IMG/VR virus record: IMGVR_UViG_3300042350_004528 | Coordinates: 62,001-126,000 of that record | Reading direction: 5' to 3' (one strand) | Length of the DNA stretch: 64,000 nucleotides | In this document: positions 1 to 64,000 of the stretch, piece after piece | How positions within the stretch are numbered: the first letter of the stretch is position 1 | How the letters are laid out: each line of letters opens with the position of its first letter | Position numbers and translations under genes: made by a program | Notes under the pieces: generated by a model | Told to the model about the DNA's origin: nothing | Database searches by the model: none | Seen by the model: the letters and a program-made list of their open reading frames with translations, nothing else

Positions 1-2861
1 TCTCCCATGGATATATAATCATCTGTTATTGTATTAAACGTTAGAGATGGTAAGTCTTCAGATCTAGCATAATTTAAACTCCTACTTAAATCCGAATTAA
101 TCGATATATTTTTTAAATTTTCATTCATTGAGGCGTAAAAACCACCAAATACATTATTATTACCTTTTAAAAAAGTAGGTTTATCTTTATATTTTTCATT
201 GTCAACAGAATTAACTATTAAATCAATTTTTAAATCACAATAATAATTAGTGTTAGGTTTTAAATCAATATAATGTTTTATTTCGGTTGGTTTTTGATCT
301 GAATGTATTGAATAAAGATTTATATTATTATTTGTTAATTTATAGGTTATTTTATCATATAAAAAATTATTACCCACACCAATTAATTTACCAGTACCGT
401 CATCTCTATTAGCTGGCGATTTAAGTACATTATTTAATTTACTAATACTCGCATTATAATTCGATTGTGTGTATGTATTACTAGTATAATTAGATAGTTC
501 TGTAAAAATTGGTTTAAGTACCGATTTTGCATTTTCAACTGTCCCATCACCAAATTTAATGTATTTTAAGCCAAAATTTCCAACATTTGTGTAATTAACA
601 CCGTCTTCCGTTAACGTTCTTGTTGCTCTAGCTAAATCATTTGCTATGACAAATTTATTTTGATCGCTAGCCATTTTATCAAAAACATTTTTTGTCACAC
701 CAACAATCTCAAATTCAGCAAGTTTTTGTGCAACGTTTGATCCAAAGTTAGTTATAGACCTATATGGTAAACCAGAATAAGCTGAAAATAATGAGTATTT
801 ACTATATAACTCACCTAAAATTCTACTAGTTTCTTTAGATGGGTATACCGCTAAATCTGGCTCACCGAGTTGAAATAGCGATAGTATATTAGTTGGGTTT
901 GATTGTTTTACCCCTGTTTTTTGTGGACTCGCAAAAGCTTTGATTCTATCCAAAGCTTTATAAATTTCTTCAACAAAATTAACTTCAAACCATTCATTAT
1001 TAATTGTTTCATTACCTGGATATGCCAATGTTACCCTTTCAGTGCTTTTACCATTAATATATTCTGTTTTTGTTTTGTAATAATTTGGAAATGGCGTGTG
1101 TATTATGTTACCAAATTCTTTCTTGTAATCACTAAATTTTTTTTGAATGTTTATTCTTTGTGTATTTGTTTCAAGTTGTCTTAAAGCACTTCTACCCGTA
1201 ATATCCAATAGTATTAAAAATGTTTGCATATTATTGGATAAAATCCTTAATATGTTACTCATATTTGGTTTATAACCCAAAGTTATACCGATATTATTAA
1301 TTTGTTCTGTTATAAAATTTTCTTCAACAGTTGCCTGTAATTTTGATATATTTTTAAAAACAATTGACATCATTTCATTGTAATTATCTAAAAAAACAAC
1401 ATTTTTAATATCTTTTGCGTCTGTACCGTTATATAAAAAAATATCAAGAGTTAATATTTTATCTATCTTAAAGTTTTTGGTTGATGTGTATTTTTTAAAT
1501 AGTAAACTATTGGGGTCGCTTTCTGGGTTATTTGTAAACTGTACTTGTTTAATTTCGTTTATTAAATCATTTGCAAATGTTGTTTCCCCGCCAGACGATG
1601 TTTTAATATTGGCTATATTTTTTATAGCCTCGTTCATCGTGTTAAGATATTGAAAAAGTTGCGTTGGGGATTCGTTTTGTTCAACAACCACAAAACTACC
1701 ACCCTCTTCTGGTATTGGTTGATATAGGATTATATTATTTTCACTAGTGACTATTTTATAATTATCTGGCGAATTTGATATAAAATTTCTAACTGAAGGA
1801 TCGTAATTCTCTAATACGTTTTTTTCTTTTAATAGAATTTCATTATAATCGATAGCCTCATCGGTTCTAATTGTGTTAATAACATCCGCTGGTATTTTTT
1901 TTAACGCCTCAGCTAAATCAAATAATGTGGGGTAACTATCTATTATGTAATTTTCATATTGTTGAATATTATTATTAACCGATTCTTTTATTTTTTGATT
2001 TTGTTTATCGTATAATGATGTTAATATTTTTTTACCCAAAAAACTACCATCTTCAAGTTGGTACATATAAGGTGCAACATAAGCATATATTATTAAAAAA
2101 GTATTAAATAAAGCAAATATTTCACTTTGAAATTCAGCTGTTATATTATAGTTCCCAGTTGATGGGTCAAATCTTGTATTTGATTTTAATAAAACTAACG
2201 GAACTTCAACAGCCTTACCATAATAACCTTTATATGTTAAAAGAAATTTTGGGTAAGGATATGTATAAAAAATATTGTACGGGTTATCTTTTTCGTTACC
2301 ACGTTCAAATAAAACTCTACCTTGTACATCTGTAAATTGTATTGTAATTAATGGTAAATTACTTGCATTAATTCGTATACTAATATTTGTAATACCAAAT
2401 GTTTCTGGGTCTAATAAATAATCACTATTTTGTTTGTCATTTGCTGAATCACTTGTAAAAAAATCTGTCCACTCTGAAGTGAATTTTCCTTTATTTCTAT
2501 ACGAACCATCAGCTCTTTTTTCATTTTTTAACGGATTTAAAAAATTTATGTTAATAGCTTCAGAGATATTTTCTTGTCTTCTTGTGTTACCGCCACTATT
2601 AACAACAGCAGATTGGGGTCTTTTATAAACTTTTAATGACGCATATATTACCAAATCTTCTTGTTTTACATATCGATCAACGATTTCATTGTACTGATTA
2701 ACAACTTTGTTTGGGTCGATAACTAAAACACCCTGATTTTCTTTTCTTTTTAAATCTTCGGGTTTTAATAAATAAGGATTTGTGGTAACTTTACTTACAC
2801 CATCAACAGAATTACCACCTTTTTTAAATAATATTTTTTCGTTAATTCCGTTAATCGCCAT
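1..2861 (-). CDS. Large baseplate/tail hub-like structural protein (partial; runs off the window start)
   Basis: Absent from the ORF track because it has no stop in the window. ATG at 2861 (MAINGINEKILFKKGGNS...) overlaps the stop of the next gene. Segments I translated, including the last bases (EDLPSLTFNTITDDYISMG), are in the same frame. FGITNISIRINASNLPLITIQFTDVQGR resembles hub proteins; tail-module context. Confidence 0.6.
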   Translation of the reverse strand, partial: MAINGINEKILFKKGGNSVDGVSKVTTNPYLLKPEDLKRKENQGVLVIDPNKVVNQYNEIVDRYVKQEDLVIYASLKVYKRPQSAVVNSGGNTRRQENISEAININFLNPLKNEKRADGSYRNKGKFTSEWTDFFTSDSANDKQNSDYLLDPETFGITNISIRINASNLPLITIQFTDVQGRVLFERGNEKDNPYNIFYTYPYPKFLLTYKGYYGKAVEVPLVLLKSNTRFDPSTGNYNITAEFQSEIFALFNTFLIIYAYVAPYMYQLEDGSFLGKKILTSLYDKQNQKIKESVNNNIQQYENYIIDSYPTLFDLAEALKKIPADVINTIRTDEAIDYNEILLKEKNVLENYDPSVRNFISNSPDNYKIVTSENNIILYQPIPEEGGSFVVVEQNESPTQLFQYLNTMNEAIKNIANIKTSSGGETTFANDLINEIKQVQFTNNPESDPNSLLFKKYTSTKNFKIDKILTLDIFLYNGTDAKDIKNVVFLDNYNEMMSIVFKNISKLQATVEENFITEQINNIGITLGYKPNMSNILRILSNNMQTFLILLDITGRSALRQLETNTQRINIQKKFSDYKKEFGNIIHTPFPNYYKTKTEYINGKSTERVTLAYPGNETINNEWFEVNFVEEIYKALDRIKAFASPQKTGVKQSNPTNILSLFQLGEPDLAVYPSKETSRILGELYSKYSLFSAYSGLPYRSITNFGSNVAQKLAEFEIVGVTKNVFDKMASDQNKFVIANDLARATRTLTEDGVNYTNVGNFGLKYIKFGDGTVENAKSVLKPIFTELSNYTSNTYTQSNYNASISKLNNVLKSPANRDDGTGKLIGVGNNFLYDKITYKLTNNNINLYSIHSDQKPTEIKHYIDLKPNTNYYCDLKIDLIVNSVDNEKYKDKPTFLKGNNNVFGGFYASMNENLKNISINSDLSRSLNYARSEDLPSLTFNTITDDYISMG

Positions 2862-3171
2862 AATAATCTAATCGTTGAACTAGTTTTCTTTCATATTCTC
2901 TTAATGTAACATCCAATGGTTGTGGTATTCTAACCGCTTGACCATCCTTAATGTTCCACTCTAAACCACCAAATTCGGGATTCGCCATCAATATTAACCA
3001 AGAGTAATAAGGTACTCCATAATATTCTTGACTAACTTTATCTAACCTGGTTTTTCTAATGTCGTAAATTATCATAGTATCCGTACTCTTTTCGTCCAAT
3101 TTGACAAAAGGGGGTGATATGATTGTTTCATCATTATTTAATTTTTTATATCTGTTGTAATACCCTGACAT
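2851..3171 (-). CDS. LysM-like baseplate wedge protein (T4 gp53 / P2 gpX-like)
   Basis: RLDKVSQEYYGVPYYSWLILMANP...GQAVRIP is the LysM-like pattern of gp53/tail-X proteins; lies in the baseplate cluster. Confidence 0.7.
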   Translation of the reverse strand: MSGYYNRYKKLNNDETIISPPFVKLDEKSTDTMIIYDIRKTRLDKVSQEYYGVPYYSWLILMANPEFGGLEWNIKDGQAVRIPQPLDVTLREYERKLVQRLDYYGD

Positions 3172-3172
3172 A

Positions 3173-6100
3173 TTATATTATACCCAATTCTTTTTGATAT
3201 TTATTAAATTCTGTTTCGGTTGCTTTTTCAATAATTTCTGGATCCTCGCTTTGGGATGTAATATTAAACAAACCTCTTGTATTTGTAAACAAGATATAGT
3301 TATATAGTGAACTACCTTTAACTTCATAAGTGTCTTTTATAACAACAGTATAGTCGTCAACACCACCTTTTAATAGTTTATTGGCAATAAAGTCTGGTTT
3401 AAAAATGGTGTATGTTTCATTATCAATTAATATCTTATTTAGTTTTTTTACTACATTTTCTTCATTTTTAATGTATTCGTTATAAAGTGGATTAGTTTTT
3501 TGATTTGCAGCTGTCACATAATCTTTTATAATTGTAAATATAGACGTTAATATATTATCAATTTTAGCTAATTTTTTATCCTGTTGTTGTTTTTTAGCTT
3601 TTTCGTTTCCTGTGATACCCTTTGTTGGTTTTTCAGCTAAAATCTTTTTAGATAAATCGGCTTTATCCGTATCACTTAAATCGGCAAAAATTTTAATAAA
3701 AAATAGGTCTATAAAACCACTTAAATTTATTGTATCACCACTCATTGTGTTATAGTTTGTTGAACTTTGTTTTGGTACAAATTGTATTAAACTTTTTGGT
3801 ATAATATAGTTATATGGTACAAAATCATTTATTTGATTTATAATTGATTCGGTTACAGTTCCAGCTGTACTTCCAGTACTTAATGTGTAATAACTTATAT
3901 TTGTATTTACAAAATTTGCGTTATCACCATAATAAAACAAACTGGTTAAATCATTAGCGACTACTTGCGTATAAAAATCTTTAGACTCATCAAATTTTAT
4001 ATCTAAATCAAATTTTTTAGACATAAAATTATCATTTAACATTATATCTAGCGCTTTGTTTGAAAACTCAAAAAATTCATAATTTAATTTTTCAAAGGTA
4101 TAAGTCATCGGATAATGTTCGGCGTAGGATCCTGTTGTATCGTCATTACCTGTTGGTTGAACGCTCAATGTAGTTGTCGTACCAGGAATTGCGTTTTTAT
4201 CATACGATAAATTTAATGTAATTCCACTTGTAACCTCAAAGTTTGCGGCTGTTGGGGATAACGAAACGTTATTTTTAATCGCAACAGATTCAGGTAAGCT
4301 ATTATTAAATGTATATGCGTTACCCGAAATTTGTTGTATTTTTGAATCTTTAGATATTTGTTTAAAGAAATAGTTTCCGTTACCCAAAGACAAAAATTTA
4401 AGTTTATTACCGTAATTTAATTCAGAGTCATCAATAACAATTTTAATGTCAGCAAATTCTAATAATTCATAATTATTAAATGACATTGTTTTATATTTGT
4501 AATATGGGTCATAACCAAAAAGTGTTTCAGCCGAAGTTTTTAGTTTGTACTCATTCGGTATCACTTCGTATCTATATGTTTTTGTTTCGTCAGTTTTAAT
4601 ATCATAACCATCTAAAACAACAGACAAACCATTTACCAAACTAACCAATTTTCCAGTATTTCTTTCCAAATCACGTAAAACAACCCTTTTTTCTTCAGTA
4701 ACACCACTAATGTATGTTTTTAATTTTTCAATTAAAAAATCAGTAAATATCTTTTGGTGCGTAGATTCAAAATTTTGTAAATATTGGTCAAAAACATTTT
4801 TGCTTTTATCAGTTTTATGCCAAAAATGACATAAATTTAATTTAATCTTAAGAGCCATTTCCTCACCTAAAGCTAAAACAATATCATTTATGTTTTCACT
4901 GTAATCAGTATAATTTTTAAAATAAAAACCAGCAACTTCCGCATTTGTCTTTGTTGTGTTGCTTTGATAACCACCTGTAAAGTTGCCTGGATCAAACCTA
5001 CTTAAATCATCGAATGTGCCAGCTGTTGAAACTAACGTATTACCATCACCAATTTTATACATATAATTTTGTGGATTAAGATGTAATTTTAATGGCGATA
5101 ATTTAGCCGTTTTCATTTGATCGGATAAATTTTTATTTAATAAATCATACGAGCCATACTCAACATAATTTCTTTCAATAGCTTCTTTATCAAAAATAGT
5201 AAATAAGTTATACTTACCATTTGTTGTACCAGTTGTTATACCAGTTATATCATTAAAAACATCATCGTTATTTGGAAGTAAGCCCATCTCGGCTAAAGGA
5301 TCCGTAAGGTCAATACCCTGATTACTTGTCGTTGAGCCAGTTGTGCCAGTTATTATATTATTTGAATTTGTTTTTGTTAACCTTTTATTATAGTTTTTAT
5401 TTAAAACCAAATCCATTAATGTCATGTTTGAATCCGTAACTGTGTTAAAATTCATATTACCATTAAAAACTTCAGCATATGTTTCATAAAGTTGTTTAAA
5501 TATATCCCTATAATGTACCTCATACCAATTAAAGTAGGATTTGTCCAGATATTGATTTGGGTTGTTTGGGTCTTTCGACACGTTACTAAATTCTAAAACA
5601 AACGCCTGTTCTCCATAATTTCTCCACTTTATTTCTTCCCAATACTTTTTATTTGTTACTGGGGCTTGCGATCCATTTAATGTATTCTGAGTCAATAAAT
5701 CCTTTTCATTATCAGCTTTTCTTAGATAAAATTTACCTTGGTCGGAAACTATTTCATATGGTTGATATACTGTTGATTGGTTATATGCGTTCGCTGTAAA
5801 CAAATCCATAGAATAATTACCACCTGGTGTCGTTGGTATTCTTTTTTTAGTAATTACACCGATAGTTCCATATGGAACGTCATCAAGGAAATCGGCTGGA
5901 ACTATTCTCTCAGCAGCAGCTACAATTGGTATTAAATCTAATGTATTATTATCAAAGAAACTTCTTTCTAAATTAATTAAATTTCTTTCAAATAAATCTT
6001 TGTTCGCAAATGTTCTATCATCGTAAACATCAGCATTGGCATAATAGTTAAAAGATAACGCATTTTGTAACTCGTCAACATATTTTCTTAGGCCAGAACC

Positions 6101-9100
6101 ACCAATGTATTTAAAACTTAATTGTACATCGGCAATCATTGGTTGTGCCCCAATGCCCTCTGGGTTTAAATCCCAAACAAGTGGTTCATAAGATATGCTC
6201 AAATTATCAATTGCGATTTTTGTATGATAAAAATCGCCAATTCTTAAAACGCAAATAGGTGGTTTACCAAATGCTGTGTTTGAAGCATCGCAAGAGTCTT
6301 CACCATGTTTTCTTTTTATGGTTTCGCCTGGTCTTAAGCATTGTTGCAAAAATGTTAATCTAGCGTTTAATCCTTCGGGTGTAATCGCATGAAATGCTGG
6401 TTGGAAATACTTTAATTTTTGTTTTAAAGAATCGTACATAAAAGGTGTATCTGCTCTAAGTAATTCAAAATAATCACATTCGGTGATCATTTTGTTAATA
6501 ATTCTTTGCGCAATTTCTCTTTTTGTAACATTTTCGTATGTAAGTGGTTTTTCTTCTTGTGTGATAATCGTAGTTTCAACTGGAATGGCTTCTTTTGGTT
6601 TTTTAATTTCCTCTGGCTTGTTGATAACCTCCACTTTAATTTCAGCTCTTCTCGCAAACGAACTTACAATTGATAGTGCACCACAAACAACATCTTTATA
6701 TGGTCTGTCAATTTTAGCCTCAATTGTGCCAATGTGACTTGAATTAACACCTGGTATCCAATTACCTGTTATTGCTTTTTTAGCTAAAGCGTCTGTCTCA
6801 AAACAACAATATTTAACCTTTGTTGTGCTATTAGGGTCTGGTGCGTCAACCGTGTAAAAAATATTTTTATTTGGGCCAGCTGTCTGTGGATTTGGTATCA
6901 TTTCTTTTATAGCATCCGTTGATGTAATACCTTTTGCTTCAGTTAATACAAAAGTAATCGTATCTTTTGTATCTGGCTTAGCACCATCTCTTTTAAAACT
7001 TACAATTGATTGTGTCCCAGTATATAGTTGTTCTAAGTAACTATCAAACCAATCATTAGCCTCAAGTGGGTCATCATTGTCATAATAAATTTTACCCAAA
7101 TCACCTTTACTAATTACCTTTGTTACTAACCATTTAAGTGTTGAAATAAACCTTCTTCTTGATAATATGTTGTTATAATTTGCCGTACCTTGGTCTGGGC
7201 CCAAAGGTGATGCGTGTGTTTCTATTGTAATTTTTAAATCAAATCCTTTATACTTTGGATCGGATAAATCTTGTTCAATAGTTTGAAACTGTTTTTGCAT
7301 ACCGTACCACTTTGGTTTTCCAGATTCGGTTGATTCCATGTAATTTTCGGCGGAATCTTTTCCTATTGTATAATTATATCTAATCCATTCTGGTGGTATT
7401 ATACCCGATGATCTATAATTATTTTTAATTGCTTCAGCATTATTAGTTATATCAACACCCTTTGTTAATTCATAATATCTTGTAAATAAAATATCAAAAG
7501 ATTCTATTTTACCAGTATCATATATTGGGCTAATATTTTTATCAAAATCATTAGGCCTTAATGGTACATCATTTTCAAAAAATAAACAATCTCCATCAAT
7601 TATTGATTTTGGTTTTTCTCTATCAATAGTTATTGTTTGGTCAGCTTCGGGTTGTTTGTACGTTATTACCTTTTCAAGTTTTGGTTTTAATTTTTCATTT
7701 GATTTTGTTAAATCAAGATCACCAATAACTTTTTTAAAATAATCAATATCAGATTGTGTGAATTGATTCCATATTCTTGCTAACTCAAAAACATCAAAAT
7801 CTAAACAACCAGCCCAAAAAGCTGCGAGTAATTCATCAACTTCACCGTCTGTTAATCTTGCTAATTCTTTCTGAGTTAATAAATTTAATATTGATGGGTG
7901 ATCAACAACAATTTTCCAACTTAATGTTCCAGTTCTTTCTGAATTATTATATGTGTAAATTGGTTCGGGTCTACCTAAAAATTGATGGGTTGTCCAATTT
8001 GCAGATGTGTTGTCAGTAAATTTAATATCATATGGTGGAAACCACATAACTCTACCACCATTAGGGCCTTTTTCGCAAGCTGGTAAATCTGTTTTACCAT
8101 AATAGTTGTTTGCTTTATAATCTCTCCAAGCTAAGTTTTCAATTGAAAACATGTATTTTCTTGCACGTCTTTCACCAAAATATTCAACAACGGCATCACC
8201 AGAACCATCACCTAGTCGGCCATAACCAGTATTAACATTTAACTCAGATGGAAATATATTGTAATTACCAAATCTATCGATAACGGAATTTCGCTCCTTT
8301 CTTATTAATTCTTTATATCTAACTAAGTCTGTTACTTTATTGTAAGGTTTAATTTTTGTCCAAACACGACAAAGCTCAGCTTCGTTATACATTTCTCTAT
8401 CACTTCTTTTCCCTGTTGGATCTAAACCTGGAACTAAATAACGATAACCAATAACATCACCTTGTTTATTTAATCTTTCTGTTTTCTTTGGTAATATGGT
8501 TCCGTTTGCTCTAGACATAAAATCATAACCATCGTAAAATTTGGTTATGGTTTGATCAATAGGCGAATTAAACACACCAAATTCAGTTTGAATTCCTTTT
8601 TCAAGCAATTGGCTTGTTGTGTATAATATTGAACATTCTCTAAAATTACCTTGTTTAAATTTGTTTACACTCAATAATGAGCTAGTACCATCTATGTTAA
8701 TTGGTACTGGTTGTGCTTTTTGATTTGTTTTGAAATCAAAAGCTTTATCTTGAGCTGTTGATGATTTCCAAATAAAGTGCGTTTTAACCGAACCGTATTC
8801 ACTCACACCTTGTGGTCTGTCAATACCATCCGTATCAGATCCGCTGTAACCTGGTTCTTCATATTGATTTATAAGGGTTAAATTACCCTTTTTAAGCGAT
8901 TCGACAATAGCTTGGTTACTTCTAACCTGATGTCCATCGGCATCTTGTAGTAAATAAAAAGGATCGTCATACTTACCTTTATTTCCGATATAATATCTAC
9001 CCTCTGGTGTTTCACCAGCTCCTATACCAAAGTAACCACCAATTTTTCTTAACTCTTGTAACTCTTCTTGCCCTAAGAATAGTGTTGTTTCTTGATCGGC

Positions 9101-10630
9101 TAAATAATCTGGTTGGTATTTGTTTTTACCAACATTATAAAATAAAGAATATCTTTGGCCTGAACCAGTTCTTCTTATAAAATACCCATCTCTATCTTCT
9201 TTTCTTGTTACTTGTTTACCCAATAAATTATCAATAAATTTGGCAAAGCCGCTTTTTGGTTCGCCGTCTGAATTAAATTCAACAACATTACCAAAACATT
9301 TAGGCGCCAAATCATCGTCAGTACTCATCGCAAAATCAAATGCTATTGGATTTGTAACACCAGCTAAACTACCAGCAAATTCTGCGGCTTTTCCTAATGT
9401 AGTCGATGCCACACTAATTTCATAATTTCTTTCAAATAAATTAAACCAACCAAACGGATTTCTAACGATATTAGCCGCAGCAATTGGATTTGTTAAAGCT
9501 TCATCTAAGTTTGTACCGCCAAGAGTTTTTCTTTCAATAGCACGTTTAATTCTACTTTCAAAATTAAATTTTAACTCTAAAGCGGCAATATTCATCAATA
9601 ACGTTTCGTTTGTTAACGGAGGCGTTCCACCGTTTAATAAAAACGACATAGGATCCGCAGAATTTGTCATAATTGCTAACGGATTTATTGATGTTTGTAT
9701 GTTTAAGAATGAACTTGGTTCATATTCTTGTGGCCCAGCATAATTAAAAACACCAGAATTATAAGCATCCACATATGGTTTACTAAAAACGTCTGGTTTT
9801 AAACTTAGAACTGTTGGTTCAAATTGATTGATCTCAACTGGAAAATATCTATTTTGTTGTAATTGTAGTTGCAATGCAACTTCTGGCGTCTGATTTGAAA
9901 GTAACGATACGCTTATGGCATTTGGTATATTTAAATCGTTAATTAACGTTAGTTTACCAATTGATTGCAATAATGAGGTATATGTGTAACCACCTTGGCT
10001 TAAATAATCATATAACGGATCATTTTCTGAAGGGTCACTAATATTAATTGGTTTGTTTTTCTTAAATAATTTTTGTCTTTCTACATTCGCGGCGTTATCA
10101 ACTGTACCTGGGTTTAACACAACACTGTCACCAATTGATGTGTCTTGACCAATTCCACTAAGATACCCAGAAGATATATTTGCTAAAATATCTGGTGGTG
10201 TTTGTAAGTTTCTATTTAAATTCTTTTGTCTCGGATTGATAGAATCAGTCACAACATTACCAGGATTGGTTACGTTATAATCGTTGATGTCAGTTGGTAA
10301 GCCTCTACCAGAAAGGTATTGTTGAGTTAAACTTTGATTTGCGGTGATATTACCTATACCAGTTGCAATTTCATTAGGTGTTTGTAAGTTTTTATTTAAA
10401 TTCTTTTGTCTTGGGTTGACAGAATCGGTCACAACATTACCAGGATCGGTTAATTTAACCGAAGCCTTATCTGTTTTAATAACCGCATCCTTACCTAATG
10501 CATCAATATATGCCGCATATAACGCAGCACCACTCAAATCAACCAAACCCAGAACAACATCTGGTGGTGTTTTTAAATTTAATTTTAGAACCTCGTCTCT
10601 AAATTGTTCAGAAAATATCTTAAGACCCAT
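3173..10630 (-). CDS. 2485-aa multidomain baseplate/tail-initiator protein (two tube-like hub segments, OmpA-like domain, CBM-like motif, N-terminal repeats)
   Basis: Tube-initiator-like segments (WFPPYDIKFTDNTSANWTTHQFLGRPEPIYTYNNSERTG; PPICVLRIGDFYHTKIAIDNLSISYEP). OmpA-like ETHAS...YNNILSRRR motif. Directly downstream of the tape measure gene. Confidence 0.65.
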   Translation of the reverse strand: MGLKIFSEQFRDEVLKLNLKTPPDVVLGLVDLSGAALYAAYIDALGKDAVIKTDKASVKLTDPGNVVTDSVNPRQKNLNKNLQTPNEIATGIGNITANQSLTQQYLSGRGLPTDINDYNVTNPGNVVTDSINPRQKNLNRNLQTPPDILANISSGYLSGIGQDTSIGDSVVLNPGTVDNAANVERQKLFKKNKPINISDPSENDPLYDYLSQGGYTYTSLLQSIGKLTLINDLNIPNAISVSLLSNQTPEVALQLQLQQNRYFPVEINQFEPTVLSLKPDVFSKPYVDAYNSGVFNYAGPQEYEPSSFLNIQTSINPLAIMTNSADPMSFLLNGGTPPLTNETLLMNIAALELKFNFESRIKRAIERKTLGGTNLDEALTNPIAAANIVRNPFGWFNLFERNYEISVASTTLGKAAEFAGSLAGVTNPIAFDFAMSTDDDLAPKCFGNVVEFNSDGEPKSGFAKFIDNLLGKQVTRKEDRDGYFIRRTGSGQRYSLFYNVGKNKYQPDYLADQETTLFLGQEELQELRKIGGYFGIGAGETPEGRYYIGNKGKYDDPFYLLQDADGHQVRSNQAIVESLKKGNLTLINQYEEPGYSGSDTDGIDRPQGVSEYGSVKTHFIWKSSTAQDKAFDFKTNQKAQPVPINIDGTSSLLSVNKFKQGNFRECSILYTTSQLLEKGIQTEFGVFNSPIDQTITKFYDGYDFMSRANGTILPKKTERLNKQGDVIGYRYLVPGLDPTGKRSDREMYNEAELCRVWTKIKPYNKVTDLVRYKELIRKERNSVIDRFGNYNIFPSELNVNTGYGRLGDGSGDAVVEYFGERRARKYMFSIENLAWRDYKANNYYGKTDLPACEKGPNGGRVMWFPPYDIKFTDNTSANWTTHQFLGRPEPIYTYNNSERTGTLSWKIVVDHPSILNLLTQKELARLTDGEVDELLAAFWAGCLDFDVFELARIWNQFTQSDIDYFKKVIGDLDLTKSNEKLKPKLEKVITYKQPEADQTITIDREKPKSIIDGDCLFFENDVPLRPNDFDKNISPIYDTGKIESFDILFTRYYELTKGVDITNNAEAIKNNYRSSGIIPPEWIRYNYTIGKDSAENYMESTESGKPKWYGMQKQFQTIEQDLSDPKYKGFDLKITIETHASPLGPDQGTANYNNILSRRRFISTLKWLVTKVISKGDLGKIYYDNDDPLEANDWFDSYLEQLYTGTQSIVSFKRDGAKPDTKDTITFVLTEAKGITSTDAIKEMIPNPQTAGPNKNIFYTVDAPDPNSTTKVKYCCFETDALAKKAITGNWIPGVNSSHIGTIEAKIDRPYKDVVCGALSIVSSFARRAEIKVEVINKPEEIKKPKEAIPVETTIITQEEKPLTYENVTKREIAQRIINKMITECDYFELLRADTPFMYDSLKQKLKYFQPAFHAITPEGLNARLTFLQQCLRPGETIKRKHGEDSCDASNTAFGKPPICVLRIGDFYHTKIAIDNLSISYEPLVWDLNPEGIGAQPMIADVQLSFKYIGGSGLRKYVDELQNALSFNYYANADVYDDRTFANKDLFERNLINLERSFFDNNTLDLIPIVAAAERIVPADFLDDVPYGTIGVITKKRIPTTPGGNYSMDLFTANAYNQSTVYQPYEIVSDQGKFYLRKADNEKDLLTQNTLNGSQAPVTNKKYWEEIKWRNYGEQAFVLEFSNVSKDPNNPNQYLDKSYFNWYEVHYRDIFKQLYETYAEVFNGNMNFNTVTDSNMTLMDLVLNKNYNKRLTKTNSNNIITGTTGSTTSNQGIDLTDPLAEMGLLPNNDDVFNDITGITTGTTNGKYNLFTIFDKEAIERNYVEYGSYDLLNKNLSDQMKTAKLSPLKLHLNPQNYMYKIGDGNTLVSTAGTFDDLSRFDPGNFTGGYQSNTTKTNAEVAGFYFKNYTDYSENINDIVLALGEEMALKIKLNLCHFWHKTDKSKNVFDQYLQNFESTHQKIFTDFLIEKLKTYISGVTEEKRVVLRDLERNTGKLVSLVNGLSVVLDGYDIKTDETKTYRYEVIPNEYKLKTSAETLFGYDPYYKYKTMSFNNYELLEFADIKIVIDDSELNYGNKLKFLSLGNGNYFFKQISKDSKIQQISGNAYTFNNSLPESVAIKNNVSLSPTAANFEVTSGITLNLSYDKNAIPGTTTTLSVQPTGNDDTTGSYAEHYPMTYTFEKLNYEFFEFSNKALDIMLNDNFMSKKFDLDIKFDESKDFYTQVVANDLTSLFYYGDNANFVNTNISYYTLSTGSTAGTVTESIINQINDFVPYNYIIPKSLIQFVPKQSSTNYNTMSGDTINLSGFIDLFFIKIFADLSDTDKADLSKKILAEKPTKGITGNEKAKKQQQDKKLAKIDNILTSIFTIIKDYVTAANQKTNPLYNEYIKNEENVVKKLNKILIDNETYTIFKPDFIANKLLKGGVDDYTVVIKDTYEVKGSSLYNYILFTNTRGLFNITSQSEDPEIIEKATETEFNKYQKELGII
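10197..10452 (-). repeat. Two near-identical ~75-bp direct repeats 180 bp apart, encoding PGNVVTDS(V/I)NPRQKNLN(K/R)NLQTP
   Basis: 10197-10272 vs 10377-10452 align with few mismatches; degenerate copies flank them. Confidence 0.9.
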
Positions 10631-10646
10631 TTTATTGAATAAATTT

Positions 10647-13445
10647 TTATATTAATGGTTGTATTGGTGCAACATTACCATTTTGGTAGTTACCAAAACC
10701 CCTATTGTATGAATCCGTAATTGATTTAAGCCTAGAACCAATCAAATCTCTTGCACCATACATTTGATCCCAAGTAACAACTTTTCCATCGTCTGATTTT
10801 ATTGTAATAACTCCACTATGTTGAACTGCGTTTGTTGAGCCTCGACCACCAGAACCTGCGGCTCTTTCAGCGGCTGCTTGATCTATAAATTGAACCATAT
10901 CTCCTTTGTTAAATTTAGCGTATGTACCGTCTTTATAAATAACACCATCGTCAAATGCTCCAGCGTCATAAGCATCTATACCAGCGTTAGCGGCATCTAG
11001 CCCAATAGATATGGCGGTTCCAACACCTGGGAATGTTGATGCAACACCCGATCCTAAAGCAAGTGCGGCTTGTCCCCAATCACCTTCAGCGGCTTGGCTA
11101 ATAGCATCTATAATACCTATAGCTAAGCCAACACCTGGTATTCTTTTAGCTATTTGTTTACCAACTAACTTACCAGCTGTTTGCGCCCCTAATTTAGCGC
11201 CAATTTTTTTACCAGCAACGGGTATACCTTTTTTAAGTAAAGCTTCTCCAGTCTTTAAACCCGCTTTAGTTGTAAAATTACTAAATGATTTATCACCTTC
11301 CATTTTGCCAGCTAATTCAGATTGGGCGTTTTCGCCGTACATGCCTTTGAGAAAATCACTACTAGCTATTGCTTCTTGTTGCATTTTTAAACCAGCGTTT
11401 TTCATTTTATCACCCAAACCAAATGGTAATGAATCACCTATAATAGCAAGTAAAGCACCCATACCATTTTTTAATATTGGTGTTACAAATGTTATAATTT
11501 CACTGATAATTGGTATCGCAACTTCTTTAAACAACAATCCAAGTGTTTTACCAACCTTAGTCATAAAACTACCGTCACCTTTAAATATCTCTTCGACTTT
11601 TTCAAAGATTGATTTTGCTTTATCTAATAATATTTTAAAACCTTCAGCCAAACCATTTGATCCCATGATTTCTTCGGTAACAAATTTAGCTATTCTGGTT
11701 CCAGCACCCTCAACCATTTGTAAAAATGATTCAAAATCTGTACTACCAAATAATTTATTAAATACAGTTGAAAATCCTAACATAAATCTATCAACGATCA
11801 TTGATAATCTTTCAAGAAGATTTTTTCTTTGTATTGCGGCATCTTCATTTTTCTTTCTAGCATCAATTATTGCCTTTAATTGGTTTTTGTCCGTGATATT
11901 TTCAAGTAATTTTGTTGTACCATCAGACATTCTTATTTCGTATTTACCCTGTTGGTTTAATTGCATTAAACTTGCAATACCTAAACGATCCTCTTCTTCT
12001 AAACCCATTAAACTAAAACCAGCTTTACCGAGTGCGGTCATTTTATCCGCAATCTTAGCTTGTTCTAAAGCAGTATTTTTAAGTTCATTATAATCTTGAC
12101 CTAATGTTTCAGCAGCTATTTGGAGCATTTTTCTTTCAGCTGGTGGTATAATAAAATCTTTACCACTTTTGATTATAGCACCTTTTACTAAACCAGTAAC
12201 TCTTTCAGCTAATTTAGCTGGATCATTCATGGATTCAAATGCGAGTTGCATTGGATCACCAAAATTCTCAGCAAATTTTCCACCTAACACTTGCATTTTT
12301 GCGGATGCCTCAACAGCTTTTTCTAAATCAGAAAAAGAATCTGTAAACGATTCGGTTGATTTTACAATATCAAATCTAATTGCGGTAGCTTTTGCCGCTA
12401 ATTTTGTTAAATTATCTAAACCTCTACCAAAACCAATACCACTTAAACTTTCAACAAGACCTTTGTATGTTTTTAATACTTTTGTGGAGTTTAAATTCAT
12501 TTTAGCGGCCACATTTCTGGCTTTATCGGTTAAGTTAATTGTTCTTTCGAGTGATATACCAATATTATCAAAGCTAGATGCTAATTCAGCGGCACCTTGT
12601 ACGCCTAAATTTGTACCTAAACCTAATTCAATTAATTGTTCAACCTCACGTTCGTTGAATAATCTATTCTTACCAGTGGTTTCACTAAATGTTGACATTA
12701 ACATTGCAACATCTTTCATTGTTCCACCAAATTTCATGGCTGACAATGTAAGTGATGCAAAATTATTTAATAAACCCCTCGATTCTTCAGCCGTTAATCC
12801 AATATCAGCCGCTAAATTTCCAACTGTACTTTGTATTTCTAAAAATGTATTAAAGGCTTTTTTAAGCGGAGCTAAAACCATCTTAACAAGAATGCTACCA
12901 ACCTTTATTAAGGTTGATGCGACAGTTCCTAATATAGAAAATACCGAACCTAATACGCTACCAATACTAACCATAACGTCAGATATAGCAGCGCCGACAG
13001 ATCCCATTCTACCCAACAATGGTATAGTTCTTCTCATTTGTTGTTGTGTAACCTTATTCATTTGGTTATCCAACTTCATTTTGTCTCTTTGTTTCGTTAA
13101 AGCATCAGCAAATGCTGTGTCACCTTTTTTTCTAGCTTTTAATATTTTTAACTCTAGTTTTTCAATTAAAGCATCATTTTCTTTAATTTTTTTACTAAAC
13201 TCTAAATTTTGTTTTTGTTGTTCTCTGATTTTTTTACCAACACTAGCAACTCTCTTTAATACATTTAACCCTTTGACATCGGATTTTAACATATCTTTTC
13301 TTGCTTTACCAACGTTCATTTCTGCGGTGTATACATCATTAAGTATATCACGCATTTGTTCAGCATTAACGACACCAGCAGCTAGTGCTCGTTCAAGAAC
13401 ACCGCCAGCTTCAGTAAATTGCCTAAAAAGATCTCCTTGAGCCAT
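10647..13445 (-). CDS. Tail tape measure protein
   Basis: 932 aa, Ala/Gly/Lys-rich and helical, with a hydrophobic Gly-rich C-terminal region (IPGVGLAIG...FPGVGTAIS); downstream of tube and chaperone genes. Confidence 0.85.
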   Translation of the reverse strand: MAQGDLFRQFTEAGGVLERALAAGVVNAEQMRDILNDVYTAEMNVGKARKDMLKSDVKGLNVLKRVASVGKKIREQQKQNLEFSKKIKENDALIEKLELKILKARKKGDTAFADALTKQRDKMKLDNQMNKVTQQQMRRTIPLLGRMGSVGAAISDVMVSIGSVLGSVFSILGTVASTLIKVGSILVKMVLAPLKKAFNTFLEIQSTVGNLAADIGLTAEESRGLLNNFASLTLSAMKFGGTMKDVAMLMSTFSETTGKNRLFNEREVEQLIELGLGTNLGVQGAAELASSFDNIGISLERTINLTDKARNVAAKMNLNSTKVLKTYKGLVESLSGIGFGRGLDNLTKLAAKATAIRFDIVKSTESFTDSFSDLEKAVEASAKMQVLGGKFAENFGDPMQLAFESMNDPAKLAERVTGLVKGAIIKSGKDFIIPPAERKMLQIAAETLGQDYNELKNTALEQAKIADKMTALGKAGFSLMGLEEEDRLGIASLMQLNQQGKYEIRMSDGTTKLLENITDKNQLKAIIDARKKNEDAAIQRKNLLERLSMIVDRFMLGFSTVFNKLFGSTDFESFLQMVEGAGTRIAKFVTEEIMGSNGLAEGFKILLDKAKSIFEKVEEIFKGDGSFMTKVGKTLGLLFKEVAIPIISEIITFVTPILKNGMGALLAIIGDSLPFGLGDKMKNAGLKMQQEAIASSDFLKGMYGENAQSELAGKMEGDKSFSNFTTKAGLKTGEALLKKGIPVAGKKIGAKLGAQTAGKLVGKQIAKRIPGVGLAIGIIDAISQAAEGDWGQAALALGSGVASTFPGVGTAISIGLDAANAGIDAYDAGAFDDGVIYKDGTYAKFNKGDMVQFIDQAAAERAAGSGGRGSTNAVQHSGVITIKSDDGKVVTWDQMYGARDLIGSRLKSITDSYNRGFGNYQNGNVAPIQPLI

Positions 13446-13453
13446 TCGTTAAA

Positions 13454-14125
13454 TTAAAAATCTATTGTAATTATTTTTCCACCACTACCTAATAAAGCGT
13501 TGTTAATATTATAAGATGATTTATTATTATTTAAATCATTATAAAAACTTCTAAAATCATTTTGATTAAAAGCTCTATTTTTAATTACCATACCAACTAA
13601 ATCAGTTAACTTATCATCATTAAATATGATTGATATTGATTTACCTTTTAAAAGTACTAAAGTATCACCTTCTAAATTTGTCGATGATATTAAATAACTG
13701 AATTTTGAATTAAAAGTATTTTGGTCTAAATCAGCCGCTGGTAAAACCCTGTGAGTTTTCATTAAGGCGTAAATTTTATAAATATCTCTATGGTGTTTTG
13801 TTGGTAAATCAACTGTTCTACCATCAATATCAACTCTAGTTGCACCACTACCTCTTAACAATTGATCAGCTGCGTATTGAATCTCTCTTGTATTTTGGTC
13901 TGTCTTGGACATTATATTTAATAGTTTTTGATCTCTATCACTTAACCCAAGTCCTCTTTTAACTTTGTTCATTAATTGATTTATGATACCCCTATCATTT
14001 GGTTTAAACACTTGTTTAATATCTTGTTGACTACCTTTAAGAACTTCATTAATGTTTTCATCATTTGTTGTGAAATCATTATTTTCGATCATACGTATTC
14101 TTTCTTTTATTTTTTCGATAGACAT
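13454..14125 (-). CDS. Hypothetical late protein
   Basis: 223-aa ORF with TATTTATA 16 nt upstream of the ATG. Confidence 0.7.
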   Translation of the reverse strand: MSIEKIKERIRMIENNDFTTNDENINEVLKGSQQDIKQVFKPNDRGIINQLMNKVKRGLGLSDRDQKLLNIMSKTDQNTREIQYAADQLLRGSGATRVDIDGRTVDLPTKHHRDIYKIYALMKTHRVLPAADLDQNTFNSKFSYLISSTNLEGDTLVLLKGKSISIIFNDDKLTDLVGMVIKNRAFNQNDFRSFYNDLNNNKSSYNINNALLGSGGKIITIDF

Positions 14126-14163
14126 GATTTTTTACTTTTTATATAAATAGTTTTAAATTAAAA

Positions 14164-14185
14164 AACCCACAAGAAATTGTGGGTT
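14164..14185 (-). terminator. Rho-independent terminator after the tail chaperone genes
   Basis: AACCCACAA-GAAA-TTGTGGGTT hairpin; the adjoining A-run reads as a U-tract on the minus strand. Confidence 0.8.
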
Positions 14186-14189
14186 CTAT

Positions 14190-14459
14190 TTATTTTCTTT
14201 TAGAATTAGCTTTGGCAACTTCTCTTTCTCTATGTTCCTTAACTTTTTTATTCTCTTCCATTAGTATATCAATAAAAGCCCTTCTCTCATAAACTGGCAT
14301 ATGTAATATATCAGCGTAGCTAAAATTACCGTGTTTTATGAGAATGTAGAACTCATAGAGTATATCTTTCTTATAAGTCGAGGTAAGGCCAAAGAAATTT
14401 TGAGGTAATCGGAAGTTCACCAAAAAAAAATTCACCACTTGGCGCTTGGATTGATACAT
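14190..14459 (-). CDS. Second tail assembly chaperone ORF (gp51-like / lambda T-like); probably made as a frameshift extension
   Basis: FSYADILHMPVYERRAFIDIL matches the small chaperone pattern (YS..EI..M..WER). Overlaps the upstream chaperone by 89 nt. Confidence 0.65.
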   Translation of the reverse strand: MYQSKRQVVNFFLVNFRLPQNFFGLTSTYKKDILYEFYILIKHGNFSYADILHMPVYERRAFIDILMEENKKVKEHREREVAKANSKRK

Positions 14460-15126
14460 TAAGATCTAAACCTGGTTCATTATCATTAATGTACTTTCTA
14501 AGAGCCCCAGAATCACCAACTGGCATCTGATCAATAAATGATTGAATTTGTCCTCTATCTCTTATACCATCAATTTCTGTAACTTGAGCTGTTAATCTCA
14601 TGGTTAATAATTGAGAAATAGCATTTTGACCAAGCTTCTTTCTTCTAGCTTCATCTTCTTTAACCAGTTTTTCATCTTCATCGGCTGTTAAATATTTAAA
14701 TTTAACTTTCTTTTTACTTCTTGGTAAGAAAAAATCACATTCACCATTTTCATCTGGATTAATAGAAATTTCTTTAGCCTGGAATTGACTGATATCAATT
14801 TCGGTTTCAAATCTTTCCCCAGTCTTAGGGTCAGATAACTCAACTGGATACATTTCACCATAACCAGTAGCTCTTAAAAAGAAGAGAATTGCGTTTTTAT
14901 CACCAGAAAGCATTTGACCAGCTTTTAAATCTTGGTCGATTACTTTTTTGTCTAACAAAACGTCAATAACTTTACCACTCTGTAAAAGGTTTGGTGATGT
15001 CAAGATGTTTTCATCAGCAGCTGTTAAGTAAGCCACTTTAACAGTTGATTTTTTATTTTTGTAAAATTTACCTTGCGAAGGCAAAGAAATCACGTCATGC
15101 GCTGGTTCCATAAATGAATTATCCAT
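14371..15126 (-). CDS. Tail assembly chaperone / baseplate hub assembly protein (T4 gp26-like)
   Basis: ISLPSQGKFY...VAYLTAADENILTSPNL and C-terminal FLWP; located between tube and tape measure genes. Confidence 0.75.
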   Translation of the reverse strand: MDNSFMEPAHDVISLPSQGKFYKNKKSTVKVAYLTAADENILTSPNLLQSGKVIDVLLDKKVIDQDLKAGQMLSGDKNAILFFLRATGYGEMYPVELSDPKTGERFETEIDISQFQAKEISINPDENGECDFFLPRSKKKVKFKYLTADEDEKLVKEDEARRKKLGQNAISQLLTMRLTAQVTEIDGIRDRGQIQSFIDQMPVGDSGALRKYINDNEPGLDLNVSIQAPSGEFFFGELPITSKFLWPYLDL

Positions 15127-15245
15127 ATAATAATTTTTTTTGTTCTTTAATTATAATCTATTCTTAAATAGTGTAAACTATCTTTTTTTTATTTTTTACC
15201 GTTTACTTGAGATTTCACGGTAATTATAGTTAATAATAGAACAAT

Positions 15246-15647
15246 ATGGCTAAAAAGAAAAGTAAAATCGGTAAAATGTTTAAAAAAATGAATGGTACAT
15301 CAAGTCTTGAGACAACCTTTGGTGAATTACTAACTTCGATGGGTGTGTCATTTGAACCACATTTTATCTTTAAAAATAGGGAATATGATTTTTTATTAAC
15401 TGATTACAATATATTGGTTGAAACCCATGGATGTTTTTTTCATTGCTGTAAAACGCACAACCCAGAACCAAAATACGCTTTCCAAAGAAAAAATTTAAAA
15501 AACGATCAACATAAAGTTAAGATTGTTAAGTTTGATAAGACTTACACTTTATTGGTGATTTGGGAACATGAAATGAAAGAAACTAAAAACGTTAAAAAAA
15601 AGATAAACGAATTTATCAACAAATACGGTAATCTATTGAATGGATAA
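15246..15647 (+). CDS. Vsr/DUF559-like PD-(D/E)XK endonuclease
   Basis: YDFLLTDYNILVETHGCFFHCC resembles Vsr HGCFWH; C-terminal LLVIWEHE is typical of the family. Confidence 0.75.
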   Translation: MAKKKSKIGKMFKKMNGTSSLETTFGELLTSMGVSFEPHFIFKNREYDFLLTDYNILVETHGCFFHCCKTHNPEPKYAFQRKNLKNDQHKVKIVKFDKTYTLLVIWEHEMKETKNVKKKINEFINKYGNLLNG

Positions 15648-15654
15648 AAAAAAG

Positions 15655-15689
15655 ACCCGATTGCTGATCTTACGGTAAGCAAATCGGGT
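15655..15689 (-). terminator. Probable terminator between the tube gene and the convergent nuclease gene
   Basis: ACCCGATTGCT...AGCAAATCGGGT imperfect stem next to an A-run (U-tract on the minus strand). Confidence 0.55.
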
Positions 15690-15713
15690 ACTGTTATTAT
15701 CTTTATTACAAAA

Positions 15714-16202
15714 TTAGTATACCAAGATACATCTATCTGGTCTAAGAGTAGCTGTGATTTCAGCAATATCTTCTGCACTGTAATCCAATGAACCAAAGTC
15801 AACGTTGGTCAAGAATGTTCCCTGAAGGATCCATTTTTCAACAACAACACCAGTTGGGTCTAACATCTCAAGTTCGATGTCTTTCTTATAACCAGCTGCG
15901 TAACCCATACGACCTGTAACAGATTCGGCATGTAGACGAACCCACTCCATTAACGCTTGAGCGGCTGATGGCCCAATAGGGTCTTTAAATGTAACGTCAA
16001 TAGATTCCCAGTTAAATCTACCAGCTACATAAGTTGATGTATTCAAAAACGGGATTTCAACCTCACCAATGGTGATCTTAGGTCTTGACGTTGAAATTAC
16101 AAACCATTCGTTAATACCCAATGAACTTGGAAATCTTAGGATAAACCTGTTTTGTTTCTTCGGTTCGTAAGGTACAGGCATTTTCATTAATAAGTTCGCC
16201 AT
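15714..16202 (-). CDS. Tail tube protein (T4 gp19-like)
   Basis: YEPKKQNRF, WESIDVTFKDP, YKKDIELEMLDPTGVVVEKWILQG, LDYS; directly downstream of the sheath gene. Confidence 0.92.
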   Translation of the reverse strand: MANLLMKMPVPYEPKKQNRFILRFPSSLGINEWFVISTSRPKITIGEVEIPFLNTSTYVAGRFNWESIDVTFKDPIGPSAAQALMEWVRLHAESVTGRMGYAAGYKKDIELEMLDPTGVVVEKWILQGTFLTNVDFGSLDYSAEDIAEITATLRPDRCILVY

Positions 16203-16237
16203 AATTTTCTATTTTTTTTAATTGATTATTTCTTTTA

Positions 16238-16247
16238 TATAAATATC
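16238..16247 (-). promoter_or_regulatory. Putative late promoter motif GATATTTATA upstream of the tail tube gene
   Basis: Same motif precedes several other structural genes. Confidence 0.55.
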
Positions 16248-16319
16248 TGGTAAAATCGCTTTGTTCAGATACTTTTTTATTTTACAATAAATAGTTGAAA
16301 AAAAAATTTTTGTAAACAC

Positions 16320-16350
16320 TTGACTTTATCATTTTTTTTCCTTACTATTG
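16320..16350 (+). promoter_or_regulatory. Variant Bacteroidota-type promoter TTG-N20-TACTATTG in the tube-sheath intergenic region
   Basis: Same 20-nt spacing as the promoters at 29582 and 59296, and the same TAnnATTG variant as at 36525-36555. Confidence 0.45.
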
Positions 16351-16514
16351 AATAGGGCCTTTTATATAAAAGGTACTTTTAATACATACTATATACATAA
16401 ATAGTTAACAATATTAATAAATAATAGATAAATAATAAAATGTATAATGGTACTCTTATATAAAAGGAACTTATGATATAAGGTACTGCGCAATTTTTAA
16501 AATTGGTACATAAA

Positions 16515-16539
16515 AAAAGGGCTCGAGTAGAGCCCTTTT
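16515..16539. terminator. Bidirectional Rho-independent terminator after the sheath gene
   Basis: Perfect AAAAGGGCTC-GAGTA-GAGCCCTTTT hairpin with A/T runs on both sides. Confidence 0.85.
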
Positions 16540-16557
16540 AAATTTATTCTATTTTTA

Positions 16558-19500
16558 TTAGATATTATCGAATGATACGCTTGTTGGTGTAACCACGAAT
16601 TCCAATTCAATGAATTCCAATGTTGGTGTTGGTTTAAGGAAGATTTTACCTCTAAGTGTATTTCTATCATTATCCTCAACTTCATTCACCAATGAAACTC
16701 TAAAGTCGGTTAAACCTCTTTCTTTTCTGATGTTATCCAATATTGGGTTAACAAGTGATAAGAATTGACTTCTAACCTGCGCATCATTTGGATCAAACAA
16801 TAATCTGTTTGCTACTGCTACAATTAATTTTCTTGCTTGTAACAATAATCTTCTGATGTTTAATCTGTTCAATGCACTATCTCTCAATTGAAGGTTTCTG
16901 TTACCCCAAATTACATTTCCTACGTCAGAGAATGTAGCGATAGGGTTAATTCTACCTGGGTAAAGAATGTCCCTGCTTTCTTGATCCAATGCGATACGAG
17001 CTCTGATACAGTTAACGATACCTCTATTGTAACCTGCGGTTGCAAACCAAGGATGTGCTACGTTATCAGTAAAGGCTAAGTTTCTTACAACCTCAGCTGT
17101 TGGTGGGATGTAAAGGTTAGCATTATTCTCGGTATCTGAAATTTGAATCCAAGGATAGTATACAGCGGTATAGTTAGAATCGATTTCTGTTGTTTCCAAT
17201 TCATCGATGATATCATTAGGGAATAACCAATCTTCTGTGTTAGCAGCGTTGTTATTACCAATTAACTTGATATCAGGTAAAGTTGGTAAGTAAATTGAAT
17301 CTAATCTTTTTTCTTCAACTATTTCAATGGTGTCTCTAACCAACTCTGTGTTGTTAAGTATATCGATACCAGGTGTAGCTAAGATGTTGATTACTGTTTG
17401 TTCTGGATTTTCAAAAGTTTTAACACCATACAAGTATGAGTAGTAATCTGAAGTACCAAACAAGTCACCATATTCAACACTTGTGAATGTATCAAATCCA
17501 GCGGCTACGAAACCATTTCTACCGATTTTATAATCATCACCATTAGTTCTTTGTTCTCTGTAAATATCCCAACCATCAAATCCTCCAGACAATAAAGCTG
17601 TGAATTTTCTTGTTTTAATGTCGTGATATGGGTGAGTTAACGTTGAAGCAATGACAACTGGATCAACAAAAGTACCAACACCAGCTGCAAATACATTATT
17701 TCCATTTGTATCTACAATTGTACCAGCGTTAATATCCAAGTGGAAACCTTTTGTTTTAGTTGTCCAATCTAAACCATCATTGTAAGCATTATCACCAGTT
17801 AAAGAAACTTTACCTTTAAATTGTAATAAGTCAGCATCAAAACCGTACTCAAGGTCGGTAAAACCTAAGTAAATCTTTCTAACTTTATCACCAAGAGAAA
17901 ATATCGGTGTAGAGAATGGTGGGTTTACGATTAATTCACCTGGAGCGTAGTATTTTGTTTTGTAAGATAATTCAGGTACACCGCAGAAATCAGCTTCAGT
18001 TGAACCTGTTCCAAATGTTCTAAACTCATATCCTTCAAAACCTGAAGCAACCGCATCAATTGGGGCGTTTTCAGCCATTTCAACAACCACATAAGAACTT
18101 CTTAATGGGTATTTGTTGTCAATGGTACCAATTCTTCTACCAATGTAATTGTCTTGCGACTCGTCCATAGATACAGATAAAAATCTTTCAAGGAAGAATG
18201 GGTTCTTATCACTATCAGCAAATGCTCTAATGTAAACGTCAAAAGTTTTTCTGTCTAAATCAACGTTACCGATTGAAACTTTAATATCCGTGTTAGCGTT
18301 ACTACCATCAGATATAGATATAAATCTAAATAATCTTTGTGGTAAACCACCTCTTAACTCAGATACGAAAAATGGTGTTGCGGGTGATTGAAATTGGAAT
18401 TTTAAATGATCCCAAGTATTAATTGGTATCAAATCAAAGTGCAAACCTTTAATTTCATTAAAGTTCCAACCTTTCTTTATAACAGAATCGTAAACTTCTT
18501 CAACAAATAAGAAAGCATCTTTATCAAACGCCTGTGTACCTAAAACATTTTTAATATAGTTTTTCTTGGTTTTATCAAGCGAAACGGTATAAGAGAAATT
18601 TGTACCACCAGTAGTTGTACCAGTAATTTCAAAAGTCGCATACGGGTTAGTTAAAGCAGCATCAAATTGGTCATAAGCTACTGTTGTTGAATCAACATTG
18701 TAACCCAATACGTTCGAAATATATTGACCCCTACTTCTTAATGTTGCAACAGTCTTTTTATGGTATTTTTGATTTGGTGAACAAACGTAATCGTAAACAA
18801 CTAATTTAATCTTACCAGAATAAATTGTCGCTGTGGTACCAGTGATATCGTAGGCAAACAATGCAAAAGAGGTTCCTTCGTATTGATCAGATGTTTCATT
18901 AAAGGTAAATTCTTTTATCAAGATATCATCTGTTCTGTCAGCAACTGGAATACCAATAGCCAATTCATACGCATCTAAGAAAGCGGGTGTTGCTGGGCCA
19001 GTGCCAGTTAATACCTGAGCATTTCTATCTGTAACAAGTGCTGTTTGTTCAGAGCTGTCCAAAATACCCCAATAAGATACATTGTTTTTATACCAATCTT
19101 TTAGAGTGTAGTTTGTTACATTGAAGAAGTTATAATAAGCCGTATCGAATTTAGTTGTATCAACACCAGTTAATGTTGATATATGATCAATAACCTCTGT
19201 TGAGGTACCAGATAATACAAAAGTACCAGGTTGACCAACAGGTACATCGATATCAACCGTAAAGTCAAATACATAAGTTGTATCTGTATACGCTAATGTG
19301 TTTTTATTACATGTTCCTAAAGTCCTAATTGCATAACCCATACCAGCATCATAGCCAGAAAGACCCAATACACGGGTTACAAATAACTGATTTGATTGAC
19401 TTAAGTACGATTTTGCAATGTACGGTAATTCATATTTTACGATTTGAGTGTTTCTAAATCTTTCTGGGCTAGTACCACCAAAACTAACTTTAAATTCATC

Positions 19501-19650
19501 ATAATTTCTGATGAAAATAGGTTGGAAGGCAGGCCCTTTCTTTGTTTCACCCACTAATCCTAGGGTTGTAACACCAACTGTCTCAGTAGTAAATGTTAAA
19601 TCTTTTTCTGAGGTATAGACACCTGGTGATGCATAAACTTTGTTTGCCAT
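16558..19650 (-). CDS. Tail sheath protein (T4 gp18-like)
   Basis: N-terminal YASPGVYTSEKD; C-terminal YYPW, WFATAGYNRG, LYPGRINPI, RLNIRRLL, PTPTLEFIEL motifs. Confidence 0.95.
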   Translation of the reverse strand: MANKVYASPGVYTSEKDLTFTTETVGVTTLGLVGETKKGPAFQPIFIRNYDEFKVSFGGTSPERFRNTQIVKYELPYIAKSYLSQSNQLFVTRVLGLSGYDAGMGYAIRTLGTCNKNTLAYTDTTYVFDFTVDIDVPVGQPGTFVLSGTSTEVIDHISTLTGVDTTKFDTAYYNFFNVTNYTLKDWYKNNVSYWGILDSSEQTALVTDRNAQVLTGTGPATPAFLDAYELAIGIPVADRTDDILIKEFTFNETSDQYEGTSFALFAYDITGTTATIYSGKIKLVVYDYVCSPNQKYHKKTVATLRSRGQYISNVLGYNVDSTTVAYDQFDAALTNPYATFEITGTTTGGTNFSYTVSLDKTKKNYIKNVLGTQAFDKDAFLFVEEVYDSVIKKGWNFNEIKGLHFDLIPINTWDHLKFQFQSPATPFFVSELRGGLPQRLFRFISISDGSNANTDIKVSIGNVDLDRKTFDVYIRAFADSDKNPFFLERFLSVSMDESQDNYIGRRIGTIDNKYPLRSSYVVVEMAENAPIDAVASGFEGYEFRTFGTGSTEADFCGVPELSYKTKYYAPGELIVNPPFSTPIFSLGDKVRKIYLGFTDLEYGFDADLLQFKGKVSLTGDNAYNDGLDWTTKTKGFHLDINAGTIVDTNGNNVFAAGVGTFVDPVVIASTLTHPYHDIKTRKFTALLSGGFDGWDIYREQRTNGDDYKIGRNGFVAAGFDTFTSVEYGDLFGTSDYYSYLYGVKTFENPEQTVINILATPGIDILNNTELVRDTIEIVEEKRLDSIYLPTLPDIKLIGNNNAANTEDWLFPNDIIDELETTEIDSNYTAVYYPWIQISDTENNANLYIPPTAEVVRNLAFTDNVAHPWFATAGYNRGIVNCIRARIALDQESRDILYPGRINPIATFSDVGNVIWGNRNLQLRDSALNRLNIRRLLLQARKLIVAVANRLLFDPNDAQVRSQFLSLVNPILDNIRKERGLTDFRVSLVNEVEDNDRNTLRGKIFLKPTPTLEFIELEFVVTPTSVSFDNI

Positions 19651-19756
19651 ATTTGTTTAATTTTAATTTTTTTTATTTACCTTTTACTTACAATAAATAT
19701 CTCTGATTTTTTCAAAAAACAAGAAATACTATTTACTTTTTAAATTATTTTACGAG

Positions 19757-20524
19757 TTATGACTTTTCAACAACTGTAAATGTTCTACTTATTGCTGGAG
19801 TCACCTCAAAATCTTCTGGATCAAGAATAAAACCTTGTAACATAAACGAATAAAGCTGTACATAAAACCTTTTATTATCTAAGTCCGTGATTTGACTTTC
19901 ATCGGATGTATCTTCCAAAATAATTGGTATGTAATGACCATTTACAACAGCATAAGCTTGTCGACTTTGGAAATGCTTAAAAACTATTGCGTTAAATTTA
20001 TTTAGATCCTGTTGTCTGTAAGCAAAAATTCTAACATCGTAATTAATGTCAATTGGAATTGGTTGTGGTATTTTGTAAATATCAACACCCTTTCTATTAC
20101 CATCCCAAGTTGGTACTTCCGAATAAATAAATGACTTACCTTGTGGTATATTGTATATCAAAGACGGATTCGTACCTGGTTTAGTGTCAGGTTGTCTAAC
20201 TATGTTTACGAATGGTATTTTAATGTTTTTGTATTCATCTGAAAAGTTCCATGTTTTAGAAAACTCAGTCCATTTTTGGATACCCATCATAAAAACTGGA
20301 ACTTTATTACCGTTTAGAGTCAAAGCCATATTTTCGGTTACAAAATCTTTAAAACCAGCATCTAAGTCAATATGTAAAACACCCTTAGGTAAATAAGTAT
20401 CTTTATCGATAATCATGTCCTTCATATTTTCAGCAGCACCACTTTCCATGATGTAAGGATACTCGATATTAGGCCTATCTCTCGATATATTTATTTTTTT
20501 CTTATAAGAACCTGGTAATGCCAT
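19757..20524 (-). CDS. Tail completion/terminator protein (gp15-like)
   Basis: Position between neck and sheath genes; beta-rich pattern (QPIPIDINYDVRIF...GHYIPIILE). Confidence 0.5.
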   Translation of the reverse strand: MALPGSYKKKINISRDRPNIEYPYIMESGAAENMKDMIIDKDTYLPKGVLHIDLDAGFKDFVTENMALTLNGNKVPVFMMGIQKWTEFSKTWNFSDEYKNIKIPFVNIVRQPDTKPGTNPSLIYNIPQGKSFIYSEVPTWDGNRKGVDIYKIPQPIPIDINYDVRIFAYRQQDLNKFNAIVFKHFQSRQAYAVVNGHYIPIILEDTSDESQITDLDNKRFYVQLYSFMLQGFILDPEDFEVTPAISRTFTVVEKS

Positions 20525-20525
20525 A

Positions 20526-21044
20526 TTAAATACCGTTAAATTGATCTGGATCCGCTGTCACACAGCTAATTGTTCTAAAGTAACTTTTATACCCAAATTG
20601 TGTGTGTGCGTTGTCCGAATTTATTTTACCATCATCAAATACCTCAAAGTATTTTAGATTATTTTCTCTGTCCGAATAACCAACAATATCACCATAACTA
20701 ATATCAACACCCTTTTCATCCAATTGCTTGTTTAAAACAGTGAACGACAGATTGCCATATTCTTGATACCTTAATCTACCTTCGGCATATGATTTATTAT
20801 CAGCTTGTTCTAACGACAATAAAACTTTTAATTCAACTGGTGGTAAAAACCTAACCTCACGAGCCTCACTTTCACCATACACATCGTCATTATTACTATT
20901 AACCTTATCTATTCTGTACAAAACAATAGTGAAATTAGCATCCTCCTCAATAACTTCTCTAGCCATATCCAATTCAAGATCAAAATCTTTTTCGTCATAA
21001 AATCGAGATAATCTGGTTATTGGTATCCTATTTTTACGTTCCAT
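20526..21044 (-). CDS. Head closure/neck protein (gp14-like)
   Basis: IVLYRID...DVYGE...GDIV pattern of head-closure proteins; late motif upstream at 21056-21063. Confidence 0.55.
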   Translation of the reverse strand: MERKNRIPITRLSRFYDEKDFDLELDMAREVIEEDANFTIVLYRIDKVNSNNDDVYGESEAREVRFLPPVELKVLLSLEQADNKSYAEGRLRYQEYGNLSFTVLNKQLDEKGVDISYGDIVGYSDRENNLKYFEVFDDGKINSDNAHTQFGYKSYFRTISCVTADPDQFNGI

Positions 21045-21081
21045 ATTATTTTTATTATAAATAGTCTAAACAAACTCTATA

Positions 21082-21112
21082 TTGACTTTATGGAAAATAA
21101 TTACTATTTTTG
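21082..21112 (+). promoter_or_regulatory. Bacteroidota sigma-A-type promoter (TTG-N20-TATTTTTG)
   Basis: Matches TAnnTTTG with canonical spacing, 11 nt before the ATG at 21124. Confidence 0.65.
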
Positions 21113-21123
21113 TCATAAAAAGA

Positions 21124-21627
21124 ATGAGAGATCATATATTAGAATATTGTTCCGTTGATATAATGGAAGAACACATGTTTTTGGACGTTATCTTCGATAA
21201 CGCTTTACTTGGGGTCTGCTATACAATGGAAGATGGGTTTATCCCAGCTTATAATATCGATTTGGTCATCGATAAGATTGCCCAAAATGGTGATTTAACA
21301 TATCAAGAAGCCCTTAATGTTTTTAATAATGATATTTTGGATCGTCATCCAATGATATCTTTTATAAAAAAAAGTGATGAGTCCGAAGAAGAATTATCGG
21401 ATTATAATAAAGAAATGCTATTCTTACCAGATTATAACAAAAACACGCTTGTTGGTGTAAAAATACAACAAGATAGAAATGTGATTGCTGTTTATGATGA
21501 TTTTATGTGTGTTCAATCATTAATGGATGATGGTCTGACGGAAGAAGATGCTATTGAACATTTTGAGTACAACACTCGAGGTTCATATGTAGGAGAAAAC
21601 ACACCTGCGTTTTTAACAATGTTTTAA
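21124..21627 (+). CDS. Hypothetical phage protein with an internal tandem duplication
   Basis: Start moved to ATG 21124 because the promoter occupies 21082-21112. Two similar units; the second ends EDAIEHFEYNTRGSYVGENTP. Confidence 0.7.
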   Translation: MRDHILEYCSVDIMEEHMFLDVIFDNALLGVCYTMEDGFIPAYNIDLVIDKIAQNGDLTYQEALNVFNNDILDRHPMISFIKKSDESEEELSDYNKEMLFLPDYNKNTLVGVKIQQDRNVIAVYDDFMCVQSLMDDGLTEEDAIEHFEYNTRGSYVGENTPAFLTMF

Positions 21628-21629
21628 AA

Positions 21630-23411
21630 ATGAATTTACCAATAGAAAAACTAGCTCTGAATATTTTAAAAACATATGAGGGTGCTAACGATTATATACG
21701 ACAAATACAAAAAGATTTTTTCAAAAATAAATCTTTTATACCAACAAAAAATCAATCTGATTATATCATAAAATTTCATAATATTGCACCGCATAGTGTA
21801 AAAAAAGAAGTTGCGATACACAAATCTTGTAGGGAATTTGTTAAAGACCAATTAAAATTAGATTTTTTACCAGATAAAATTTATATAGATAAGTTATTAT
21901 CCAGAAAAGAAGATATGCTCCATATCTGGGGTTGTTTTGGTGGGGATTGTGGTTATTATCAAACAATATTCATTTCAAAGGAATGTATAAAAAAATTAAA
22001 AAAAGTACCAGAAATTGACTTTTCAAAATACGAAAGGGAGCCAAAACCACATCAAATAGAGGCAATAAATAAATTACTTGAAAATGAAAAATTTATTTTG
22101 GCGGATGATATGGGTCTTGGTAAAACCACATCTTCCATAATAGCCGCACTTGAAGGTGGTTTTAAAAAAATATTGGTTGTATGTCCAGCATCTTTAAAGT
22201 TAAACTGGAAAAAGGAAATAATGAATTATGATTCTGGCGATAACATTTCAATAGTTGATGGAGTCGATTTCAGAGCAAAAAAATGGACTATCGTAAACTA
22301 CGATATTTTAAAGAATTTCCATTACTTACCACAAAGGGGTGTTAAATTATCTGATTTACCCCCATCACCAATAGATTTTCATAAATTTGATTTGGTTATT
22401 GCTGACGAAGCACATTATTTAAAGAACTCAACATCAAATCGAACAAAGATTTTTAACAATTTTACATCAAAAATACAAAATAGATGGTTCTTAACTGGAA
22501 CACCAATAACAAACAAACCTGTTGATTTTTATAATTTATTATACCTATGCGAATCTCCGATTGCAATAAACTGGATGTTTTATGTTAGAAGATATTGTGC
22601 GGCAAAACAATTTAATAGAAAAGGTAGTAAACAAAAATATTGGGTAACCTCTGGCGCATCTAACTTAGACGAACTTAGGGAATACTCTGCTGATTGTATA
22701 CTGAGAAGAACTAAAAAAGATTCGATCGACTTACCACAAAAAACAATAAAACCAATATACTTACCAATAGAATTGTGTACAAACTACAATAGTTACATTG
22801 CTGAATATGAGGCGTGGGTTGAGGAAATGTTGGCTATTGGTGAAAAACCATCAGTTACCGATCACCTAACAAAACTAATAAAAGTTAGGCAACTTTTATC
22901 CCATGATAAAACAAAACACACAATTGAGTTAGCTGAAGATTTAATTGAAAACGGTCATAAAGTTATTATATTCAGTTGTTTCACGCAATCCATAAACTCA
23001 ATACATGAACATTTTGGTAAAAGTTCTGTGATAATAGATGGTTCCGTATCAAAAGAAAAAAGACAACTTGCGGTAGATAGGTTTCAATCAGACGACAAAG
23101 TAAAAGTTTTCTGCGGTAATATAGTTGCTGCTGGTGTTGGTTTAACTTTAACTGAAGGTACGATTGTTATATTCAACGACCTAGATTGGACACCAACTAA
23201 TCATGCACAAGCTGAAGATAGGGCCCATAGGATTGGACAAGTTAATGATGTTCACATTATATACCCACTATTTGATGAGACTTTAGATGTCATAATGTTC
23301 AACACATTAAGACGAAAAATGAAAATAATCAACCAGGTTATGGGAGATAATATGATTACCGATGACTTATCGGTTGGTCAAGAAGTGATTAAAGATTTAA
23401 TGAAACAATAA
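21630..23411 (+). CDS. SNF2/SWI2-family helicase (HARP/SMARCAL1-like)
   Basis: LADDMGLGKT (Walker A), IADEAH (DEAH), LTGTP, AGVGLTLT, QAEDRAHRIGQ. Confidence 0.93.
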   Translation: MNLPIEKLALNILKTYEGANDYIRQIQKDFFKNKSFIPTKNQSDYIIKFHNIAPHSVKKEVAIHKSCREFVKDQLKLDFLPDKIYIDKLLSRKEDMLHIWGCFGGDCGYYQTIFISKECIKKLKKVPEIDFSKYEREPKPHQIEAINKLLENEKFILADDMGLGKTTSSIIAALEGGFKKILVVCPASLKLNWKKEIMNYDSGDNISIVDGVDFRAKKWTIVNYDILKNFHYLPQRGVKLSDLPPSPIDFHKFDLVIADEAHYLKNSTSNRTKIFNNFTSKIQNRWFLTGTPITNKPVDFYNLLYLCESPIAINWMFYVRRYCAAKQFNRKGSKQKYWVTSGASNLDELREYSADCILRRTKKDSIDLPQKTIKPIYLPIELCTNYNSYIAEYEAWVEEMLAIGEKPSVTDHLTKLIKVRQLLSHDKTKHTIELAEDLIENGHKVIIFSCFTQSINSIHEHFGKSSVIIDGSVSKEKRQLAVDRFQSDDKVKVFCGNIVAAGVGLTLTEGTIVIFNDLDWTPTNHAQAEDRAHRIGQVNDVHIIYPLFDETLDVIMFNTLRRKMKIINQVMGDNMITDDLSVGQEVIKDLMKQ

Positions 23412-24563
23412 GAATGAGTATTTAACGTCAGCTCTTTGAGCCCCGATGTCACCCTCACCTTTTGGCGCAATCATTACATTATATTGTAGCGGTTGACCTT
23501 CTGGCGTTTTAATCAATTCATCGTAGGTTAAAATTGTTTGTGGATCCACATTATAAGTTAACCCAAGTCTACTTTTTAATATTTCAGCCCCGTTTTCTTT
23601 AGCATAAACAGGTCTACCTTTATCATCAAGTACATAATTACGTTTACTATCATCTTTTAAATAAAGATCATCAAACAATTCTTTTGGTACTGTTTCAGCT
23701 TGCTTTTTATCCTCAAGATTTTTTATTTTTGATCTTTCTCTTTTGTTAGCGTCTGTTGAAAAGTTAACAACCATATCTGGATCAGACAAATTAACAACAT
23801 CGCCCATTTTAGTATATGCGTATGATTTAACATTATAACCCTCAGCCTTAAGTTCCTTGGTTATATTTAAAGCGATTTGTAAATATTTCTTTGTAAAAAA
23901 GTCACCAGCATCATTCCATCTAAATTCAATAACAGCATCTGGGTTTTTAACTGCAACAACCTCTAATTCGTTTTTAAGTAATTTTTCAAATCTAGCTGGA
24001 TAATTAAGTAACAAATTTAATATTCTAGTTTGATTAACAAAAACATCTGGATATAAAACATAACTACCTTTTCTTGCATAACATATTGTAGCACAAGCAC
24101 CAGCGCCTGGACAAGTGTTAACAAAATAAAATTGGGAATTTTCAATATCATAAACCAAACCGCGAAGAGCTGGTATACCGATATTAACAGATATAACACC
24201 ACCATCGGTTGATTTTTTCATTTTATCGTTAACGCTAATAAGCTTATTTGGCATTGATGTTATATTCTTTATAAAAGAATCAATATCGATTTCACCAGAT
24301 GCAGTCTTTGGTATTCTTTTATTGTGTATATAAGGTTTATCTGGGGATAATTTTTCCCTATCCTTTGGTTTTTTTTCTTGGTTATCTAAAATCGTATTTA
24401 AATACTCAACCAAAGCTGGGCCCATAATACATTTTTTACTAACATCAGCAAACTCCCCTTCCCAATCAATTTCATTTAACTCTTCTTCGGTAATCATTTC
24501 ACCAGATAACATTTTCATTCTGGTAATCTCTTCAAATAATATAGCGTTTTTATATTTATCCAT
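23397..24563 (-). CDS. GP88-like protein (Cys-cluster, radical-SAM-like) with an acidic N-terminal leader
   Basis: NTCPGAGACATICYA and FRWNDAGDF...AYTK are typical of the phage gene-product-88 family. Confidence 0.7.
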   Translation of the reverse strand: MDKYKNAILFEEITRMKMLSGEMITEEELNEIDWEGEFADVSKKCIMGPALVEYLNTILDNQEKKPKDREKLSPDKPYIHNKRIPKTASGEIDIDSFIKNITSMPNKLISVNDKMKKSTDGGVISVNIGIPALRGLVYDIENSQFYFVNTCPGAGACATICYARKGSYVLYPDVFVNQTRILNLLLNYPARFEKLLKNELEVVAVKNPDAVIEFRWNDAGDFFTKKYLQIALNITKELKAEGYNVKSYAYTKMGDVVNLSDPDMVVNFSTDANKRERSKIKNLEDKKQAETVPKELFDDLYLKDDSKRNYVLDDKGRPVYAKENGAEILKSRLGLTYNVDPQTILTYDELIKTPEGQPLQYNVMIAPKGEGDIGAQRADVKYSFLLFH

Positions 24564-24570
24564 TATATCC

Positions 24571-24590
24571 GATATTTATAGATAAATATC
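24571..24590. promoter_or_regulatory. Palindromic back-to-back late promoter motif GATATTTAT-AG-ATAAATATC
   Basis: Perfect 9-bp inverted repeat in the 33-bp gap between divergent genes. Confidence 0.6.
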
Positions 24591-24596
24591 ATTACC

Positions 24597-25688
24597 ATGA
24601 GAATAAATCCAGAAGAAAAACAAAAGATATTTAAACAAGTCAAACACAGATTAGGGGCCCCTATTAGAAAAATACAGCTTGAAGAGGAGCAAATGGATAG
24701 TTTATTAGAAATTGCCACAGAAGATTATATTGAATTTATTCAAAACTACATAATCGAACACCAATGGCCCGCTTTGATTGGGCTAAACGTGTCTGAGGCT
24801 GATCTAACTAGAGCTTTTATCACTAGGGGGCAAGATTTTGTGACCCAATATACTTATTCCTATTCAAAAATTGTTGGACTTGGCGCTGGAGAAGGTGGCT
24901 TTGTTCTTAAAAAAGATTTTATTGAACTAGTTAAAGGTCAACAAATTTATGAGGTGCCAGCAAATCGTGAAATAAATGAGGTCATGTGGTTTACACCAGC
25001 AACTATCGACCAAGCGGTAATCGACCCGTTTATTGGTGTTTGGAGTAATGCGTTTGGTGGTGAATATATTGGTCTTGGTAGTTATTACATTTTACCAGCG
25101 TTTGATATTTTAATGAGAGCGTCAGATAGAAATCTTAAAAACAGAATCGTTAGATCTGAATTAATTTACAAAATAACAAACGCCCCAAATGGAAAAAAGT
25201 ATATACATTTAATGAATACCCCTGGTGATCGTTACGATTTTAGAAGTAGTCTTTTTGACCAGGGTAAGGTTTGGTATTGGTATTACGACATTAACCCACA
25301 AGATAAAGACGCTTGTTTTAGGGCAAATAAAGACATAATAAAATCGCCTATGGATGTACCATTGGATAATATGTCGTTTGATGATTTAAATGACCCATCA
25401 AAAGTTTGGGTTAGACGATATTTTACTGCACTTTGTAAAGAAACCCTTGGTAGGGTTAGAGGTACATTTGGTGGTAAAATACCAGTACCAGATGCACAAA
25501 TGGAAATTGAATATCAGTCATTATTATCTGAAGGTAAAGATGAGATGGTAACTTTAAAAACGGAATTAAGCACTATGTTAGGTAGGTTAAGTCCACTTGA
25601 AATACTTAAAAGAGTTTCTGAAGAAGCTACTTATGTAAACACATCATTAAAATTCAGGGCGTTTCCTAAACCAATTAAAGTAATTTAA
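24597..25688 (+). CDS. Neck/head-tail adaptor protein (T4 gp13-like)
   Basis: RLGAPIRKIQLEEEQMD...; WVRRYFTALCKETLGRVRGTF pattern of gp13-like neck proteins. Confidence 0.8.
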   Translation: MRINPEEKQKIFKQVKHRLGAPIRKIQLEEEQMDSLLEIATEDYIEFIQNYIIEHQWPALIGLNVSEADLTRAFITRGQDFVTQYTYSYSKIVGLGAGEGGFVLKKDFIELVKGQQIYEVPANREINEVMWFTPATIDQAVIDPFIGVWSNAFGGEYIGLGSYYILPAFDILMRASDRNLKNRIVRSELIYKITNAPNGKKYIHLMNTPGDRYDFRSSLFDQGKVWYWYYDINPQDKDACFRANKDIIKSPMDVPLDNMSFDDLNDPSKVWVRRYFTALCKETLGRVRGTFGGKIPVPDAQMEIEYQSLLSEGKDEMVTLKTELSTMLGRLSPLEILKRVSEEATYVNTSLKFRAFPKPIKVI

Positions 25689-25692
25689 TATT

Positions 25693-26019
25693 ATGGCAAA
25701 TATCACAAAAATAGATTTAACAAGACAGGCTAAATTAAATGAATTAACTTTACCTGAAGTTGAAAACTTAATTGAGGAAGGTGAAACTCTTTTATATAAA
25801 AAAACAGATGGGTCACTAGGTATGGTCACAAAAGAATCTGGGGTTGCTAGTGAAGTTAATCCAGGTGGTGATGTGATAAAAAATTTACCGATACCCCCAC
25901 TACCAGTATCATTTCCCGACCCATTTGAGGGGTACGCCCTTACTGTTGTAAGAGATGGTTTTAATTTTAAATTGGTATGGGCACTTGTTGACACAAATAT
26001 TGATTATAACACACCATGA
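25693..26019 (+). CDS. Small structural protein, paralogue of the N-terminus of the next gene
   Basis: Shares GDVIK.L...LP..FP...GYAL..V.DG.NFKLVW.LVDTN..YN with 26016..27686. Confidence 0.75.
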   Translation: MANITKIDLTRQAKLNELTLPEVENLIEEGETLLYKKTDGSLGMVTKESGVASEVNPGGDVIKNLPIPPLPVSFPDPFEGYALTVVRDGFNFKLVWALVDTNIDYNTP

Positions 26020-27686
26020 GCGCAGTTTCTAAATTATTTACAACTGAACAATTAAAAATATCACAATTAAATTTTGGTGATTTAAATGCTATTTTATCTG
26101 ATGGCGAAAGTACTATTTACGTTGACGCAAACAATGTTTTAAAAATTGCAACAAAAAATGGTTTGTTAGTTGAAGAAAAAAATGCGGCGGGTGATGTAAT
26201 AAAATCATTAGATGCTGACGAATTACCAAGTACTTTTCCTTTGGCAAATACTGGGTATGCGTTAATTGCGGTTCAAGACGGTACTAATTTTAAATTAGTT
26301 TGGGGTTTAGTTGACACCAATGGTAATTATAATGTGATTGGCGGATCCACAACTTATACTGTGGTGTTCACCGACCCATCGGTACAAATATTTAATCCAG
26401 CAACCCCAGGCAATTATCCGTTTAATGGTATTATTAATATAACTGTTTCTGGTGATGGCGCACTTGCGGGTAAACGATATAGTATTGATGGCGGAACGAC
26501 ATTCACATCAATATTATACACACCAAGCTATGAATGGCAAACACTTGGTAGTTTAACTGGTGAAACATATAATTTAATTGTTGAAGATGTTAATAACGAA
26601 ACTTTACATACCGATACCATAACATTAAATCCGCCAGATTATAGCTGGGATTTTATAAGTCAAGGTTTATATACCCCACCAGATTTAATCCCAGTTGAAC
26701 ATTTAATTTATAAAAGCGATGATACAAACCCAACTATACCTGGTATCGAAATTCGCGTAAAAGTTATCGTAGAAGATGATGGGGCGGATTATTACCCAGC
26801 TTTATATAAATACGATTTTTATCTCGATGGCATCTTGATTTTAGATTCGCCTTATACACAAGACACAGAATACGTGATAAGCTCTGGTGTGGGTACTGGC
26901 GAAGGTACTTGGACAGCGGTTGTTACCAGAAAAAACCCAGGTTATGTTCGTTTAGGGGTTTTAAATATATTCAGTTCTCCAACATATTACCCAAGTGTTT
27001 TTACTTGGTCAACCGACAACGGAAATACGTTTTCTTCACCAGCGAATAATACACCACCATTTAGTTTAAATCCAATAACAAATGAAATTACTATATCATA
27101 TTCAGCGGATTCGTTAGATGTTGGGTCAAATAAAACAATATATATGAAAGAAGGTTTTAATATATATCAATATACCCACAGTTTAACACAATCACCAATT
27201 ACATCAGTTGAAATTAATCCTGGTGTGCTCGTTACTGGTACAACTGGCCTCATTAATGATTTTAATTTTTCCAGCTCATTTATTTTTAGCGATAGCTACG
27301 ATATACCAAATATTATACCTAGAAATAGCCCAATGTGGTCAAGTCCTTCACCAGGTGCAACTTTAAGTTTTAAAATTTTATATTTGGATACATCTTATTA
27401 TGGTTCTTTAACAACACAATTATCATTGAGAATTGAAGATATAAATGGAACTTTAGTGGCAACAGAAATTGCGACATTATCAAATGACGACCCCATTAAT
27501 GGACAAGAGTTTTCTTTTAATATACCCAATTTTGACACATTAATTGGCTCTCCACCCACTGGTTTTAGTTTATTTGGAGAAGTTATCAGGTTTAGATTTA
27601 CATTTACTCCAGATAATACGGTTATGCCACCGAATCCAGACAACGATATTTTATCTAAATTAAAATTTGTTAAATTTTTACCATAA
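26016..27686 (+). CDS. Fibre/whisker-like structural protein with Ig/beta-rich domains
   Basis: Shared N-terminal module followed by beta-rich sequence (RYSIDGGTTF); follows the neck gene. Confidence 0.55.
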   Translation: MSAVSKLFTTEQLKISQLNFGDLNAILSDGESTIYVDANNVLKIATKNGLLVEEKNAAGDVIKSLDADELPSTFPLANTGYALIAVQDGTNFKLVWGLVDTNGNYNVIGGSTTYTVVFTDPSVQIFNPATPGNYPFNGIINITVSGDGALAGKRYSIDGGTTFTSILYTPSYEWQTLGSLTGETYNLIVEDVNNETLHTDTITLNPPDYSWDFISQGLYTPPDLIPVEHLIYKSDDTNPTIPGIEIRVKVIVEDDGADYYPALYKYDFYLDGILILDSPYTQDTEYVISSGVGTGEGTWTAVVTRKNPGYVRLGVLNIFSSPTYYPSVFTWSTDNGNTFSSPANNTPPFSLNPITNEITISYSADSLDVGSNKTIYMKEGFNIYQYTHSLTQSPITSVEINPGVLVTGTTGLINDFNFSSSFIFSDSYDIPNIIPRNSPMWSSPSPGATLSFKILYLDTSYYGSLTTQLSLRIEDINGTLVATEIATLSNDDPINGQEFSFNIPNFDTLIGSPPTGFSLFGEVIRFRFTFTPDNTVMPPNPDNDILSKLKFVKFLP

Positions 27687-27692
27687 TATTAT

Positions 27693-29168
27693 ATGTTTAA
27701 AACTGAGTTAGAAAAAGGAACTTACTATGATTTTGTCTTAACAAACGATTGTAGATCATTTAATAGAAATATTAACAATAGTCTTTTATTTCATATTGAT
27801 GTTACGGAAGATTTATGTGATAAATCTGGTTTTAAGTTAAAAGAAGATGTATTGATAAAAAATATATCACTAACTGGTTATGATAATTTTTTTATACCAG
27901 CAGAAAATTCATTGTCAGGCGTCATAATCGATCCAGAAATTGAATATCAATTTATATCTGGCGACACATTTTGTCTTCATGAAGTTTCTGGTTACACAAA
28001 AAACCTTAAATATAATATAGAAGAGCACGGGGGTTATAACCAATTAGATGGCGGTTTTTATCAAGGTTTTTTTAAATTATTTGGTTATCCAGTTGAATTT
28101 TTCCCATCAAGAATGAGAAAGGGGTGGACTGTTAACATGTTATTACATTTACCAACTGGAGCAACGAGTGGGACAACAACTGGAGCAACGAGTGGGACAA
28201 CATTAAATGATATTTTTAACAATCCAGGTTTTGTTTTTTACATTGGAACACGAGCTGAAAATAAATTTTCAGATTTAACCGATGTTGAGGTTACAAAATT
28301 AAAAGATGATTACTCGTTTCAATTTTTAGACACATATAATTTATATACCGTAAATTATTACACGTTAAACGGTTTACCATATACTGGTTATTTTAATTAT
28401 TATAATGGTATACCTTACATTGGTAGATCGTATAATTCACTAACATCAGTCCCGTTAACATATAACAACAAATATAAAGACATTTTAAATAATGCATTGG
28501 GTATAAGAATTACACCAGATGGAAGAGTGGGTTATAGGACAATATATGAAACGGATCCTTGCTACACTGGACAAACACAAGAGGTTAGTGGTATAACAAA
28601 CAACTCGTTTATTGATTATACATTACTCTGTGATGATTTTACAACACACAAAATTATCACAAAATATTTCACAATTGAAGATTCGTATACAAAATTACCT
28701 GTTGTAAACCTTTCGGACGAAAAATACGTGTTAGTCACAGTTACATTTGAGAGAGATTTTAGTTATGACAATAAGTGTCAATTAAAATATGGTGAATATA
28801 AGAAAGGTGCTTTAAGTATTTTATTAAACGGATTTACGGTTTATCGTAATCATAAATTTACTGAAATTATACCTCATGAGTTAGACGTTGAATCAAAATA
28901 TCAAGAAGGTGTTCCTTTTAATATATCATATGGTGGCGGTACACAAGGATTGTATGAAGCGGTTTATTTAGATGGGGCCAAAGAGGTTGACGGCATACTT
29001 GAAAAGTTTTTTGCTGGAACATTTGATGGTGGTGTTAAATTTATCGAAATGTACTCAACCCCATTATATTCTATTGAAATAAGGGATACAATTAAAAATA
29101 AATTATCAGAATACGATTTATTTTTCCCAAAAGGAGGTAGGCGTGTATTTATTAAAAACATAATCTAA
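27693..29168 (+). CDS. Hypothetical structural protein (beta-sandwich-like) with a TGATSGTT duplication
   Basis: 491-aa ORF in the neck/fibre operon. Confidence 0.6.
   Translation: MFKTELEKGTYYDFVLTNDCRSFNRNINNSLLFHIDVTEDLCDKSGFKLKEDVLIKNISLTGYDNFFIPAENSLSGVIIDPEIEYQFISGDTFCLHEVSGYTKNLKYNIEEHGGYNQLDGGFYQGFFKLFGYPVEFFPSRMRKGWTVNMLLHLPTGATSGTTTGATSGTTLNDIFNNPGFVFYIGTRAENKFSDLTDVEVTKLKDDYSFQFLDTYNLYTVNYYTLNGLPYTGYFNYYNGIPYIGRSYNSLTSVPLTYNNKYKDILNNALGIRITPDGRVGYRTIYETDPCYTGQTQEVSGITNNSFIDYTLLCDDFTTHKIITKYFTIEDSYTKLPVVNLSDEKYVLVTVTFERDFSYDNKCQLKYGEYKKGALSILLNGFTVYRNHKFTEIIPHELDVESKYQEGVPFNISYGGGTQGLYEAVYLDGAKEVDGILEKFFAGTFDGGVKFIEMYSTPLYSIEIRDTIKNKLSEYDLFFPKGGRRVFIKNII
28153..28202 (+). repeat. 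Perfect 24-bp tandem duplication (CAACTGGAGCAACGAGTGGGACAA x2)
   Basis: Read directly; encodes TGATSGTT twice. Confidence 0.95.
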
Positions 29169-29572
29169 TGGTATTTTCAATAAGACAATATTCAACTTTA
29201 CCCACATTAAAAATGAGGTTATACCGAGATGGTAGAAACGATTATAATCGTTTTGAGGAGTTATTGGAAAATTCCGTTATAACTTTCGCTATGAAAGAAG
29301 AAAAAACTGGAATTTATAAAATAGCAAACAAAGAAGCTAAAATTATTTTAAAAGATCCTTGTTCCGAAAATAGTAAAAAAGAATATTACATAGCGTATGA
29401 TTTTACCAGTGAAGATACTGAAAAACCTGGGATTTACATAGGCGAGTTCAAAATTAATTTTTTGGATGCAACACTACAACCTAATGGCGAACTTATCGTT
29501 CCTATCGGCGAACAATTGTATATTCATATCCTTGATTCTTTCGTAAAAAACGACATCACATATATAAATTAA
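29168..29572 (+). CDS. BppU-N/Ig-like baseplate or fibre adaptor protein
   Basis: TLPTLKMRL...ITFAM...YDFTSEDT..PG.Y.GEF pattern of BppU N-terminal-like domains. Confidence 0.55.
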   Translation: MVFSIRQYSTLPTLKMRLYRDGRNDYNRFEELLENSVITFAMKEEKTGIYKIANKEAKIILKDPCSENSKKEYYIAYDFTSEDTEKPGIYIGEFKINFLDATLQPNGELIVPIGEQLYIHILDSFVKNDITYIN

Positions 29573-29581
29573 CGGCCAGGA

Positions 29582-29613
29582 TTTGCTTTTTAATGAATAG
29601 TTTACTATCTTTG
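29582..29613 (+). promoter_or_regulatory. Bacteroidota sigma-A promoter TTTG-N20-TATCTTTG for DNA polymerase
   Basis: Exact match to the -33/-7 consensus, 20 nt before the ATG at 29634. Confidence 0.8.
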
Positions 29614-29633
29614 TGGCAAATTTGGGGTAAAAT

Positions 29634-32600
29634 ATGTCTGATTATAAAATATCGTTGAGTGAAGTCGAGTCGTTTTTATTAGGTCATGATGACGAAAAAT
29701 ATATCGTAAATTTAGAGTACGATAAAGAAACGAATTTAATTTACAAGTTCAAACAACTACCTGACGGTACAAAAACGACCGAAACCGAACCGCTTAAGTC
29801 CTTTATGTGGATGAAACACCTCGGCGAGTTAAAAGAAAACCTTAATTTTTACGGTAAAAACGACCTGAATATTCAAAATGCTAGAAAAGAATACGGTATA
29901 ACCATAACTGAACTTGATCACCAAAATCACCCTAAGCTTGAGACTGGTTACCAATATTTGGTAACTTGCGATCAGGGGCATGAAAGGATGTTGCAGTTTT
30001 TTAGAAACGGAGGTCTCTATGGTGGTGTGTATGATAGACGTAATGGTATAAATGAAAACTTCTTGATTTTGAGTCCTATTGAGCAATACCTAATATCAAC
30101 AGGTAAAAGGCTTTTTAAGGGTTATGAGGACTACGATAATCTAGAAAAATTCGTATTCGACTTAGAGACAACTGGCTTGGATCCTAAAACTTCTAGAATA
30201 TTTTTAGTTGGTTGTAAGTCAAATAATGGCTTTGAGGAATTGTTTGATTGTGAAACCGATGGTGACAATGCTGACAGAAGCGAAGTTGCCGCGATAGCTA
30301 AATTTTTTGCGGTTATCGATTATTTAAAACCAACAATAATTGGCGGGTACAATAGTGCAAACTTTGACTGGGATTTTATTTTTAAAAGATGTGAGATACT
30401 TGGTATTGATATAACTAAAATCGCCAAAACACTAAAAAACGGTGAAGTTATTAATAATCGAGATGGTATATTAAAATTGGGTAATGAGATTGAAAACTAT
30501 GTCCAAACAAATATGTTTGGATATTCGATTATTGATATCATACACTCAGTTAGACGTGCACAAGCGATTGACTCTAGTATGAAATCAGCGTCATTAAAAT
30601 ACGTTTGTAAGTATAATAAAGTAGCAAAAAAGAATCGTGTTTATATTAAAGGTGATAAAATTGGCGCTTTATGGTCTAGCGATAAAAAATATTATTTTGA
30701 TGATAAGACTGGTTCTTATTTAGAGATAAAACCAAAATTTGAAAAAATGGATTATATCACAAGAGAAATTGTTCGAGATAATCCTAAAAAAATATTTGTT
30801 TTCGGTGATAATGATGAGCGTGATGGTTTTGGTGGCCAGGCTGGTCAAATGAGGGGTGAAAAAAATTCAATTGGAATACCAACAAAGAAAAAACCAACAA
30901 TGGATCCCGATGCGTTCTATTGCGATTCCGAATTTGAAGAAAATAAGAAAAAGATTAATTATGCGGTAACGCAAATTTTATCAAAAATACGAGATGGTTA
31001 TAGTGTTGTTTTTCCATCAGATGGTCTTGGTACTGGTTTAGCTGAATTACCAAAAAGAGCGCCAAAAACTTATCAGTTTTTAGTTGCAAATATTAATGCG
31101 ATTGAAAAATATATTAACAATGATTGGATTGAAGTCGATGGTAAATATATAGTTAAAAGGTATTTGATGGATGACTTATGGGAAACCATGGAAGTTGACA
31201 ACATCTATAATCAAACATCTTTTATGTTGGCTAAAATGATCCCAACTACATATCAAAGAGTGTCAACTATGGGTACCGCTGGGTTGTGGAAACTACTAAT
31301 GTTAACATGGTCTTATGAGAAAAATTTAGCAATACCAGTTTCGGACAGAAAAAGAGATTTTGTTGGTGGTCTATCAAGATTATTAAAAGTTGGGTTTTCA
31401 AAAGACCTGAGAAAAATGGACTTTAACTCACTATATCCAGCTATACAATTAGCACATGATGTGTTCCCGTCTGTCGATGTTAGTGGTGTGATGAAATCTT
31501 TCTTAAAATATTTCCACTCTGAAAGATTTAAAGCAAAGGACTTGGCTAAAAAATATGGTAAAGAGGGTAATAAACAACTTGAGTCACTCTACAAAAGAAA
31601 ACAATTACCGCTTAAAATCTTTATCAACTCGATGTTCGGTGCGCTTGGCGCCCCAAATGCGTTCCCATGGGCTGAAATGGATGTCGCTGAGGGTATAACA
31701 TGTAGAGCTAGACAGTACCTCCGCTTAATGGTTAAATTCTTTATGAAAAGGGGTTACCAACCAACTGTACTTGACACTGACGGTGTTAACTTCATGGCGC
31801 CAAGTACAGGTGAAGAATATTTTTATTATGTGGGTAAAGGTTATAATAGTGAAGTTGTTGCGGGTAAAGAATACAGAGGTGTACATGCCGTTGTTGCTGA
31901 ATTTAATGATTTATATATGAAAGGCGAGATGGCACTTGGTTTAGATGGTATGTGGCCAGCGACACTAAATTTAGCTCGTAAAAACTACGCTCTACTTGAA
32001 AATGATGGTAGTATTAGTTTAACTGGAAATACGATTAAATCTAAAAAGCTACCAATTTATATTGAAGAGTTTTTGGATAAGTCTATTGTTTTACTTTTAA
32101 ATGGTAAGGGTTATGAATTCGTCCAACTTTACTACGATTACATCGGTAAAATATGTGATAAAAAAATACCTTTGGCTAAAATCGCAACCAAAGCGAGGGT
32201 TAAAAAAACCATCGAGCAATATAGAAACAGAGGTGTTAATAAAAATGGGCAACCGTTACCAAAGCAAGCTCATATGGAATTAGCTATTTTAAATAACATA
32301 TCGGTTAGTTTGGGTGATACACTTTATTATGTAAATAACGGCACAAAAAAATCCCATGGCGATATTCAAACAACTAAAAAATGCAAACTAAAAGCAGCTG
32401 AAGTTAGATTGTATGAAATTAATAATGGTAAATCACCTGGCCCAGAGTATTATGATATAACTGAAAAAATAAATTGCTATCTTCTTGATGAAAAACAAAT
32501 GGAAGTTAACCCAGAAGCCGTTGGGGAATATAATGTTGAAAAATATGTTGCAATGTTTAATTCGAGAATCAAAGGACTTTTGGTTAATTTTGATATTAAG

Positions 32601-32840
32601 GTTAGAAACCAAATACTAATTAACAACCCAGAGGAAAAAAAGAATTGGATGGTTTCTGAACTTGAGATGGTTAATAGCCAACCAAATAAAGAATCTGATC
32701 AAGATACAATTGAAGAGTTGTTCACACCATCTGGTCTTGAAAAAGATTATTGGGGTAGATATAACTATAACCCAGATTTTTGGTTTACCGATAATACCAG
32801 CTTTACTATCCCAGGTTTAGGTCGAGAAGTACCAGTTTAA
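29634..32840 (+). CDS. polB: Family B DNA polymerase with an inserted macrodomain-like module
   Basis: ExoI FDLETTG, ExoII GYNSANFD, ExoIII YLMDD, polymerase motifs DFNSLYP, KIFINSMFG and DTDG; ~127-aa insertion at ~30735-31115. Confidence 0.95.
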   Translation: MSDYKISLSEVESFLLGHDDEKYIVNLEYDKETNLIYKFKQLPDGTKTTETEPLKSFMWMKHLGELKENLNFYGKNDLNIQNARKEYGITITELDHQNHPKLETGYQYLVTCDQGHERMLQFFRNGGLYGGVYDRRNGINENFLILSPIEQYLISTGKRLFKGYEDYDNLEKFVFDLETTGLDPKTSRIFLVGCKSNNGFEELFDCETDGDNADRSEVAAIAKFFAVIDYLKPTIIGGYNSANFDWDFIFKRCEILGIDITKIAKTLKNGEVINNRDGILKLGNEIENYVQTNMFGYSIIDIIHSVRRAQAIDSSMKSASLKYVCKYNKVAKKNRVYIKGDKIGALWSSDKKYYFDDKTGSYLEIKPKFEKMDYITREIVRDNPKKIFVFGDNDERDGFGGQAGQMRGEKNSIGIPTKKKPTMDPDAFYCDSEFEENKKKINYAVTQILSKIRDGYSVVFPSDGLGTGLAELPKRAPKTYQFLVANINAIEKYINNDWIEVDGKYIVKRYLMDDLWETMEVDNIYNQTSFMLAKMIPTTYQRVSTMGTAGLWKLLMLTWSYEKNLAIPVSDRKRDFVGGLSRLLKVGFSKDLRKMDFNSLYPAIQLAHDVFPSVDVSGVMKSFLKYFHSERFKAKDLAKKYGKEGNKQLESLYKRKQLPLKIFINSMFGALGAPNAFPWAEMDVAEGITCRARQYLRLMVKFFMKRGYQPTVLDTDGVNFMAPSTGEEYFYYVGKGYNSEVVAGKEYRGVHAVVAEFNDLYMKGEMALGLDGMWPATLNLARKNYALLENDGSISLTGNTIKSKKLPIYIEEFLDKSIVLLLNGKGYEFVQLYYDYIGKICDKKIPLAKIATKARVKKTIEQYRNRGVNKNGQPLPKQAHMELAILNNISVSLGDTLYYVNNGTKKSHGDIQTTKKCKLKAAEVRLYEINNGKSPGPEYYDITEKINCYLLDEKQMEVNPEAVGEYNVEKYVAMFNSRIKGLLVNFDIKVRNQILINNPEEKKNWMVSELEMVNSQPNKESDQDTIEELFTPSGLEKDYWGRYNYNPDFWFTDNTSFTIPGLGREVPV

Positions 32841-32862
32841 TTAACAAATGCATTTTCCTAGA

Positions 32863-32870
32863 TATTTATA
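32863..32870 (+). promoter_or_regulatory. Putative late promoter TATTTATA
   Basis: 17 nt upstream of the ATG at 32888. Confidence 0.55.
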
Positions 32871-32887
32871 ATAAAATATTAAATAAC

Positions 32888-33418
32888 ATGGAAGATGGTA
32901 TAAAAGAGTTTGTTAATTTGGATGGTAGTATTATTAGTAGTAAAGTTCCTAATATTGACCCAAAAACCTCTGCCAAAACAACGACAGATAAAAGTGTAAG
33001 GATGAGAACTCAACCTTATAACTGGACAATATATAACGTAAAATTACAAGAAAAAGAACTACCTTATTCCAACGAAGCTAATAAAATGGCTAAAGATCCA
33101 GAAAGTTTTTACAAATTTTTGGAATCTGTTGGTGAATCTGAAAAATTTGAAGAGTACTTTGAAGCCAAATCAACGCCAGAATCTAAACTAAAAGAAATTA
33201 GTAAGGAAAAAGCGTATAAAATGATGGAGACTCTTTTAGCGAAAAAAAATCAAGTTGGCGATGTTTTAACAAAACAAGTTCCCACAATCGATGAAATTAA
33301 AAATAAAGAAGTTTTATTATTAGATAAACTAACAAAAATCGCCGAGACAATTAAGGAAGTAATGTCTGAGGACGAAAAAAAAGTTATTTTATCTTATTTC
33401 GGTGAAAAGATAAGATAA
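32888..33418 (+). CDS. Hypothetical late protein
   Basis: 176-aa ORF, first in a tightly packed cluster. Confidence 0.7.
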   Translation: MEDGIKEFVNLDGSIISSKVPNIDPKTSAKTTTDKSVRMRTQPYNWTIYNVKLQEKELPYSNEANKMAKDPESFYKFLESVGESEKFEEYFEAKSTPESKLKEISKEKAYKMMETLLAKKNQVGDVLTKQVPTIDEIKNKEVLLLDKLTKIAETIKEVMSEDEKKVILSYFGEKIR

Positions 33419-33419
33419 A

Positions 33420-33887
33420 ATGTCAAACTCAAAATTAATCGGTAAAATATTCCCAGTACCCGAAAAAGTATTGAAAGAGCTTGGGAAAAACTTAAAAAAA
33501 TTCTCGGACAAAAGAGAATCTAAAGGTTTTAATCGAGCTATTTTTATTCTTGAAAGAAAGGCTTGCACATATGAGCAACTTAAAAGAATAAAAAATTACT
33601 TTGATTATATAACTGACGAAAATTATGATGAGATTGAATATTTATTAAATGGTGGGGATGTTATGAAAAATTGGGTTAATTATACTTTAGATCAAGCAAG
33701 AAAAAGTGTTTATGGTACAAAATCAGCTAGAAAAAACGCTGGAATGGAAAACCAATTTAGGTCTGACGCTGAAGACAACGTGAATCCAGTTACACCAACA
33801 TTAAAATCAACACCAGAATTTATGTCAACATCAGAGTTGATGGAAGAAGTAAATAAAATAAAAGAAATATACAAAAATTTAAATTAA
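33420..33887 (+). CDS. Hypothetical late protein
   Basis: 155-aa ORF, 1-nt gaps to both neighbours. Confidence 0.7.
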   Translation: MSNSKLIGKIFPVPEKVLKELGKNLKKFSDKRESKGFNRAIFILERKACTYEQLKRIKNYFDYITDENYDEIEYLLNGGDVMKNWVNYTLDQARKSVYGTKSARKNAGMENQFRSDAEDNVNPVTPTLKSTPEFMSTSELMEEVNKIKEIYKNLN

Positions 33888-33888
33888 A

Positions 33889-34155
33889 ATGGCAGACACC
33901 GTTAGAATTCCAGCCTCAGAACAGCTTAGAAAAGTCGCTGTTGATGAAAGAGAGGGTAAATTATTCCCTATCAATGAATATAAACCAACTTCATCAGAGT
34001 ATGGCGCAGGTCACCCAAATGCGTTATCAGATGGTGACGAAAAAGGAAAAGGCGAAACACAGACAATTGGTGGTAAAACAGATATTTTAACCAGAAGTGC
34101 GTTAAAAGCTGTGAATCAATATAGTGACTCAGCACCATATACTTCACCAGAATAA
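33889..34155 (+). CDS. Hypothetical small late protein
   Basis: 88-aa ORF containing HPNALSDGDEKGKG. Confidence 0.7.
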   Translation: MADTVRIPASEQLRKVAVDEREGKLFPINEYKPTSSEYGAGHPNALSDGDEKGKGETQTIGGKTDILTRSALKAVNQYSDSAPYTSPE

Positions 34156-34173
34156 CTTTACATTTCGAAATTT

Positions 34174-34701
34174 ATGCTTATACTTGAACAATCTGAAAGA
34201 GATAAATTAACCTTATTAAAAAAAGCAATTGAAGATAAGGTTGAAATTTCTTTTTGGTATAAAGGTATTAAATTTAGAGATCCAAAAGAAAAGAATTATA
34301 CAAGACAAAATTGGAGATTTGCTCAACCAACCGACCTGGGTAAAAGTAAAGCAACCGACAAATGGATGCTTAGAGCCTACCAAATCGGTGGAACTACAAA
34401 CTCAAATCAGAAAGCATGGAAAACTTTTTTAGTTGATGAAATGAGTAGTATAACTTTAATGAATGGTGATAATAGCTCATATAAACCTTTTCAGGCACCA
34501 GCGGGTTCTGGATTCAGTACAGCGGGTGATAAAAAGATGAAAAATGACAGACCAGAATTAAAATTAGATTTGAGTAAAAAACCAATTGATAACCAAAATA
34601 AGATAGAACAACCACCAGTTGAAAATCCAGAGAAAGAACAGTTAGCTGAAAGCAAAGGGTTTTTAAATTGGATTTTAAATTTTAACTATGAATCAGAATG
34701 A
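34174..34701 (+). CDS. Stand-alone WYL-like domain protein
   Basis: LKKAIEDKVEISFWYKG...QPTDLG...WMLRAYQ...WKTFLVDEM parallels the WYL pattern AI......F.Y...P..L...W.L.A...RTFRLDRI. Confidence 0.7.
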   Translation: MLILEQSERDKLTLLKKAIEDKVEISFWYKGIKFRDPKEKNYTRQNWRFAQPTDLGKSKATDKWMLRAYQIGGTTNSNQKAWKTFLVDEMSSITLMNGDNSSYKPFQAPAGSGFSTAGDKKMKNDRPELKLDLSKKPIDNQNKIEQPPVENPEKEQLAESKGFLNWILNFNYESE

Positions 34702-35248
34702 TAAAATGAATTTTTTAGCACAATCAATACAAAGTGCTAGAAAAGTTATGGAAAAAGTTGAGGGTGTTTCAGTAACCGCAAAAAGTGATTATGGTAAAAA
34801 ACCCATGACTGAAGAAGATATTGACAGGATGTTAGACTCAGATGGTAATGATTTGATTTCAGAAGCACAAATGCAAAAAAAATCAAATAATATGAGAAAT
34901 TTATCAACATCAAAAATGCCAGCGGCGATTTTAAAGTCTTTTCAAGAAAACCCAATCATAGATCCAACAGCTCCAGTTGGTATGGAATCAATGATGCAAG
35001 AAATAACAAAAAAAGTTGCTCCAGTAAAAACGGAGACGATTAACGAAGGCCATGGTATTCTTTACGAATCACAAAAAACGGCCCCAGTTATGGACACCAA
35101 ATTAATTGAATATATTATCAAAAAGACGGTAGAAGAAACATTAGAACAAGTTAGTAAAAAAACCGCTATTGATGAAAATATCCAAATTAAAATTGGTGAT
35201 AAAACCTTTGGGGGGAAGTTAACCGCCCTCAAGGAAGTTAAAAAATAA
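34688..35248 (+). CDS. Hypothetical late protein
   Basis: 186-aa ORF overlapping the WYL gene end. Confidence 0.7.
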   Translation: MNQNDKMNFLAQSIQSARKVMEKVEGVSVTAKSDYGKKPMTEEDIDRMLDSDGNDLISEAQMQKKSNNMRNLSTSKMPAAILKSFQENPIIDPTAPVGMESMMQEITKKVAPVKTETINEGHGILYESQKTAPVMDTKLIEYIIKKTVEETLEQVSKKTAIDENIQIKIGDKTFGGKLTALKEVKK

Positions 35249-35273
35249 AATAAACATTTTAAAAAGAAAAAAC

Positions 35274-35435
35274 ATGAACAAAGAACAAGTATTAGGTTTA
35301 GTGCGTCACATTTTAACTTTTGTTGGTGGTATTTTAGTTGCAAAAGGACTTGCAACTGAAACACAATCAGTTGAGTTAGTTGGTGCTTTAGCAACCGCAA
35401 TTGGTGGCATTTGGTCGATTTTGTCAAAGAAATAA
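35274..35435 (+). CDS. Small two-TM holin-like protein (53 aa; not in the ORF track)
   Basis: MNKEQVLGLVRHILTFVGGILVAKG...VGALATAIGGIWSILSKK: two hydrophobic helices and a basic C-terminus, resembling Pam3 gp28-like holins. Confidence 0.7.
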   Translation: MNKEQVLGLVRHILTFVGGILVAKGLATETQSVELVGALATAIGGIWSILSKK

Positions 35436-35461
35436 TAAGCTTAAAACAAAATTAATAGCAC

Positions 35462-35650
35462 ATGGGTAAAACAATTAAATTCTGCAAAAACAAATGCTGC
35501 CCAGTTGTTGAAATACAAGAAAATGCCATTGTCTTAGGTGACAAAAATGGCCCAGAAGGTATTACAACATGGACAAAAAGTCAATTTAAAGACTTTGTTG
35601 AGGCGGCAAAAAATGGTAAATTTGATAAAGTTGTCGAAGAAACCAATTAA
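35462..35650 (+). CDS. DUF397-like small protein
   Basis: CCPVVEI...VLGDKNGPEG...WTKSQFKDFVEAAKNGKFD parallels DUF397 (CVEVA...VRDSK.P...F...W..F...K.G.FD). Confidence 0.55.
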   Translation: MGKTIKFCKNKCCPVVEIQENAIVLGDKNGPEGITTWTKSQFKDFVEAAKNGKFDKVVEETN

Positions 35651-35671
35651 ATTATTAGAAAATAATTAATT

Positions 35672-35703
35672 AAAGGGGTTAAGTGATTAACCCCTTTTTT
35701 TTT
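35672..35703 (+). terminator. Rho-independent terminator
   Basis: AAAGGGGTTAA-GTGA-TTAACCCCTTT followed by a long T-run. Confidence 0.9.
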
Positions 35704-35728
35704 GCGTAATATTTCTTATTATTGTTAT

Positions 35729-36124
35729 ATGAATGAAATAGTTTGGGTAAACGGAACTTTTGACATCTTACATAACGGTCATTTTAGATTAATTAACTAC
35801 GCATCGTCATTAGGTAAACTAATAATCGGAATTGATAGTGATGCCAGAGTGAAAAAAATAAAAGGTGATAATAGGCCATACCATAACCAATTTGAAAGGC
35901 ACTATAATTTAATATCGATAAAGGGGGTTTATAACGTATTAATCTTTGATAGTGATGAAGAGTTAAAAGAATTAATAAAAATGAACTCACCAGACTACTT
36001 TGTTATTGGTTCTGATTATAAAGATAAAAAAATAATTGGCGCTGAATACGCGAAAGAAATGATCTTCTTTAACAGAATAAATTTCTCAACAACAGAAATC
36101 TTAAAATTATGGGACATAAAATAA
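35729..36124 (+). CDS. Nucleotidyltransferase, RfaE/HldE domain II / TagD-like
   Basis: [14 protein letters not shown] (HxGH) and GIDSD..VK..KG..RP; start moved to ATG 35729. Confidence 0.85.
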
Positions 36125-36510
36125 AACCAAAAGTCATCAATGCAAAAGAATGCGAAAGTTGTAATATACCAAAAGGCTGGGGGCACGAAATTATTTTTGA
36201 AAATAATGAACTATATTGTGGTAAATTACTTTGTTTTAAAGCTGGGGCTAAGTTTTCTATGCATTACCACATGATAAAAGATGAAGCGTGGTATGTTAAA
36301 GAAGGTAAATTCATTTACAGGTGGATTGACACGGATAATGCCGATATTCATGAAATTGAATTACGAGAGGGCGACAGTGTTAGGCAATTACCAGGTCAAC
36401 CGCACCAATTAGAAGCGGTTACCGATGGTATCGTTTTTGAGGTTTCAACACAACATTTTGATTATGATTCCTATCGCGTATTAAAAGGTGATTCAAATAA
36501 ACCCCAATAA
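36109..36510 (+). CDS. Cupin, sugar-phosphate isomerase-like
   Basis: PKGWGHE...CGKLL...SMHYH..KDE.WYV...H cupin metal-binding motifs. Confidence 0.8.
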
Positions 36511-36524
36511 AATTAATAAAATAC

Positions 36525-36555
36525 TTGTTTTTTAGCGTATTTTTTTTTATTATTG
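36525..36555 (+). promoter_or_regulatory. Variant host-type promoter TTG-N20-TATTATTG
   Basis: 20-nt spacing, 22 nt before the ATG at 36578. Confidence 0.45.
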
Positions 36556-36577
36556 GGTAAAACCCAGTTATAAATAT

Positions 36578-37804
36578 ATGGCAAAAATTAAAATTTTAGT
36601 AGCCCCAGGTGATAAAGCGGGTTCTGGTAAATTTAGATGCGTTGATCCGCATGTAAACCTACAAAATAATTTTTCTGACGAATTTTTTATCGATATTGAT
36701 TATGCGATAGATTTTAATAATGTGGAGTATTTAAAAAAGTATGATGTTATTTTTATACACAGAATACCGCAGCATAAACACAAAGAAGCTGTAAACATAA
36801 TTAAAAATTTAAAGAAAATTGGATTAAAGGTAATCATTGATACAGATGACCACTGGAATTTAGATCCATCACATGGTTTATATCATTCAGCTAAAAGGGA
36901 AAATATCTCAGGTATTTTAGTTGAGTGTATTAAAATGGCCGACATGGTTACAGTACCAACTACAATTTTAGCTGATGAAGTTAAAAAATACAATAAAAAT
37001 GTTTTTGTTTTACCAAACGCAATTGACCCAAATGAAGAACAATTTAAACCTAAAAAAACAGAATCTAATTTAATTAGATTTGGTTGGTTAGGTGGTTCTT
37101 CCCACATAAAAGATATTGAGTTATTAAAAGGTTTAGGTAATACGCAAAAATCTTTTGATAAAAAAACACAATTTGTTTTATGTGGATTTGATACCCGAGG
37201 TACTGTTCAAATGTTGGATCCAAACACAGGTGAGATAAAACAAAGACCAATGCAACCACAAGAAACAACCTGGTTTATGTATGAGTTGTTTTTAACCGAC
37301 AGTTATAAAAACTTAGAGGGTGATGCTGATTATTTAAAATACTTAGTTTCGTTTGAAGATGATCCAAATTACAGTGTGTTAAATAAACCTTATCGTAGAA
37401 TTTGGACAAAACCCATTAGTCAATATGCGACTGGGTATAATCATTTTGACATTGCGTTGGCCCCACTTAACGACTCTCAATTTAATAAGTATAAATCTCA
37501 ACTTAAAGTGATCGAAGCTGGATTTCATAAAAAAGCTTTGATTGCTCAAAACTACGGGCCATATACGATTGATTTGATTGGCGCTATTGATAAAGGTGGT
37601 GCCTGGAACCCAAAAGGTAATTGCTTACTTGTTGAAACTTCTAAAAACCATAAACAATGGACTAAAAATGCTAAAAAATTAATTGACAATCCAGATTTAA
37701 TCACCGAACTTGGTGAAAAATTATATGAAACGGTTAAAGATAAATACGATTTAAATAACGTTACAAAATTAAGATCAGAACTATACAAAAATTTAATAAA
37801 ATGA
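36578..37804 (+). CDS. Glycosyltransferase, GT-B fold (GT4-like)
   Basis: IIDTDDHW, FGWLGGSSH, DIALAPL..SQFNKYKSQLKVIEAG. Confidence 0.85.
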   Translation: MAKIKILVAPGDKAGSGKFRCVDPHVNLQNNFSDEFFIDIDYAIDFNNVEYLKKYDVIFIHRIPQHKHKEAVNIIKNLKKIGLKVIIDTDDHWNLDPSHGLYHSAKRENISGILVECIKMADMVTVPTTILADEVKKYNKNVFVLPNAIDPNEEQFKPKKTESNLIRFGWLGGSSHIKDIELLKGLGNTQKSFDKKTQFVLCGFDTRGTVQMLDPNTGEIKQRPMQPQETTWFMYELFLTDSYKNLEGDADYLKYLVSFEDDPNYSVLNKPYRRIWTKPISQYATGYNHFDIALAPLNDSQFNKYKSQLKVIEAGFHKKALIAQNYGPYTIDLIGAIDKGGAWNPKGNCLLVETSKNHKQWTKNAKKLIDNPDLITELGEKLYETVKDKYDLNNVTKLRSELYKNLIK

Positions 37805-38373
37805 TACCAGCAGAAACAATTGAAAAAAACAAAAAAAGTTATTATAGCGCAGCTAAAGGCTATAAAGTTTGTGAATTAGAATTAGTTGACAAATTAGCTG
37901 ATATGGGTTTATTCGAAACACCCGCATCGACCATGTTAAGCCTACACAACGCATTTCCAGGTGGTTTAGTTGATCACTTGTTAAGAGTTACATCATATGC
38001 TGTTAAACTAAACGATATGTTACCAGAATCACTTAAACAACCTAAGGAAAGTGTTGTTAGGGTGAGCCTATTACACTCCATTGGTAAAATTGGGTTATAT
38101 TCATTATGTAAGAGTGAATGGCATATTAAAAACCAAGGTAAAATGTATGAATTTAACGAAGATCTAACATCAATGACAATTGGTGAAAGAAGCATTTATT
38201 ACATTATGTCCAATGGATTTGGTGGTATTTTAAGTGATATTGAATACCAAGCGATATTAAATCACGATAAGGGGTCATCGGATAAAATGTCTGAATGGCA
38301 CACATCATCTTTAGGTGAAACTTTAAAGATGGCAATAAAATTAGCTATAATGGAAGAAAAGACAAAGAAATAA
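37801..38373 (+). CDS. HD-superfamily-like protein (YhaM-like, HS instead of HD)
   Basis: HNAFPGGLVDH...LLHSIGK...AILNHD. Confidence 0.65.
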   Translation: MIPAETIEKNKKSYYSAAKGYKVCELELVDKLADMGLFETPASTMLSLHNAFPGGLVDHLLRVTSYAVKLNDMLPESLKQPKESVVRVSLLHSIGKIGLYSLCKSEWHIKNQGKMYEFNEDLTSMTIGERSIYYIMSNGFGGILSDIEYQAILNHDKGSSDKMSEWHTSSLGETLKMAIKLAIMEEKTKK

Positions 38374-38374
38374 T

Positions 38375-38980
38375 ATGAGCGGAAATAATAAAGAAAAGAC
38401 CGAATTAGAAAGATTGATGAATTTAAACGTAAATGATTTTCTAACCGATGAGGAAAAAAGTCAAATGAGCGACATTTTCAATCAAGTTGGTATGGAAGAT
38501 TGGATTTACGAGCCTGGCGATAGTTCGATGAAGTTAAAGATTAAAATCATTAATAATTCAACAAATCCAGACCCAACTTATCAAAAAATTGGCGATAGTG
38601 GGTTTGATTTTATGGCTAATTTACCTGAAGGTGAAATGATAGTGGTGGGGCCACTTAAACGAGCCCTTATACCAACTGGGTTACACTTTCAAATACCTAT
38701 TGGGTTTGAATTACAGGTCAGACCAAGGAGCGGCTTGGCGCTTAAAAATGGCATTACTGTTTTAAACACACCTGGAACTGTTGATTCTGGTTATAGAGGT
38801 GAAATAAAAATTATTTTATACAACACCGATGAAGCCCCATTTGTGGTTAGAAATGGTGACAGAATTGCGCAAGGTGTAATAGCACCAGTGCAATTCACAA
38901 AAACAACGAAATTTATACGAGTGAATAATTTAGACGAGTCTGACAGGGGAACTGGAGGATTTGGTTCAACTGGAGTTTAA
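38375..38980 (+). CDS. dut: Trimeric dUTPase
   Basis: SGFD, RPRSGLA, GTVDSGYRGEI, RIAQ, RGTGGFGSTG: all five motifs. Confidence 0.97.
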   Translation: MSGNNKEKTELERLMNLNVNDFLTDEEKSQMSDIFNQVGMEDWIYEPGDSSMKLKIKIINNSTNPDPTYQKIGDSGFDFMANLPEGEMIVVGPLKRALIPTGLHFQIPIGFELQVRPRSGLALKNGITVLNTPGTVDSGYRGEIKIILYNTDEAPFVVRNGDRIAQGVIAPVQFTKTTKFIRVNNLDESDRGTGGFGSTGV

Positions 38981-39262
38981 ATGAGAGAATATTTTAAAGC
39001 ACAGTTAGCTTATTACCCACAAATAACGGAAGAAATTTTAGATAAAATTGAATTTAAAACCGTTTGGTCTGGAAAAAGAATACAACCTGGTGATAAAGTT
39101 GTATATGCGTATGTTTATTTATTAAATACTGATGACCTTAAAGCAATCTCTTTTTTAGAAAGAGAATTACATGAAATAAGTGCTAAATTCAAATTGATCA
39201 GAGTAGAAGAAGACATTATGCCAATTTTGGCGTTTAAAGAAGATACAAAAAAAAGAGATTAA
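38981..39262 (+). CDS. Hypothetical protein
   Basis: 93-aa ORF abutting both neighbours. Confidence 0.6.
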   Translation: MREYFKAQLAYYPQITEEILDKIEFKTVWSGKRIQPGDKVVYAYVYLLNTDDLKAISFLERELHEISAKFKLIRVEEDIMPILAFKEDTKKRD

Positions 39263-39263
39263 A

Positions 39264-39935
39264 ATGGATACTTTTTCAATAACAATTGCTTTCTCAACGA
39301 GAAAAATAAATCAAGAGTATGTTGAACATGTTAAAAAATCATGTGCATGCCCAGATTTAGAGTTGTTGGTTTATGAAAACAATGGTGATAAAAGTTTAAC
39401 TGAAATTTATAATGAAGTTTTAAAAACAGCAAAAAATGATATCATTGTTTTCTGTCATGATGATTTAATTTTTGATACACCTTATTGGGGTAGAAAATTA
39501 GTTAAACATTTCAAAAGAAACCCAGATTACGGTATAATTGGAATTGCTGGTACCAACAATTTAATAAATGGTAGGTGGTGGTCGTTAAGGGAATCAATGC
39601 ACGGCATTGTCAATCATACGGATGGTAATAGAAAATGGACAAGTATGTTCTCTCAACCACAAGGCAATAAAATAAAACAAATGGTTATACTTGATGGTTT
39701 GTTTTTTGCTGTTGATAAGACAAAAATTAAACATGGTTTTGATGAGGATTTTAATGGGTTTCATTTTTACGACTTATCATTTTGCATACCAAATCATTTA
39801 GATGGTGTTAAGATTGGTGTTATAACGGATATAATGATCACACACTTATCTGTTGGTATGACAAACCAAAAATGGGAAGATAATAAAAATTTATTGGAAA
39901 AAAAATATGCGGATAAGTTTCCGATGAGAATATGA
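39264..39935 (+). CDS. Glycosyltransferase family 2-like protein
   Basis: IYN...AKNDIIVFCHDD, LDGLFFA, FHFYDLSFC. Confidence 0.8.
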   Translation: MDTFSITIAFSTRKINQEYVEHVKKSCACPDLELLVYENNGDKSLTEIYNEVLKTAKNDIIVFCHDDLIFDTPYWGRKLVKHFKRNPDYGIIGIAGTNNLINGRWWSLRESMHGIVNHTDGNRKWTSMFSQPQGNKIKQMVILDGLFFAVDKTKIKHGFDEDFNGFHFYDLSFCIPNHLDGVKIGVITDIMITHLSVGMTNQKWEDNKNLLEKKYADKFPMRI

Positions 39936-40594
39936 AAAATATTAGTGGTTTAAAAAATATCCATGTGGGTGAAGATATCTACATTTTAGCATCTGGTAAA
40001 TCTGTTGATTTTTTTGATGAAGATTTTTTTGATGGTAAAATACTTATCGGTGTTAACCAAGCGTATAAATTTACTTGGTGTGATTACCTGGTTAGAAAAG
40101 AAGTTAAATTTATTAAACAGAGTATAGAAACAGATTCCGTTGTTATTGTTTCTGAGTACGATAGTGGTAATTTAAATTCTGGTGAACAAAAGTTAAATAC
40201 AAACAAAATTGATCACCCTAATTTATATTATTTTGAACACTTGGATAATCAACATGCAAGGCTTGACACATCTGTTTTTGGTACAGATAAAATTGTCGTT
40301 AGTTTCTCAACTATTACATCAGCCATACACATTGCAGCCTACATGGGCGCTAAAAACATTATTTTAATTGGTCATGATTGTGGTACGATTGATGGCGAAA
40401 TGACGTTTAAAGGGTATTATGATTCCATTAAAGATACACCATGGGTGAGCTGGGATCAGTATAAATCTTGGTTAAAAATAATTGAAGGGCAAACGATAGA
40501 AGTTAAAAAACAAGTAAAAAAACACTATGGTGCTAATGTTGTATCAATGCTACCGTTTGTTTCACTGAACCTAGAAAATCATTTATATTTGTGA
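39932..40594 (+). CDS. DUF115/Maf-like (sialyltransferase-fold) protein
   Basis: GEDIYILASGKS...IGVNQA...STITSAIHIAAYMGAKNIILIGHD. Confidence 0.7.
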   Translation: MKNISGLKNIHVGEDIYILASGKSVDFFDEDFFDGKILIGVNQAYKFTWCDYLVRKEVKFIKQSIETDSVVIVSEYDSGNLNSGEQKLNTNKIDHPNLYYFEHLDNQHARLDTSVFGTDKIVVSFSTITSAIHIAAYMGAKNIILIGHDCGTIDGEMTFKGYYDSIKDTPWVSWDQYKSWLKIIEGQTIEVKKQVKKHYGANVVSMLPFVSLNLENHLYL

Positions 40595-41223
40595 TAAAAT
40601 ACATTATACCAGCAAGACGAAACTCAAAAGGGTTCCCATTTAAAAATAGAAAATTAATAAATTATACGTTAGATAATTTACCAAAAAACGTATATGACGA
40701 TGTTATTTTAACTACCGATGATGAAAAGTTATTGGAAATTGGTTTAGAATATGGTATAAAATGTATTAATAGAAATCCAAGTTTAGCTTTAGATAAAACT
40801 TCAACTAAAGAAGTTATGGATGACCTAAAGTTTCAGGGTATTATTACTAACACAGACATTGTTGTTATGTTATATTTAACATATCCGCAAAGAAATTGGT
40901 TAGATATAACTAACGCTTTACAGTTTTTTGATAATAAAAATGCAAAAAGCCTTTTGTGTAAAAAAGAAATAACAACAACCCACCCATATTTATATTTACT
41001 TGAAGTTGGTGATTTTAAGGGTAAACAATTAATCCCCCACAATCTATACAGAAGGCAAGATTATCCAAAAGTTTTTGAAATATCTCACTTTATATCGATT
41101 TTTAAAGTCAGTGAACTCAAAAATTTAAATAATAATCTTTATAATAACGACACCGTTTTTTATCCAATTGATGATATAATTGATGTTGACACTGATAAAG
41201 ATTTAGAAAGGTTTTTAGAATAA
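40591..41223 (+). CDS. neuA: Acylneuraminate (CMP-nonulosonate) cytidylyltransferase
   Basis: IIPARRNSKGFPFKN, LTTDD, LYLTYPQR, IDVDTDKD; GTG start. Confidence 0.88.
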   Translation: MIKYIIPARRNSKGFPFKNRKLINYTLDNLPKNVYDDVILTTDDEKLLEIGLEYGIKCINRNPSLALDKTSTKEVMDDLKFQGIITNTDIVVMLYLTYPQRNWLDITNALQFFDNKNAKSLLCKKEITTTHPYLYLLEVGDFKGKQLIPHNLYRRQDYPKVFEISHFISIFKVSELKNLNNNLYNNDTVFYPIDDIIDVDTDKDLERFLE

Positions 41224-42374
41224 TGGGTATTTTTATAAAAAATAAAACAAAAAGGGTACAAAAAGATGACACAAAACAACCAGTGTTAACTAATACTGCA
41301 ACTAATAAATCTTTAATAGGTGAAGAGGTTGTCGTTGCTGAAAAAAAAGCAATAAAAAAAGGATTTGGGGATAAAAAAATTGTAAACAAAGAACCAGTAA
41401 AGGCCACAATTAATTCTGTGGCGGTTGGTAAAGAGGAAAAAAAGTCCGTGTTGTTATTTGAAAACAACGAAAAAAATGAACCGACCACAAATTCATTAAT
41501 TAATAAAATTAATAAATCTTCAGGTAGAAATTCAATTTTTGACAAAGTTGTTGCCCCAGAAATTAAAAATTCAAATGTAGCTAAATCAAATGACAAAGTT
41601 GTTAACGACATTTATGATAAAGCTAGAAAAAATATTAGTTTTATAAAAAATAAAAATAATAAGTACTATGATTTTGTTTTCACTAAAGGGTACATAAATG
41701 AAAAAGATATTAAACATGTTAACACTGAACTAGATAAACAATTAAATAATTTAAAAATAAATCCGTCAACAATGGATTTATACTTTTTTAAATCGTTTAT
41801 AAAAGATAAAACAATCGCTCTTATAGCTAACTCGTCTGATTTATTAAATAAAAAACTTGGTGCGGAAATAGATTCTCATGACATTGTAGTTAGATTTAAT
41901 TCATATAAAATATTAAAAGAGGATACTGGGGAAAAATTAACTATACATGTTAGCATTTATTTACAAAATGAAAATTTAAATAATTTTGCACCTATTAGAT
42001 TTATCCTTTCGGGTAATAAAATAAACTGGGCTAAAAAAATATTAACATTAAATAAGTTTAACCAATCTACAATATTAAAGTATAATCACCACTCAACATT
42101 ACCAGGTAATTTTAGAGACGATTCGCCAACCACAACGGGATTCGCCACCTTAATTTTACTACTTAAAATTGGTGGTTTTCAAAAAATTAATATGTTTGGT
42201 TTTGATTTTTATCAAAACGGTAATGATAGTTTATTTAGAACGGACGTTGGTATGGAATCCCCAATATCTACCGTTCATGATTATTTCTTCGAAAAAGAAT
42301 TTATGATGGAATATTCATATGAATATGACGATAAAAAAAATATAATTACTTTTTATGATTATAGCACATTTTAA
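41223..42374 (+). CDS. GT29-like sialyltransferase with a Lys-rich N-terminal extension
   Basis: Sialylmotif L (IALIANS..LL....G.EID.HD.VVRFN), motif S (PTTG...MFGFD) and VS (HxxxxE). Confidence 0.75.
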   Translation: MGIFIKNKTKRVQKDDTKQPVLTNTATNKSLIGEEVVVAEKKAIKKGFGDKKIVNKEPVKATINSVAVGKEEKKSVLLFENNEKNEPTTNSLINKINKSSGRNSIFDKVVAPEIKNSNVAKSNDKVVNDIYDKARKNISFIKNKNNKYYDFVFTKGYINEKDIKHVNTELDKQLNNLKINPSTMDLYFFKSFIKDKTIALIANSSDLLNKKLGAEIDSHDIVVRFNSYKILKEDTGEKLTIHVSIYLQNENLNNFAPIRFILSGNKINWAKKILTLNKFNQSTILKYNHHSTLPGNFRDDSPTTTGFATLILLLKIGGFQKINMFGFDFYQNGNDSLFRTDVGMESPISTVHDYFFEKEFMMEYSYEYDDKKNIITFYDYSTF

Positions 42375-43203
42375 AGAAACGCCAATAGCACATGCACCAG
42401 AAGCGATTAGTGATGTTATAAATAAATATACAGATCATAAATCGTATGTTTTTGGCTACGGTTACCCGAATAAAAAATTAATACCAAAAACCGATATACT
42501 CCATTTACATAATAAGGATAGAAATTATAATTTTAATAAAAAAGTAATACAGTATCATAGTGAACCTTTTAGGGTAACATTGGATGTAAAAACAAAAAAA
42601 TTAGTAATAGCTCAGTACCATGCAACCTTACCAGAATATAATAATTGTACCGTTGTTAGAAACCCAATTGACATTTATGATGTAAAATTTTTACCAAAAT
42701 ACCAAAATAAAAAAATAAGAATTGGTTATTCTCCGTCAACAGTCAGACCACTATCAATTTGGGCAGATAAAGGATATACTGAAACATATCCCATTTTACA
42801 AAAAATAAAATCTAAATACGGAAACTCCGTTGAAATTGATATAATTGTAAATGTTTCATTAGACGAATGTTTAAAAAGAAAATCTCTATGTAATATTTTT
42901 ATTGATGAAGTAAAAACAATATCATATCATAGATCTGGGTTAGAATCGTTATCAATGGGTATTCCAACAATATGTTCAATTGGCCCATCCGTTGAAAAAC
43001 TTTTATTAAATTCTTCTGGTGCGCCAAATAGCCCGTTTATTAATGTAAATCATAATCAGTTAGAAAAAAAACTAATTGAATTAATAAATTTGGGGGTGGG
43101 TAATTTGTTGGAAATTGGTTACAATAATAGACTTTGGATGGAAAAATATTGGTCACCAGATACTATCGCAAACGAATATATTGAAATATATAAAAAAATA
43201 TAA
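42355..43203 (+). CDS. Glycosyltransferase, GT-B-like
   Basis: IRIGYSPST...KG...IFIDE...GLESLSMGIP. Confidence 0.7.
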   Translation: MIIAHFKETPIAHAPEAISDVINKYTDHKSYVFGYGYPNKKLIPKTDILHLHNKDRNYNFNKKVIQYHSEPFRVTLDVKTKKLVIAQYHATLPEYNNCTVVRNPIDIYDVKFLPKYQNKKIRIGYSPSTVRPLSIWADKGYTETYPILQKIKSKYGNSVEIDIIVNVSLDECLKRKSLCNIFIDEVKTISYHRSGLESLSMGIPTICSIGPSVEKLLLNSSGAPNSPFINVNHNQLEKKLIELINLGVGNLLEIGYNNRLWMEKYWSPDTIANEYIEIYKKI

Positions 43204-43204
43204 A

Positions 43205-43876
43205 ATGAAAAAATATTCAATTATAATACCAACGATGTGGATGTCTAGTCATTTATTTAAAATGTTAGACTTTTATGAGGAAAATGAATTAATACAAGAG
43301 GTTATAATTATAGATAATGCGCCAGAAAAGGGGCAACCAATACCAAAACAATTAAGTAAGTTAAAACTACATACTAAGGGTAAAAACATATATGTTAACC
43401 CAGCCTGGAATTTTGGTGTTTCATTAGCAATTAGTGATTATATTATAATTGCTAATGATGATATATTATTTAATAAAAAAGATTTTGATGAGTTACTAAA
43501 TAAGTCTTTTGAGTTTTTAAACGAAAACACCATAATTGGCCCATCAATGTATTGTTTTAAACAAAATCCCGAGAATTATAGTTTGCGATATAATGGTTTA
43601 AAAATCGAAAAGCTTAATGTAGGATTTACTTATGGTTTTGGTACATTTATGATAATGAAAAAAAACTCTTATACAATAATACCAGATGATATTTTAATAT
43701 TTCATGGAGACGTCATTCAACACAGAACAAATGATGTGTTTTTATTTAGTGGTATTGAGATAGATACACCGATGAGCGTAACACTTAAAAGTGATCCACA
43801 AATACATAATTTAGCTAAATTAGACCACGCCAAATCATTAAAGTATGATGTCAAAAAATTAATTAAATTTAAATAA
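43205..43876 (+). CDS. Glycosyltransferase family 2
   Basis: YSIIIPT, IIIDN, NPAWNFG, IANDD; start moved to ATG 43205. Confidence 0.8.
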   Translation: MKKYSIIIPTMWMSSHLFKMLDFYEENELIQEVIIIDNAPEKGQPIPKQLSKLKLHTKGKNIYVNPAWNFGVSLAISDYIIIANDDILFNKKDFDELLNKSFEFLNENTIIGPSMYCFKQNPENYSLRYNGLKIEKLNVGFTYGFGTFMIMKKNSYTIIPDDILIFHGDVIQHRTNDVFLFSGIEIDTPMSVTLKSDPQIHNLAKLDHAKSLKYDVKKLIKFK

Positions 43877-44521
43877 ATGGCTAACGGAATTTACAAAATA
43901 ACAGAAGAATTTGAAAAAGCGTTAAGTGATTACACAGGCGCACCATATGTTGTTACATTAGATAACCAATCAAACGGTTTATTTTTATCATTATACTACG
44001 AAAATAATATTAAAAAAAGTATAACAACCCCAAAAATTACAATACCATCAAGAACATACCCATCGGTACCGTGTGAAATAATACACGCGGGCTTAAAAGT
44101 TGATTTTTATCCTATTGAGGGGACAAAATTAAAAGGCGCTTATGAATTAAAGGGTAGTAATGTCTGGGATTCCGCTTTAAGGTTTACCGCAAATATGTAT
44201 TTACCATCAACACATATGTGCATATCTTTTACGGGCCCATATAAACATTTTAAATTAAGTAAAGGAGGTGCTATTTTAACTGATAGCCATGAAGCTTATT
44301 TATGGTTTAAGAGGGCTAGATATAGTGGTAGGAGGGAATGCTCTTATCATGACGATCATTTTGATATGTTGGGTTGGAATTTTTATATGATGCCAGAATT
44401 AGCGGCACGTGGGTTGTTGTTAATGAATCAATTTTACAACATCGATGGCACAAAAAAAGAAAACGCGGATTTAGAATTACCATATCCAGATTTATCAAAG
44501 TTTGATATTTATAAACAATGA
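43877..44521 (+). CDS. DegT/DnrJ/EryC1/StrS-type sugar aminotransferase (short form)
   Basis: FEKALSDYTGAPY...SNGLFL, WDSA, SFTGPYKH...GGAIL, GWNFYM; only 214 aa. Confidence 0.8.
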   Translation: MANGIYKITEEFEKALSDYTGAPYVVTLDNQSNGLFLSLYYENNIKKSITTPKITIPSRTYPSVPCEIIHAGLKVDFYPIEGTKLKGAYELKGSNVWDSALRFTANMYLPSTHMCISFTGPYKHFKLSKGGAILTDSHEAYLWFKRARYSGRRECSYHDDHFDMLGWNFYMMPELAARGLLLMNQFYNIDGTKKENADLELPYPDLSKFDIYKQ

Positions 44522-45240
44522 AACACATAATTGTCTTTTTGGCTTATGAAAATTTTGATATTATTAAAAAATCATTTAATTCGTTAAAAAATTGCGATTC
44601 GGATTTTTTTATTATTGAAAATAACTCTAAAAATTCAAATATCATAAAAGAATTTTTTATAAATGAAAATTTAGTCGGGTATATTCAATTTATAGAAAAT
44701 GCTGCGGCAAATGCTGTAAATATTTTTATTAAAAAATATTATAACTTATTATCCCAATATGATTATGTGACAATAACTGATGGTGATTTATTTCTATATG
44801 ACGCAACAGAAACATTTGGTGAAATAATTTCATCGTTTAATCATAATAATTGTTATGTTTGTGGCGTTGCCTTATATAAAGGTAATTATTATGAAAATAC
44901 AACCAATAGAATTATTGGTACCGAATATTATATTGAACATATGTTAAGTAAGTCGGAACATAAATTAGAGGCAATAAAAGGTAGAACAGGTAATCATTTA
45001 TTGACCTTTAATAAAGAAAGTCTACACGTTATTAAAGACATCCATTATATTGATTCAAATATTTTTAAAAAAATAAAAGAGCTGGGTGGATCTTGTTATA
45101 GAACAACAAAAAATTTGGCCTATCATTTAACTTGGGATGTATATTTTGATGGTAATCCATATTATGAGAATAAAAAAAATAATTTAAAAGAAATCTGGTC
45201 ACAATCTGATTTTGATTTTAAATATAATGTTATTATATGA
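44518..45240 (+). CDS. Putative GT-A fold glycosyltransferase
   Basis: IIENNS, YVTITDGD, HLTWD; glycan-island context. Confidence 0.5.
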   Translation: MKHIIVFLAYENFDIIKKSFNSLKNCDSDFFIIENNSKNSNIIKEFFINENLVGYIQFIENAAANAVNIFIKKYYNLLSQYDYVTITDGDLFLYDATETFGEIISSFNHNNCYVCGVALYKGNYYENTTNRIIGTEYYIEHMLSKSEHKLEAIKGRTGNHLLTFNKESLHVIKDIHYIDSNIFKKIKELGGSCYRTTKNLAYHLTWDVYFDGNPYYENKKNNLKEIWSQSDFDFKYNVII

Positions 45241-45824
45241 AAAGAGCATTAATTGGTGCTGGTGGTTTTGCACGTGAAATTAAATCGCATATTGGTGATG
45301 AATCAATGATATGTTTTGTTGATGATAGTTACTATGTTGGTGATACCTATACGTTACCATTAAGTCACTTTAATCCAAATGAATATGAGGTATTGATTGC
45401 TATCGGAGACCCACGTGCAAGATATGAGATAAGTAATCGCTTACCTAAAGATACTAAATATTTTACGCATATTGATAAACGAGCAAATATATTAGATGAA
45501 AATATTGAAATTGGCGAGGGTAGTATTATTTGTGCTGGCTGCATATTAACAACAAATATTAAAATAGGTAAACATGCCCATTTAAATTTACAAACAACAA
45601 TCGGGCATGATACAACCATAGGTAACTTTTTTACAACAGCCCCTGGAGCAAAAATATCTGGTAATTGTGTAATACACGATTTAGTTTACATTGGGACAAA
45701 CGCTTCTGTTAGAGAAAAAATAACGATCCATAGCTTAACAACAATAGGTTTAAATGCTGGTGTGGTAAAAGATATAACTGAACCAGGTGTTTACGGCGGA
45801 ACGCCATGTAAAAAAATTAAATAA
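45237..45824 (+). CDS. NeuD/PglD-family sugar acetyltransferase (hexapeptide repeats)
   Basis: LIGAGGFARE, AIGDP..R, left-handed beta-helix repeats, YGGTP. Confidence 0.9.
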   Translation: MKRALIGAGGFAREIKSHIGDESMICFVDDSYYVGDTYTLPLSHFNPNEYEVLIAIGDPRARYEISNRLPKDTKYFTHIDKRANILDENIEIGEGSIICAGCILTTNIKIGKHAHLNLQTTIGHDTTIGNFFTTAPGAKISGNCVIHDLVYIGTNASVREKITIHSLTTIGLNAGVVKDITEPGVYGGTPCKKIK

Positions 45825-45825
45825 T

Positions 45826-46440
45826 ATGCAAAATACAGTAGAATCTTTAAATTTAATTAAAAAAATATCAGATGAGATTAATAATATGACATTTCATCAC
45901 CATTATTATGTTTTATATGATATAGCTAAAGAATTTGGAACCTCACCAATTAACTATGTTGAAATCGGTTGTTATGCTGGGGGCTCCGCTTGTCTTATGC
46001 TACAAAGGCCAAATACTAACGTAATTAGTATTGATTTAGGTGTACCAATTAAACCAGAAGTAGTTAAAAATAATGTAAAAAAATTAAATATTTTAAATAA
46101 CAATTACAATTATATACAAGGTAACTCACAAAAAAATGAAACGGTTAGTGAGTTAAAAAAATTGGTTGAATTGATAGATATTTTATTTATTGACGGTGAC
46201 CATAGTTATAATGGTGTTATTAACGATTTTAATTTGTATTCTAAAATGGTAAAACCAGGTGGTTATATTATTTTTGATGATTATAACGACAAACAACATA
46301 GCCCTCAAGTTAAAGTAGCTGTTGACGACTTATTAAAAAATAACTATGAGTATGAAATATTTGGTACATTACCAAATATTTTTGGCGCTAGGCCTAGTGA
46401 ATTAAAAGAGGGTAATTGTTTTATAATTAAAAAAAAATAA
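45826..46440 (+). CDS. Class I SAM-dependent methyltransferase (likely glycan O-methyltransferase)
   Basis: YVEIGCYAGGS, LFIDGDHSY, GGYIIFDDY; start moved to ATG 45826. Confidence 0.85.
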   Translation: MQNTVESLNLIKKISDEINNMTFHHHYYVLYDIAKEFGTSPINYVEIGCYAGGSACLMLQRPNTNVISIDLGVPIKPEVVKNNVKKLNILNNNYNYIQGNSQKNETVSELKKLVELIDILFIDGDHSYNGVINDFNLYSKMVKPGGYIIFDDYNDKQHSPQVKVAVDDLLKNNYEYEIFGTLPNIFGARPSELKEGNCFIIKKK

Positions 46441-46441
46441 T

Positions 46442-47122
46442 ATGTTAGCAATTGTCATATCCACGTATCAAAGAAATGATGGTACAACACCCATTCATTT
46501 AACCAAAGCATTAACTTCGATTAAAAATCAAACATACCAAAATTATATGGTATTTTTAATTGGCGATCGCTATGATAATAATGATGAGTTTATAAGATTA
46601 GCGACATCAATAATTGATTCTGATAAAATGGTGTTTGTTAATTTACCAAATGCTGTTGAAAGAGAAAAATATCCGTTTGGTGATGTACGTCTGTGGTCAT
46701 CTGGCGGCGTAAATGCAGTTAATTTCGGTATTAAACTTGCTTTGGAACAAAATTATAATTATATTTGTAGACTAGATCACGATGACTGGTGGGCGCCAGA
46801 ACATTTGGATTTAATAAAAGATAAATTAAACGAAGATCATATAATAATAGCAACGAAAGGTATGCATTTCACTGATAAAATATTACCTGTAAAAGATAGT
46901 AACCCATTCTACCCTAAAAGTTCAGATTTATTACATTCGTCTGTTTGTATAAATTTTAAAAAAACTCCGTTAAGGTATCGCGATGTTTTTGCCGAAGAAG
47001 GTAGACCTTATGCGGCTGATGCTGATTTATGGGATAGATTGTCTTATTATATGGTAAAAAACAATAAAACAGGTTATTTAATAAACAAGGTAACGTGTTA
47101 TCATAGTAATGAAAGAAGATGA
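46442..47122 (+). CDS. Glycosyltransferase family 2
   Basis: IVISTYQR, SIKNQTY, RLDHDDWW. Confidence 0.85.
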   Translation: MLAIVISTYQRNDGTTPIHLTKALTSIKNQTYQNYMVFLIGDRYDNNDEFIRLATSIIDSDKMVFVNLPNAVEREKYPFGDVRLWSSGGVNAVNFGIKLALEQNYNYICRLDHDDWWAPEHLDLIKDKLNEDHIIIATKGMHFTDKILPVKDSNPFYPKSSDLLHSSVCINFKKTPLRYRDVFAEEGRPYAADADLWDRLSYYMVKNNKTGYLINKVTCYHSNERR

Positions 47123-47126
47123 CTAA

Positions 47127-47972
47127 ATGAAAAAGGTAAAAATAATAGCGGAAATAGGGATTAATCACAATGGCGATATTGAAATTGCCAAACAATTAAT
47201 TATGGTGGCGAAAGCGGCTGGATGTGATTACGTAAAATTTCAGAAGAGAAACCCAGATGTGTGTGTTCCAGAAGACCAAAAAAATAAAATTCGCCAAACG
47301 CCATGGGGTGAAATGACATATCTGGAATACAAATGGAGAACTGAATTTAATTATGAACAATACTCTGAAATTGATGAGTTTTGCAAACAAATCGGTATAA
47401 AATGGTTTGTGTCTGTTTGGGACAAAGATAGCGTAGAGTTTATGGATATCTTTAGAAGATTAGGTAAAGCCTACGATGGTACAATGAAAATACCATCAGC
47501 GTTGATTACGGACTTAGAACTTTGTAAATACGCAAGAGCCAATTGTGATAAATTAATTATTTCAACTGGAATGAGTACTGAAAAAGAGGTTAGAGCCTGT
47601 ATTAGTACCTGCAATCCAGATGTTGTTATGCACACAAACTCAACTTACCCATGTCCTGTTGAAGAATTAAATTTGAATTACATAAATTGGCTTAAAAGTT
47701 GGTACCCAGGCTTAGATATAGGATATAGTGGTCACGAGTATGGTTTAGTTACAACATTTGCAACAATACCTATGGGTGTCACTTGGATTGAAAGACATAT
47801 CACCTTGGATAGAAATATGTGGGGTTCCGATCACTCAGCTTCAATAGAACCATCTGGTTTATTCAAGCTAGTTAAAGGTATACGTGACATTGAGTCATCT
47901 TTAAGTATCCCAATGAAACCTAGAGAAGTTTTTGGCGGGGAATTAGCTAAACAAAAAAGCTTGAGGAAATAA
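47127..47972 (+). CDS. neuB: Nonulosonic acid synthase (NeuB/PseI/LegI/Kdn-9-P synthase family); lacks the C-terminal AFP-like domain
   Basis: IIAEIGINHNGD, VKFQ, IISTGM, MHTNSTYP, GYSGHE, IERHITLD...GSDH. Confidence 0.95.
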   Translation: MKKVKIIAEIGINHNGDIEIAKQLIMVAKAAGCDYVKFQKRNPDVCVPEDQKNKIRQTPWGEMTYLEYKWRTEFNYEQYSEIDEFCKQIGIKWFVSVWDKDSVEFMDIFRRLGKAYDGTMKIPSALITDLELCKYARANCDKLIISTGMSTEKEVRACISTCNPDVVMHTNSTYPCPVEELNLNYINWLKSWYPGLDIGYSGHEYGLVTTFATIPMGVTWIERHITLDRNMWGSDHSASIEPSGLFKLVKGIRDIESSLSIPMKPREVFGGELAKQKSLRK

Positions 47973-48298
47973 TGAACATTTACGTAGACGTAGATAACAC
48001 AATAACCGAAACTTCTGGTATGGATTATCAGAATGCTAAACCTATATACGCGAAAATCTCAATCATAAATAAATTATACGATTTAGGCCATACAATTACT
48101 TATTGGACAGCTAGGGGTTCCATTTCAGGTATTGACTATTATTCACTCACGAAATTACAACTAGATTCGTGGGGTGTAAAATATCACAATTTCATGGTTG
48201 GAAAACCAGCTTTTGATCTTTTAATTGATGATAAAACAATAAACAACATTAATGAAAACCTTTTTACATGGGCAACCAAAGAAGAAGAAAAAAACTAA
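47972..48298 (+). CDS. Capless HAD phosphatase (capsule-biosynthesis type)
   Basis: YVDVDNT (DxD), WTARG, GKP, LIDDK. Confidence 0.8.
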   Translation: MNIYVDVDNTITETSGMDYQNAKPIYAKISIINKLYDLGHTITYWTARGSISGIDYYSLTKLQLDSWGVKYHNFMVGKPAFDLLIDDKTINNINENLFTWATKEEEKN

Positions 48299-49005
48299 CA
48301 CCAGAAGAAGAGCTAGAGGCTTTTGAGGCTATTAATCGAGGCCATTCTGGTAATATATTTGATAAAATTAAAATTGATATTAAATCAAAAACACCAAATC
48401 AAAAAAAATTAGTAAACGAAATAAAAGCCAAGGAGATTGTAATATGCTCTGGCTTACCAGGTACTGGTAAAACATTTTTGTCTTGTGCCGTTGCTTTAGA
48501 ATTATTAAAGCACGACCCAAGGTATAAAAAAATTGTTATTGTTAAATCCGTTACTACTTTAAAAGATGAAGAGATTGGGTTTTTGAAAGGAACCATGAAA
48601 GAAAAAATGGAACCGTTTATGTACTCTTTTATGCATAATTTTGAAAAAGTAATCGGTAAGTATAACGTGGAAGCTTTAAGGGCCGCTGGAATGATAGAAG
48701 AGCTCCCAATAGCATACATGAGGGGTATTAATATAGATAATTCAATTACAATCATCGATGAAGCACAAAATATATCAATAGATAACATAAGAACCATAAT
48801 GACACGTCTCGGTGAAAATTCAAAAATGATTTTTCTTGGGGATGAGAACCAAATTGATATGAAGAAAAAGTCTGAAAGTTCATTGAACTTCATCATCAAT
48901 AAGTTTAAAGATTTTGAAGAGGTTGGTACTGTTGTTCTGGGTGAAGACGATGTCGTTAGAAACCCACTAATCAAGAAAATTGAACAGATTTTCAGAGAAA
49001 AGTAA
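48268..49005 (+). CDS. phoH: PhoH-family ATPase
   Basis: GLPGTGKT, YMRG, IIDEAQN, TRLGENSK, GDENQID, VVRNPL. Confidence 0.95.
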   Translation: MGNQRRRKKLTPEEELEAFEAINRGHSGNIFDKIKIDIKSKTPNQKKLVNEIKAKEIVICSGLPGTGKTFLSCAVALELLKHDPRYKKIVIVKSVTTLKDEEIGFLKGTMKEKMEPFMYSFMHNFEKVIGKYNVEALRAAGMIEELPIAYMRGINIDNSITIIDEAQNISIDNIRTIMTRLGENSKMIFLGDENQIDMKKKSESSLNFIINKFKDFEEVGTVVLGEDDVVRNPLIKKIEQIFREK

Positions 49006-49040
49006 TAATAACTGTTTACTTTTTACACTTTAATCATAAG

Positions 49041-49087
49041 TTTGCAGAAATAACGCAAAAATAAACGTTTTGCAAAAATAATGCAAA
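49041..49087 (+). promoter_or_regulatory. Two tandem 19-bp operator-like inverted repeats TTTGCA(G/A)AAATAA(C/T)GCAAA
   Basis: 49041-49059 and 49069-49087, overlapping and following TAAGTTTG (49037-49044) and ending 3 nt before the ATG. Confidence 0.55.
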
Positions 49088-49090
49088 CTT

Positions 49091-49726
49091 ATGATTATTG
49101 GTATTACTATTAACAACATTGTTAGAGACCACATAAGCCAACTTAAAAAGGCTTATACCCTATTAACAGAAGAGGAGGCTATTGAGCCAATTAACCCCTT
49201 TGATTTGGAATCTTCTTTTCCAAATAAAACATCAACAGAATTGATACAGGAGTTTACTGTAACCGAAACTAGTGATGAAATGCCATTAAATGAAGTTAAC
49301 GAAGAATTTAATGTGTATGAGTTTATGTACCACGAAGCCTCATTTGAGATCTTTGGTAGATCTGAGGAATCTATTGATGGTATTGTTCGCAAATTAAAAG
49401 AATACGAAAAAAAATTAAAGGTGAATATTGTTTTAATTAACAAGGAGTCGCCGAGATCAAAGTGTGCTACATTATTCTTTTTATCAAAAAACGGATTTGA
49501 TTTTGATCGAATTTTATTCCCAAAAGATTATAAGAATTTTTGGGATGAAATTGATGTGTTAATAACCGACAACCCAAAGGCACTCAAGAAAAAACCTAAA
49601 AATAAGTATTCAATAAAGGTTAAAAATGATTTTAACATTGACATAAAATCTGATTTTACTATTATTGACTTAAATGATTATAAAACTTTAAAAAGTATAA
49701 TAAAAATGATAAAAGAAAAAGTTTAA
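49091..49726 (+). CDS. NT5C-like HAD-fold protein with a degenerate catalytic motif
   Basis: IIGITINNIVRD in place of IGIDxDxVxRD; DVLITDNP. Confidence 0.55.
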   Translation: MIIGITINNIVRDHISQLKKAYTLLTEEEAIEPINPFDLESSFPNKTSTELIQEFTVTETSDEMPLNEVNEEFNVYEFMYHEASFEIFGRSEESIDGIVRKLKEYEKKLKVNIVLINKESPRSKCATLFFLSKNGFDFDRILFPKDYKNFWDEIDVLITDNPKALKKKPKNKYSIKVKNDFNIDIKSDFTIIDLNDYKTLKSIIKMIKEKV

Positions 49727-49727
49727 A

Positions 49728-50804
49728 ATGGAAAAAATAAACGAGACATTAAAAAACATCGAAAGTGCGATCGAAAAAGTAAAAAACAAAGAAAGTAAAA
49801 TCGTATTTTTATCACCAGACACAAAAGGTACCGCTAGAGCGAGTGTGTCGTACATTTACCGACAAGCCTTAATATTAAAAAATGCGGGCTACACAATTAA
49901 CATTTTACATGAAAAAAATGACTACATCAAAGTTGGTAGTTGGTTGGGTGAGGATTACGACAATTTAGAGCACAAGTCAATCGAAAACAATGATTTGACT
50001 GTCGGGCCTCAGGATATTATTATTGTTCCTGAAATATATGGAAATGTTTTTGAACAAATATTACAACTACCTGTACAAAAAGTTATTCTTGCCCAATCTT
50101 ATGATTATTTGTTAGATAGTTTTTCACCTGGTAAATCCTGGTTAGATTTTGATGTTATGACTTGTTTGACAACATCAAAAACTTTATCCGATACTATAAG
50201 CGAATTAGTACCTTCAAGTAATATTGAATTTGTTAACCCAGGAATCGCTGAATGTTTTTCACCAAGCGAAAAACCGCAAATGCCTGTCATTGCAATTCAT
50301 TGTAGAGATCAAAGAAAAGCGGCAAAAATAATTAAAAGTTTTTATCTAAAATACCCATTATATCGTTTTATTTCTTTTAAAGATATGCACGGAATGACTG
50401 AAAGTGATTTTGCAAAAAATTTAAAAGAATGTGCGTTATCTGTTTGGGTTGACGATGATAGTACATTTGGTACATTTCCTGTTGAATCTATGAAATGCAA
50501 TGTTCCTGTTATCGGTAAAGTGCCTAACATTATTCCAGAGTGGATGAATGATGACAACGGTATTTGGGTTTACGATGAAAATCAAATTGCTGATTTAGCA
50601 TTTAATTATATAAAAAATTGGATGGAAGATAGCTTACCAGAAAACCTATTAAAAGTAAGTGAAACTGTTGATGGTAAGTACACCATGGAATTATTTGAAA
50701 AAGCAACAATTGAGGTCTATGACACAATGTTTAAAAAGTGTCTGGATAGACTTAATAGAATAAAAGAAACCTTTGAAAAAACACTAGAAACTAATGAAAA
50801 CTAA
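49728..50804 (+). CDS. Glycosyltransferase, GT-B-like
   Basis: IIIVPEIYG, VWVDDDSTFGTFPVESMKCNVPVIG. Confidence 0.75.
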   Translation: MEKINETLKNIESAIEKVKNKESKIVFLSPDTKGTARASVSYIYRQALILKNAGYTINILHEKNDYIKVGSWLGEDYDNLEHKSIENNDLTVGPQDIIIVPEIYGNVFEQILQLPVQKVILAQSYDYLLDSFSPGKSWLDFDVMTCLTTSKTLSDTISELVPSSNIEFVNPGIAECFSPSEKPQMPVIAIHCRDQRKAAKIIKSFYLKYPLYRFISFKDMHGMTESDFAKNLKECALSVWVDDDSTFGTFPVESMKCNVPVIGKVPNIIPEWMNDDNGIWVYDENQIADLAFNYIKNWMEDSLPENLLKVSETVDGKYTMELFEKATIEVYDTMFKKCLDRLNRIKETFEKTLETNEN

Positions 50805-51618
50805 TATAGACTTAACAGTTGTTATCCCCGTACACTCAATTGCGGATGAAAAATTTAATGAATTATTGAGCGGTGCGTTAAATAGTATTGAAAATAATAA
50901 TATACACCCATCAAACGTAATGATTGTTAGATGCGGTTGTTCTGAAGTTAAAGAAGTTTTGAAAAAATTTGATTTTTCAAAATATTCTTTTCATGTAACA
51001 TTACTTGAAAATAAAACAGGAAAATCATTTCAAAACCAAATAAACGAAGCTGCAAAAAATATAGAAACAAAATATTTTAGCTTTTTAGAATTTGATGACG
51101 AGTATTCAGTTAATTGGTTTAAAAATGTTAAACAATATACGGAAGCTTACCCTGAAATTGACATGTTTTTACCCATTATAACCGATGTTACAAATGAAAA
51201 TAATTTTGTTGGATTTACTAATGAAGCAGCTTGGGCTTATAATTTTTCTGATACATTAGGCCAGATTGACCATGAGGTTTTAAATGAATTCCCAAACATC
51301 AATCCAGATGGTATGGTTGTTAAAACCGAAGTCTTTAAAAATATCGGCGGTTACAAATCTTCGATTAAACTCACATTTAATTATGAATTTTTACTAAGAT
51401 TTACTAAAGGTGGTAGAAATATTATGGTTATACCTAAAATTGGTTATAAACATGTCAATATGCGACCAGGTTCTTTATTCTGGGAATATAAAAATAGTGA
51501 AATCCCAGAAATGAGAATTACACCAGAAGAAGCTAAGTTTTGGATGGAAGCTGCTAAAAAAGAATTTTTTTATACTGAAGATAGACCAATAACATACGAA
51601 GAAAATGAAACAGCTTAA
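50794..51618 (+). CDS. Glycosyltransferase family 2
   Basis: LTVVIPVH, QINEA, SFLEFDD, YEFLLR. Confidence 0.8.
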   Translation: MKTNIDLTVVIPVHSIADEKFNELLSGALNSIENNNIHPSNVMIVRCGCSEVKEVLKKFDFSKYSFHVTLLENKTGKSFQNQINEAAKNIETKYFSFLEFDDEYSVNWFKNVKQYTEAYPEIDMFLPIITDVTNENNFVGFTNEAAWAYNFSDTLGQIDHEVLNEFPNINPDGMVVKTEVFKNIGGYKSSIKLTFNYEFLLRFTKGGRNIMVIPKIGYKHVNMRPGSLFWEYKNSEIPEMRITPEEAKFWMEAAKKEFFYTEDRPITYEENETA

Positions 51619-51620
51619 AC

Positions 51621-52334
51621 ATGTCAAGAAAGAAAAAAGACCGCAATTATTATGGCGCGGATCAAGAGTCGGCGGTTGTTGCTTTCTTAAACGCTAAGAC
51701 GGTATCGGAGAAAGAAAAAATTTATCGCGAGTTCTTACAAGAACCGATTAATAAAATGATCGAAAGTATTATTAGAACTTACAAACTATATCGACAATCA
51801 TACGAATTTAACGATTTACACGCAGACACTTTGTCTTTTTTAATGACAAAGTTTGACAAATTTAACCCCGAAAAAGGTAATAAATCATTTTCTTATTTTG
51901 GTACTGTTTGTAAAAACTACCTTTACAATGAAATGATGAAGGAATATAAAAAAAGTACTTCATTTACAAATATCGATGATAGTGAACAAGATTTTTTAAG
52001 GAGGGACGATTTACTATATAGAATTGATGAGCAAGAAATTGATTTATCTGATTTTATTGATAAATTATGTAACTCAATAAAGGAAGAGCTTAAAAACGAC
52101 AACTTAAATGAAAATGAATTTAAGGTTGGTCATTCCCTAGTTAAAATATTAGAAGATTGGAAAGAATTATTCGCGCAAAATGATACGGGCAAAAATTCTA
52201 CCAAATTCAACAAAAACTTAATTTTACTCTATATCAGAAACATGACTGGTTTAAATACAAAAGAAATCAGAAACAGTATGAAAAGATATAAAAGTTTATA
52301 CGGCTTATTTAAAGATAGATATTTAGATGAGTGA
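51621..52334 (+). CDS. Phage sigma factor, T4 gp55-like (late transcription)
   Basis: Region-2-like KFDKFNPEKGNKSFSYFGTVCKNYL parallels gp55-type FDPEK..NPFAYFT; no recognisable region-4 HTH. Confidence 0.7.
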   Translation: MSRKKKDRNYYGADQESAVVAFLNAKTVSEKEKIYREFLQEPINKMIESIIRTYKLYRQSYEFNDLHADTLSFLMTKFDKFNPEKGNKSFSYFGTVCKNYLYNEMMKEYKKSTSFTNIDDSEQDFLRRDDLLYRIDEQEIDLSDFIDKLCNSIKEELKNDNLNENEFKVGHSLVKILEDWKELFAQNDTGKNSTKFNKNLILLYIRNMTGLNTKEIRNSMKRYKSLYGLFKDRYLDE

Positions 52335-52357
52335 TATTTATAGTTAAAACAAATACT

Positions 52358-52738
52358 ATGATTAACAATCAAAGAAAGAAAAAAATTGATGTTTCTGAAG
52401 AAAGCATGAAAGAACTCATGCAAGAAACATATAATGAAATCGTTGATGAAAGAAATAAAGCCTTAACTGCTTATAAAAAATTCAGTAAAGACATTAATGA
52501 AAATTCAGATATAGCTTTAGTTGGTAAGATTACAAATGATCTTTTAAAAATAATTGATGGAACCATCGAAAAAAAACTAAGGTTGATTAAAATTCAAAGT
52601 GATATTTTGTATAAAAACGGTAAAGGTGGATCCGCCGATAATGGTGCTCCGATGGTTATTACAGAAGAAGATAGAAAATGGGCCGAGGAGTTTTTAAAAA
52701 AACAAAATAACAATGAAAATGAAAAAGAATACGAATAA
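52358..52738 (+). CDS. Hypothetical helical late protein (possible small terminase)
   Basis: GATATTTATA at 52333-52342 puts the start at ATG 52358; small-terminase role is unverified. Confidence 0.5.
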   Translation: MINNQRKKKIDVSEESMKELMQETYNEIVDERNKALTAYKKFSKDINENSDIALVGKITNDLLKIIDGTIEKKLRLIKIQSDILYKNGKGGSADNGAPMVITEEDRKWAEEFLKKQNNNENEKEYE

Positions 52739-54675
52739 TGAGTCAACAAAGTGAAATATTTTCAAGGTATCGATCACTTTTTAACAGTAGTTCAGTTAGA
52801 CCTCTTGAAAGTGAAACTTCAAGAAAGTTAAACAACATGGACTTTGTTGATTTTTTATTTGAATTAGTAAAAGCGACAAAAGGTCAAAAACAATTTAAAA
52901 ACATTATACTAAAAGGTAGTTTATCTAAACTAAAAAAAAGTGATGAATTAAATAAAACTATAAAAAAAGCTTTATTATCTCAGTTTGGTTGTGATGATAC
53001 TTTAATTATTCCAACGAAATACACAACTAAGTCATCGCTTGGAATCGAATTAGATAAAGGAGAAATTGATCCTTTTGGTATGTTTGGTATTGATCCAGAT
53101 AGTCAAGTTGGTAGATTGATGTACGAAGGTAACGACCCCAAAAAACACATTAATTACTTATTATTTAAATCTCAGGGGGTTGGCGCTATAAACCCAGTTG
53201 AGATAAATTATGAGGGCAGAGTTTTGTTTCGAATATACGCAAAAACACCAAACACACTTGTTTTTAAATTTGGGGAGTTTTACGAAAATAAACTTTACGT
53301 TGAGTGGTTAAGTGATTATATAGAGGCTATGCAACCAATATTTAACACAGTTAATTTTACAACAATATTAACTGATATTATTACTGGAGCAATTTCTTTA
53401 AAGGCCAATAAAAACAAAATAGAAATCAGAAAACAGAGTGGTGTTATCAAAGCTCTGCAAAAAATATTTGGTTTTTGTTCAGAATCCGATGATAATGCTG
53501 GTGCACCAAACCAACCAACTAATAATATATTAAAAGACCCATTATTACAAAATTCAAATTTTAATGGTGAAAATATTATTGGGAATCAAAGTGGCTTGGG
53601 TGACTTTAACAACGCAAACCAACCAAGTGATGACCCTTTTGATTTTGATTTTAATGATTTGGATGATATTGAGCGAGATGCTGATTTAAAGTCTAGGGGT
53701 GTTATTCGGTTTTCTACCTGTGGTGATTTAGATTTGGATATAAATCCAGATGATATTGTAAGTGGTTTAGAATTATTATTTGCTAACGCCGATCAAAATA
53801 ATGTTTACAGTTATGATGGTACAGTAAATAATGAACTCCCAGAAACCGCCACAACCAATCCGTTGTATGATAATTCACAAATCCTACCAAATTCGGACAA
53901 AGCTGCGGATTTTTTTGACAATGCGTTAAAAAATGGTGCAAATAACGCAATAAATCAGGGTGAGACAAATATTATTATTGATTTACCTACAATGAACGCT
54001 GAATTACAGTTAAACATTTTAAAAGCGATACCATATGCGTTAATGCAAATGGTTTTAAGCCCAAAGGTTGTCCTAGTACCCAAACTATTTACGGTATTGA
54101 GTGGCGACACAGGAAAAAAATCGCCAAATGATTTTATAAAAAGTATGATGCCATCTATTTCAAAAATAGGTGAGAACATAACAAGTATGTTAATACAAAA
54201 TATATTTGACGCAATAAAATCGGATCTAACTAGATTAGCTGGAGAATTGGCGATCGCATATCTGAAACAGCGTGGCATGGATTATTTGGCAACCTTAAGA
54301 TCATTATTAAGTTTACTTGGTTTATTTAGTGGTGGTGGCGGGGGCTGTGGGGGTGTTTTAGATAAGTTATTAAAACTATTAAAACTATCAAATTTTGGCC
54401 CGATGCCAATGTTACCACCACCATTAGTACTTATTGCTGGTGCTATAAAACCTGGAATGAACAGCGTGTCAATGATAAACGACATCAAATCTAGTTTAAC
54501 CGAAAAAGGTATAGAAACCGCACCAACATTACCTGATGGCACACCAAACAATATGATGATCGCAATAGAAGAAACTGTTAAAACAATGGTTACACACATT
54601 AAAACAAATTCGACCATACAAACTTTTGGTATATCTGCGGTTGGCCCAGTTCAGGGGTATGGTCAAATTCAATAG
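52738..54675 (+). CDS. Hypothetical structural protein
   Basis: 645-aa ORF in the late baseplate operon. Confidence 0.65.
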   Translation: MSQQSEIFSRYRSLFNSSSVRPLESETSRKLNNMDFVDFLFELVKATKGQKQFKNIILKGSLSKLKKSDELNKTIKKALLSQFGCDDTLIIPTKYTTKSSLGIELDKGEIDPFGMFGIDPDSQVGRLMYEGNDPKKHINYLLFKSQGVGAINPVEINYEGRVLFRIYAKTPNTLVFKFGEFYENKLYVEWLSDYIEAMQPIFNTVNFTTILTDIITGAISLKANKNKIEIRKQSGVIKALQKIFGFCSESDDNAGAPNQPTNNILKDPLLQNSNFNGENIIGNQSGLGDFNNANQPSDDPFDFDFNDLDDIERDADLKSRGVIRFSTCGDLDLDINPDDIVSGLELLFANADQNNVYSYDGTVNNELPETATTNPLYDNSQILPNSDKAADFFDNALKNGANNAINQGETNIIIDLPTMNAELQLNILKAIPYALMQMVLSPKVVLVPKLFTVLSGDTGKKSPNDFIKSMMPSISKIGENITSMLIQNIFDAIKSDLTRLAGELAIAYLKQRGMDYLATLRSLLSLLGLFSGGGGGCGGVLDKLLKLLKLSNFGPMPMLPPPLVLIAGAIKPGMNSVSMINDIKSSLTEKGIETAPTLPDGTPNNMMIAIEETVKTMVTHIKTNSTIQTFGISAVGPVQGYGQIQ

Positions 54676-54685
54676 TCAAGTATTT

Positions 54686-54898
54686 ATGAAAAACGAAAAG
54701 TTACAAGAAATTATAGATAATTGCAAAAACAAACCAAATAAAGATTTGGCAAATGTTTTAGTTACGCTTGAAGTTGATTTTAATAATATTAAATCAACAA
54801 TACTAGAATTAACAGAAACATTAAAAGAACTTGAAATTACATATGATACTGTATACGATGAATTACAAAAGAGATTAAAATTTGAAGATAAAAAATGA
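54686..54898 (+). CDS. Hypothetical coiled-coil protein
   Basis: Start moved to ATG 54686 (MKNEKLQEII...). Confidence 0.6.
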   Translation: MKNEKLQEIIDNCKNKPNKDLANVLVTLEVDFNNIKSTILELTETLKELEITYDTVYDELQKRLKFEDKK

Positions 54899-56529
54899 AG
54901 GCCGATTATAAAATAGGTGTATGTTTTGACAATGAAGATCCTAAGAATTTAGGTAGGATCAGAGCAATTCCTATTGATATTTTGGGTAAATTTGCGACAT
55001 TAAAAGACATAAAGGATTATATAAAAAGAGAGGATGATAAAGCCATAGCCGCTCTAAAATATAATCCTTGGTATTCGACTAAATATCAAAATTTTAAAGA
55101 AAAAGACAAATATGTTTGCGAACCATTTTTACCAAAAAATATTGGTGTTACGCCAAATACGGGTCAATTAGTCAAAATAATAACATATGAGGATTTAGAT
55201 CAAAAACTTGAATTTATTGGGCCGTATACGATAGATCAAATAACTCTTACTGAAGAATATAGAAATGTCGTAAGTAATTTACAAAAAACTTTACCAATAT
55301 CAGATGTTTTACCCAAAAAGGGTAAAACATTTATATCTGGGTACTCAAACGAACAAATTATTCTGGGTGATAATGAATTTTTAATTAGATTAGATCATAT
55401 AAATGGCGGAGAAAAAACGAGAAAAACCAGTTATCCGTTTATACAATTATCACAATTTTTTAATAGTTACGATGTTAAAGAAAAAACAACAACTATTATA
55501 GAAACACCAGACATTCCAATTGATTTTATTTGTGAGTTATTTTTACAATATTCACCAAAAAAAAATTCGAATGAAAAAAACTTTACAGCTGAGGTTATCT
55601 TATATGATGCTTCAAAGCAAATAAATAGAAGAGGTGAGATAGGTTTAACCAAAGACACCTACTCCCCTGCGACACAATATATAACAAATTCATATACAAA
55701 TTATGTTGTTAAACATTATATAAACTCATCTAATGGGGCTGAATTTATAAAAATTATTGAAGATATAATATCTGGGTATAATTCTGGTGGTTTAATAAAA
55801 TACTACGATGTAAATAACACATCATCAGAACAAAAAACTGAAAATAATAGTGCAACAATAATTGTATATAACAATGTACCAGCTACGCCAAACGCTGGGG
55901 GTGCTTTAGGCGACTCAAATATTGTATCAAACATTAAAAGTTGGTTATTTAGACTAACTCCTGGTACAAAATTAACTAATTACCTTGGCAATCTAACGCA
56001 ACCTAATTTACCCGCTAATAATATTGAAACTATTAGATACAAAGATTATGTTAAATTAGATTCGTTAATATCAAAGTATACCGTTGATAAAAAATATGGT
56101 AACTTGGCGATCAATAATTCAAAAACAACAACCGTCAAAAAACCAGTCGCTGAATCTTTAAACAAACCACAATCGGTACATACAATTTATTCTGACAAAT
56201 TTTTATTTTTAAGTAGTTTAAATTCTTTAAATATTATTGATAATTTAAATTTTGACGGACTACCATCCGATAAAATAGCTGAAATTTTAAGCGGATTAAA
56301 TCAAAATGCGAGAACATATGGGTTTATTAGGGGTGAAAAATTAATGGAATTACTTAATGAGATTTTAGATATGTTTAAAAAACATGGTCATCAAGCTGGT
56401 GTAGACCCAACAGCCTCAATAATTCAATCAACACAAGAAGCTGTTGAAAATATAAAAAAGAAAATAAAGGATGAATTAAAGGAAGGTCAAAATAATGTGA
56501 TAATCAATCATAACTTAAGACTTAATTAA
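54895..56529 (+). CDS. Baseplate central spike (gp5/gpV/VgrG-like)
   Basis: N-terminal OB-fold signature DNEDPKNLGRIRA...PFLP...P..G..V; C-terminal RGEKL...HGH (HxH apex motif). Confidence 0.7.
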   Translation: MKADYKIGVCFDNEDPKNLGRIRAIPIDILGKFATLKDIKDYIKREDDKAIAALKYNPWYSTKYQNFKEKDKYVCEPFLPKNIGVTPNTGQLVKIITYEDLDQKLEFIGPYTIDQITLTEEYRNVVSNLQKTLPISDVLPKKGKTFISGYSNEQIILGDNEFLIRLDHINGGEKTRKTSYPFIQLSQFFNSYDVKEKTTTIIETPDIPIDFICELFLQYSPKKNSNEKNFTAEVILYDASKQINRRGEIGLTKDTYSPATQYITNSYTNYVVKHYINSSNGAEFIKIIEDIISGYNSGGLIKYYDVNNTSSEQKTENNSATIIVYNNVPATPNAGGALGDSNIVSNIKSWLFRLTPGTKLTNYLGNLTQPNLPANNIETIRYKDYVKLDSLISKYTVDKKYGNLAINNSKTTTVKKPVAESLNKPQSVHTIYSDKFLFLSSLNSLNIIDNLNFDGLPSDKIAEILSGLNQNARTYGFIRGEKLMELLNEILDMFKKHGHQAGVDPTASIIQSTQEAVENIKKKIKDELKEGQNNVIINHNLRLN

Positions 56530-56542
56530 AATATTTATATTT

Positions 56543-58108
56543 ATGGGAATTTACCGCACATATTTTGACAAGAATAATACGATAGTAAAAGATTCTTTAG
56601 TTAATACAGGCAGAAACCAGGTTTCTGAGCTATACTTTGGTGATAAAGTAAGTAGATTTTTATTTTACTGTTCATTTGATGAGATAAAAAAGAAAGTTGA
56701 AAACAAAGAAATTATCATCAATAATGATGTTAAACATTATTTAAGAATAAAAAATACATCAAATTTTGATGTGTCACCTTTTTTATCCGATAGTAACAAT
56801 CTAGTTTTTACGGATAAATATAGATCCTCTTCATTTGATTTAGAATTAAAACCAGTTAAAGAATTTTGGGATGAGGGTATGGGGTATGATTTCCAACTTA
56901 GCCCATTTTCGAGACCCCAAGACCGCGATTTTAATGAAGAACCGTCAAACTGGTTTAATGGTACCTATGTTAATGAATTTTTAACACCTGGTGTTACATT
57001 AGGTAATAGATTAGCCCTACAACATTTCGATAGGGGTAATGAGGATGTTTTAATGGACATCACTGATTTCGTTAATGATGTGATAACTACTGGGACAACA
57101 ACAGGTATAACAACTGGAATCACAACAGGTATAACAACTGGGATTACTACGGGCATCACCACTGGAATCACAACTGGGGTTACCAGCGGGATTACCACTG
57201 GAATCACAACAGGTATAACAACTGGGATTACCACTGGAATCACAACAGGTATAACAACTGGTATTACTACGGGAGTAACAAGTAGTTACAATGGTTTTTG
57301 TTTAAAATACACAGACCCGTATGAATCTTTGGTTTTTGATGATTCTAGAGCGTATGTTTTAGGGTTATTTACAAAATACACACAAACATTTTTTGAACCG
57401 TTTATTGAAACACACTACAATGATCATATTGTCGATGATAGAGTTGATTTCTTTTTAAATAAATTAAATAGATTGTATCTTTATGTTAATATTGACGGAA
57501 AACTGACTAACTTGGATGAATTACCAACATTTACAATAAATGGGGTTGTAACAATAAACCCATTTATAGTTAAACAACAAACAAAGGGTGTTTATTACGT
57601 TGAATTTTTCGCATCAAGTGAGGTGTATGACTCTTATACTGAATATAAAGATGTTTGGTCTAACATAAAAATTAATGGTGTTAACAGACCAGATATAAGA
57701 TTACGCTTCGTGCCAAAAGAAGACAACGATTACTACCAACTCGGTTCTGATGTCTCGGAACCAATTAGATATGGGATATCAGTTAGCGGTATTAAAAGAG
57801 AAGAAAAGGTTAATCAAGGTGAAAAAAGACGTGTCAACGTTCACCTCAGAAAGCCATATACAGTTGAACAACAAGATGTAAAAACAAATGTATATTACAA
57901 ATTGTATATTAAACAAGGGCCAAATGTTATTGATATACTTGATTGGCAACCAGTTAACAAACTATATAATTCGAATACCTTTAATATCGATACAACCTGG
58001 TTGGTGCCACAAGTATATTACGTTGACATTAAAGTCGAAAGAAATGATGAAATTAATGTCTATAACGAAGAATTAAAATTCACTGTATTAAGTAAATTAA
58101 AAGGATAA
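56543..58108 (+). CDS. Structural protein with a (I/V)TTG x17 repeat and a C-terminal Ig-like region
   Basis: 521-aa ORF after the spike gene; beta-rich flanks. Confidence 0.7.
   Translation: MGIYRTYFDKNNTIVKDSLVNTGRNQVSELYFGDKVSRFLFYCSFDEIKKKVENKEIIINNDVKHYLRIKNTSNFDVSPFLSDSNNLVFTDKYRSSSFDLELKPVKEFWDEGMGYDFQLSPFSRPQDRDFNEEPSNWFNGTYVNEFLTPGVTLGNRLALQHFDRGNEDVLMDITDFVNDVITTGTTTGITTGITTGITTGITTGITTGITTGVTSGITTGITTGITTGITTGITTGITTGITTGVTSSYNGFCLKYTDPYESLVFDDSRAYVLGLFTKYTQTFFEPFIETHYNDHIVDDRVDFFLNKLNRLYLYVNIDGKLTNLDELPTFTINGVVTINPFIVKQQTKGVYYVEFFASSEVYDSYTEYKDVWSNIKINGVNRPDIRLRFVPKEDNDYYQLGSDVSEPIRYGISVSGIKREEKVNQGEKRRVNVHLRKPYTVEQQDVKTNVYYKLYIKQGPNVIDILDWQPVNKLYNSNTFNIDTTWLVPQVYYVDIKVERNDEINVYNEELKFTVLSKLKG
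57083..57286 (+). repeat. 12-bp coding tandem repeat, 17 units (ITTG/TTTG/VTSG/VTSS)
   Basis: Read directly; wobble positions vary between units. Confidence 0.97.
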
Positions 58109-58509
58109 TGGTACTCACATATATTAACCCACTTAGTAAAAACTATAAAGGTCAATACACTTACGAGTTTATATTTTCAAAAACAAATGAAATAAACTTT
58201 GGTGATGATTGGGACGTTTCTCCAGCCGCTAGTGGAACGCTAACACCGCCACCAATTGATGACATCGAAACTGTGGCTATACTAAAGACAAATGATATTG
58301 AATTGGATTTGGCAATTTATTCCGATAATTTTTCAATGTATGATTGCGTTGAAAACGTAATAGCTATGGGTTGGGAAAAAGAGTCACCCAATAATGAGGT
58401 TAGACTTGTGTTTCATTTTGGTGAATCCTATGAGAGTGTGAAAGAAAAACTATACAGTAGAGATAAAATAATTATAATGATAAAAACTCCAGAAAATGAA
58501 GAAATCTGA
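58108..58509 (+). CDS. Hypothetical protein
   Basis: 133-aa ORF, translationally coupled. Confidence 0.65.
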   Translation: MVLTYINPLSKNYKGQYTYEFIFSKTNEINFGDDWDVSPAASGTLTPPPIDDIETVAILKTNDIELDLAIYSDNFSMYDCVENVIAMGWEKESPNNEVRLVFHFGESYESVKEKLYSRDKIIIMIKTPENEEI

Positions 58510-59185
58510 TTTTATACAAAAATTAAAAGAAAATAAAGAAGTACCGAGTGTGGGTGACATTGAAAAAGCCTCACAAAATGTTGAAAAAATGGGTGCGGTT
58601 GTAAAACAATTTGGTGACCACCTTCAATCTTTAAAAGACATGGGTGTTTTGGGTGAAGATTTTGACGCATCAAAAGATTATGAATCTGAGACCGAATTTT
58701 TTAGTGACATGATCGATCATTTGATGTATAAAAAATACAAAATGACTTATTTTAAACCCGTTGAAAAAAAACAACTTGAAACTAAACCTAACGAGCCAGA
58801 AATTAATGACCCACAATTAAAAATTGATTTCCCAAAAGAAAAAACTTTCGAACCAGAAAAAGAGGAGGAAATAAAACCAATCTCACAAATGTCAGATTCG
58901 GAGTTTAAAGAGACTATGGATAAAAAATTGATGTTTGGTGGGGATGGTTCAATATTTTATGTGGTAAATTTAATTAAAAAAGGGGTTGAAGAGCTTAAAA
59001 ATAACCCAGATTCTGGAAAAAACGCATTAAGACCCGCTTATATAGCATTACAAGACATAATTAGAAAAAATCTTGAAGAAAATTTTGCGGATTCAAAAAT
59101 CTTCACTATTATTGCGGAGGCGGAAACGCCAAAAATCAGTAAAAAAGAAATTTTAGAATACTTAAACCGCAATGAACATGAGTAA
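58496..59185 (+). CDS. Hypothetical acidic/charged late protein
   Basis: 229-aa ORF. Confidence 0.65.
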   Translation: MKKSDFIQKLKENKEVPSVGDIEKASQNVEKMGAVVKQFGDHLQSLKDMGVLGEDFDASKDYESETEFFSDMIDHLMYKKYKMTYFKPVEKKQLETKPNEPEINDPQLKIDFPKEKTFEPEKEEEIKPISQMSDSEFKETMDKKLMFGGDGSIFYVVNLIKKGVEELKNNPDSGKNALRPAYIALQDIIRKNLEENFADSKIFTIIAEAETPKISKKEILEYLNRNEHE

Positions 59186-59294
59186 TACAAAAGAAAAAGA
59201 GGCCCCAGTTATCATTCCGACAACTACGCCAACAGAAGATCCGTCAAAGATCAAATTCCCAAAACCGAATGTTTTACCAAAACCTCAGGCATAA
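59178..59294 (+). CDS. Pro/Thr-rich micro-ORF (38 aa; not in the ORF track)
   Basis: MSNTKEKEAPVIIPTTTPTEDPSKIKFPKPNVLPKPQA; overlaps the upstream stop; alternative ATG at 59172. Confidence 0.5.
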   Translation: MSNTKEKEAPVIIPTTTPTEDPSKIKFPKPNVLPKPQA

Positions 59295-59295
59295 A

Positions 59296-59327
59296 TTTGG
59301 TTATTAAATTTTTTTTGCTTATCTTTG
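59296..59327 (+). promoter_or_regulatory. Bacteroidota sigma-A promoter TTTG-N20-TATCTTTG
   Basis: Exact consensus match. Confidence 0.75.
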
Positions 59328-59356
59328 CCCTATAAATAAAAATATAGGGCTTTTTT
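59327..59356 (+). terminator. Terminator-like hairpin overlapping the promoter
   Basis: GCCCTATA-AATAAAAA-TATAGGGC then T6 directly before the ATG at 59357. Confidence 0.7.
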
Positions 59357-60496
59357 ATGGAAAAAACTGAAAGACAATCGAATATCGACCTAACTGGATA
59401 TCCTAAGTTGATAAACAACGATATTCTAAACAAAATCGCTAATAGACGCCATCCTATGGCTAAAATGCCATATTATCACAAAAAAAATGAACCACAAAAA
59501 CTTCACGAAGAAGATATAATTGAGGATCGTTTTAAAGGTTTAGTCGATTCCTACACCAACACATTTGGCGGTAGTAAGGAACATATTAACCAGATTCGTG
59601 TCATGATGAACGCTGGGGCCAATGGTATGGAAATAATGCGCTCAGAGAAACCAAAACGCAGAGAGTTGGTTAGCTTAGTTGAACGGATTATGCGAGAAGA
59701 ATTTAATATTGATCGTGATGAGGTTTTATTTGACTTGGAAATTGTTGATGTCGGTTCGTGTGAACTTCCAGACGAAATGGATACCGAAAAAGAAATTAAG
59801 GATGATTTCGAACAAACCGATGATTTTGATATACTAAAGAAAAGGACTATTAACGCTTTTTCTCAAGGAGCTGCGTTGGCATCACATTATATTTTTCATA
59901 TGTATAAGAATGATTTTGAACGAATATGTCCAGATATCACTCCAACATACCAAAGAGCGCTTATAGCAAACGATTTGTTTTACTTTATGTTAGATGACAG
60001 TAGTTTACAAAGCCAACTTTGTGGTGGCGAAAGTGGCGCCAACGCGGGGTATTGTCGTTTAAATTTTGATGGTGATATACCTGTTATTGAAGCTAAAGCA
60101 ATTAGTGCACCGATACTACTACATGAAGTTACAAAAGCCCTAATAACATTTTTTTCGATTCCAGGTATTCAAAACATGGATAAAGAAACTATTGATGAAA
60201 CGGATTATGTGATGGCTGAATTGTGGGATATTCGTTTTGGTACAACACTTTGGGTTAATTTCCACTCACTTATAGATGAAAGAGATTATGACATTAAAAA
60301 ATTAATCTTTGTTGAAGTATTTAAAATGGATTCAGAGATGTTTGTTAAAGACTTCATGTACAATGTCATGAATAAACCCGAATTAGCTAAAAAAGAGATT
60401 GATTTTATCGTTAGAAAAATCAGAAATAAAATCACCGAATACCAATTTGAAAAGGATTCTGACGGTATCGACTTGTCCGATTTGGGTATTTTCTAA
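59357..60496 (+). CDS. Hypothetical protein
   Basis: 379-aa ORF. Confidence 0.75.
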   Translation: MEKTERQSNIDLTGYPKLINNDILNKIANRRHPMAKMPYYHKKNEPQKLHEEDIIEDRFKGLVDSYTNTFGGSKEHINQIRVMMNAGANGMEIMRSEKPKRRELVSLVERIMREEFNIDRDEVLFDLEIVDVGSCELPDEMDTEKEIKDDFEQTDDFDILKKRTINAFSQGAALASHYIFHMYKNDFERICPDITPTYQRALIANDLFYFMLDDSSLQSQLCGGESGANAGYCRLNFDGDIPVIEAKAISAPILLHEVTKALITFFSIPGIQNMDKETIDETDYVMAELWDIRFGTTLWVNFHSLIDERDYDIKKLIFVEVFKMDSEMFVKDFMYNVMNKPELAKKEIDFIVRKIRNKITEYQFEKDSDGIDLSDLGIF

Positions 60497-60524
60497 AATA
60501 AAAGTATTTATATGAAAATACTTT

Positions 60525-62309
60525 GTGAATATAACAGATAAAAGACAACTACTATTAGAGTACACAAAATGTGCTAAAGACCCTTCTTATGCAATTGAAA
60601 GTTATTTTGAAACTTTTGATAAAACACAAGAGGGTTTTGTGCCATTTAAATTATTTGACAAACAAAAGTTATTAATTAGTAATTACGAAACTAATCGATT
60701 TAATTTAGTTTTAAAATATAGACAAGCTGGTATATCAACGGTAACTGCGGCATACGCTGCGGTAAAAACAGCTTTTGCTATTTCAGATAACCCAGAGAGG
60801 GTGCTTATTCTAGCGAACAAACAAGAAACTGCCGTTGAATTCTTAAATAAGATAACAGGTTTTATCAAACAATTACCTGATTGGACTAACATTACATTCG
60901 ATAAAGCATCCCAAAAACATGTTAAACTATCAAATGGGTCAGAATTAAAGGCAGTTGCAACATCTACGGATGCGTTACGTGGTTATACACCAACAATAAT
61001 GATTCTGGACGAAGCTGCGTTTATTGAGGGTGGCCAAGCTCTTTGGTCAGCGTGTTTAGCTGCGATAGGTACTGGTGGTAAGGCGTTTTTAATATCCACA
61101 CCAAATGGTTTGGATGAAATCTACTATGAGGCGTATGAGGGTGCTATAAGTGGAACTAATAAATTTAAAGTAACACATTTAAAGTGGTGGCAAGATCCCC
61201 GTTTTAATAAAGATCTTTGTCTAATTAAAACAAACGACATTATAAATTGGATTCAAAAACCAGAAGCGGAAAAAGACGAGCATATTATTGAAAGCGCCGT
61301 TGCTTTACATTATGATATTATTATAAAGTTCATAGAAGAGGGTTATAAACCACATTCAACATGGTATGAGAATATGTGCCGTGATATGAACTTAAATAAG
61401 CGAATGATTAACCAAGAATTGGAGTGCGCTTTTATTGGTTCTGGTGACAACGTTATTGAGGGTGAGGTGGTAAGAAGACAAGAAGAGACCAACGTTATGG
61501 AACCATCATTCAAAGATAGAGAATGGGATAATAATGTTTGGGTTTGGAAAATGCCACAAAAAGGTCATAGATATATTTTAGCGTTGGATGTATCTCGTGG
61601 TGATTCCGAAGATGCGACTGGTATGTGTATTATTGACTACGATACATATGAACAGGTTTTAGAGTATCATGGAAAGGTTCCACCTGACATTGCGGCTCAA
61701 CTTGTTGATCATTACGGTAGAATGTATAATGCATTATCAACTTTTGATATAACTGGTGGTATGGGAATTGCTGCAACATCTAAGTTAAAGGAAATGAACT
61801 ACCCAAAATCATTACTACATTATGATAATCTAAACGATGATGCTTTTTATATACCACCACCAGATGCGGTACCTGGAATTAATTTTGCATCAAAAAACAG
61901 AAGAAGTCAAATCGTTGCCGCATTAGAGGAAGCGGTATCTAGAGGTGATTTTAAAATACGAAGTGAAAGATTGATAGCCGAACTTAAGAAGTTTATATAC
62001 AAAAACGGAAAACCAGACCATATGAAAGGATCTCACGATGATCTTATTATGGCTTTGGGTATGTGTTTATTCGTGGCTAACACATCATTTAAAAAGCTAC
62101 AAGAGTCTGATAGTATGACAAAGGCTATGTTGGATAGTTGGAGAACAAATATTAATACAACTTCAACAAAAAGTAGCTATTTATTAGAAGATACAATAAA
62201 ATCAGTACCAGATGAAGGTAGAGTCTACAATAAAAGAGAAGTAAATGACAATATTTTACAAAATACACGTGACTTTTCCTGGCTTTTTGGTAATATTAAT
62301 AAAAGATAG
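60525..62309 (+). CDS. terL: Terminase large subunit (T4 gp17-like)
   Basis: LVLKYRQAGIST (Walker A), IMILDEAAF (Walker B), ISTPNG, RNase H-like LALDVSRG and HDDLIMA; GTG start. Confidence 0.95.
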   Translation: MNITDKRQLLLEYTKCAKDPSYAIESYFETFDKTQEGFVPFKLFDKQKLLISNYETNRFNLVLKYRQAGISTVTAAYAAVKTAFAISDNPERVLILANKQETAVEFLNKITGFIKQLPDWTNITFDKASQKHVKLSNGSELKAVATSTDALRGYTPTIMILDEAAFIEGGQALWSACLAAIGTGGKAFLISTPNGLDEIYYEAYEGAISGTNKFKVTHLKWWQDPRFNKDLCLIKTNDIINWIQKPEAEKDEHIIESAVALHYDIIIKFIEEGYKPHSTWYENMCRDMNLNKRMINQELECAFIGSGDNVIEGEVVRRQEETNVMEPSFKDREWDNNVWVWKMPQKGHRYILALDVSRGDSEDATGMCIIDYDTYEQVLEYHGKVPPDIAAQLVDHYGRMYNALSTFDITGGMGIAATSKLKEMNYPKSLLHYDNLNDDAFYIPPPDAVPGINFASKNRRSQIVAALEEAVSRGDFKIRSERLIAELKKFIYKNGKPDHMKGSHDDLIMALGMCLFVANTSFKKLQESDSMTKAMLDSWRTNINTTSTKSSYLLEDTIKSVPDEGRVYNKREVNDNILQNTRDFSWLFGNINKR

Positions 62310-62315
62310 ATCATT

Positions 62316-62543
62316 GTGGCTAATAAAAAAACAGTTATATCGAGAATAAATTCAATTGGCGCAATGCGTCAAAATATTACTGGTGTACAAGTAAATGATA
62401 AAATTAGTGGTAGGGCGTTAAAAAAAGCATATTGCTCTATTGACAATGATAGTATAACCACTTATGTCCAAAAAAAAGAATGGGTTATAAGTTTAAACGA
62501 TTACCTATTTCCACCTTATGTGGAATGTGAATATGTAGTATGA
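62316..62543 (+). CDS. Hypothetical protein
   Basis: 75-aa ORF between terminase and portal. Confidence 0.6.
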   Translation: MANKKTVISRINSIGAMRQNITGVQVNDKISGRALKKAYCSIDNDSITTYVQKKEWVISLNDYLFPPYVECEYVV

Positions 62544-62544
62544 T

Positions 62545-64000
62545 ATGGCAGAAAAATTAACAGTATTTCAAAGATTAGGTCGCGTGTTGGGATCACAAAG
62601 TGGTGATCCAGCATATATTATCGACCCAAAATCCTTCGCTAATTTAGATGCGAAAGAATTAGAACAAAAAAAATTAGAGGCTCAACAAACCTACTATCTA
62701 CAAAATCAGTGGAAAAAAATTGACAATGAGCTTTACCAAAAAGCTGTATATTATGAGCCAACAAGAATGGCTTCATATTTCGATTATGAAGCCATGGAGT
62801 ATACACCAGAAATAGCAGCTGCGTTAGATATTTTTGCTGATGAGGCAACAACTTCAAACGAAAGTGGTAAAATTTTAAGCATTTATTCGGACAGTACCCG
62901 AATTAAGAATGAATTAATTGACTTATTTGAAAATGTGTTGGATATCAATACAAACTTAACTTCGTGGGCTAGAAATTTATGTAAATACGGAGATAATTTT
63001 GTATATAACAAAATCGTACCCAAAAAAGGTATTGTTGGTTGTGTACAATTACCAAATATTGAAATTACAAGAACCGAGCCTGGCTTTGTTCCAGTTAGAA
63101 ACTTAGATCAGTACCAAGAAGAAAATGCGATTCAGTTTCATTGGAAAGATAAAAATATAGATTTTAATTCATTCGAAGTTTCGCACTTTAGATTATTAGG
63201 TGATGATAGAAAATTACCTTATGGTACATCAATGCTTGAGAAAGTTAGAAGGATCTGGAAACAATTATTACTATCTGAAGATGCAATGTTGGTTTACCGT
63301 GTTACCAGAGCCCCAGAAAGAAGAGTTTATAAAATCTTTGTTGGTAACATGGATGACAAAGACGTTGATGGTTATGTTGACAAGATTGCAAATAATTTTA
63401 AAAGGATTAATATCGTAAATTCACAAAATGGTCAACAAGATACTAGATATAATCCATTAGCTGTCGATCAAGACTATTTTATTCCAGTAAGAGACCCAGC
63501 ATTAACAATGCCAATTGAGACTCTTCCTGGCGCACAAAACTTATCGGAAATCGCGGACATCGAATACATCCAGAAAAAAATGTTAGCGGCTCTTAGAGTA
63601 CCTAAAGCATTTTTGGGGTTTGATGAGGCAACTGGTGAAGGTAAAAACTTAGCCATACTTGATATTCGTTTTGCTAGAGCGGTACATAGAATACAAAAAG
63701 CCCTTATTCAAGAGTTAAATAAGATGGCGATTATTCATCTTTACCTTAAAGGTTATGAAGATGATTTAAATAATTTCACATTATCGTTAACGACACCATC
63801 AACACAAGCAGACATCCTTAAAGTACAAAACTGGAAGGAAAAAATTCAGCTATATCGCGATGCGGTATCTGATGCTGGAAATGGGTATGGTGCGGTATCG
63901 ATGACATGGGCCAAAAAAGAAATACTCGGTATGTCAGAAGAAGATATCAAACTTGATATTCAAAGACAAGCTGTTGAGAAAGCTGGTGGTGAAGAAATTA
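62545..64000 (+). CDS. Portal protein (T4 gp20-like), partial
   Basis: Absent from the track (no stop in window). ATG 62545 MAEKLTVFQRL...; motifs EIAAALDIFADE, PYGTSMLE, EDAMLVYRVTRAPERRVY, DYFIP, TLPGAQNL, ALRVPKAFL. Confidence 0.95.
   Translation, partial: MAEKLTVFQRLGRVLGSQSGDPAYIIDPKSFANLDAKELEQKKLEAQQTYYLQNQWKKIDNELYQKAVYYEPTRMASYFDYEAMEYTPEIAAALDIFADEATTSNESGKILSIYSDSTRIKNELIDLFENVLDINTNLTSWARNLCKYGDNFVYNKIVPKKGIVGCVQLPNIEITRTEPGFVPVRNLDQYQEENAIQFHWKDKNIDFNSFEVSHFRLLGDDRKLPYGTSMLEKVRRIWKQLLLSEDAMLVYRVTRAPERRVYKIFVGNMDDKDVDGYVDKIANNFKRINIVNSQNGQQDTRYNPLAVDQDYFIPVRDPALTMPIETLPGAQNLSEIADIEYIQKKMLAALRVPKAFLGFDEATGEGKNLAILDIRFARAVHRIQKALIQELNKMAIIHLYLKGYEDDLNNFTLSLTTPSTQADILKVQNWKEKIQLYRDAVSDAGNGYGAVSMTWAKKEILGMSEEDIKLDIQRQAVEKAGGEEI

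What the first reader, a model, noticed from the sequence alone, without database searches (positions are those of the whole stretch)
30735..31115. Macrodomain-like module inserted in the proofreading domain of the phage DNA polymerase: possible built-in remover of DNA ADP-ribosylation
Seen: between ExoII (GYNSANFD) and ExoIII (RYLMDD) the PolB carries ~127 extra residues (about aa 368-494): ITREIVRDNPKKIFVFGDNDERDGFGGQAGQMRGEKNSIGIPTKK...VVFPSDGLGTGLAELPKRAP. I recognise this as a small family usually found as stand-alone phage/bacterial genes. Its motifs line up with macrodomain ADP-ribose-binding loops: FVFGDN ~ vNaaN, GFGGQA ~ GGGVA, VVFP.DGLGTG ~ iafP.igtG. Known: DarT toxins of DarTG anti-phage systems ADP-ribosylate ssDNA and block phage replication; macrodomain DarG reverses the thymidine mark; phage escape via polymerase changes or separate anti-DarT factors has been reported. 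Inference: this replicase may carry its own ADP-ribose reader/eraser next to the ssDNA-binding exonuclease site. I know of no described polymerase-macrodomain fusion.
Basis: partly seen in the sequence, partly recalled or inferred. Interest (0 to 1): 0.92.

Follow-up and report, generated by a model that had tools for sequence, protein, structure and literature searches.

The report
Unknown-function domain inside phage DNA polymerase
A phage replicative DNA polymerase carries a real ~116-residue extra domain (Pfam DUF7831) in its proofreading region; it is not a macrodomain, but elsewhere it travels with mobile-element counter-defence genes and NAD+/ADP-ribose genes, so a built-in counter-defence module remains an open, testable idea.

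Summary
The 1068-aa family B polymerase (window 29634-32840, +) has a discrete ~116-aa insertion between Exo II and Exo III. It matches Pfam DUF7831 (E 4e-43), and sister polymerases lack it cleanly.

The macrodomain reading does not hold:
- No Macro profile hit in any of 46 family members.
- No PDB sequence hit.
- A confident AlphaFold model (pLDDT 90.6) is a small 4-stranded alpha/beta module. It has no significant Foldseek match in the PDB and no macrodomain among the 50 matches listed.
- Profile comparisons with SLOG (YAcAr, cpYpsA) and DUF4326 were also negative.

Context still points to mobile-element counter-defence and NAD+/ADP-ribose biology:
- Stand-alone DUF7831 genes sit beside SSB, a ShosA-like SLOG gene and DUF4326, upstream of relaxases.
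- One sits in a phage NAMPT-Nudix-RNA ligase operon.
- The domain is fused to NADAR plus an SF1 helicase, cpYpsA, DUF4326, a kinase and sigma-factor regions, and occurs in giant multidomain proteins.

Among 118 related polymerases the insert is intact in 63, motif-decayed in 19 and absent in 36. It is therefore dispensable for polymerisation but conserved where kept.

Best reading (confidence 0.45): a ligand-binding or catalytic counter-defence module tethered to the replisome, substrate unknown. DNA de-ADP-ribosylation is possible but unproven.

The parts
29634..32840 (+). Family B DNA polymerase gene (1068 aa), archaeal-type fold, all exonuclease and polymerase motifs intact
   Evidence: ORF. 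Pfam DNA_pol_B_exo1 and DNA_pol_B. PDB sequence hits to Pfu/KOD/9N polymerases. Full-length AF2 model has pLDDT 88.9. Foldseek gives E ~1e-29 and target TM ~0.7 to 9N/KOD/Tgo.
30156..30176 (+). Exo I motif FDLETTG (aa 175-181; D176, E178)
   Evidence: Invariant columns in alignments A1 and A3.
30342..30374 (+). Exo II motif GGYNSANFDWD (aa 237-247; D245)
   Evidence: Aligns to the Pfu Exo II region.
30747..31088 (+).
   Evidence: Pfam E 4e-43. Clean absence in 36 relatives. AF2 model of the isolated domain has pLDDT 90.6. The same secondary-structure elements appear in the full-length model at pLDDT 82-93.
30801..30812 (+). Family-invariant motif FGDN (aa 390-393) at the C-terminal end of strand 2
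   Evidence: Invariant in 46 diverse family members. Position on the model.
30825..30842 (+). Glycine-rich motif G-F-GGQA (aa 398-403) leading into helix 2
   Evidence: G41, G44, Q45 and A46 invariant. Helix 44-49 in the domain model.
30852..30887 (+). Motif R..(E)..N..G-I-PTK (aa 407-418) spanning strand 3 and its C-terminal end
   Evidence: R50, N54, G57, T60 and K61 invariant.
31014..31037 (+). Motif P-S-DG-L-GTG (aa 461-468) between strand 4 and helix 4
   Evidence: P104, G107, G109, T110 and G111 invariant. These residues are replaced in the 'decayed' polymerase lineages.
31158..31187 (+). Exo III motif RYLMDDLWET (aa 509-518; Y510, D514), about 13 residues after the last helix of the insert
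   Evidence: Strand 498-502 and helix 503-525 in the full model.
31419..31439 (+). Polymerase motif A DFNSLYP (aa 596-602)
   Evidence: Invariant D596 and Y601.
31599..31640 (+). Polymerase motif B KQLPLKIFINSMFG (aa 656-669)
   Evidence: Invariant K661, N665 and G669.
31767..31784 (+). Polymerase motif C LDTDGV (aa 712-717)
   Evidence: Invariant D714 and D716.

Best explanation
The gene encodes an active, archaeal-type family B replicase with a DUF7831 domain spliced into its proofreading domain, just upstream of the Exo III helix.

DUF7831 is a compact four-stranded alpha/beta module. Its family-invariant residues (FGDN; G-x-GGQA; R...N..G-x-PTK; P-x-DG-x-GTG) lie at the C-terminal ends of strands and the N-termini of helices. 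That is the usual geometry of a pocket for a phosphorylated ligand or nucleotide (inference).

The domain is an accessory module from the counter-defence repertoire of phages and conjugative or mobilisable elements. I propose that in this polymerase it binds or processes a ribose-phosphate or nucleotide-type ligand. The ligand would most plausibly be NAD+/ADP-ribose-derived, either free or attached to nucleic acid. Tethering to the replisome would let it act in cis where single-stranded DNA and primer ends are exposed.

Shown:
- The insertion, its family membership and its fold class.
- Motif conservation.
- Its dispensability for polymerisation.
- Its genomic and architectural associations.

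Inferred: ligand binding or catalysis, the nature of the ligand, and action at the fork.
For: Identity and fold:
- Pfam DUF7831, E 4e-43.
- Confident model of the isolated domain (pLDDT 90.6), reproduced inside the full-length model.
- 21 invariant columns across 46 diverse stand-alone members, clustered in four motifs.

Selection:
- Among 61 motif-intact polymerases, 17% of insert columns are invariant, against 16% for the exonuclease domain and 21% for the polymerase domain.
- All four motifs are lost together in 19 polymerases that keep the scaffold, and 36 lack the insert. The motifs therefore behave as one functional site that is not needed for polymerisation.

Context of the free-standing domain:
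- YAcAr(SLOG)-SSB-DUF7831-DUF4326-...-SSB-RNase H-MobL relaxase cassettes.
- DUF7831 near an orphan DNA methylase and SSB.
- A phage operon of CTP_transf_like-Nudix-NAMPT-RNA ligase-DUF7831.

Fusions:
- cpYpsA SLOG, DUF4326, AAA_33 kinase + UvrB_inter + MuF, and sigma-70 r3/r4.
- NADAR + SF1 helicase, and DUF488-N3a.
- Giant 1.5-6.8 kaa proteins with DUF3991, MutL_C and DUF2958, and a virion-protein PHROG.

Literature:
- Leading regions with SSB are anti-defence islands (PMC11541004).
- SLOG, Macro, NADAR and DUF4326 form a viral ADPr-processing network (PMC9503650, PMC7824862).
- A DprA/Smf-like SLOG protein is an anti-Avs factor (bioRxiv 10.1101/2025.06.06.658234).
- The YAcAr neighbour matches the ShosA and PsyrA antitoxin models.
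Against: - No homology to any characterised enzyme or ligand-binding family was found by sequence, profile or fold. Catalysis and the ligand are guesses from motif geometry and guilt by association.
- The DUF7831-DUF4326 adjacency in 12 of 80 loci comes from one Acidobacteriota element lineage, so the independent events are few.
- Most phage neighbourhoods are uninformative hypothetical genes.
- No other NAD/ADPr-related gene was recognised in the annotated parts of this window.
- Repeated motif decay with a retained scaffold could also mean that the scaffold matters to the polymerase, not the pocket.
- I could not read model coordinates, so the position of the pocket relative to the exonuclease channel is unknown.
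Confidence: 0.45

Rival explanations
1. One reading: the insert is a macrodomain relative that reads or erases ADP-ribose on DNA, like DarG.
For: - The glycine-rich loops superficially resemble macrodomain loops.
- DarT targets ssDNA, and PolB mutations give escape (PMC11348598 citing LeRoux 2022).
- DUF7831 is fused to NADAR, a known DNA-guanine de-ADP-ribosylase family, plus a helicase (PMC11543638).
Against: - No Pfam Macro hit at E<=10 in 46 members.
- No PDB sequence or profile hit, although macrodomain structures are abundant there.
- The model has 4 strands, whereas the macro fold has a 6-7-stranded mixed sheet (established knowledge).
- Foldseek lists no macrodomain in its top 50 and nothing with E<0.09.
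Confidence: 0.03
2. Non-catalytic docking or structural module. The domain would bind a replisome partner (SSB, clamp, helicase) or ssDNA, and the conserved motifs would form an interaction surface.
For: - DUF7831 is repeatedly adjacent to SSB genes.
- Nineteen polymerases keep the ~116-aa scaffold after losing every motif, which suggests a structural role in the polymerase.
- Fusions are mostly to nucleic-acid-handling proteins.
Against: - Invariant Gly/Asp/Asn/Arg/Thr/Lys residues at strand ends and helix N-termini across very diverse contexts (free-standing, giant proteins, giant viruses) are more typical of a small-ligand pocket than of a partner-specific interface.
- 36 relatives work without the domain.
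Confidence: 0.2
3. Nucleotide or end-processing enzyme unrelated to ADP-ribose. For example, it could clean blocked 3' ends (3'-phosphate-type) for the polymerase, or process excised or modified dNMPs released by the exonuclease.
For: - The insert lies next to the site that binds the primer 3' end.
- It is fused to a PNK-like AAA_33 kinase.
- It overlaps the end of an RNA ligase gene in one phage operon.
- The weak top Foldseek hits are phosphatases and nucleotide kinases (not significant).
- The phage has a dUTPase/dCTP-deaminase-like gene and many sugar-nucleotide genes nearby.
Against: - No significant similarity to any phosphatase, nucleotidase or glycosidase.
- The same domain occurs in conjugative elements and giant viruses, which have no obvious shared nucleotide-modification pathway.
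Confidence: 0.15
4. Divergent, miniaturised SLOG (YpsA/LOG-like) sensor domain, as Iyer et al. described for viral SLOG fusions to HTH, 3'-5' exonuclease, SF1 helicase and kinase domains. It would regulate the polymerase on sensing NAD+/ADPr-derived signals.
For: - The set of fusion partners seen here (sigma HTH, SF1 helicase, kinase, PolB exonuclease domain) parallels that list in PMC9503650.
- Motif-level resemblance exists: P.DG.GTG..EL against the LOG motif PGGxGTxxE (recalled, not tested), and GGQ...GIP against cpYpsA GGQTG...GIP.
Against: - Profile-profile comparison gives 0.1% probability against 120 YAcAr sequences.
- It gives 0.4% against seven cpYpsA segments.
- No LOG, DprA or YpsA structure is among the top 50 Foldseek hits, whereas a genuine SLOG anti-defence protein finds them at E ~1e-7 (10.1101/2025.06.06.658234).
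- DUF7831 often sits next to a true SLOG domain, which suggests it is a partner rather than a copy.
Confidence: 0.12

Closest known systems
Pfam DUF7831 (PF25176) / PHROG 2072
   Same: The insert is a full-length, high-scoring member with every family-invariant residue.
   Different: Here it is embedded in a polymerase instead of standing alone. The family itself has no described function, and no paper was found.
DarG macrodomain and phage orphan DarG-like antitoxins (e.g. the chimallivirus DarG2-like protein, PMC13309987)
   Same: The proposed kind of role is the same, namely protecting replicating DNA from a defence-inflicted nucleotide adduct. Both have glycine-rich loops.
   Different: The fold differs, with no sequence, profile or structural similarity. 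Known examples are separate proteins, not polymerase inserts.
NADAR de-ADP-ribosylases (DarT1 antitoxin; phage orphan antitoxin-like enzymes, PMC11825919, PMC11543638)
   Same: Same mobile-element counter-defence milieu. One protein (P0169) joins NADAR, DUF7831 and an SF1 helicase.
   Different: It is a different domain. The NADAR match in P0169 is below Pfam's cut-off (27 against 35.1 bits). No activity is known for DUF7831.
SLOG superfamily (YAcAr/DUF2493, cpYpsA, LOG; ShosA-type antitoxins; anti-Avs ORF83)
   Same: Both are small alpha/beta domains with glycine-rich loops. They share neighbourhoods and fusion partners.
   Different: No profile or fold match. DUF7831 has four strands in the model, against five in the SLOG core.
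DUF4326 (rhodanese-phosphatase clade predicted to process ADPr-derived phosphates; PMC9503650, PMC7824862)
   Same: It is adjacent to or fused with DUF7831 and has the same distribution across phages, giant viruses and mobile elements.
   Different: Unrelated sequence profile (0.08%). DUF4326 has Cys/His motifs that are absent here.
Accessory elements built into family B and other replicases: the archaeal PolB uracil read-ahead pocket, phi29 TPR insertions, the T7 thioredoxin-binding loop, inteins (established knowledge)
   Same: These are precedents for extra functional modules or lesion sensors inside a replicase. The closest structural relatives are the archaeal PolBs that have the uracil pocket. 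One relative, P0030, carries an intein.
   Different: None of these is an independently mobile domain shared with conjugative-element anti-defence cassettes.

Membership tests
Pfam DUF7831 (PF25176) | Match to the family HMM above the gathering score over nearly the whole model | tested here: met
   146.5 bits against a cut-off of 27, model positions 4-117 of 118.
Pfam DUF7831 (PF25176) | Family-invariant residues (FGDN, GGQA, R/N/G/TK block, P..G.GTG) | tested here: met
   All 21 invariant columns of the 46-sequence alignment are present in the window's copy.
Macrodomain | Sequence or profile similarity to Macro families or to solved macrodomains | tested here: not met
   No Pfam Macro hit at E<=10 in 46 members. 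The PDB phmmer and profile searches gave only chance-level triosephosphate isomerase hits.
Macrodomain | Three-layer alpha/beta/alpha fold with a 6-7-stranded mixed sheet | tested here: not met
   The AF2 model (pLDDT 90.6) has 4 strands and 5 helices. Foldseek against the PDB gave best E 0.09 and no macrodomain in the top 50.
Macrodomain | Binding or hydrolysis of ADP-ribose or its conjugates | not testable with these tools
   Needs biochemistry.
SLOG superfamily (YAcAr, cpYpsA, LOG, DprA) | Profile similarity to SLOG families | tested here: not met
   hhalign gave 0.1% against a 120-sequence YAcAr profile and 0.4% against seven cpYpsA segments (low power). The 98.5% hit was an artefact of overlapping cut-outs.
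SLOG superfamily (YAcAr, cpYpsA, LOG, DprA) | Five-stranded Rossmannoid fold matching LOG, DprA or YpsA structures | tested here: not met
DUF4326 / rhodanese-phosphatase superfamily | Profile similarity to DUF4326 | tested here: not met
   hhalign gave 0.08% against an 81-sequence DUF4326 profile.
DUF4326 / rhodanese-phosphatase superfamily | Phosphatase-type fold with an active-site loop between a strand and a helix | tested here: inconclusive
   About half of the top 50 Foldseek hits are dual-specificity or tyrosine phosphatases, but with probability <=0.33 and TM <=0.35. No CX5R motif is present.
Family B DNA polymerase (host protein) | Exo I-III and polymerase A-C motifs, and the PolB fold | tested here: met
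   Motifs invariant. Pfam, PDB sequence hits and Foldseek E ~1e-29 to 9N/KOD/Tgo.
Polyvalent / leading-region counter-defence repertoire (contextual class, not a homology family) | Recurrent occurrence in giant multidomain proteins of mobile elements and next to SSB and relaxase genes | tested here: met
   The definition of the class comes from PMC5512222 and PMC11541004. No test was made of whether this polymerase copy acts in counter-defence.

The most novel reading that the evidence does not exclude
DUF7831 is a previously uncharacterised, non-macro, non-NADAR fold that removes or neutralises nucleotide-type adducts on single-stranded DNA, such as DarT-type ADP-ribosylation. This phage clade has built it into the proofreading domain of its replicase, so that the fork repairs or tolerates defence-inflicted marks as it meets them.
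Probability: 0.12. Interest if true: 0.9.

Novelty: new variant of a known kind. Interest (0 to 1): 0.6.

Why it matters
Phage escape from DNA-modifying defences such as DarTG is known to involve either changes in the polymerase or separate eraser proteins. A replicase with a conserved, independently mobile accessory domain in its proofreading region would be a third route, in which the counter-measure is physically coupled to the fork.

DUF7831 is also widespread. It has about 2100 representative clusters across phages, giant viruses, conjugative elements and giant multidomain proteins, and it is entirely uncharacterised. Its steady company (SSB, ShosA-like SLOG, DUF4326, NADAR, NAD+ salvage) makes it a good candidate for a new anti-defence activity.

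The natural series of intact, motif-dead and insert-less polymerases provides ready-made controls for experiments.

Tried and rejected
- **Macrodomain homology: rejected.** Pfam at E<=10 on 46 members, PDB phmmer and profile searches, and AF2 plus Foldseek against the PDB all failed to support it.
- **SLOG homology: no support.** hhalign against YAcAr gave 0.1% and against cpYpsA 0.4%. The 98.5% hit was my artefact, because two cpYpsA cut-outs overlapped the neighbouring DUF7831 domain, so I discarded it.
- **DUF4326 homology: rejected.** hhalign gave 0.56% (single sequence) and 0.08% (profile).
- **SGNH/GDSL idea from 'FGDN': rejected.** There was a single weak hit (E 0.23) in 1 of 46 members, with no Ser nucleophile and no DxxH block.
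- **NCBIfam and PADLOC:** no model for the domain.
- **BFVD fold search:** it found only other DUF7831 proteins.
- **GenBank phages:** no DNA match, and the nearest PolB has 25% identity and no insert. No isolate is available for context.
- **Phage neighbourhoods of stand-alone copies:** mostly hypothetical genes.
- **Burroughs & Aravind 2023 (rhodanese-phosphatase superfamily):** the paper could not be read.
- **Window protein 10647-13442(-):** the look-up found nothing, so the first 20 kb of the window were not annotated.
- **Model geometry:** coordinates are not exposed by the tools, so the position of the insert relative to the exonuclease channel could not be measured.
Full report
**1. 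The observation**

The window carries a 1068-aa ORF at 29634-32840 on the + strand. It is a family B DNA polymerase:
- Pfam DNA_pol_B_exo1 and DNA_pol_B match it.
- It has sequence matches to Pfu, KOD, 9N and Tgo polymerases in the PDB.
- A full-length AlphaFold2 model (mean pLDDT 88.9, pTM 0.78) matches archaeal family B polymerases by Foldseek at E ~1e-29 with target-normalised TM ~0.7.
- Exo I (D176/E178), Exo II (D245), Exo III (Y510/D514) and polymerase motifs A, B and C are present and invariant among relatives.

The enzyme should therefore both polymerise and proofread.

This stretch matches Pfam DUF7831 over aa 372-485 at E 4e-43, with 146.5 bits against a cut-off of 27. It also matches PHROG 2072, which has no known function. 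It is the only DUF7831 copy in the window.

**2. A discrete insertion, and its history**

A search of the 5.8-billion-protein collection found about 80 clusters of polymerases with the same Pfam domain, at 47-87% identity. Some come from contigs of up to 359 kb. It also found close relatives of about 920-970 aa without the domain.

In the alignment the shorter proteins have a clean gap exactly where the domain sits. The spacing between the conserved RVY and RYLxDD is 173-175 aa with the insert and 57-58 aa without it. The insertion is therefore about 116 aa.

Of 118 relatives scored:
- 63 have all or nearly all of the four family motifs.
- 19 keep an insert of similar length with the motifs mutated.
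- 36 have no insert.

The decayed forms make a graded series. One example runs FVFGDN to FVYDEN or FVYSEN, GGQA to GQQS or GEQS, GIPTKK to AIFTKK, and DGLGTG to DVPGNG. At the far end are inserts the family HMM no longer recognises.

I built trees from the polymerase with the insert columns removed. 'Absent' needs only two changes, each with a motif-intact sister. 'Decayed' needs at least six to nine (FastTree on 118 rows; IQ-TREE on 44 rows with two phage PolB outgroups). The outgroup branches are very long, so the root is uncertain. Even so, insert-bearing polymerases lie on both sides of it. The simplest reading is a single old acquisition, two clean losses and repeated inactivation.

Among the 61 motif-intact polymerases, 17% of insert columns are invariant. 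The exonuclease domain has 16% and the polymerase domain 21%. Where the pocket is kept, it is under purifying selection comparable to the catalytic domains. It is nonetheless dispensable for polymerisation.

**3. What the domain is not**

I aligned the insert with 45 stand-alone homologues. There are 21 invariant columns in four motifs: FGDN, G-x-GGQA, R...N..G-x-PTK..P and P-x-DG-x-GTG..L. With this alignment AlphaFold2 gives a confident model (pLDDT 90.6, pTM 0.83). Its element order is strand, helix, strand, helix, strand, long helix, strand and two helices, making four strands in all. The same elements recur at the same places in the full-length model, with pLDDT 82-93. They are followed directly by a strand and the Exo III helix.

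*Macrodomain.* No Pfam Macro hit appears at E<=10 in any of the 46 members. PDB sequence and profile searches give only chance-level hits to triosephosphate isomerase. Foldseek against 350,542 PDB chains finds nothing below E 0.09, with TM at most 0.41, and no macrodomain among the 50 matches listed. A macrodomain has a six- to seven-stranded mixed sheet (established knowledge), and this model has four strands. The homology claim fails.

*SLOG.* I suspected this from motif resemblance to LOG and cpYpsA. Profile-profile comparison gives 0.1% against a YAcAr profile and 0.4% against seven cpYpsA segments. An apparent 98.5% hit arose because my cut-outs overlapped the DUF7831 domain, and I discarded it. 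No LOG, DprA or YpsA structure is among the listed fold matches.

*DUF4326.* The comparison gives 0.08%.

*Other libraries.* NCBIfam and PADLOC have no model for the domain. Against predicted viral structures, the model matches only other DUF7831 proteins. These come from Tupanvirus, Hyperionvirus, Yasminevirus, Caulobacter and Rhizobium phages, and three large crAss-like phage proteins. About half of the weak PDB hits are dual-specificity or tyrosine phosphatases, but at probabilities of 0.33 or less. I treat that as inconclusive.

**4. What company it keeps**

HMMER against 1.84 billion representative proteins finds 2093 proteins with the domain. Many are about 130 aa, and many others are 1.5-6.8 kaa.

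Fusions seen:
- cpYpsA SLOG (P0163, P0214, P0149).
- DUF4326 (P0255).
- AAA_33 kinase + UvrB_inter + MuF (P0134).
- Sigma-70 regions 3/4 (P0128, P0253).
- A RanBP zinc finger (P0200).
- NADAR + SF1 helicase (P0169). The NADAR match has E 6e-6 but is below Pfam's cut-off.
- DUF488-N3a (P0168).
- DUF3991, MutL_C and DUF2958 in a 4908-aa protein.
- A virion-protein PHROG (P0238).

Seven of these proteins carry a cpYpsA-type GGQ(T/S)G module.

Gene neighbourhoods:
- In Acidobacteriota elements and in Leptolyngbya, the order is YAcAr SLOG, SSB, DUF7831, sometimes DUF4326, an unknown ~500-590-aa protein, a second SSB, RNase H, then a MobL relaxase.
- Of 80 DUF4326 loci, 12 have DUF7831 directly upstream. 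All 12 belong to that one lineage. Seventeen, from diverse phyla, have YAcAr.
- One element has DUF7831 near an orphan DNA methylase and SSB.
- One phage contig has CTP_transf_like, Nudix, NAMPT, RNA ligase and DUF7831 in a row. From memory, this resembles the phage NAD+ reconstitution pathway described by Osterman and colleagues. I did not check that paper.
- The YAcAr neighbour matches the ShosA and PsyrA antitoxin models in PADLOC.

What published work says about this company:
- SSB-rich leading regions are anti-defence islands (PMC11541004).
- Giant 'polyvalent' proteins are delivered with the DNA (PMC5512222).
- SLOG, Macro, NADAR, Nudix and DUF4326 form a viral network acting on NAD+/ADP-ribose derivatives. 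SLOG shows sporadic fusions to HTH, 3'-5' exonuclease, SF1 helicase and kinase domains (PMC9503650, PMC7824862).
- A DprA/Smf-like SLOG protein counters type III Avs (bioRxiv 10.1101/2025.06.06.658234).

The fusion partners I see for DUF7831 parallel that SLOG list closely. I could not establish whether those authors counted this family as SLOG.

**5. Mechanism**

*Shown:*
- An intact replicase carries a folded, conserved accessory domain about 13 residues upstream of Exo III.
- The domain's invariant residues sit at strand C-termini and helix N-termini.
- The domain is optional for the polymerase.
- The domain family is embedded in mobile-element counter-defence and NAD/ADPr contexts, mostly alongside proteins that handle nucleic acids.

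*Inferred:*
- The motifs form a pocket for a phosphorylated ribose or nucleotide ligand.
- In the polymerase, the domain works in cis at the fork. It might act on a nucleotide-type adduct or blocked end on single-stranded DNA, or it might sense or degrade a defence-derived nucleotide.

I give this general reading 0.45. The specific reading 'removes ADP-ribose from DNA' gets about 0.12. The rivals are:
- a docking or structural module, 0.20;
- an end- or nucleotide-processing enzyme unrelated to ADP-ribose, 0.15;
- a very divergent SLOG sensor, 0.12;
- a true macrodomain, 0.03.

These are separate estimates, and some readings overlap with the general one.

**6. Comparison with what is known, and novelty**

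Known counters to DarT are separate proteins or polymerase point changes:
- NADAR-type orphan antitoxins in T4-like phages (PMC11825919).
- A DarG2-like protein in chimalliviruses (PMC13309987).
- Polymerase point mutations (LeRoux 2022, as cited in PMC11348598).

No paper in the searchable library mentions DUF7831, PF25176 or PHROG 2072. No GenBank phage isolate has a close relative of this polymerase. The best is 25% identity, and it lacks the insert. However, the fusion is already visible in databases as a Pfam architecture on dozens of metagenomic proteins.

I rate it a new variant of a known kind: a replicase with an accessory insertion. It carries an uncharacterised domain family that deserves experimental work.

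**7. Setting**

The phage is an uncultivated T4-like myovirus. It has sheath, gp13-like neck, T4-type portal, large terminase, SNF2 helicase and PhoH genes. Its GC content is about 31%, and contigs carrying this polymerase reach about 300 kb. No NAD/ADPr gene other than the insert was recognised in the annotated 20-64 kb of the window.

Noticed in passing
window 35702-47972 (+): A long run of sugar-nucleotide and glycosylation genes lies downstream of the polymerase. By Pfam it holds a cytidylyltransferase-like gene, a cupin, a dUTPase/dCTP-deaminase-like gene, three family-2 glycosyltransferases, an MptE-like gene, a CMP-sugar synthetase-like gene (CTP_transf_3), a family-29 (sialyltransferase-type) glycosyltransferase, a DegT-type aminotransferase, a PglD-like acetyltransferase, a methyltransferase and NeuB. 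This is a nonulosonic-acid-type pathway in a phage. Whether its target is the virion, DNA or the host surface is unknown.
   Followed up: partly
P0030 (relative of the window's polymerase, 1392 aa): This relative carries an intein (Pfam Intein_splicing and LAGLIDADG_3) in addition to a motif-decayed DUF7831 insert.
   Followed up: no
L004:4949-5326, L008:5111-5455: The YAcAr/DUF2493 SLOG gene two genes upstream of stand-alone DUF7831 matches the ShosA and PsyrA antitoxin models in PADLOC. It looks like an orphan antitoxin-like gene in a leading-region-type cassette.
   Followed up: partly
L004:7291-8814, L005:7156-8814, L013:5522-7285: A conserved 507-587-aa protein follows DUF7831 (and DUF4326) in the mobile-element cassettes. 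It has no Pfam, NCBIfam or PADLOC match.
   Followed up: partly
L014:1536-5399: A phage contig has CTP_transf_like, Nudix, NAMPT, RNA ligase and DUF7831 in one co-directional run. The last two ORFs overlap by 11 bases. The contig also has a GP88 gene, as this window's phage does.
   Followed up: no
BFVD entries A0A7M1RV35, A0A7M1RTM7, A0A7M1RU68 (crAss-like phages cr131_1, cr130_1, cr272_1): Large proteins (1278-1451 aa) of crAss-like phages contain a region that structurally matches the DUF7831 model at 18-22% identity. I did not determine what these proteins are.
   Followed up: no
window 3173-10630 (-) and 10647-13445 (-): Two very large minus-strand ORFs (2485 and 932 aa) lie upstream of the sheath gene. 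They are presumably tail or fibre proteins but were not annotated. The 932-aa ORF, queried as 10647-13442, was not on record.
   Followed up: no
window ~21000-24000: GC skew changes sign, and the cumulative skew has its minimum here, where genes switch from mostly minus to mostly plus strand. This is probably just a boundary between transcription units. I did not test it as a replication origin.
   Followed up: no

What the first reader, a model, noticed from the sequence alone, without database searches (positions are those of the whole stretch)
35729..51618. ~16-kb phage-encoded nonulosonic acid synthesis, activation and transfer island: candidate virion self-glycosylation system
Seen: NeuB-family synthase, adjacent HAD phosphatase, NeuA-type CMP-activating enzyme, two sialyltransferase-fold proteins (GT29-like and Maf/DUF115), NeuD/PglD acetyltransferase, DegT aminotransferase, SAM methyltransferase, RfaE-like nucleotidyltransferase, cupin and about 8 GT2/GT-B glycosyltransferases. 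I found no Wzx/Wzy, ABC exporter or membrane initiating transferase, so it does not look like a captured capsule locus. Known: some mycobacteriophages and giant viruses glycosylate their virions. Inference: the phage builds a methylated/acetylated, nonulosonate-capped glycan in the cytoplasm, most simply on its own virion proteins (see Thr/Gly repeats). Alternatives are host-surface remodelling or DNA glycosylation.
Basis: partly seen in the sequence, partly recalled or inferred. Interest (0 to 1): 0.86.

Follow-up and report, generated by a model that had tools for sequence, protein, structure and literature searches.

The report
Jumbo-phage sialic-acid-type glycosylation locus
An uncultivated 299-kb freshwater-type phage carries a real gene set to make, activate and transfer a sialic-acid-like sugar (probably Kdn), sitting in a swappable slot of a glycosylation locus conserved across its phage family; what gets glycosylated is not shown.

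Summary
All + strand ORFs between 35.7 and 51.6 kb include a NeuB-family synthase, an adjoining small HAD phosphatase, a CMP-sugar synthetase, two sialyltransferase-fold proteins, NeuD/PglD-type acetyltransferase, SAM methyltransferase, a short DegT-like protein, an RfaE-like nucleotidyltransferase, a cupin and six to seven other glycosyltransferases. None has a predicted membrane helix. It is not one captured island. Four glycosyltransferases, dUTPase, an HD hydrolase and PhoH form a backbone that stays syntenic across many relatives of this T4-like jumbo phage. Between GT2_5 and PhoH lies a variable slot: nonulosonate genes here, RgpF/WbsX or pyruvyltransferase cassettes elsewhere. NeuB lacks the SAF domain. 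It is paired with a phosphatase in 72 of 80 viral loci, and with an unrelated HAD in 72 of 80 bacterial loci, which points to a 9-phosphate route, probably Kdn. The virion-glycosylation reading stays plausible but unproven. The candidate acceptor is a (G-x-T-T)16 loop in a conserved 521-aa protein. The loop is under peptide-level selection, but its length does not track the nonulosonate genes strictly, and the protein's role is unknown. Host-surface or DNA targets are not excluded. Viral neuABC clusters and four core glycosyltransferases in the possibly related 'moraphages' were already reported.

The parts
35672..35697 (.). Strong bidirectional intrinsic terminator; 5' boundary of the co-directional gene run
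   Evidence: 11-bp stem followed by a T-run. It is the only convincing terminator between 35 and 55 kb.
35702..36124 (+). RfaE/HldE domain II-like sugar-phosphate nucleotidyltransferase. A TagD-like cytidylyltransferase is not excluded.
   Evidence: PF01467 56.9 bits; TIGR02199 89.7 bits, below cut-off. Found only in the closest relatives.
36109..36510 (+). Cupin-fold protein (possible sugar isomerase or epimerase)
   Evidence: Cupin_2 33.5 bits; weak matches to lyxose isomerase, mannose-6-P isomerase and WbuC.
36578..37804 (+). Backbone glycosyltransferase 1, GT-B/GT4-like, 408 aa
   Evidence: Weak GT4/GT1 matches. A 17-sequence profile hits the GT1 C-terminal domain of PDB 5I45 at E 0.0024. 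Syntenic in 26 or more viral loci down to 45% identity.
37801..38373 (+). HD-domain phosphohydrolase-like protein (backbone; no evident glycan role)
   Evidence: phrog_28876 E 1.9e-8.
38375..38980 (+). dUTPase/dCTP-deaminase-fold enzyme (backbone; nucleotide metabolism)
   Evidence: PF00692 80 bits.
38981..39262 (+). Conserved 93-aa protein of unknown function (backbone)
   Evidence: No family hit. Syntenic in 22 loci.
39264..39935 (+). Backbone glycosyltransferase 2, GT2 (Glyco_tranf_2_5); left edge of the variable slot
   Evidence: PF13712 92 bits. Syntenic in NeuB+ and NeuB- relatives.
39932..40594 (+). 220-aa sialyltransferase-fold protein (CstII/MptE-DUF115-like); candidate nonulosonate transferase
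   Evidence: PF01973 28.7 bits, below cut-off. AF2 pLDDT 80. Foldseek hits: SteA, CstII, CstI, Pasteurella sialyltransferase, ST6Gal1, at E 2e-5 to 1e-2. Many uncultured-phage homologues, some annotated MptE-like or DUF115.
40591..41223 (+). CMP-nonulosonate synthetase (NeuA/PseF-like cytidylyltransferase)
   Evidence: PF02348 43.9 bits; TIGR03584 49.6 bits. Present in 56 of 80 viral NeuB loci.
41223..42374 (+). GT29-like sialyltransferase with a Lys-rich N-terminal leader of about 95 aa
   Evidence: PF00777 38.7 bits. Sialylmotifs L and S align to ST3Gal-I and ST6Gal-I. The leader is 42-47% identical to the N-terminus of GT8 proteins in the same slot of relatives.
42355..43203 (+). 282-aa protein that travels with the GT29-like gene; possible GT-B C-terminal-like domain
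   Evidence: No Pfam or PHROG hit. Its profile gives only E 0.17 to PglA. It accompanies the GT29-like gene in L003, L011, L016 and L018.
43115..43876 (+). GT2 glycosyltransferase (variable cassette)
   Evidence: PF00535 26.4 bits.
43877..44521 (+). Short (214 aa) DegT/LegC-like protein; function uncertain
   Evidence: PF01041 39 bits over profile positions 24-94 only. The candidate Schiff-base Lys region aligns weakly. Full-length homologues of about 210 aa occur in 17 viral loci, so it is not a pseudogene.
44518..45240 (+). 240-aa unknown protein (variable cassette; lowest GC, 23%)
   Evidence: No hits; GC.
45237..45824 (+). NeuD/PglD-family hexapeptide acetyltransferase
   Evidence: TIGR03570 157.8 bits; PglD_N plus Hexapep.
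45787..46440 (+). SAM-dependent (sugar O-) methyltransferase
   Evidence: Methyltransf_24 64 bits; CmcI and TylF families.
46442..47122 (+). GT2 glycosyltransferase (variable cassette)
   Evidence: PF00535 37.5 bits.
47127..47972 (+). NeuB-family nonulosonate synthase without the SAF domain; inferred 9-phosphate-forming (Kdn-9-P or Neu5Ac-9-P) synthase
   Evidence: PF03102 204 bits; profile positions 2-263 of 329 matched. PDB PseI, SpsE and NeuB. Coupled to a phosphatase in phages and bacteria.
47972..48298 (+). Minimal HAD-superfamily phosphatase (108 aa); inferred nonulosonate-9-phosphate phosphatase
   Evidence: DxDxT motif I; PDB 9IQW E 8e-17 and 1XPJ; TIGR01689 35 bits. Present in 72 of 80 viral NeuB loci and often abuts NeuB.
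48268..49005 (+). PhoH-like ATPase (backbone; right edge of the variable slot)
   Evidence: PF02562 194 bits.
49091..49726 (+). 211-aa conserved unknown protein (backbone)
   Evidence: No hit. Syntenic in 27 loci.
49728..50804 (+). Backbone glycosyltransferase 3, GT-B/GT1-like, 358 aa
   Evidence: Glycos_transf_1 E 6e-4; BshA/HpsO-like. Syntenic in all relatives examined.
50794..51618 (+). Backbone glycosyltransferase 4, GT2, 274 aa
   Evidence: PF00535 24 bits. Syntenic in all relatives examined.
56543..58108 (+). Conserved 521-aa protein with a (G-I/V-T-T)16 loop (aa about 183-248; DNA repeat 57083-57281). It is a candidate O-glycosylation acceptor. Its role in the virion is unproven.
   Evidence: Translation. 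Loop length ranges from 1 to about 17 units in relatives. 12-bp repeat with 71% DNA matches. 272 synonymous against 69 nonsynonymous codon-pair differences. No family or structure match.

Best explanation
The locus is a phage-owned cytoplasmic glycosylation system with two layers.

**Layer 1, the backbone (core to the phage family).** It has four soluble glycosyltransferases (36578, 39264, 49728, 50794). They are interleaved with an HD hydrolase, dUTPase and PhoH, and are followed by a sigma-like gene and the T4-like morphogenesis genes.

**Layer 2, a variable slot between GT2_5 and PhoH.** Different lineages hold different sugar cassettes here. In this phage the slot encodes a self-contained nonulosonate branch:
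1. The SAF-less NeuB condenses PEP with a 6-phospho-hexose, most likely Man-6-P giving Kdn-9-P; alternatively ManNAc-6-P giving Neu5Ac-9-P.
2. The adjoining 108-aa HAD phosphatase removes the 9-phosphate.
3. The NeuA-like enzyme makes the CMP-sugar.
4. The GT29-like and/or CstII-like proteins transfer it as a cap.
5. The NeuD-type acetyltransferase, the methyltransferase, the short DegT-like protein and two GT2s tailor or extend the glycan.

**Most likely acceptor.** A phage protein made late in infection. The best candidate is the Thr-rich (G-x-T-T)n loop of the conserved 521-aa protein 5 kb downstream. That would give an anionic, strain-variable glycan coat on the particle.

**Shown:** gene content, intactness, solubility, synteny, the variable slot, and the NeuB-phosphatase coupling.
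**Inferred:** the substrate, the order of steps and the acceptor.
For: - Enzyme identities.
- Backbone against slot: relatives at 45-99% identity keep the same gene order, and only the slot content changes. In L004, L007, L009, L010 and L115 it holds a GT8(+GT29-like) fusion and methyltransferases with the NeuA/NeuB/HAD genes (the CstII-like gene is absent from L007). In L104, L105 and L107 it holds RgpF+WbsX without NeuB (L110 keeps RgpF only). In L114 it holds a 668-aa glycosyltransferase, a pyruvyltransferase and a methyltransferase without NeuB.
- Slot GC is 28.1% against 31% for the backbone.
- 9-phosphate route: the phosphatase is present in 72 of 80 viral NeuB loci and often abuts NeuB.
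- The 80 closest bacterial NeuB homologues (49-57% identity) lack the phage-type HAD. Yet 72 of 80 have a different HAD, or a NeuA-HAD fusion, nearby, and at least 56 have it within 300 bp. The same need is met by non-orthologous phosphatases.
- Literature: the phosphorylated route is the one used for Kdn in B. thetaiotaomicron and P. parvum and for Neu5Ac in humans (PMC6200933). Streptomyces walls carry Kdn polymers (PMC11481543). S. coelicolor has a NeuE/NeuA/NeuB-like wall-polymer operon (PMC3479208).
- Cytoplasmic action: no membrane helix in any island protein, and no exporter in the window.
- Acceptor hint: the repeat is kept at peptide level despite codon divergence. Its length varies from 1 to 17 units among relatives. 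It lies in a core gene among neck, terminase and portal genes.
- Precedent: glycosylated mycobacteriophage virions (Freeman 2023, as cited in PMC12619734).
Against: - No biochemical or expression data exist, and no cultured relative is known.
- The NeuB substrate is not determined. NCBIfam scores are below the cut-offs for both NeuB and PseI.
- The 521-aa protein has no recognisable fold or family, so calling it a virion protein rests on gene position alone.
- Repeat length does not track the nonulosonate genes strictly. L022/P0056 is NeuB+ without a repeat. L112/L114 is NeuB- with 13 units.
- The major capsid protein has no Ser/Thr-rich tail like the glycosylated mycobacteriophage proteins.
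- Soluble glycosyltransferases could equally act on host lipid-linked intermediates.
- The backbone sits beside dUTPase and an HD hydrolase, which would also fit a DNA-modification role for some of the transferases.
Confidence: 0.45

Rival explanations
1. Host-surface remodelling. The soluble phage enzymes feed CMP-nonulosonate and extra sugars into the host's own lipid-linked LPS, capsule, S-layer or flagellin glycosylation and export machinery during infection. This changes the cell surface, for example to block superinfection or adsorption of released progeny.
For: - This is the usual reading of viral LPS/capsule-type auxiliary genes, including viral neuA/neuB/neuC clusters in Lake Biwa viral genomes (10.1101/655167).
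- Glycosyltransferases of envelope pathways are commonly soluble or peripheral, so searches do not exclude it.
- Cassette-like diversity in the slot resembles O-antigen and capsule locus diversity.
Against: - There is no initiating transferase, flippase, polymerase, ligase or exporter in 64 kb.
- The four-transferase backbone is a core feature across a deep phage lineage whose members probably infect different hosts with different envelope pathways.
- The closest bacterial NeuB homologues are only 49-57% identical and use a different phosphatase, so this is not a recent host capture.
Confidence: 0.25
2. DNA hypermodification. Some or all of the transferases decorate hydroxymethyl-pyrimidines in phage DNA with an oligosaccharide, possibly capped by the nonulosonate, to evade restriction and CRISPR.
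For: - The phage has T4-like morphogenesis genes, and T4-like phages glucosylate DNA.
- The backbone GT-B gene is followed directly by an HD hydrolase and a dUTPase/dCTP-deaminase-fold gene.
- The GT29-like and GT8 proteins share a Lys-rich leader that could bind a polyanion.
- Virus glycosyltransferases that put diverse glycans on DNA have been reported (Pyle 2024, as cited in PMC12619734).
Against: - No dCMP/dUMP hydroxymethylase or thymidylate-synthase-like gene, and no match to T4 alpha- or beta-glucosyltransferase families, appears in the window.
- I know of no reported nonulosonate on DNA (my own knowledge, not checked with a tool).
- Eight or nine transferases plus tailoring enzymes is far more than known DNA systems use.
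- Only 64 of 299 kb were seen, so the pathway could lie elsewhere.
Confidence: 0.07
3. Glycosylation of other, non-virion targets: phage or host cytoplasmic proteins, or production of a free or soluble glycoconjugate. The Thr repeat would be unrelated, for example a flexible spacer.
For: - The imperfect association between the repeat and the nonulosonate genes.
- The role of the 521-aa protein is unknown.
Against: - There is no positive evidence for any specific alternative target.
- A core, diversifying glycan locus is most easily explained by an exposed surface.
Confidence: 0.12

Closest known systems
Kdn pathway of Bacteroides thetaiotaomicron (BT1714 synthase, BT1713 phosphatase, CMP-Kdn synthetase) and Prymnesium parvum; animal NANS/NANP/CMAS route
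   Same: A three-step logic: a NeuB-family synthase acts on a 6-phospho-hexose, a HAD phosphatase follows, then a cytidylyltransferase (PMC6200933). Here the three genes are conserved together in phages, and the equivalent trio occurs in the nearest bacterial homologues.
   Different: The phage phosphatase is a 108-aa HAD of the TIGR01689/9IQW type, not the KdsC-like type. The synthase lacks the SAF domain. The substrate has not been tested. The system is encoded by a virus.
Streptomyces NeuE/NeuA/NeuB-like wall-polymer operon (SCO4879-4881) and Kdn teichulosonic acid
   Same: Among the closest cellular homologues of the phage NeuB, at about 50% identity. Same SAF-less length. The synthase is adjacent to a NeuA, here fused to a HAD domain, and to a putative transferase. 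Streptomyces walls contain Kdn polymers (PMC11481543, PMC3479208).
   Different: In Streptomyces it builds a cell-wall polymer that is exported and ligated by host machinery. No such machinery is seen in the phage window.
Virion glycosylation in mycobacteriophages (Freeman et al. 2023), chloroviruses and mimiviruses
   Same: Virus-encoded soluble glycosyltransferases that act in the cytoplasm or virus factory on structural proteins. The glycan shields or alters the particle surface.
   Different: - Mycobacteriophages use 1-3 transferases and host nucleotide sugars, and modify C-terminal extensions of capsid and tail-tube proteins.
- Here there are 8-9 transferases and a complete nonulosonate branch.
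- There is no Ser/Thr tail on the capsid protein.
- The acceptor is unproven.
Maf / FlmG flagellin nonulosonate O-glycosyltransferases
   Same: They transfer CMP-pseudaminic or CMP-legionaminic acid to Ser/Thr of a protein in the cytoplasm. The DUF115/MptE-like catalytic fold is related to CstII, as for ORF 39932.
   Different: The phage protein is only 220 aa, without the flanking substrate-binding domains. It scores below the Pfam cut-off, and no Maf structure was among the top 50 fold matches listed.
Viral neuA/neuB/neuC 'auxiliary metabolic gene' clusters in lake viromes (Okazaki et al., 10.1101/655167) and the four core glycosyltransferases of 'moraphages' (PMC12619734)
   Same: - Uncultivated freshwater phages that carry nonulosonate genes.
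- A 200-307 kb lineage with T4-like structural genes, PhoH and four core glycosyltransferase orthogroups.
- That matches the backbone seen here on a 299-kb contig.
   Different: - Those reports list the genes only.
- None describes the NeuB-phosphatase coupling, the GT29-like or CstII-like transferases, the variable slot or a candidate acceptor.
- Membership of this contig in the moraphages could not be checked, because no sequences were at hand.

Membership tests
NeuB family (PF03102) nonulosonate synthases | TIM-barrel NeuB domain above the family threshold | tested here: met
   204 bits against a cut-off of 22. PDB PseI E 2e-27, SpsE, NeuB.
Canonical bacterial NeuB/PseI/LegI | C-terminal SAF (antifreeze-like) domain, and a score above the equivalog cut-off | tested here: not met
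   The protein has 281 aa and matches profile positions 2-263 of 329. Scores of 202 and 149 bits fall below the cut-offs of 400 and 340. PDB alignments stop before the SAF domain.
9-phosphate-route synthases (Kdn-9-P / Neu5Ac-9-P synthase type) | Works with a dedicated sugar-phosphate phosphatase; uses Man-6-P or ManNAc-6-P | tested here: inconclusive
   Genetic coupling to a HAD phosphatase is strong in viruses (72 of 80) and in the nearest bacteria (72 of 80). Substrate use cannot be tested in silico.
HAD-superfamily phosphatases | Motif I DxDxT, plus the Thr/Ser and DD motifs | tested here: met
   N-terminal D-V-D-N-T, then T-A-R-G, then I-D-D-K, aligned to PDB 9IQW (E 8e-17) and 1XPJ.
CMP-nonulosonate synthetases (CTP_transf_3) | Pfam domain above threshold | tested here: met
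   43.9 bits against a cut-off of 22.6. The best NCBIfam match is PseF, below its cut-off. Sugar specificity was not tested.
GT29 sialyltransferases | Pfam PF00777 above threshold; sialylmotifs L and S | tested here: met
   38.7 bits against a cut-off of 23. The L motif aligns to ST3Gal-I and ST6Gal-I. The S-motif region aligns only in a non-significant second stretch (score -3.3) to ST3Gal-I.
GT29 sialyltransferases | Motifs III and VS with the catalytic His; conserved disulfides | not tested
Maf (motility-associated factor) protein nonulosonate transferases | DUF115/MptE-like domain above threshold, with flanking flagellin-binding domains | tested here: not met
   28.7 bits, below the cut-off of 34.6. 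Only 220 aa. The profile finds no PDB homologue. The fold resembles CstII, CstI and SteA at TM about 0.45. It is sialyltransferase-like, but not shown to be Maf.
Capsule / O-antigen biosynthesis loci | Initiating membrane transferase, Wzx/Wzy or ABC transporter, export proteins | tested here: not met
   No hydrophobic segment of 1.6 or more in island proteins. No polytopic ORF on coding strands in 64 kb. No such Pfam hits.
Mycobacteriophage-type virion glycosylation | Ser/Thr-rich C-terminal extension on the capsid or tail-tube subunit, next to the transferase genes | tested here: not met
   The capsid protein of the same contig (L230:12452-14038) and the tube protein (15714-16202) have no such tail. 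An internal Thr repeat exists instead in the 521-aa protein.
T4-type DNA glucosylation | dCMP hydroxymethylase plus an alpha/beta-glucosyltransferase family protein | tested here: not met
   Neither was found in the window. The other 235 kb of the contig were not examined.
'Moraphage' jumbo-phage lineage (PMC12619734) | 200-307 kb aquatic phages with T4-like structural genes, PhoH and four core glycosyltransferase orthogroups | not testable with these tools
   The features agree: a 299-kb contig, T4-like genes, PhoH, and four syntenic transferases. No moraphage sequence was available for comparison.

The most novel reading that the evidence does not exclude
The phage makes its own 'sialomucin'. 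A Thr-rich (G-x-T-T)n stalk on a particle protein is O-glycosylated in the cytoplasm and capped with a phage-made, methylated or acetylated Kdn-type sugar. The variable slot acts as a phage 'serotype locus': Kdn cassette, pyruvyl cassette or rhamnan-type cassette. It would diversify the particle surface much as O-antigen loci diversify bacteria.
Probability: 0.3. Interest if true: 0.8.

Novelty: new variant of a known kind. Interest (0 to 1): 0.6.

Why it matters
- As far as I know (not checked with a tool here), virus-made glycans on bacteriophage particles are documented for mycobacteriophages only, and those use simple sugars.
- A nonulosonate-capped, strain-variable coat on a widespread freshwater jumbo-phage lineage would extend that to sialic-acid chemistry. 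It would bear on how particles avoid host receptors, grazers, aggregation or decay.
- The work also defines a compact viral module of three genes (SAF-less NeuB, mini-HAD, NeuA). The module appears sufficient to make a CMP-nonulosonate from central metabolites.
- The module is common in viral contigs: at least 117 relatives in IMG/VR. It is almost absent from GenBank phage records: 2 of 50,697, both uncultured.
- The enzymes are small and soluble, so they can be tested directly. They may be useful for glyco-engineering.

Tried and rejected
1. Identifying the 521-aa repeat protein. Pfam and PHROGs were run on it alone and on 25 family members. A PDB profile search and tblastn against 50,697 phage records were also run. 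None gave a result. AF2 with a 10-sequence alignment gave pLDDT 49. Its Foldseek hits, generic Ig/FN3 sandwiches at TM below 0.2, are not usable.
2. 'Maf' identity of ORF 39932. A sequence and a profile search against the PDB found nothing. Only the fold-level CstII-like match stands.
3. Strict co-occurrence of the Thr repeat with NeuB. Rejected because of two counter-examples.
4. A recently captured bacterial island. Rejected. There is no near DNA match in phages. The best bacterial NeuB is 49-57% identical, with a different phosphatase. The backbone is syntenic across the lineage.
5. The DegT-like gene as a broken aminotransferase. Rejected. Homologues of the same length occur in 17 viral loci.
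6. Timing from promoters. The T4 late motif TATAAATA (16 found, 16.8 expected) and sigma-70-like sites (128 against 120) are at chance level.
7. Literature on PDB 9IQW. Nothing relevant was found.
8. tRNAs as a host clue. None in the window.

Full report
**1. What is there**

The window is part of IMGVR_UViG_3300042350_004528, a 298,833-bp viral contig. It encodes:
- a tail sheath, PolB, a helicase and TerL;
- T4-type baseplate and tube proteins;
- just past the window, in relatives, a T4-type portal and prohead protease.

TerL is only about 30% identical to any isolated phage; the best matches are Flavobacterium phage immuto and Microcystis phage Mel-JY01. The island DNA has no near match in 50,697 phage records.

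From a strong terminator at 35672-35697, all genes run on the + strand with almost no gaps. Details are in the parts list.

Three points needed correction:
- ORF 39932 scores below the Pfam cut-off for MptE/DUF115. Its AF2 model (pLDDT 80) does resemble the GT42 sialyltransferases CstII and CstI, SteA and ST6Gal1. It has many relatives in uncultured phages, some annotated MptE-like or DUF115. It is therefore sialyltransferase-fold, but not shown to be Maf.
- The 'DegT aminotransferase' is a 214-aa protein whose full-length homologues recur in 17 viral loci. It is a short family of uncertain function, not a decayed gene.
- An HD hydrolase, dUTPase, PhoH and four unknown ORFs lie among the sugar genes.

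The GT29 assignment is sound. It scores 38.7 bits, and sialylmotif L aligns to mammalian ST3Gal-I and ST6Gal-I. The S-motif region aligns only in a weak, non-significant stretch to ST3Gal-I.

No island protein has a membrane-helix-like segment. No polytopic membrane ORF lies on a coding strand in the 64 kb.

**2. It is a backbone plus a variable slot, not one island**

I fetched 80 viral loci with NeuB relatives, plus further loci anchored on the repeat protein and on neighbours. Relatives at 45-99% protein identity keep this order:

PolB ... GT-B (408 aa), HD hydrolase, dUTPase, 93-aa ORF, GT2_5, [slot], PhoH, 211-aa ORF, GT1-like, GT2, sigma-like ORF, 135-, 645-, 544- and 521-aa ORFs ... TerL, portal.

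Only the slot changes:

| Lineage | Slot content |
|---|---|
| This phage | CstII-like, NeuA, GT29-like, 282-aa ORF, GT2, short DegT, 240-aa ORF, NeuD, methyltransferase, GT2, NeuB, HAD |
| L004, L007, L009, L010, L115 | CstII-like (absent in L007), NeuA, a 611-631-aa GT8 protein, NeuB, FkbM and other methyltransferases, HAD |
| L104, L105, L107 (L110: RgpF only) | RgpF- and WbsX-type transferases, no NeuB |
| L114 | 668-aa glycosyltransferase, polysaccharide pyruvyltransferase, methyltransferase, no NeuB |

The slot in the window is slightly more AT-rich, 28.1% GC against 31%.

A 2025 paper describes freshwater 'moraphages': 200-307 kb, T4-like structural genes, PhoH, four core glycosyltransferase orthogroups, predicted Bacteroidota hosts (PMC12619734). 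This contig fits that description. I could not test membership.

**3. Which sugar, and how**

The NeuB homologue lacks the C-terminal SAF domain. The 108-aa ORF that abuts it is an intact minimal HAD phosphatase.

Among the 80 viral loci, 72 carry this phosphatase, often within 25 bp of NeuB, and 56 carry the NeuA-like gene.

The 80 closest bacterial homologues are 49-57% identical. They come from Chlorobi, Ignavibacteria, Anaerolineae, Streptomyces, Hymenobacter and others. None has the phage-type phosphatase. Yet 72 have a different HAD phosphatase nearby, or a NeuA-HAD fusion, and at least 56 have it within 300 bp.

Two unrelated phosphatases recruited to the same synthase clade argue that the synthase product is phosphorylated. 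That is the route from a 6-phospho-hexose, documented for Kdn in B. thetaiotaomicron and P. parvum and for Neu5Ac in animals. Ordinary bacterial NeuB needs no phosphatase (PMC6200933).

Streptomyces walls carry Kdn teichulosonic acid (PMC11481543). S. coelicolor has a NeuE/NeuA/NeuB-like wall-polymer operon (PMC3479208), matching the locus.

I therefore favour Man-6-P + PEP to Kdn-9-P, then Kdn, then CMP-Kdn. Neu5Ac remains the alternative.

No 4,6-dehydratase, NeuC/LegG or PseG was found. A full pseudaminic or legionaminic route is therefore not encoded in the window.

The NeuD-type acetyltransferase and the CmcI/TylF-type methyltransferase fit O-acetylation and O-methylation of the sugar, again by analogy.

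**4. What is glycosylated**

*For a phage protein*
- The transferases are soluble and core to the lineage.
- They run in the same direction as the morphogenesis genes that follow.
- The slot diversifies in cassette fashion, as expected for an exposed surface.

*The candidate acceptor*
- The conserved 521-aa ORF at 56543-58108 has a loop of 16 G-(I/V/T)-T-(T/S) units.
- The DNA repeat is only 71% matched with a 12-bp period. The units use all four Gly codons and three Ile codons. There are 272 synonymous against 69 nonsynonymous codon-pair differences. The peptide, not the DNA, is being conserved.
- In relatives the loop sits at the same site and ranges from 1 to about 17 units.

*The co-occurrence test*
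- Eight NeuB+ contigs have 5-17 units. NeuB- contigs of the L104, L105, L107 and L110 types have 0-2.
- L022/P0056 is NeuB+ with no repeat. I assigned P0056 to that contig by matching contig length, 154,611 bp. L112/L114 is NeuB- with 13 units and has a pyruvyltransferase cassette instead.
- The repeat is thus not tied to the nonulosonate genes as such. All lineages keep the four backbone transferases, so a link to glycosylation in general can be neither supported nor excluded.

*Against a phage-protein acceptor*
- I could not show that the 521-aa protein is a virion part. It has no Pfam, PHROG, PDB or phage-record match, and the AF2 model is poor.
- The capsid protein of this contig has no Ser/Thr-rich tail.

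*Rivals*
- Host-surface remodelling is the standard reading of viral neuABC clusters (10.1101/655167). The lack of exporters does not exclude it.
- DNA glycosylation is suggested only by the neighbouring dUTPase and HD hydrolase and by the Lys-rich leader shared by the GT29-like and GT8 proteins. No hydroxymethylase was seen in the window.

**5. Novelty**

Already reported:
- viral nonulosonate genes in lake viromes;
- four core glycosyltransferases in moraphages;
- virion glycosylation in mycobacteriophages.

Not described in the papers retrieved here:
- the NeuB-phosphatase-NeuA module as a viral unit that implies the 9-phosphate route;
- GT29-like and CstII-like transferases in this setting;
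- the backbone-plus-slot architecture;
- the selected Thr-repeat loop as a candidate acceptor.

NeuB-family genes are nearly absent from GenBank phage records. There are 2 uncultured records among 50,697, and one uncultured record for the GT29-like gene. Nothing here has been tested experimentally.

**6. Verdict**

| Question | Result |
|---|---|
| Observation | Confirmed |
| Biosynthetic reading | Well supported (about 0.85 for 'makes and transfers a CMP-activated nonulosonate'; about 0.6 for the 9-phosphate/Kdn route) |
| Acceptor: virion or other phage protein | about 0.45 |
| Acceptor: host surface | about 0.25 |
| Acceptor: other target | about 0.12 |
| Acceptor: DNA | about 0.07 |
| Novelty | New variant of a known kind |
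| Interest | 0.6 |

Noticed in passing
window 41223-41510 (aa 1-95 of the GT29-like protein); L004:7128-7415; L009:8173-8480: A Lys-rich N-terminal leader of about 95 aa is shared at 42-47% identity. It occurs on the GT29-like protein here and on the 611-631-aa GT8 proteins that occupy the same slot in relatives. The C-terminus of those GT8 proteins also weakly resembles the sialylmotif-S region. The leader may be a common targeting or acceptor-binding module.
   Followed up: partly
window 35274-35435 and 35464-35652: Two small ORFs sit just before the terminator that precedes the island. One is a 53-aa protein with two hydrophobic segments; its counterpart in L114 is annotated Phage_holin_10. 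The other is a 62-aa Cys-containing protein.
   Followed up: no
window 3173-10630 (-): A giant 2485-aa ORF with no PHROG match, next to a 932-aa protein (10647-13445, -) that carries a peptidase/endolysin-like segment. They may be tail, baseplate or tape-measure-like proteins. The moraphage paper says no tape-measure gene was recognised in that lineage.
   Followed up: no
window 16558-19650 (-): The tail sheath protein has 1030 aa, and only its C-terminal 300 aa or so match sheath families. The roughly 700-aa N-terminal part is unassigned and fairly Thr-rich (9.9% Thr).
   Followed up: no
L024, L025 (IMGVR GVMAG-M-3300027712 contigs): NeuB relatives at 66% identity sit on short contigs (5-8 kb) labelled as giant-virus MAG fragments. 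They may be phage fragments binned wrongly, or the module may be shared with giant viruses.
   Followed up: no
L114:10001-10810; L104:7959-10011: In relatives without NeuB the slot holds either a polysaccharide pyruvyltransferase, which is another way to add a carboxylate, or RgpF/WbsX-type transferases. The slot may exchange alternative anionic or neutral caps.
   Followed up: partly
window 51621-52334: A 237-aa ORF directly after the last transferase has a weak Sigma70 region-2 match (E 0.006). It is conserved in 42 of 80 NeuB loci and could be a late-transcription factor.
   Followed up: no
window 15246-15647: A 133-aa ORF with a weak Vsr (mismatch endonuclease) match lies alone on the + strand among tail genes on the - strand. 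It may be a homing-endonuclease-like insert.
   Followed up: no

What the first reader, a model, noticed from the sequence alone, without database searches (positions are those of the whole stretch)
39932..40594. Maf/DUF115-like gene directly upstream of neuA points to protein O-nonulosonylation
Seen: DUF115-type motifs in an ORF overlapping neuA by 4 nt. Known: Maf proteins containing this domain attach Pse/Leg directly to Ser/Thr of flagellins in the cytoplasm. Inference: by analogy to flagellin, a phage Maf-like enzyme could modify Ser/Thr-rich virion proteins during assembly.
Basis: partly seen in the sequence, partly recalled or inferred. Interest (0 to 1): 0.6.

Follow-up and report, generated by a model that had tools for sequence, protein, structure and literature searches.

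The report
Phage minimal Maf-like sialic-acid transferase
A 299-kb jumbo phage carries a small, almost virus-only enzyme related to the bacterial proteins that put sialic-acid-like sugars on flagella; it lies inside a gene set that makes and activates such a sugar, so the phage probably coats something, likely its own particle, with it, but whether the sugar goes straight onto protein is unproven.

Summary
ORF 39932-40594 (220 aa) has a DUF115/MptE-like domain (Pfam 28.7 bits, below the 34.6 cut-off). Profile alignment to real Maf central domains gives 94 % probability, and the AlphaFold model matches Maf at Z 12.7. The ORF overlaps the GT2 gene upstream (ATGA) and the CMP-sugar synthetase gene downstream (GTGA) by 4 nt each.

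It is not a Maf by architecture. It is the catalytic domain alone, whereas 72 of 72 sampled Campylobacteria matches lie in frames of 566 aa or more. The invariant Maf histidine has no counterpart. Fold alone cannot separate Maf, MptE kinase and CstII.

Context supports a nonulosonate transferase. NeuB, a small HAD phosphatase and the cytidylyltransferase travel with the family in jumbo phages and giant-virus-like contigs.

The family is mostly viral: 251 IMG/VR loci, none in 50,697 GenBank phage records with three queries, and 2 of 401 Pseudomonadota genomes.

New support for a virion target: in 35 HK97-type phage contigs the homologue sits between the major capsid gene and the head-tail connector gene. 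Five near-complete genomes of that clade have no NeuB or cytidylyltransferase gene.

The acceptor is unresolved, because GT partners and a GT1 fusion fit glycan extension equally well.

The parts
39932..40594 (+). P0001, 220 aa: single-domain Maf/MptE/CstII-fold protein, proposed CMP-nonulosonate transferase. Family-invariant residues: D15, G22-x-S24, N42 (GVNQ), R55-K56, H103, N106, S126-T127-x-T129, H133, D149 (with nearly invariant G147 and H148: the GHD motif), Y162, W180, E185.
39264..39935 (+). P0003, GT2_5-type GT-A glycosyltransferase. Overlaps P0001 by 4 nt (ATGA). Directly upstream of the P0001 homologue in 15 related jumbo-phage loci.
40591..41223 (+). P0002, acylneuraminate-type cytidylyltransferase (CMP-nonulosonate synthetase; subtype not resolved). 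GTG start, 4-nt overlap with P0001.
41223..42374 (+). P0004: Lys-rich N-terminus of about 190 aa plus a GT29-type sialyltransferase-like domain. An accessory second candidate nonulosonate transferase, present in only 7 related loci.
47127..47972 (+). NeuB-family nonulosonate synthase, 281 aa, without the usual C-terminal domain. NeuB_NnaB scores 202 bits against PseI 149 bits.
47972..48298 (+). P0127, 108-aa HAD-type phosphatase (DVDNT motif; EcbF/BcbF capsule phosphatase-like). Found in 29 related loci, and directly upstream of the P0001 homologue in distant phages.
45237..45824 (+). NeuD/PglD-type sugar N-acetyltransferase (157.8 bits, cut-off 160.8).
43877..44521 (+). Short (214 aa) DegT-type aminotransferase-like ORF. 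The same short form occurs in L096.
45787..46440 (+). Methyltransf_24 / TylF-like sugar O-methyltransferase.
43205..43876 (+). GT2 glycosyltransferase. The likely ATG start is at 43205; the mechanical ORF starts at TTG 43115.
46442..47122 (+). GT2 glycosyltransferase.
56543..58108 (+). 521-aa protein with about 16 tandem G-I-T-T units, no family match.

Best explanation
P0001 is the transfer enzyme of a virus-encoded sialic-acid-like (nonulosonate) glycosylation module. Inferred pathway: the NeuB-type synthase condenses phosphoenolpyruvate with a hexosamine or hexose (phosphate). The small HAD phosphatase removes the phosphate. The cytidylyltransferase, translationally coupled to P0001, makes the CMP-sugar. 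P0001, a soluble catalytic-domain-only member of the Maf/MptE/CstII fold group, then moves the sugar from CMP to an acceptor in the infected cell's cytoplasm. I take the acceptor to be a virion component: a structural protein, or a short glycan already placed on one by the neighbouring GT2. I do not take it to be host lipopolysaccharide or DNA. Shown here: the domain, the fold, the gene couplings, the family's viral distribution and its three genomic contexts. Inferred: donor identity, catalysis, and the acceptor.
For: Domain and fold:
- PF01973 E 1.4e-6.
- hhalign to the Maf central domain: 94 %, 182 columns.
- Model pLDDT 91.8.
- Structural matches: Maf Z 12.7, Cst-I Z 9.9, GT29 sialyltransferases Z 8-9; CstII is the Foldseek top hit at E 4e-5.

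Linkage to nonulosonate genes:
- 4-nt overlaps with the GT2_5 gene and the cytidylyltransferase gene.
- Among 93 loci with the homologue, NeuB lies within 10 kb in 36, the cytidylyltransferase in 33 and the HAD phosphatase in 29. In distant phages the phosphatase gene starts about 295 nt upstream, i.e. directly adjacent.
- The same association appears in a 560-kb contig and a giant-virus-like contig.
- In L060 the homologue is the only clear transferase-like gene in a 10-kb sugar-tailoring cluster.

Virion target:
- In 35 HK97-type contigs the order portal - capsid - homologue - GT-A-like gene - connector is kept down to 39 % capsid identity.
- That clade is monophyletic, support 99/95.
- Five of its genomes, 93-100 % complete, have no NeuB or cytidylyltransferase gene.

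Conservation: 34 invariant columns across 45-95 % identity.
Against: - No member of the family has been studied. No homologue was found in GenBank phage records.
- The Pfam score is below the family cut-off.
- The catalytic base cannot be assigned. The invariant Maf His falls in an alignment gap, and the CstII catalytic His aligns with an invariant Trp.
- MptE, a kinase, matches the fold as well as Maf does: Z 12.4 against 12.7.
- In this jumbo phage the gene is not in the head module. It lies among replication and metabolic genes.
- Gene position is only circumstantial evidence for the acceptor.
- The complex prediction gave no verdict.
Confidence: 0.55

Rival explanations
1. One reading: P0001 works exactly like a Maf and links the nonulosonate directly to Ser/Thr hydroxyls of virion proteins, such as the ITTG-repeat protein or the 5316-aa Gly-Ser/Thr collagen-like fibre. 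Neighbouring glycosyltransferases either extend from that sugar or act elsewhere.
For: - Per the Maf papers read here, the glycosyltransferases with this domain that have been studied, the Mafs, act directly on flagellin Ser/Thr (PMC11339370; 10.1101/2023.12.03.569772).
- By profile P0001 is closer to Maf than to GT42: 94 % over 182 columns against 79 % over 81 columns.
- L060 has a sugar-tailoring cluster with this gene as the only clear transferase.
- The capsid-adjacent clade exists.
- Ser/Thr-rich structural candidates occur in this genome and in four relatives.
Against: - P0001 lacks the N- and C-terminal Maf domains, and no GlfM-like partner is evident. In Mafs those elements bind the acceptor (10.1101/2023.12.03.569772).
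- 72 of 72 sampled Campylobacteria PF01973 matches lie in open frames of 566 aa or more, mostly 566-714.
- The invariant Maf His is not conserved.
- The gene is always paired with, or fused to, another glycosyltransferase in the window, in the capsid clade and in L076.
- The co-occurrence with collagen-like ORFs has no control set.
Confidence: 0.3
2. P0001 is a CstII-like glycan sialyltransferase that caps a host-made, lipid-linked glycan (lipooligosaccharide, O-antigen or capsule). This would change the infected cell's surface, for example to stop progeny or competing phages from adsorbing, and would not modify the virion.
For: - Foldseek ranks CstII/Cst-I first.
- PHROG 4603 is named alpha-2,3-sialyltransferase.
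- The window holds at least 7 further glycosyltransferase-like genes.
- A GT1 fusion and a tandem copy occur in L076.
- The distant bacterial relative in Pacificispira lies in a polysaccharide cluster with an ABC transporter.
Against: - No PF06002 (GT42) hit at E <= 1.
- The conserved position between the capsid and connector genes in 35 phage contigs is hard to explain for a host-surface enzyme.
- No flippase, polymerase or lipid-carrier initiating transferase was seen in the window.
Confidence: 0.15
3. P0001 is not a glycosyltransferase. It would be an MptE / thiamin-pyrophosphokinase-type pyrophosphokinase, or a non-catalytic SteA-like protein, acting on a small molecule or a nucleotide.
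For: - MptE (8sd5) ties with Maf in structural score: Z 12.4 with the lowest rmsd, 2.9 A. SteA scores 9.8 and thiamin pyrophosphokinases 6-8.
- No sialyltransferase catalytic His can be mapped.
- dUTPase and HD-domain genes lie nearby.
Against: - Where MptE has the acidic run PDIIVSDLDGD, P0001 has CDYLVRKE, which follows the Maf pattern PDfvvslE.
- No pterin or thiamin genes are present.
- The linkage to NeuB and the cytidylyltransferase recurs across divergent viruses.
- The capsid-module position argues against it.
Confidence: 0.08

Closest known systems
Maf (motility accessory factor) flagellin nonulosonate O-glycosyltransferases, e.g. Magnetospirillum Maf (PDB 5mu5), C. botulinum CbMaf, Shewanella Maf-1/Maf-2
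   Same: Same catalytic-domain family (PF01973). Profile-profile match over the whole domain. Shared G-x-S, D-[FY]-x-V-x-x-E, S/T and G-x-D motifs. Cytoplasmic and soluble. Encoded next to CMP-nonulosonate synthesis genes.
   Different: One third of the length. No N-terminal Rossmann-like domain, and no C-terminal helical or TPR acceptor-binding domain. No GlfM-like partner. The invariant Maf His is absent, while a family-specific G-H-D motif is present. No flagellin or flagellar genes. Found in viruses.
GT42 sialyltransferases CstII / Cst-I of Campylobacter jejuni
   Same: Best Foldseek matches (E 4e-5, TM 0.54). Similar size (about 290 aa against 220 aa) and single-domain build. Shared '(S/T)-T/S-G ... 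G-x-D' core. They use CMP-sugars.
   Different: No PF06002 hit. The profile match covers only 81 columns. The catalytic His188 position is occupied by an invariant Trp in the low-confidence alignment. The lid/acceptor region is not conserved.
MptE, archaeal 6-hydroxymethyl-7,8-dihydropterin pyrophosphokinase (PDB 8sd5)
   Same: Same Pfam family name and the same fold (Z 12.4, rmsd 2.9 A), and a similar length.
   Different: The acidic DLDGD run of the kinase is replaced. The context is nonulosonate synthesis, not pterin synthesis. Viral, not archaeal.
Mycobacteriophage virion glycosylation (Freeman et al. 2023, as cited in PMC12619734)
   Same: Phage-encoded glycosyltransferases that glycosylate virion proteins (per PMC12619734: glycans at the C-termini of capsid and tail tube subunits).
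   Different: From my own knowledge, unchecked here: those enzymes are ordinary GT-A/GT2 types using NDP-hexoses and are encoded beside the structural genes. No nonulosonate and no Maf-like domain have been reported there.

Membership tests
Maf flagellin glycosyltransferases | Central MAF_flag10 / DUF115 (PF01973) GT-A-like domain | tested here: met
   PF01973 28.7 bits, below the 34.6 cut-off. hhalign to 18 Mafs: 94.2 %, E 1.1e-7, 182 columns. 5mu5 residues 261-507: Z 12.7.
Maf flagellin glycosyltransferases | Three-domain protein of about 570-730 aa, with flanking N-terminal and C-terminal (helical/TPR) domains or a GlfM partner that bind the acceptor | tested here: not met
   P0001 is 220 aa and the model is one domain. 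All 72 PF01973 matches in 41 Campylobacteria genomes lie in open frames of 566 aa or more, mostly 566-714, and score 84-162 bits. The neighbours are enzymes, not a four-helix-bundle partner.
Maf flagellin glycosyltransferases | Invariant residues of the Maf alignment: G-P-S, D285, S355, G-x-D-L, H387 | tested here: inconclusive
   G22-x-S24, D51, S126 and G147-x-D149 align. H387 falls in a 15-column gap of the family.
Maf flagellin glycosylation | Encoded in a flagellar or flagellin-glycosylation locus, with flagellin as acceptor | tested here: not met
   Phage genome. The neighbours are glycosyltransferases, sugar-nucleotide enzymes, dUTPase and PhoH.
Maf flagellin glycosyltransferases | Linked to CMP-nonulosonate biosynthesis genes | tested here: met
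Maf flagellin glycosyltransferases | Transfers the nonulosonate directly to protein Ser/Thr | not testable with these tools
   Needs co-expression and mass spectrometry.
GT42 (CstII/Cst-I, PF06002) | Match to the family model, and the catalytic His188 with phosphate-binding Tyr residues | tested here: not met
   No PF06002 hit at E <= 1. hhalign 79 % over 81 columns, with the His position aligned to W180. The fold is similar.
MptE pyrophosphokinase | Fold plus the acidic Mg/pyrophosphoryl-transfer motifs, and a pterin-pathway context | tested here: inconclusive
   Fold met: Z 12.4. The acidic run seen in 8sd5 is not matched, judged by indirect alignment through the Maf profile. No pterin genes. 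No archaeal MptE alignment could be built.

The most novel reading that the evidence does not exclude
Tailed phages and giant viruses use a virus-specific, stripped-down Maf-like enzyme to put sialic-acid-like sugars directly on their own structural proteins. In small HK97 phages the target would be capsid proteins, using host CMP-sugars. In jumbo phages it would be very long Gly-Ser/Thr collagen-like fibres. That would be the first protein O-nonulosonylation known outside flagella, and the first nonulosonate-coated virions.
Probability: 0.25. Interest if true: 0.8.

Novelty: new variant of a known kind. Interest (0 to 1): 0.58.

Why it matters
Nonulosonates on flagella, capsules and lipopolysaccharide shape motility, immune recognition and phage adsorption. 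Virions carrying them have not been described.

This family is an uncharacterised, mostly viral, catalytic-domain-only branch of the Maf/CstII fold. It would give a minimal enzyme for studying how nonulosonate transferases work, since their catalytic residues are still poorly defined.

It also gives a concrete test of whether environmental phages glycosylate their particles. The capsid-adjacent clade offers a simple three-gene system (capsid, transferase, GT-A-like gene) that could be rebuilt in E. coli.

If the acceptor proves to be a glycan, the enzyme is still a new small sialyltransferase type of possible use in glyco-engineering.

Tried and rejected
- PDB sequence searches with P0001 and with the family profile found nothing meaningful; the best hits were ankyrin-repeat noise.
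- tblastn of three family members against 50,697 GenBank phage records found no match.
- Complex prediction of the L036 capsid protein (residues 300-596) with its neighbouring homologue gave no verdict. It is not evidence either way.
- I folded the 298-aa partner of the capsid clade (P0128) from a single sequence by mistake. pLDDT was 31, so the model is unusable. Its profile has no Pfam hit. Its best PDB hit is the STIV A197 viral GT-A at E 0.097 only. PHROG hits are weak. 'GT-A-like' therefore rests on the N-terminal beta-strand, the E-H-D motif and these weak hits.
- hhalign of that partner against the window's GT2_5 family showed no relation. The two 'transferase + GT' pairs are analogous, not a shared cassette.
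- I recalled that the Tannerella forsythia nonulosonate transferases were Maf-like. On reading, they are GT-B/TagB-like (PMC5420450), so I dropped that comparison.
- The 'atlas' fold library was unavailable.
- I could not build an archaeal MptE alignment because no archaeal genome handle was available, so a direct profile comparison with MptE is missing.
- I did not use the large representative-protein search.
- The DNA-modification idea (dUTPase and HD genes nearby) was set aside because of the capsid-module clade and the CMP-sugar linkage.

Full report
**What is there**

The window is bases 62001-126000 of a 298,833-bp IMG/VR virus record that CheckV rates 100 % complete. GC content is about 30 %. 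The record has a T4-type gp23 capsid gene just beyond the window, a large terminase at 60525-62309, a family-B polymerase and PhoH. It is therefore a jumbo tailed phage.

ORF 39932-40594 encodes 220 aa (P0001). It overlaps the GT2_5 glycosyltransferase gene upstream by ATGA and the cytidylyltransferase gene downstream by GTGA. These genes belong to a run of tightly packed or overlapping genes, 39264-43876, within a sugar cluster of about 16 kb. The cluster contains:
- CTP-transferase-like, cupin and GT4-like genes;
- GT2_5, P0001 and the cytidylyltransferase;
- a GT29-like gene and a GT2;
- a short DegT-like gene, a NeuD-like acetyltransferase, a methyltransferase and a second GT2;
- NeuB and a HAD phosphatase;
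- GT1-like and GT2 genes.

**Is the DUF115 signal real?**

Pfam gives only PF01973, at 28.7 bits against a cut-off of 34.6. PHROGs gives family 4603, 'alpha-2,3-sialyltransferase'.

The word search found 461 relatives of about 220 aa. A 34-member alignment (A1) has 34 invariant columns.

I fetched genuine Mafs and GT42 enzymes from bacterial genomes. The Maf set matches the solved Maf 5mu5 at E 1e-36, so it is a true Maf alignment. Results of hhalign:

| Target profile | Probability | E-value | Columns | Region of P0001 |
|---|---|---|---|---|
| Maf central domain | 94.2 % | 1.1e-7 | 182 | residues 4-202 (whole domain) |
| GT42 (CstII family) | 79 % | 1.6e-5 | 81 | residues 126-209 |

The AlphaFold2 model is confident (pLDDT 91.8). 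Structural matches from VIA-align:

| Match | Z |
|---|---|
| Maf 5mu5 | 12.7 |
| MptE 8sd5 | 12.4 |
| Cst-I | 9.9 |
| SteA | 9.8 |
| Animal GT29 sialyltransferases | 8-9 |
| Thiamin pyrophosphokinases | 6-8 |

Foldseek instead ranks CstII first, at E 4e-5.

**Not a Maf by architecture**

In 41 Campylobacteria genomes, all 72 PF01973 matches lie in open frames of 566 aa or more, mostly 566-714 aa, and score 84-162 bits. Mafs have flanking domains, and acceptor recognition lies in a C-terminal TPR domain or in the partner GlfM (PMC11339370; 10.1101/2023.12.03.569772). P0001 is the catalytic domain alone.

Of the Maf invariants, the G-x-S, D, S and G-x-D positions align. The invariant His387 falls in a gap. 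In the GT42 alignment, the catalytic His aligns with the invariant W180. The family has its own G-H-D motif and an invariant E185. The catalytic base is therefore unassigned.

Against the kinase reading: where MptE has PDIIVSDLDGD, P0001 has CDYLVRKE, which follows the Maf pattern. This comparison is indirect.

**What the relatives show**

The family is mostly viral:
- 251 confirmed loci in IMG/VR.
- 14 loci in 185,579 species genomes; 13 are MAG contigs, the weakest match is in an isolate genome, and several are short.
- 2 of 401 Pseudomonadota genomes, one of which is the search centre.
- No match in GenBank phage records.
- The nearest Atlas clusters are 92-100 % viral.
- BFVD holds many small uncharacterised look-alikes from uncultured phages and giant viruses.

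Three genomic contexts recur.

(i) Nonulosonate modules:
- GT2_5 - homologue - cytidylyltransferase in 15 jumbo-phage loci.
- NeuB in 36 loci and the HAD phosphatase in 29. In distant phages the phosphatase gene is directly upstream.
- The same association in a 560-kb contig and a giant-virus-like contig.
- In L060, a 10-kb sugar-tailoring cluster in which the homologue is the only clear transferase.

(ii) A monophyletic clade (support 99/95) of 35 HK97-type contigs:
- The order portal - capsid - homologue - 298-aa GT-A-like gene - head-tail connector holds down to 39 % capsid identity.
- Five near-complete genomes of the clade have no NeuB or cytidylyltransferase gene, so they would need a host CMP-sugar.

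(iii) A GT1 fusion followed by a second copy of the homologue, in L076-L080.

**Mechanism**

The recurrent linkage makes a CMP-nonulosonate transferase the best reading, at about 0.65 summed over the acceptor variants. The capsid-module clade favours a virion target.

Whether the sugar goes directly onto Ser/Thr is open.
- For direct linkage: every studied enzyme with this domain does that, and L060 has no other transferase.
- Against: the acceptor-binding domains are missing, and the gene is always paired with or fused to another glycosyltransferase.

The pairing itself is ambiguous. From my own knowledge (unchecked here), Aeromonas flagellin glycans are linked through the nonulosonate and then extended.

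Candidate acceptors exist. One is the ITTG-repeat protein at 56543-58108. The other is a 5316-aa Gly-X-Y ORF with Ser/Thr in the X and Y positions, near the structural genes. Similar long repeat ORFs occur in four relatives, but no control set was examined.

**Donor**

The NeuB gene scores higher for the Neu5Ac type than for the Pse type. A NeuD-like acetyltransferase and a HAD phosphatase are present. No 4,6-dehydratase or NeuC gene was seen in the window. This leans towards a Neu5Ac- or Kdn-like sugar made through a phosphorylated intermediate, but the sugar type is unresolved.

**Verdict**

P0001 belongs to a new, virus-centred, minimal variant of the Maf/CstII-fold nonulosonate transferases. 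No step of this analysis needed referral.

Noticed in passing
outside the window: genome 139607-155557 (-), = L134:608-16558: 5316-aa ORF, about 50 % Ser/Thr, made of roughly 4700 residues of Gly-X-Y triplets (GTS/GSS/GES), collagen-like. It lies near the gp23-type capsid gene. Relatives G159-G162 carry similar long repeat ORFs (561-2555 aa; one, 2048 aa, lies at a contig end).
   Followed up: partly
window 41223-42374: GT29-type (animal/viral-type) sialyltransferase-like domain (PF00777, 38.7 bits) behind a Lys-rich, probably disordered N-terminus of about 190 aa. This is a second candidate nonulosonate transferase, found in only 7 related loci.
   Followed up: partly
L036:8182-12107, and 34 further loci (L020-L064, L071, L085): In small HK97-type phages (GC 44-59 %), the P0001 homologue and a 298-aa GT-A-like gene lie between the major capsid gene and the head-tail connector gene. 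Five genomes of the clade, 93-100 % complete, have no NeuB or cytidylyltransferase gene.
   Followed up: yes
L076:5608-11360: A 779-aa glycosyltransferase ORF interrupted by an intein (PF14890), followed two genes downstream (after an unannotated 280-aa ORF) by a 623-aa GT1 + MptE-like fusion, and then a second stand-alone MptE-like ORF.
   Followed up: no
window 47972-48298: A 108-aa HAD phosphatase (DVDNT motif) directly after NeuB. In distant phages it lies directly upstream of the P0001 homologue. This suggests a phosphorylated nonulosonate intermediate, as in the Kdn / Neu5Ac-9-P routes.
   Followed up: partly
window 56543-58108: 521-aa protein with about 16 tandem G-I-T-T units in its middle. 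No Pfam or PHROG family. It lies about 2.4 kb (three ORFs) upstream of the large terminase gene.
   Followed up: no
window 3-20524 (-): A block of very large minus-strand ORFs (953+, 2485, 932 and 1030 aa) that was not analysed. GC skew changes sign near 24 kb.
   Followed up: no
genome 131281-132609 and 179875-180681 (outside the window): A T4-type gp23 capsid gene and a class II aminoacyl-tRNA-synthetase-like gene. Together with PhoH, several glycosyltransferases and the size of about 300 kb, this fits the 'moraphage' lineage of aquatic jumbo phages (PMC12619734). No phylogeny was done.
   Followed up: partly
L133:8001-8753 (Pacificispira chromosome): A distant bacterial relative (250 aa, 23 % identity) lies in a polysaccharide-type cluster with a GT2, a BNR_2 sialidase-like gene, methyltransferases and an ABC transporter.
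   Followed up: partly
window 43877-45240: The DegT-like ORF is only 214 aa (the full-length DegT-family ORF in L060 is 344 aa) and is followed by an unannotated 240-aa ORF. The same short form occurs in L096, so it is probably not a sequencing break.
   Followed up: no
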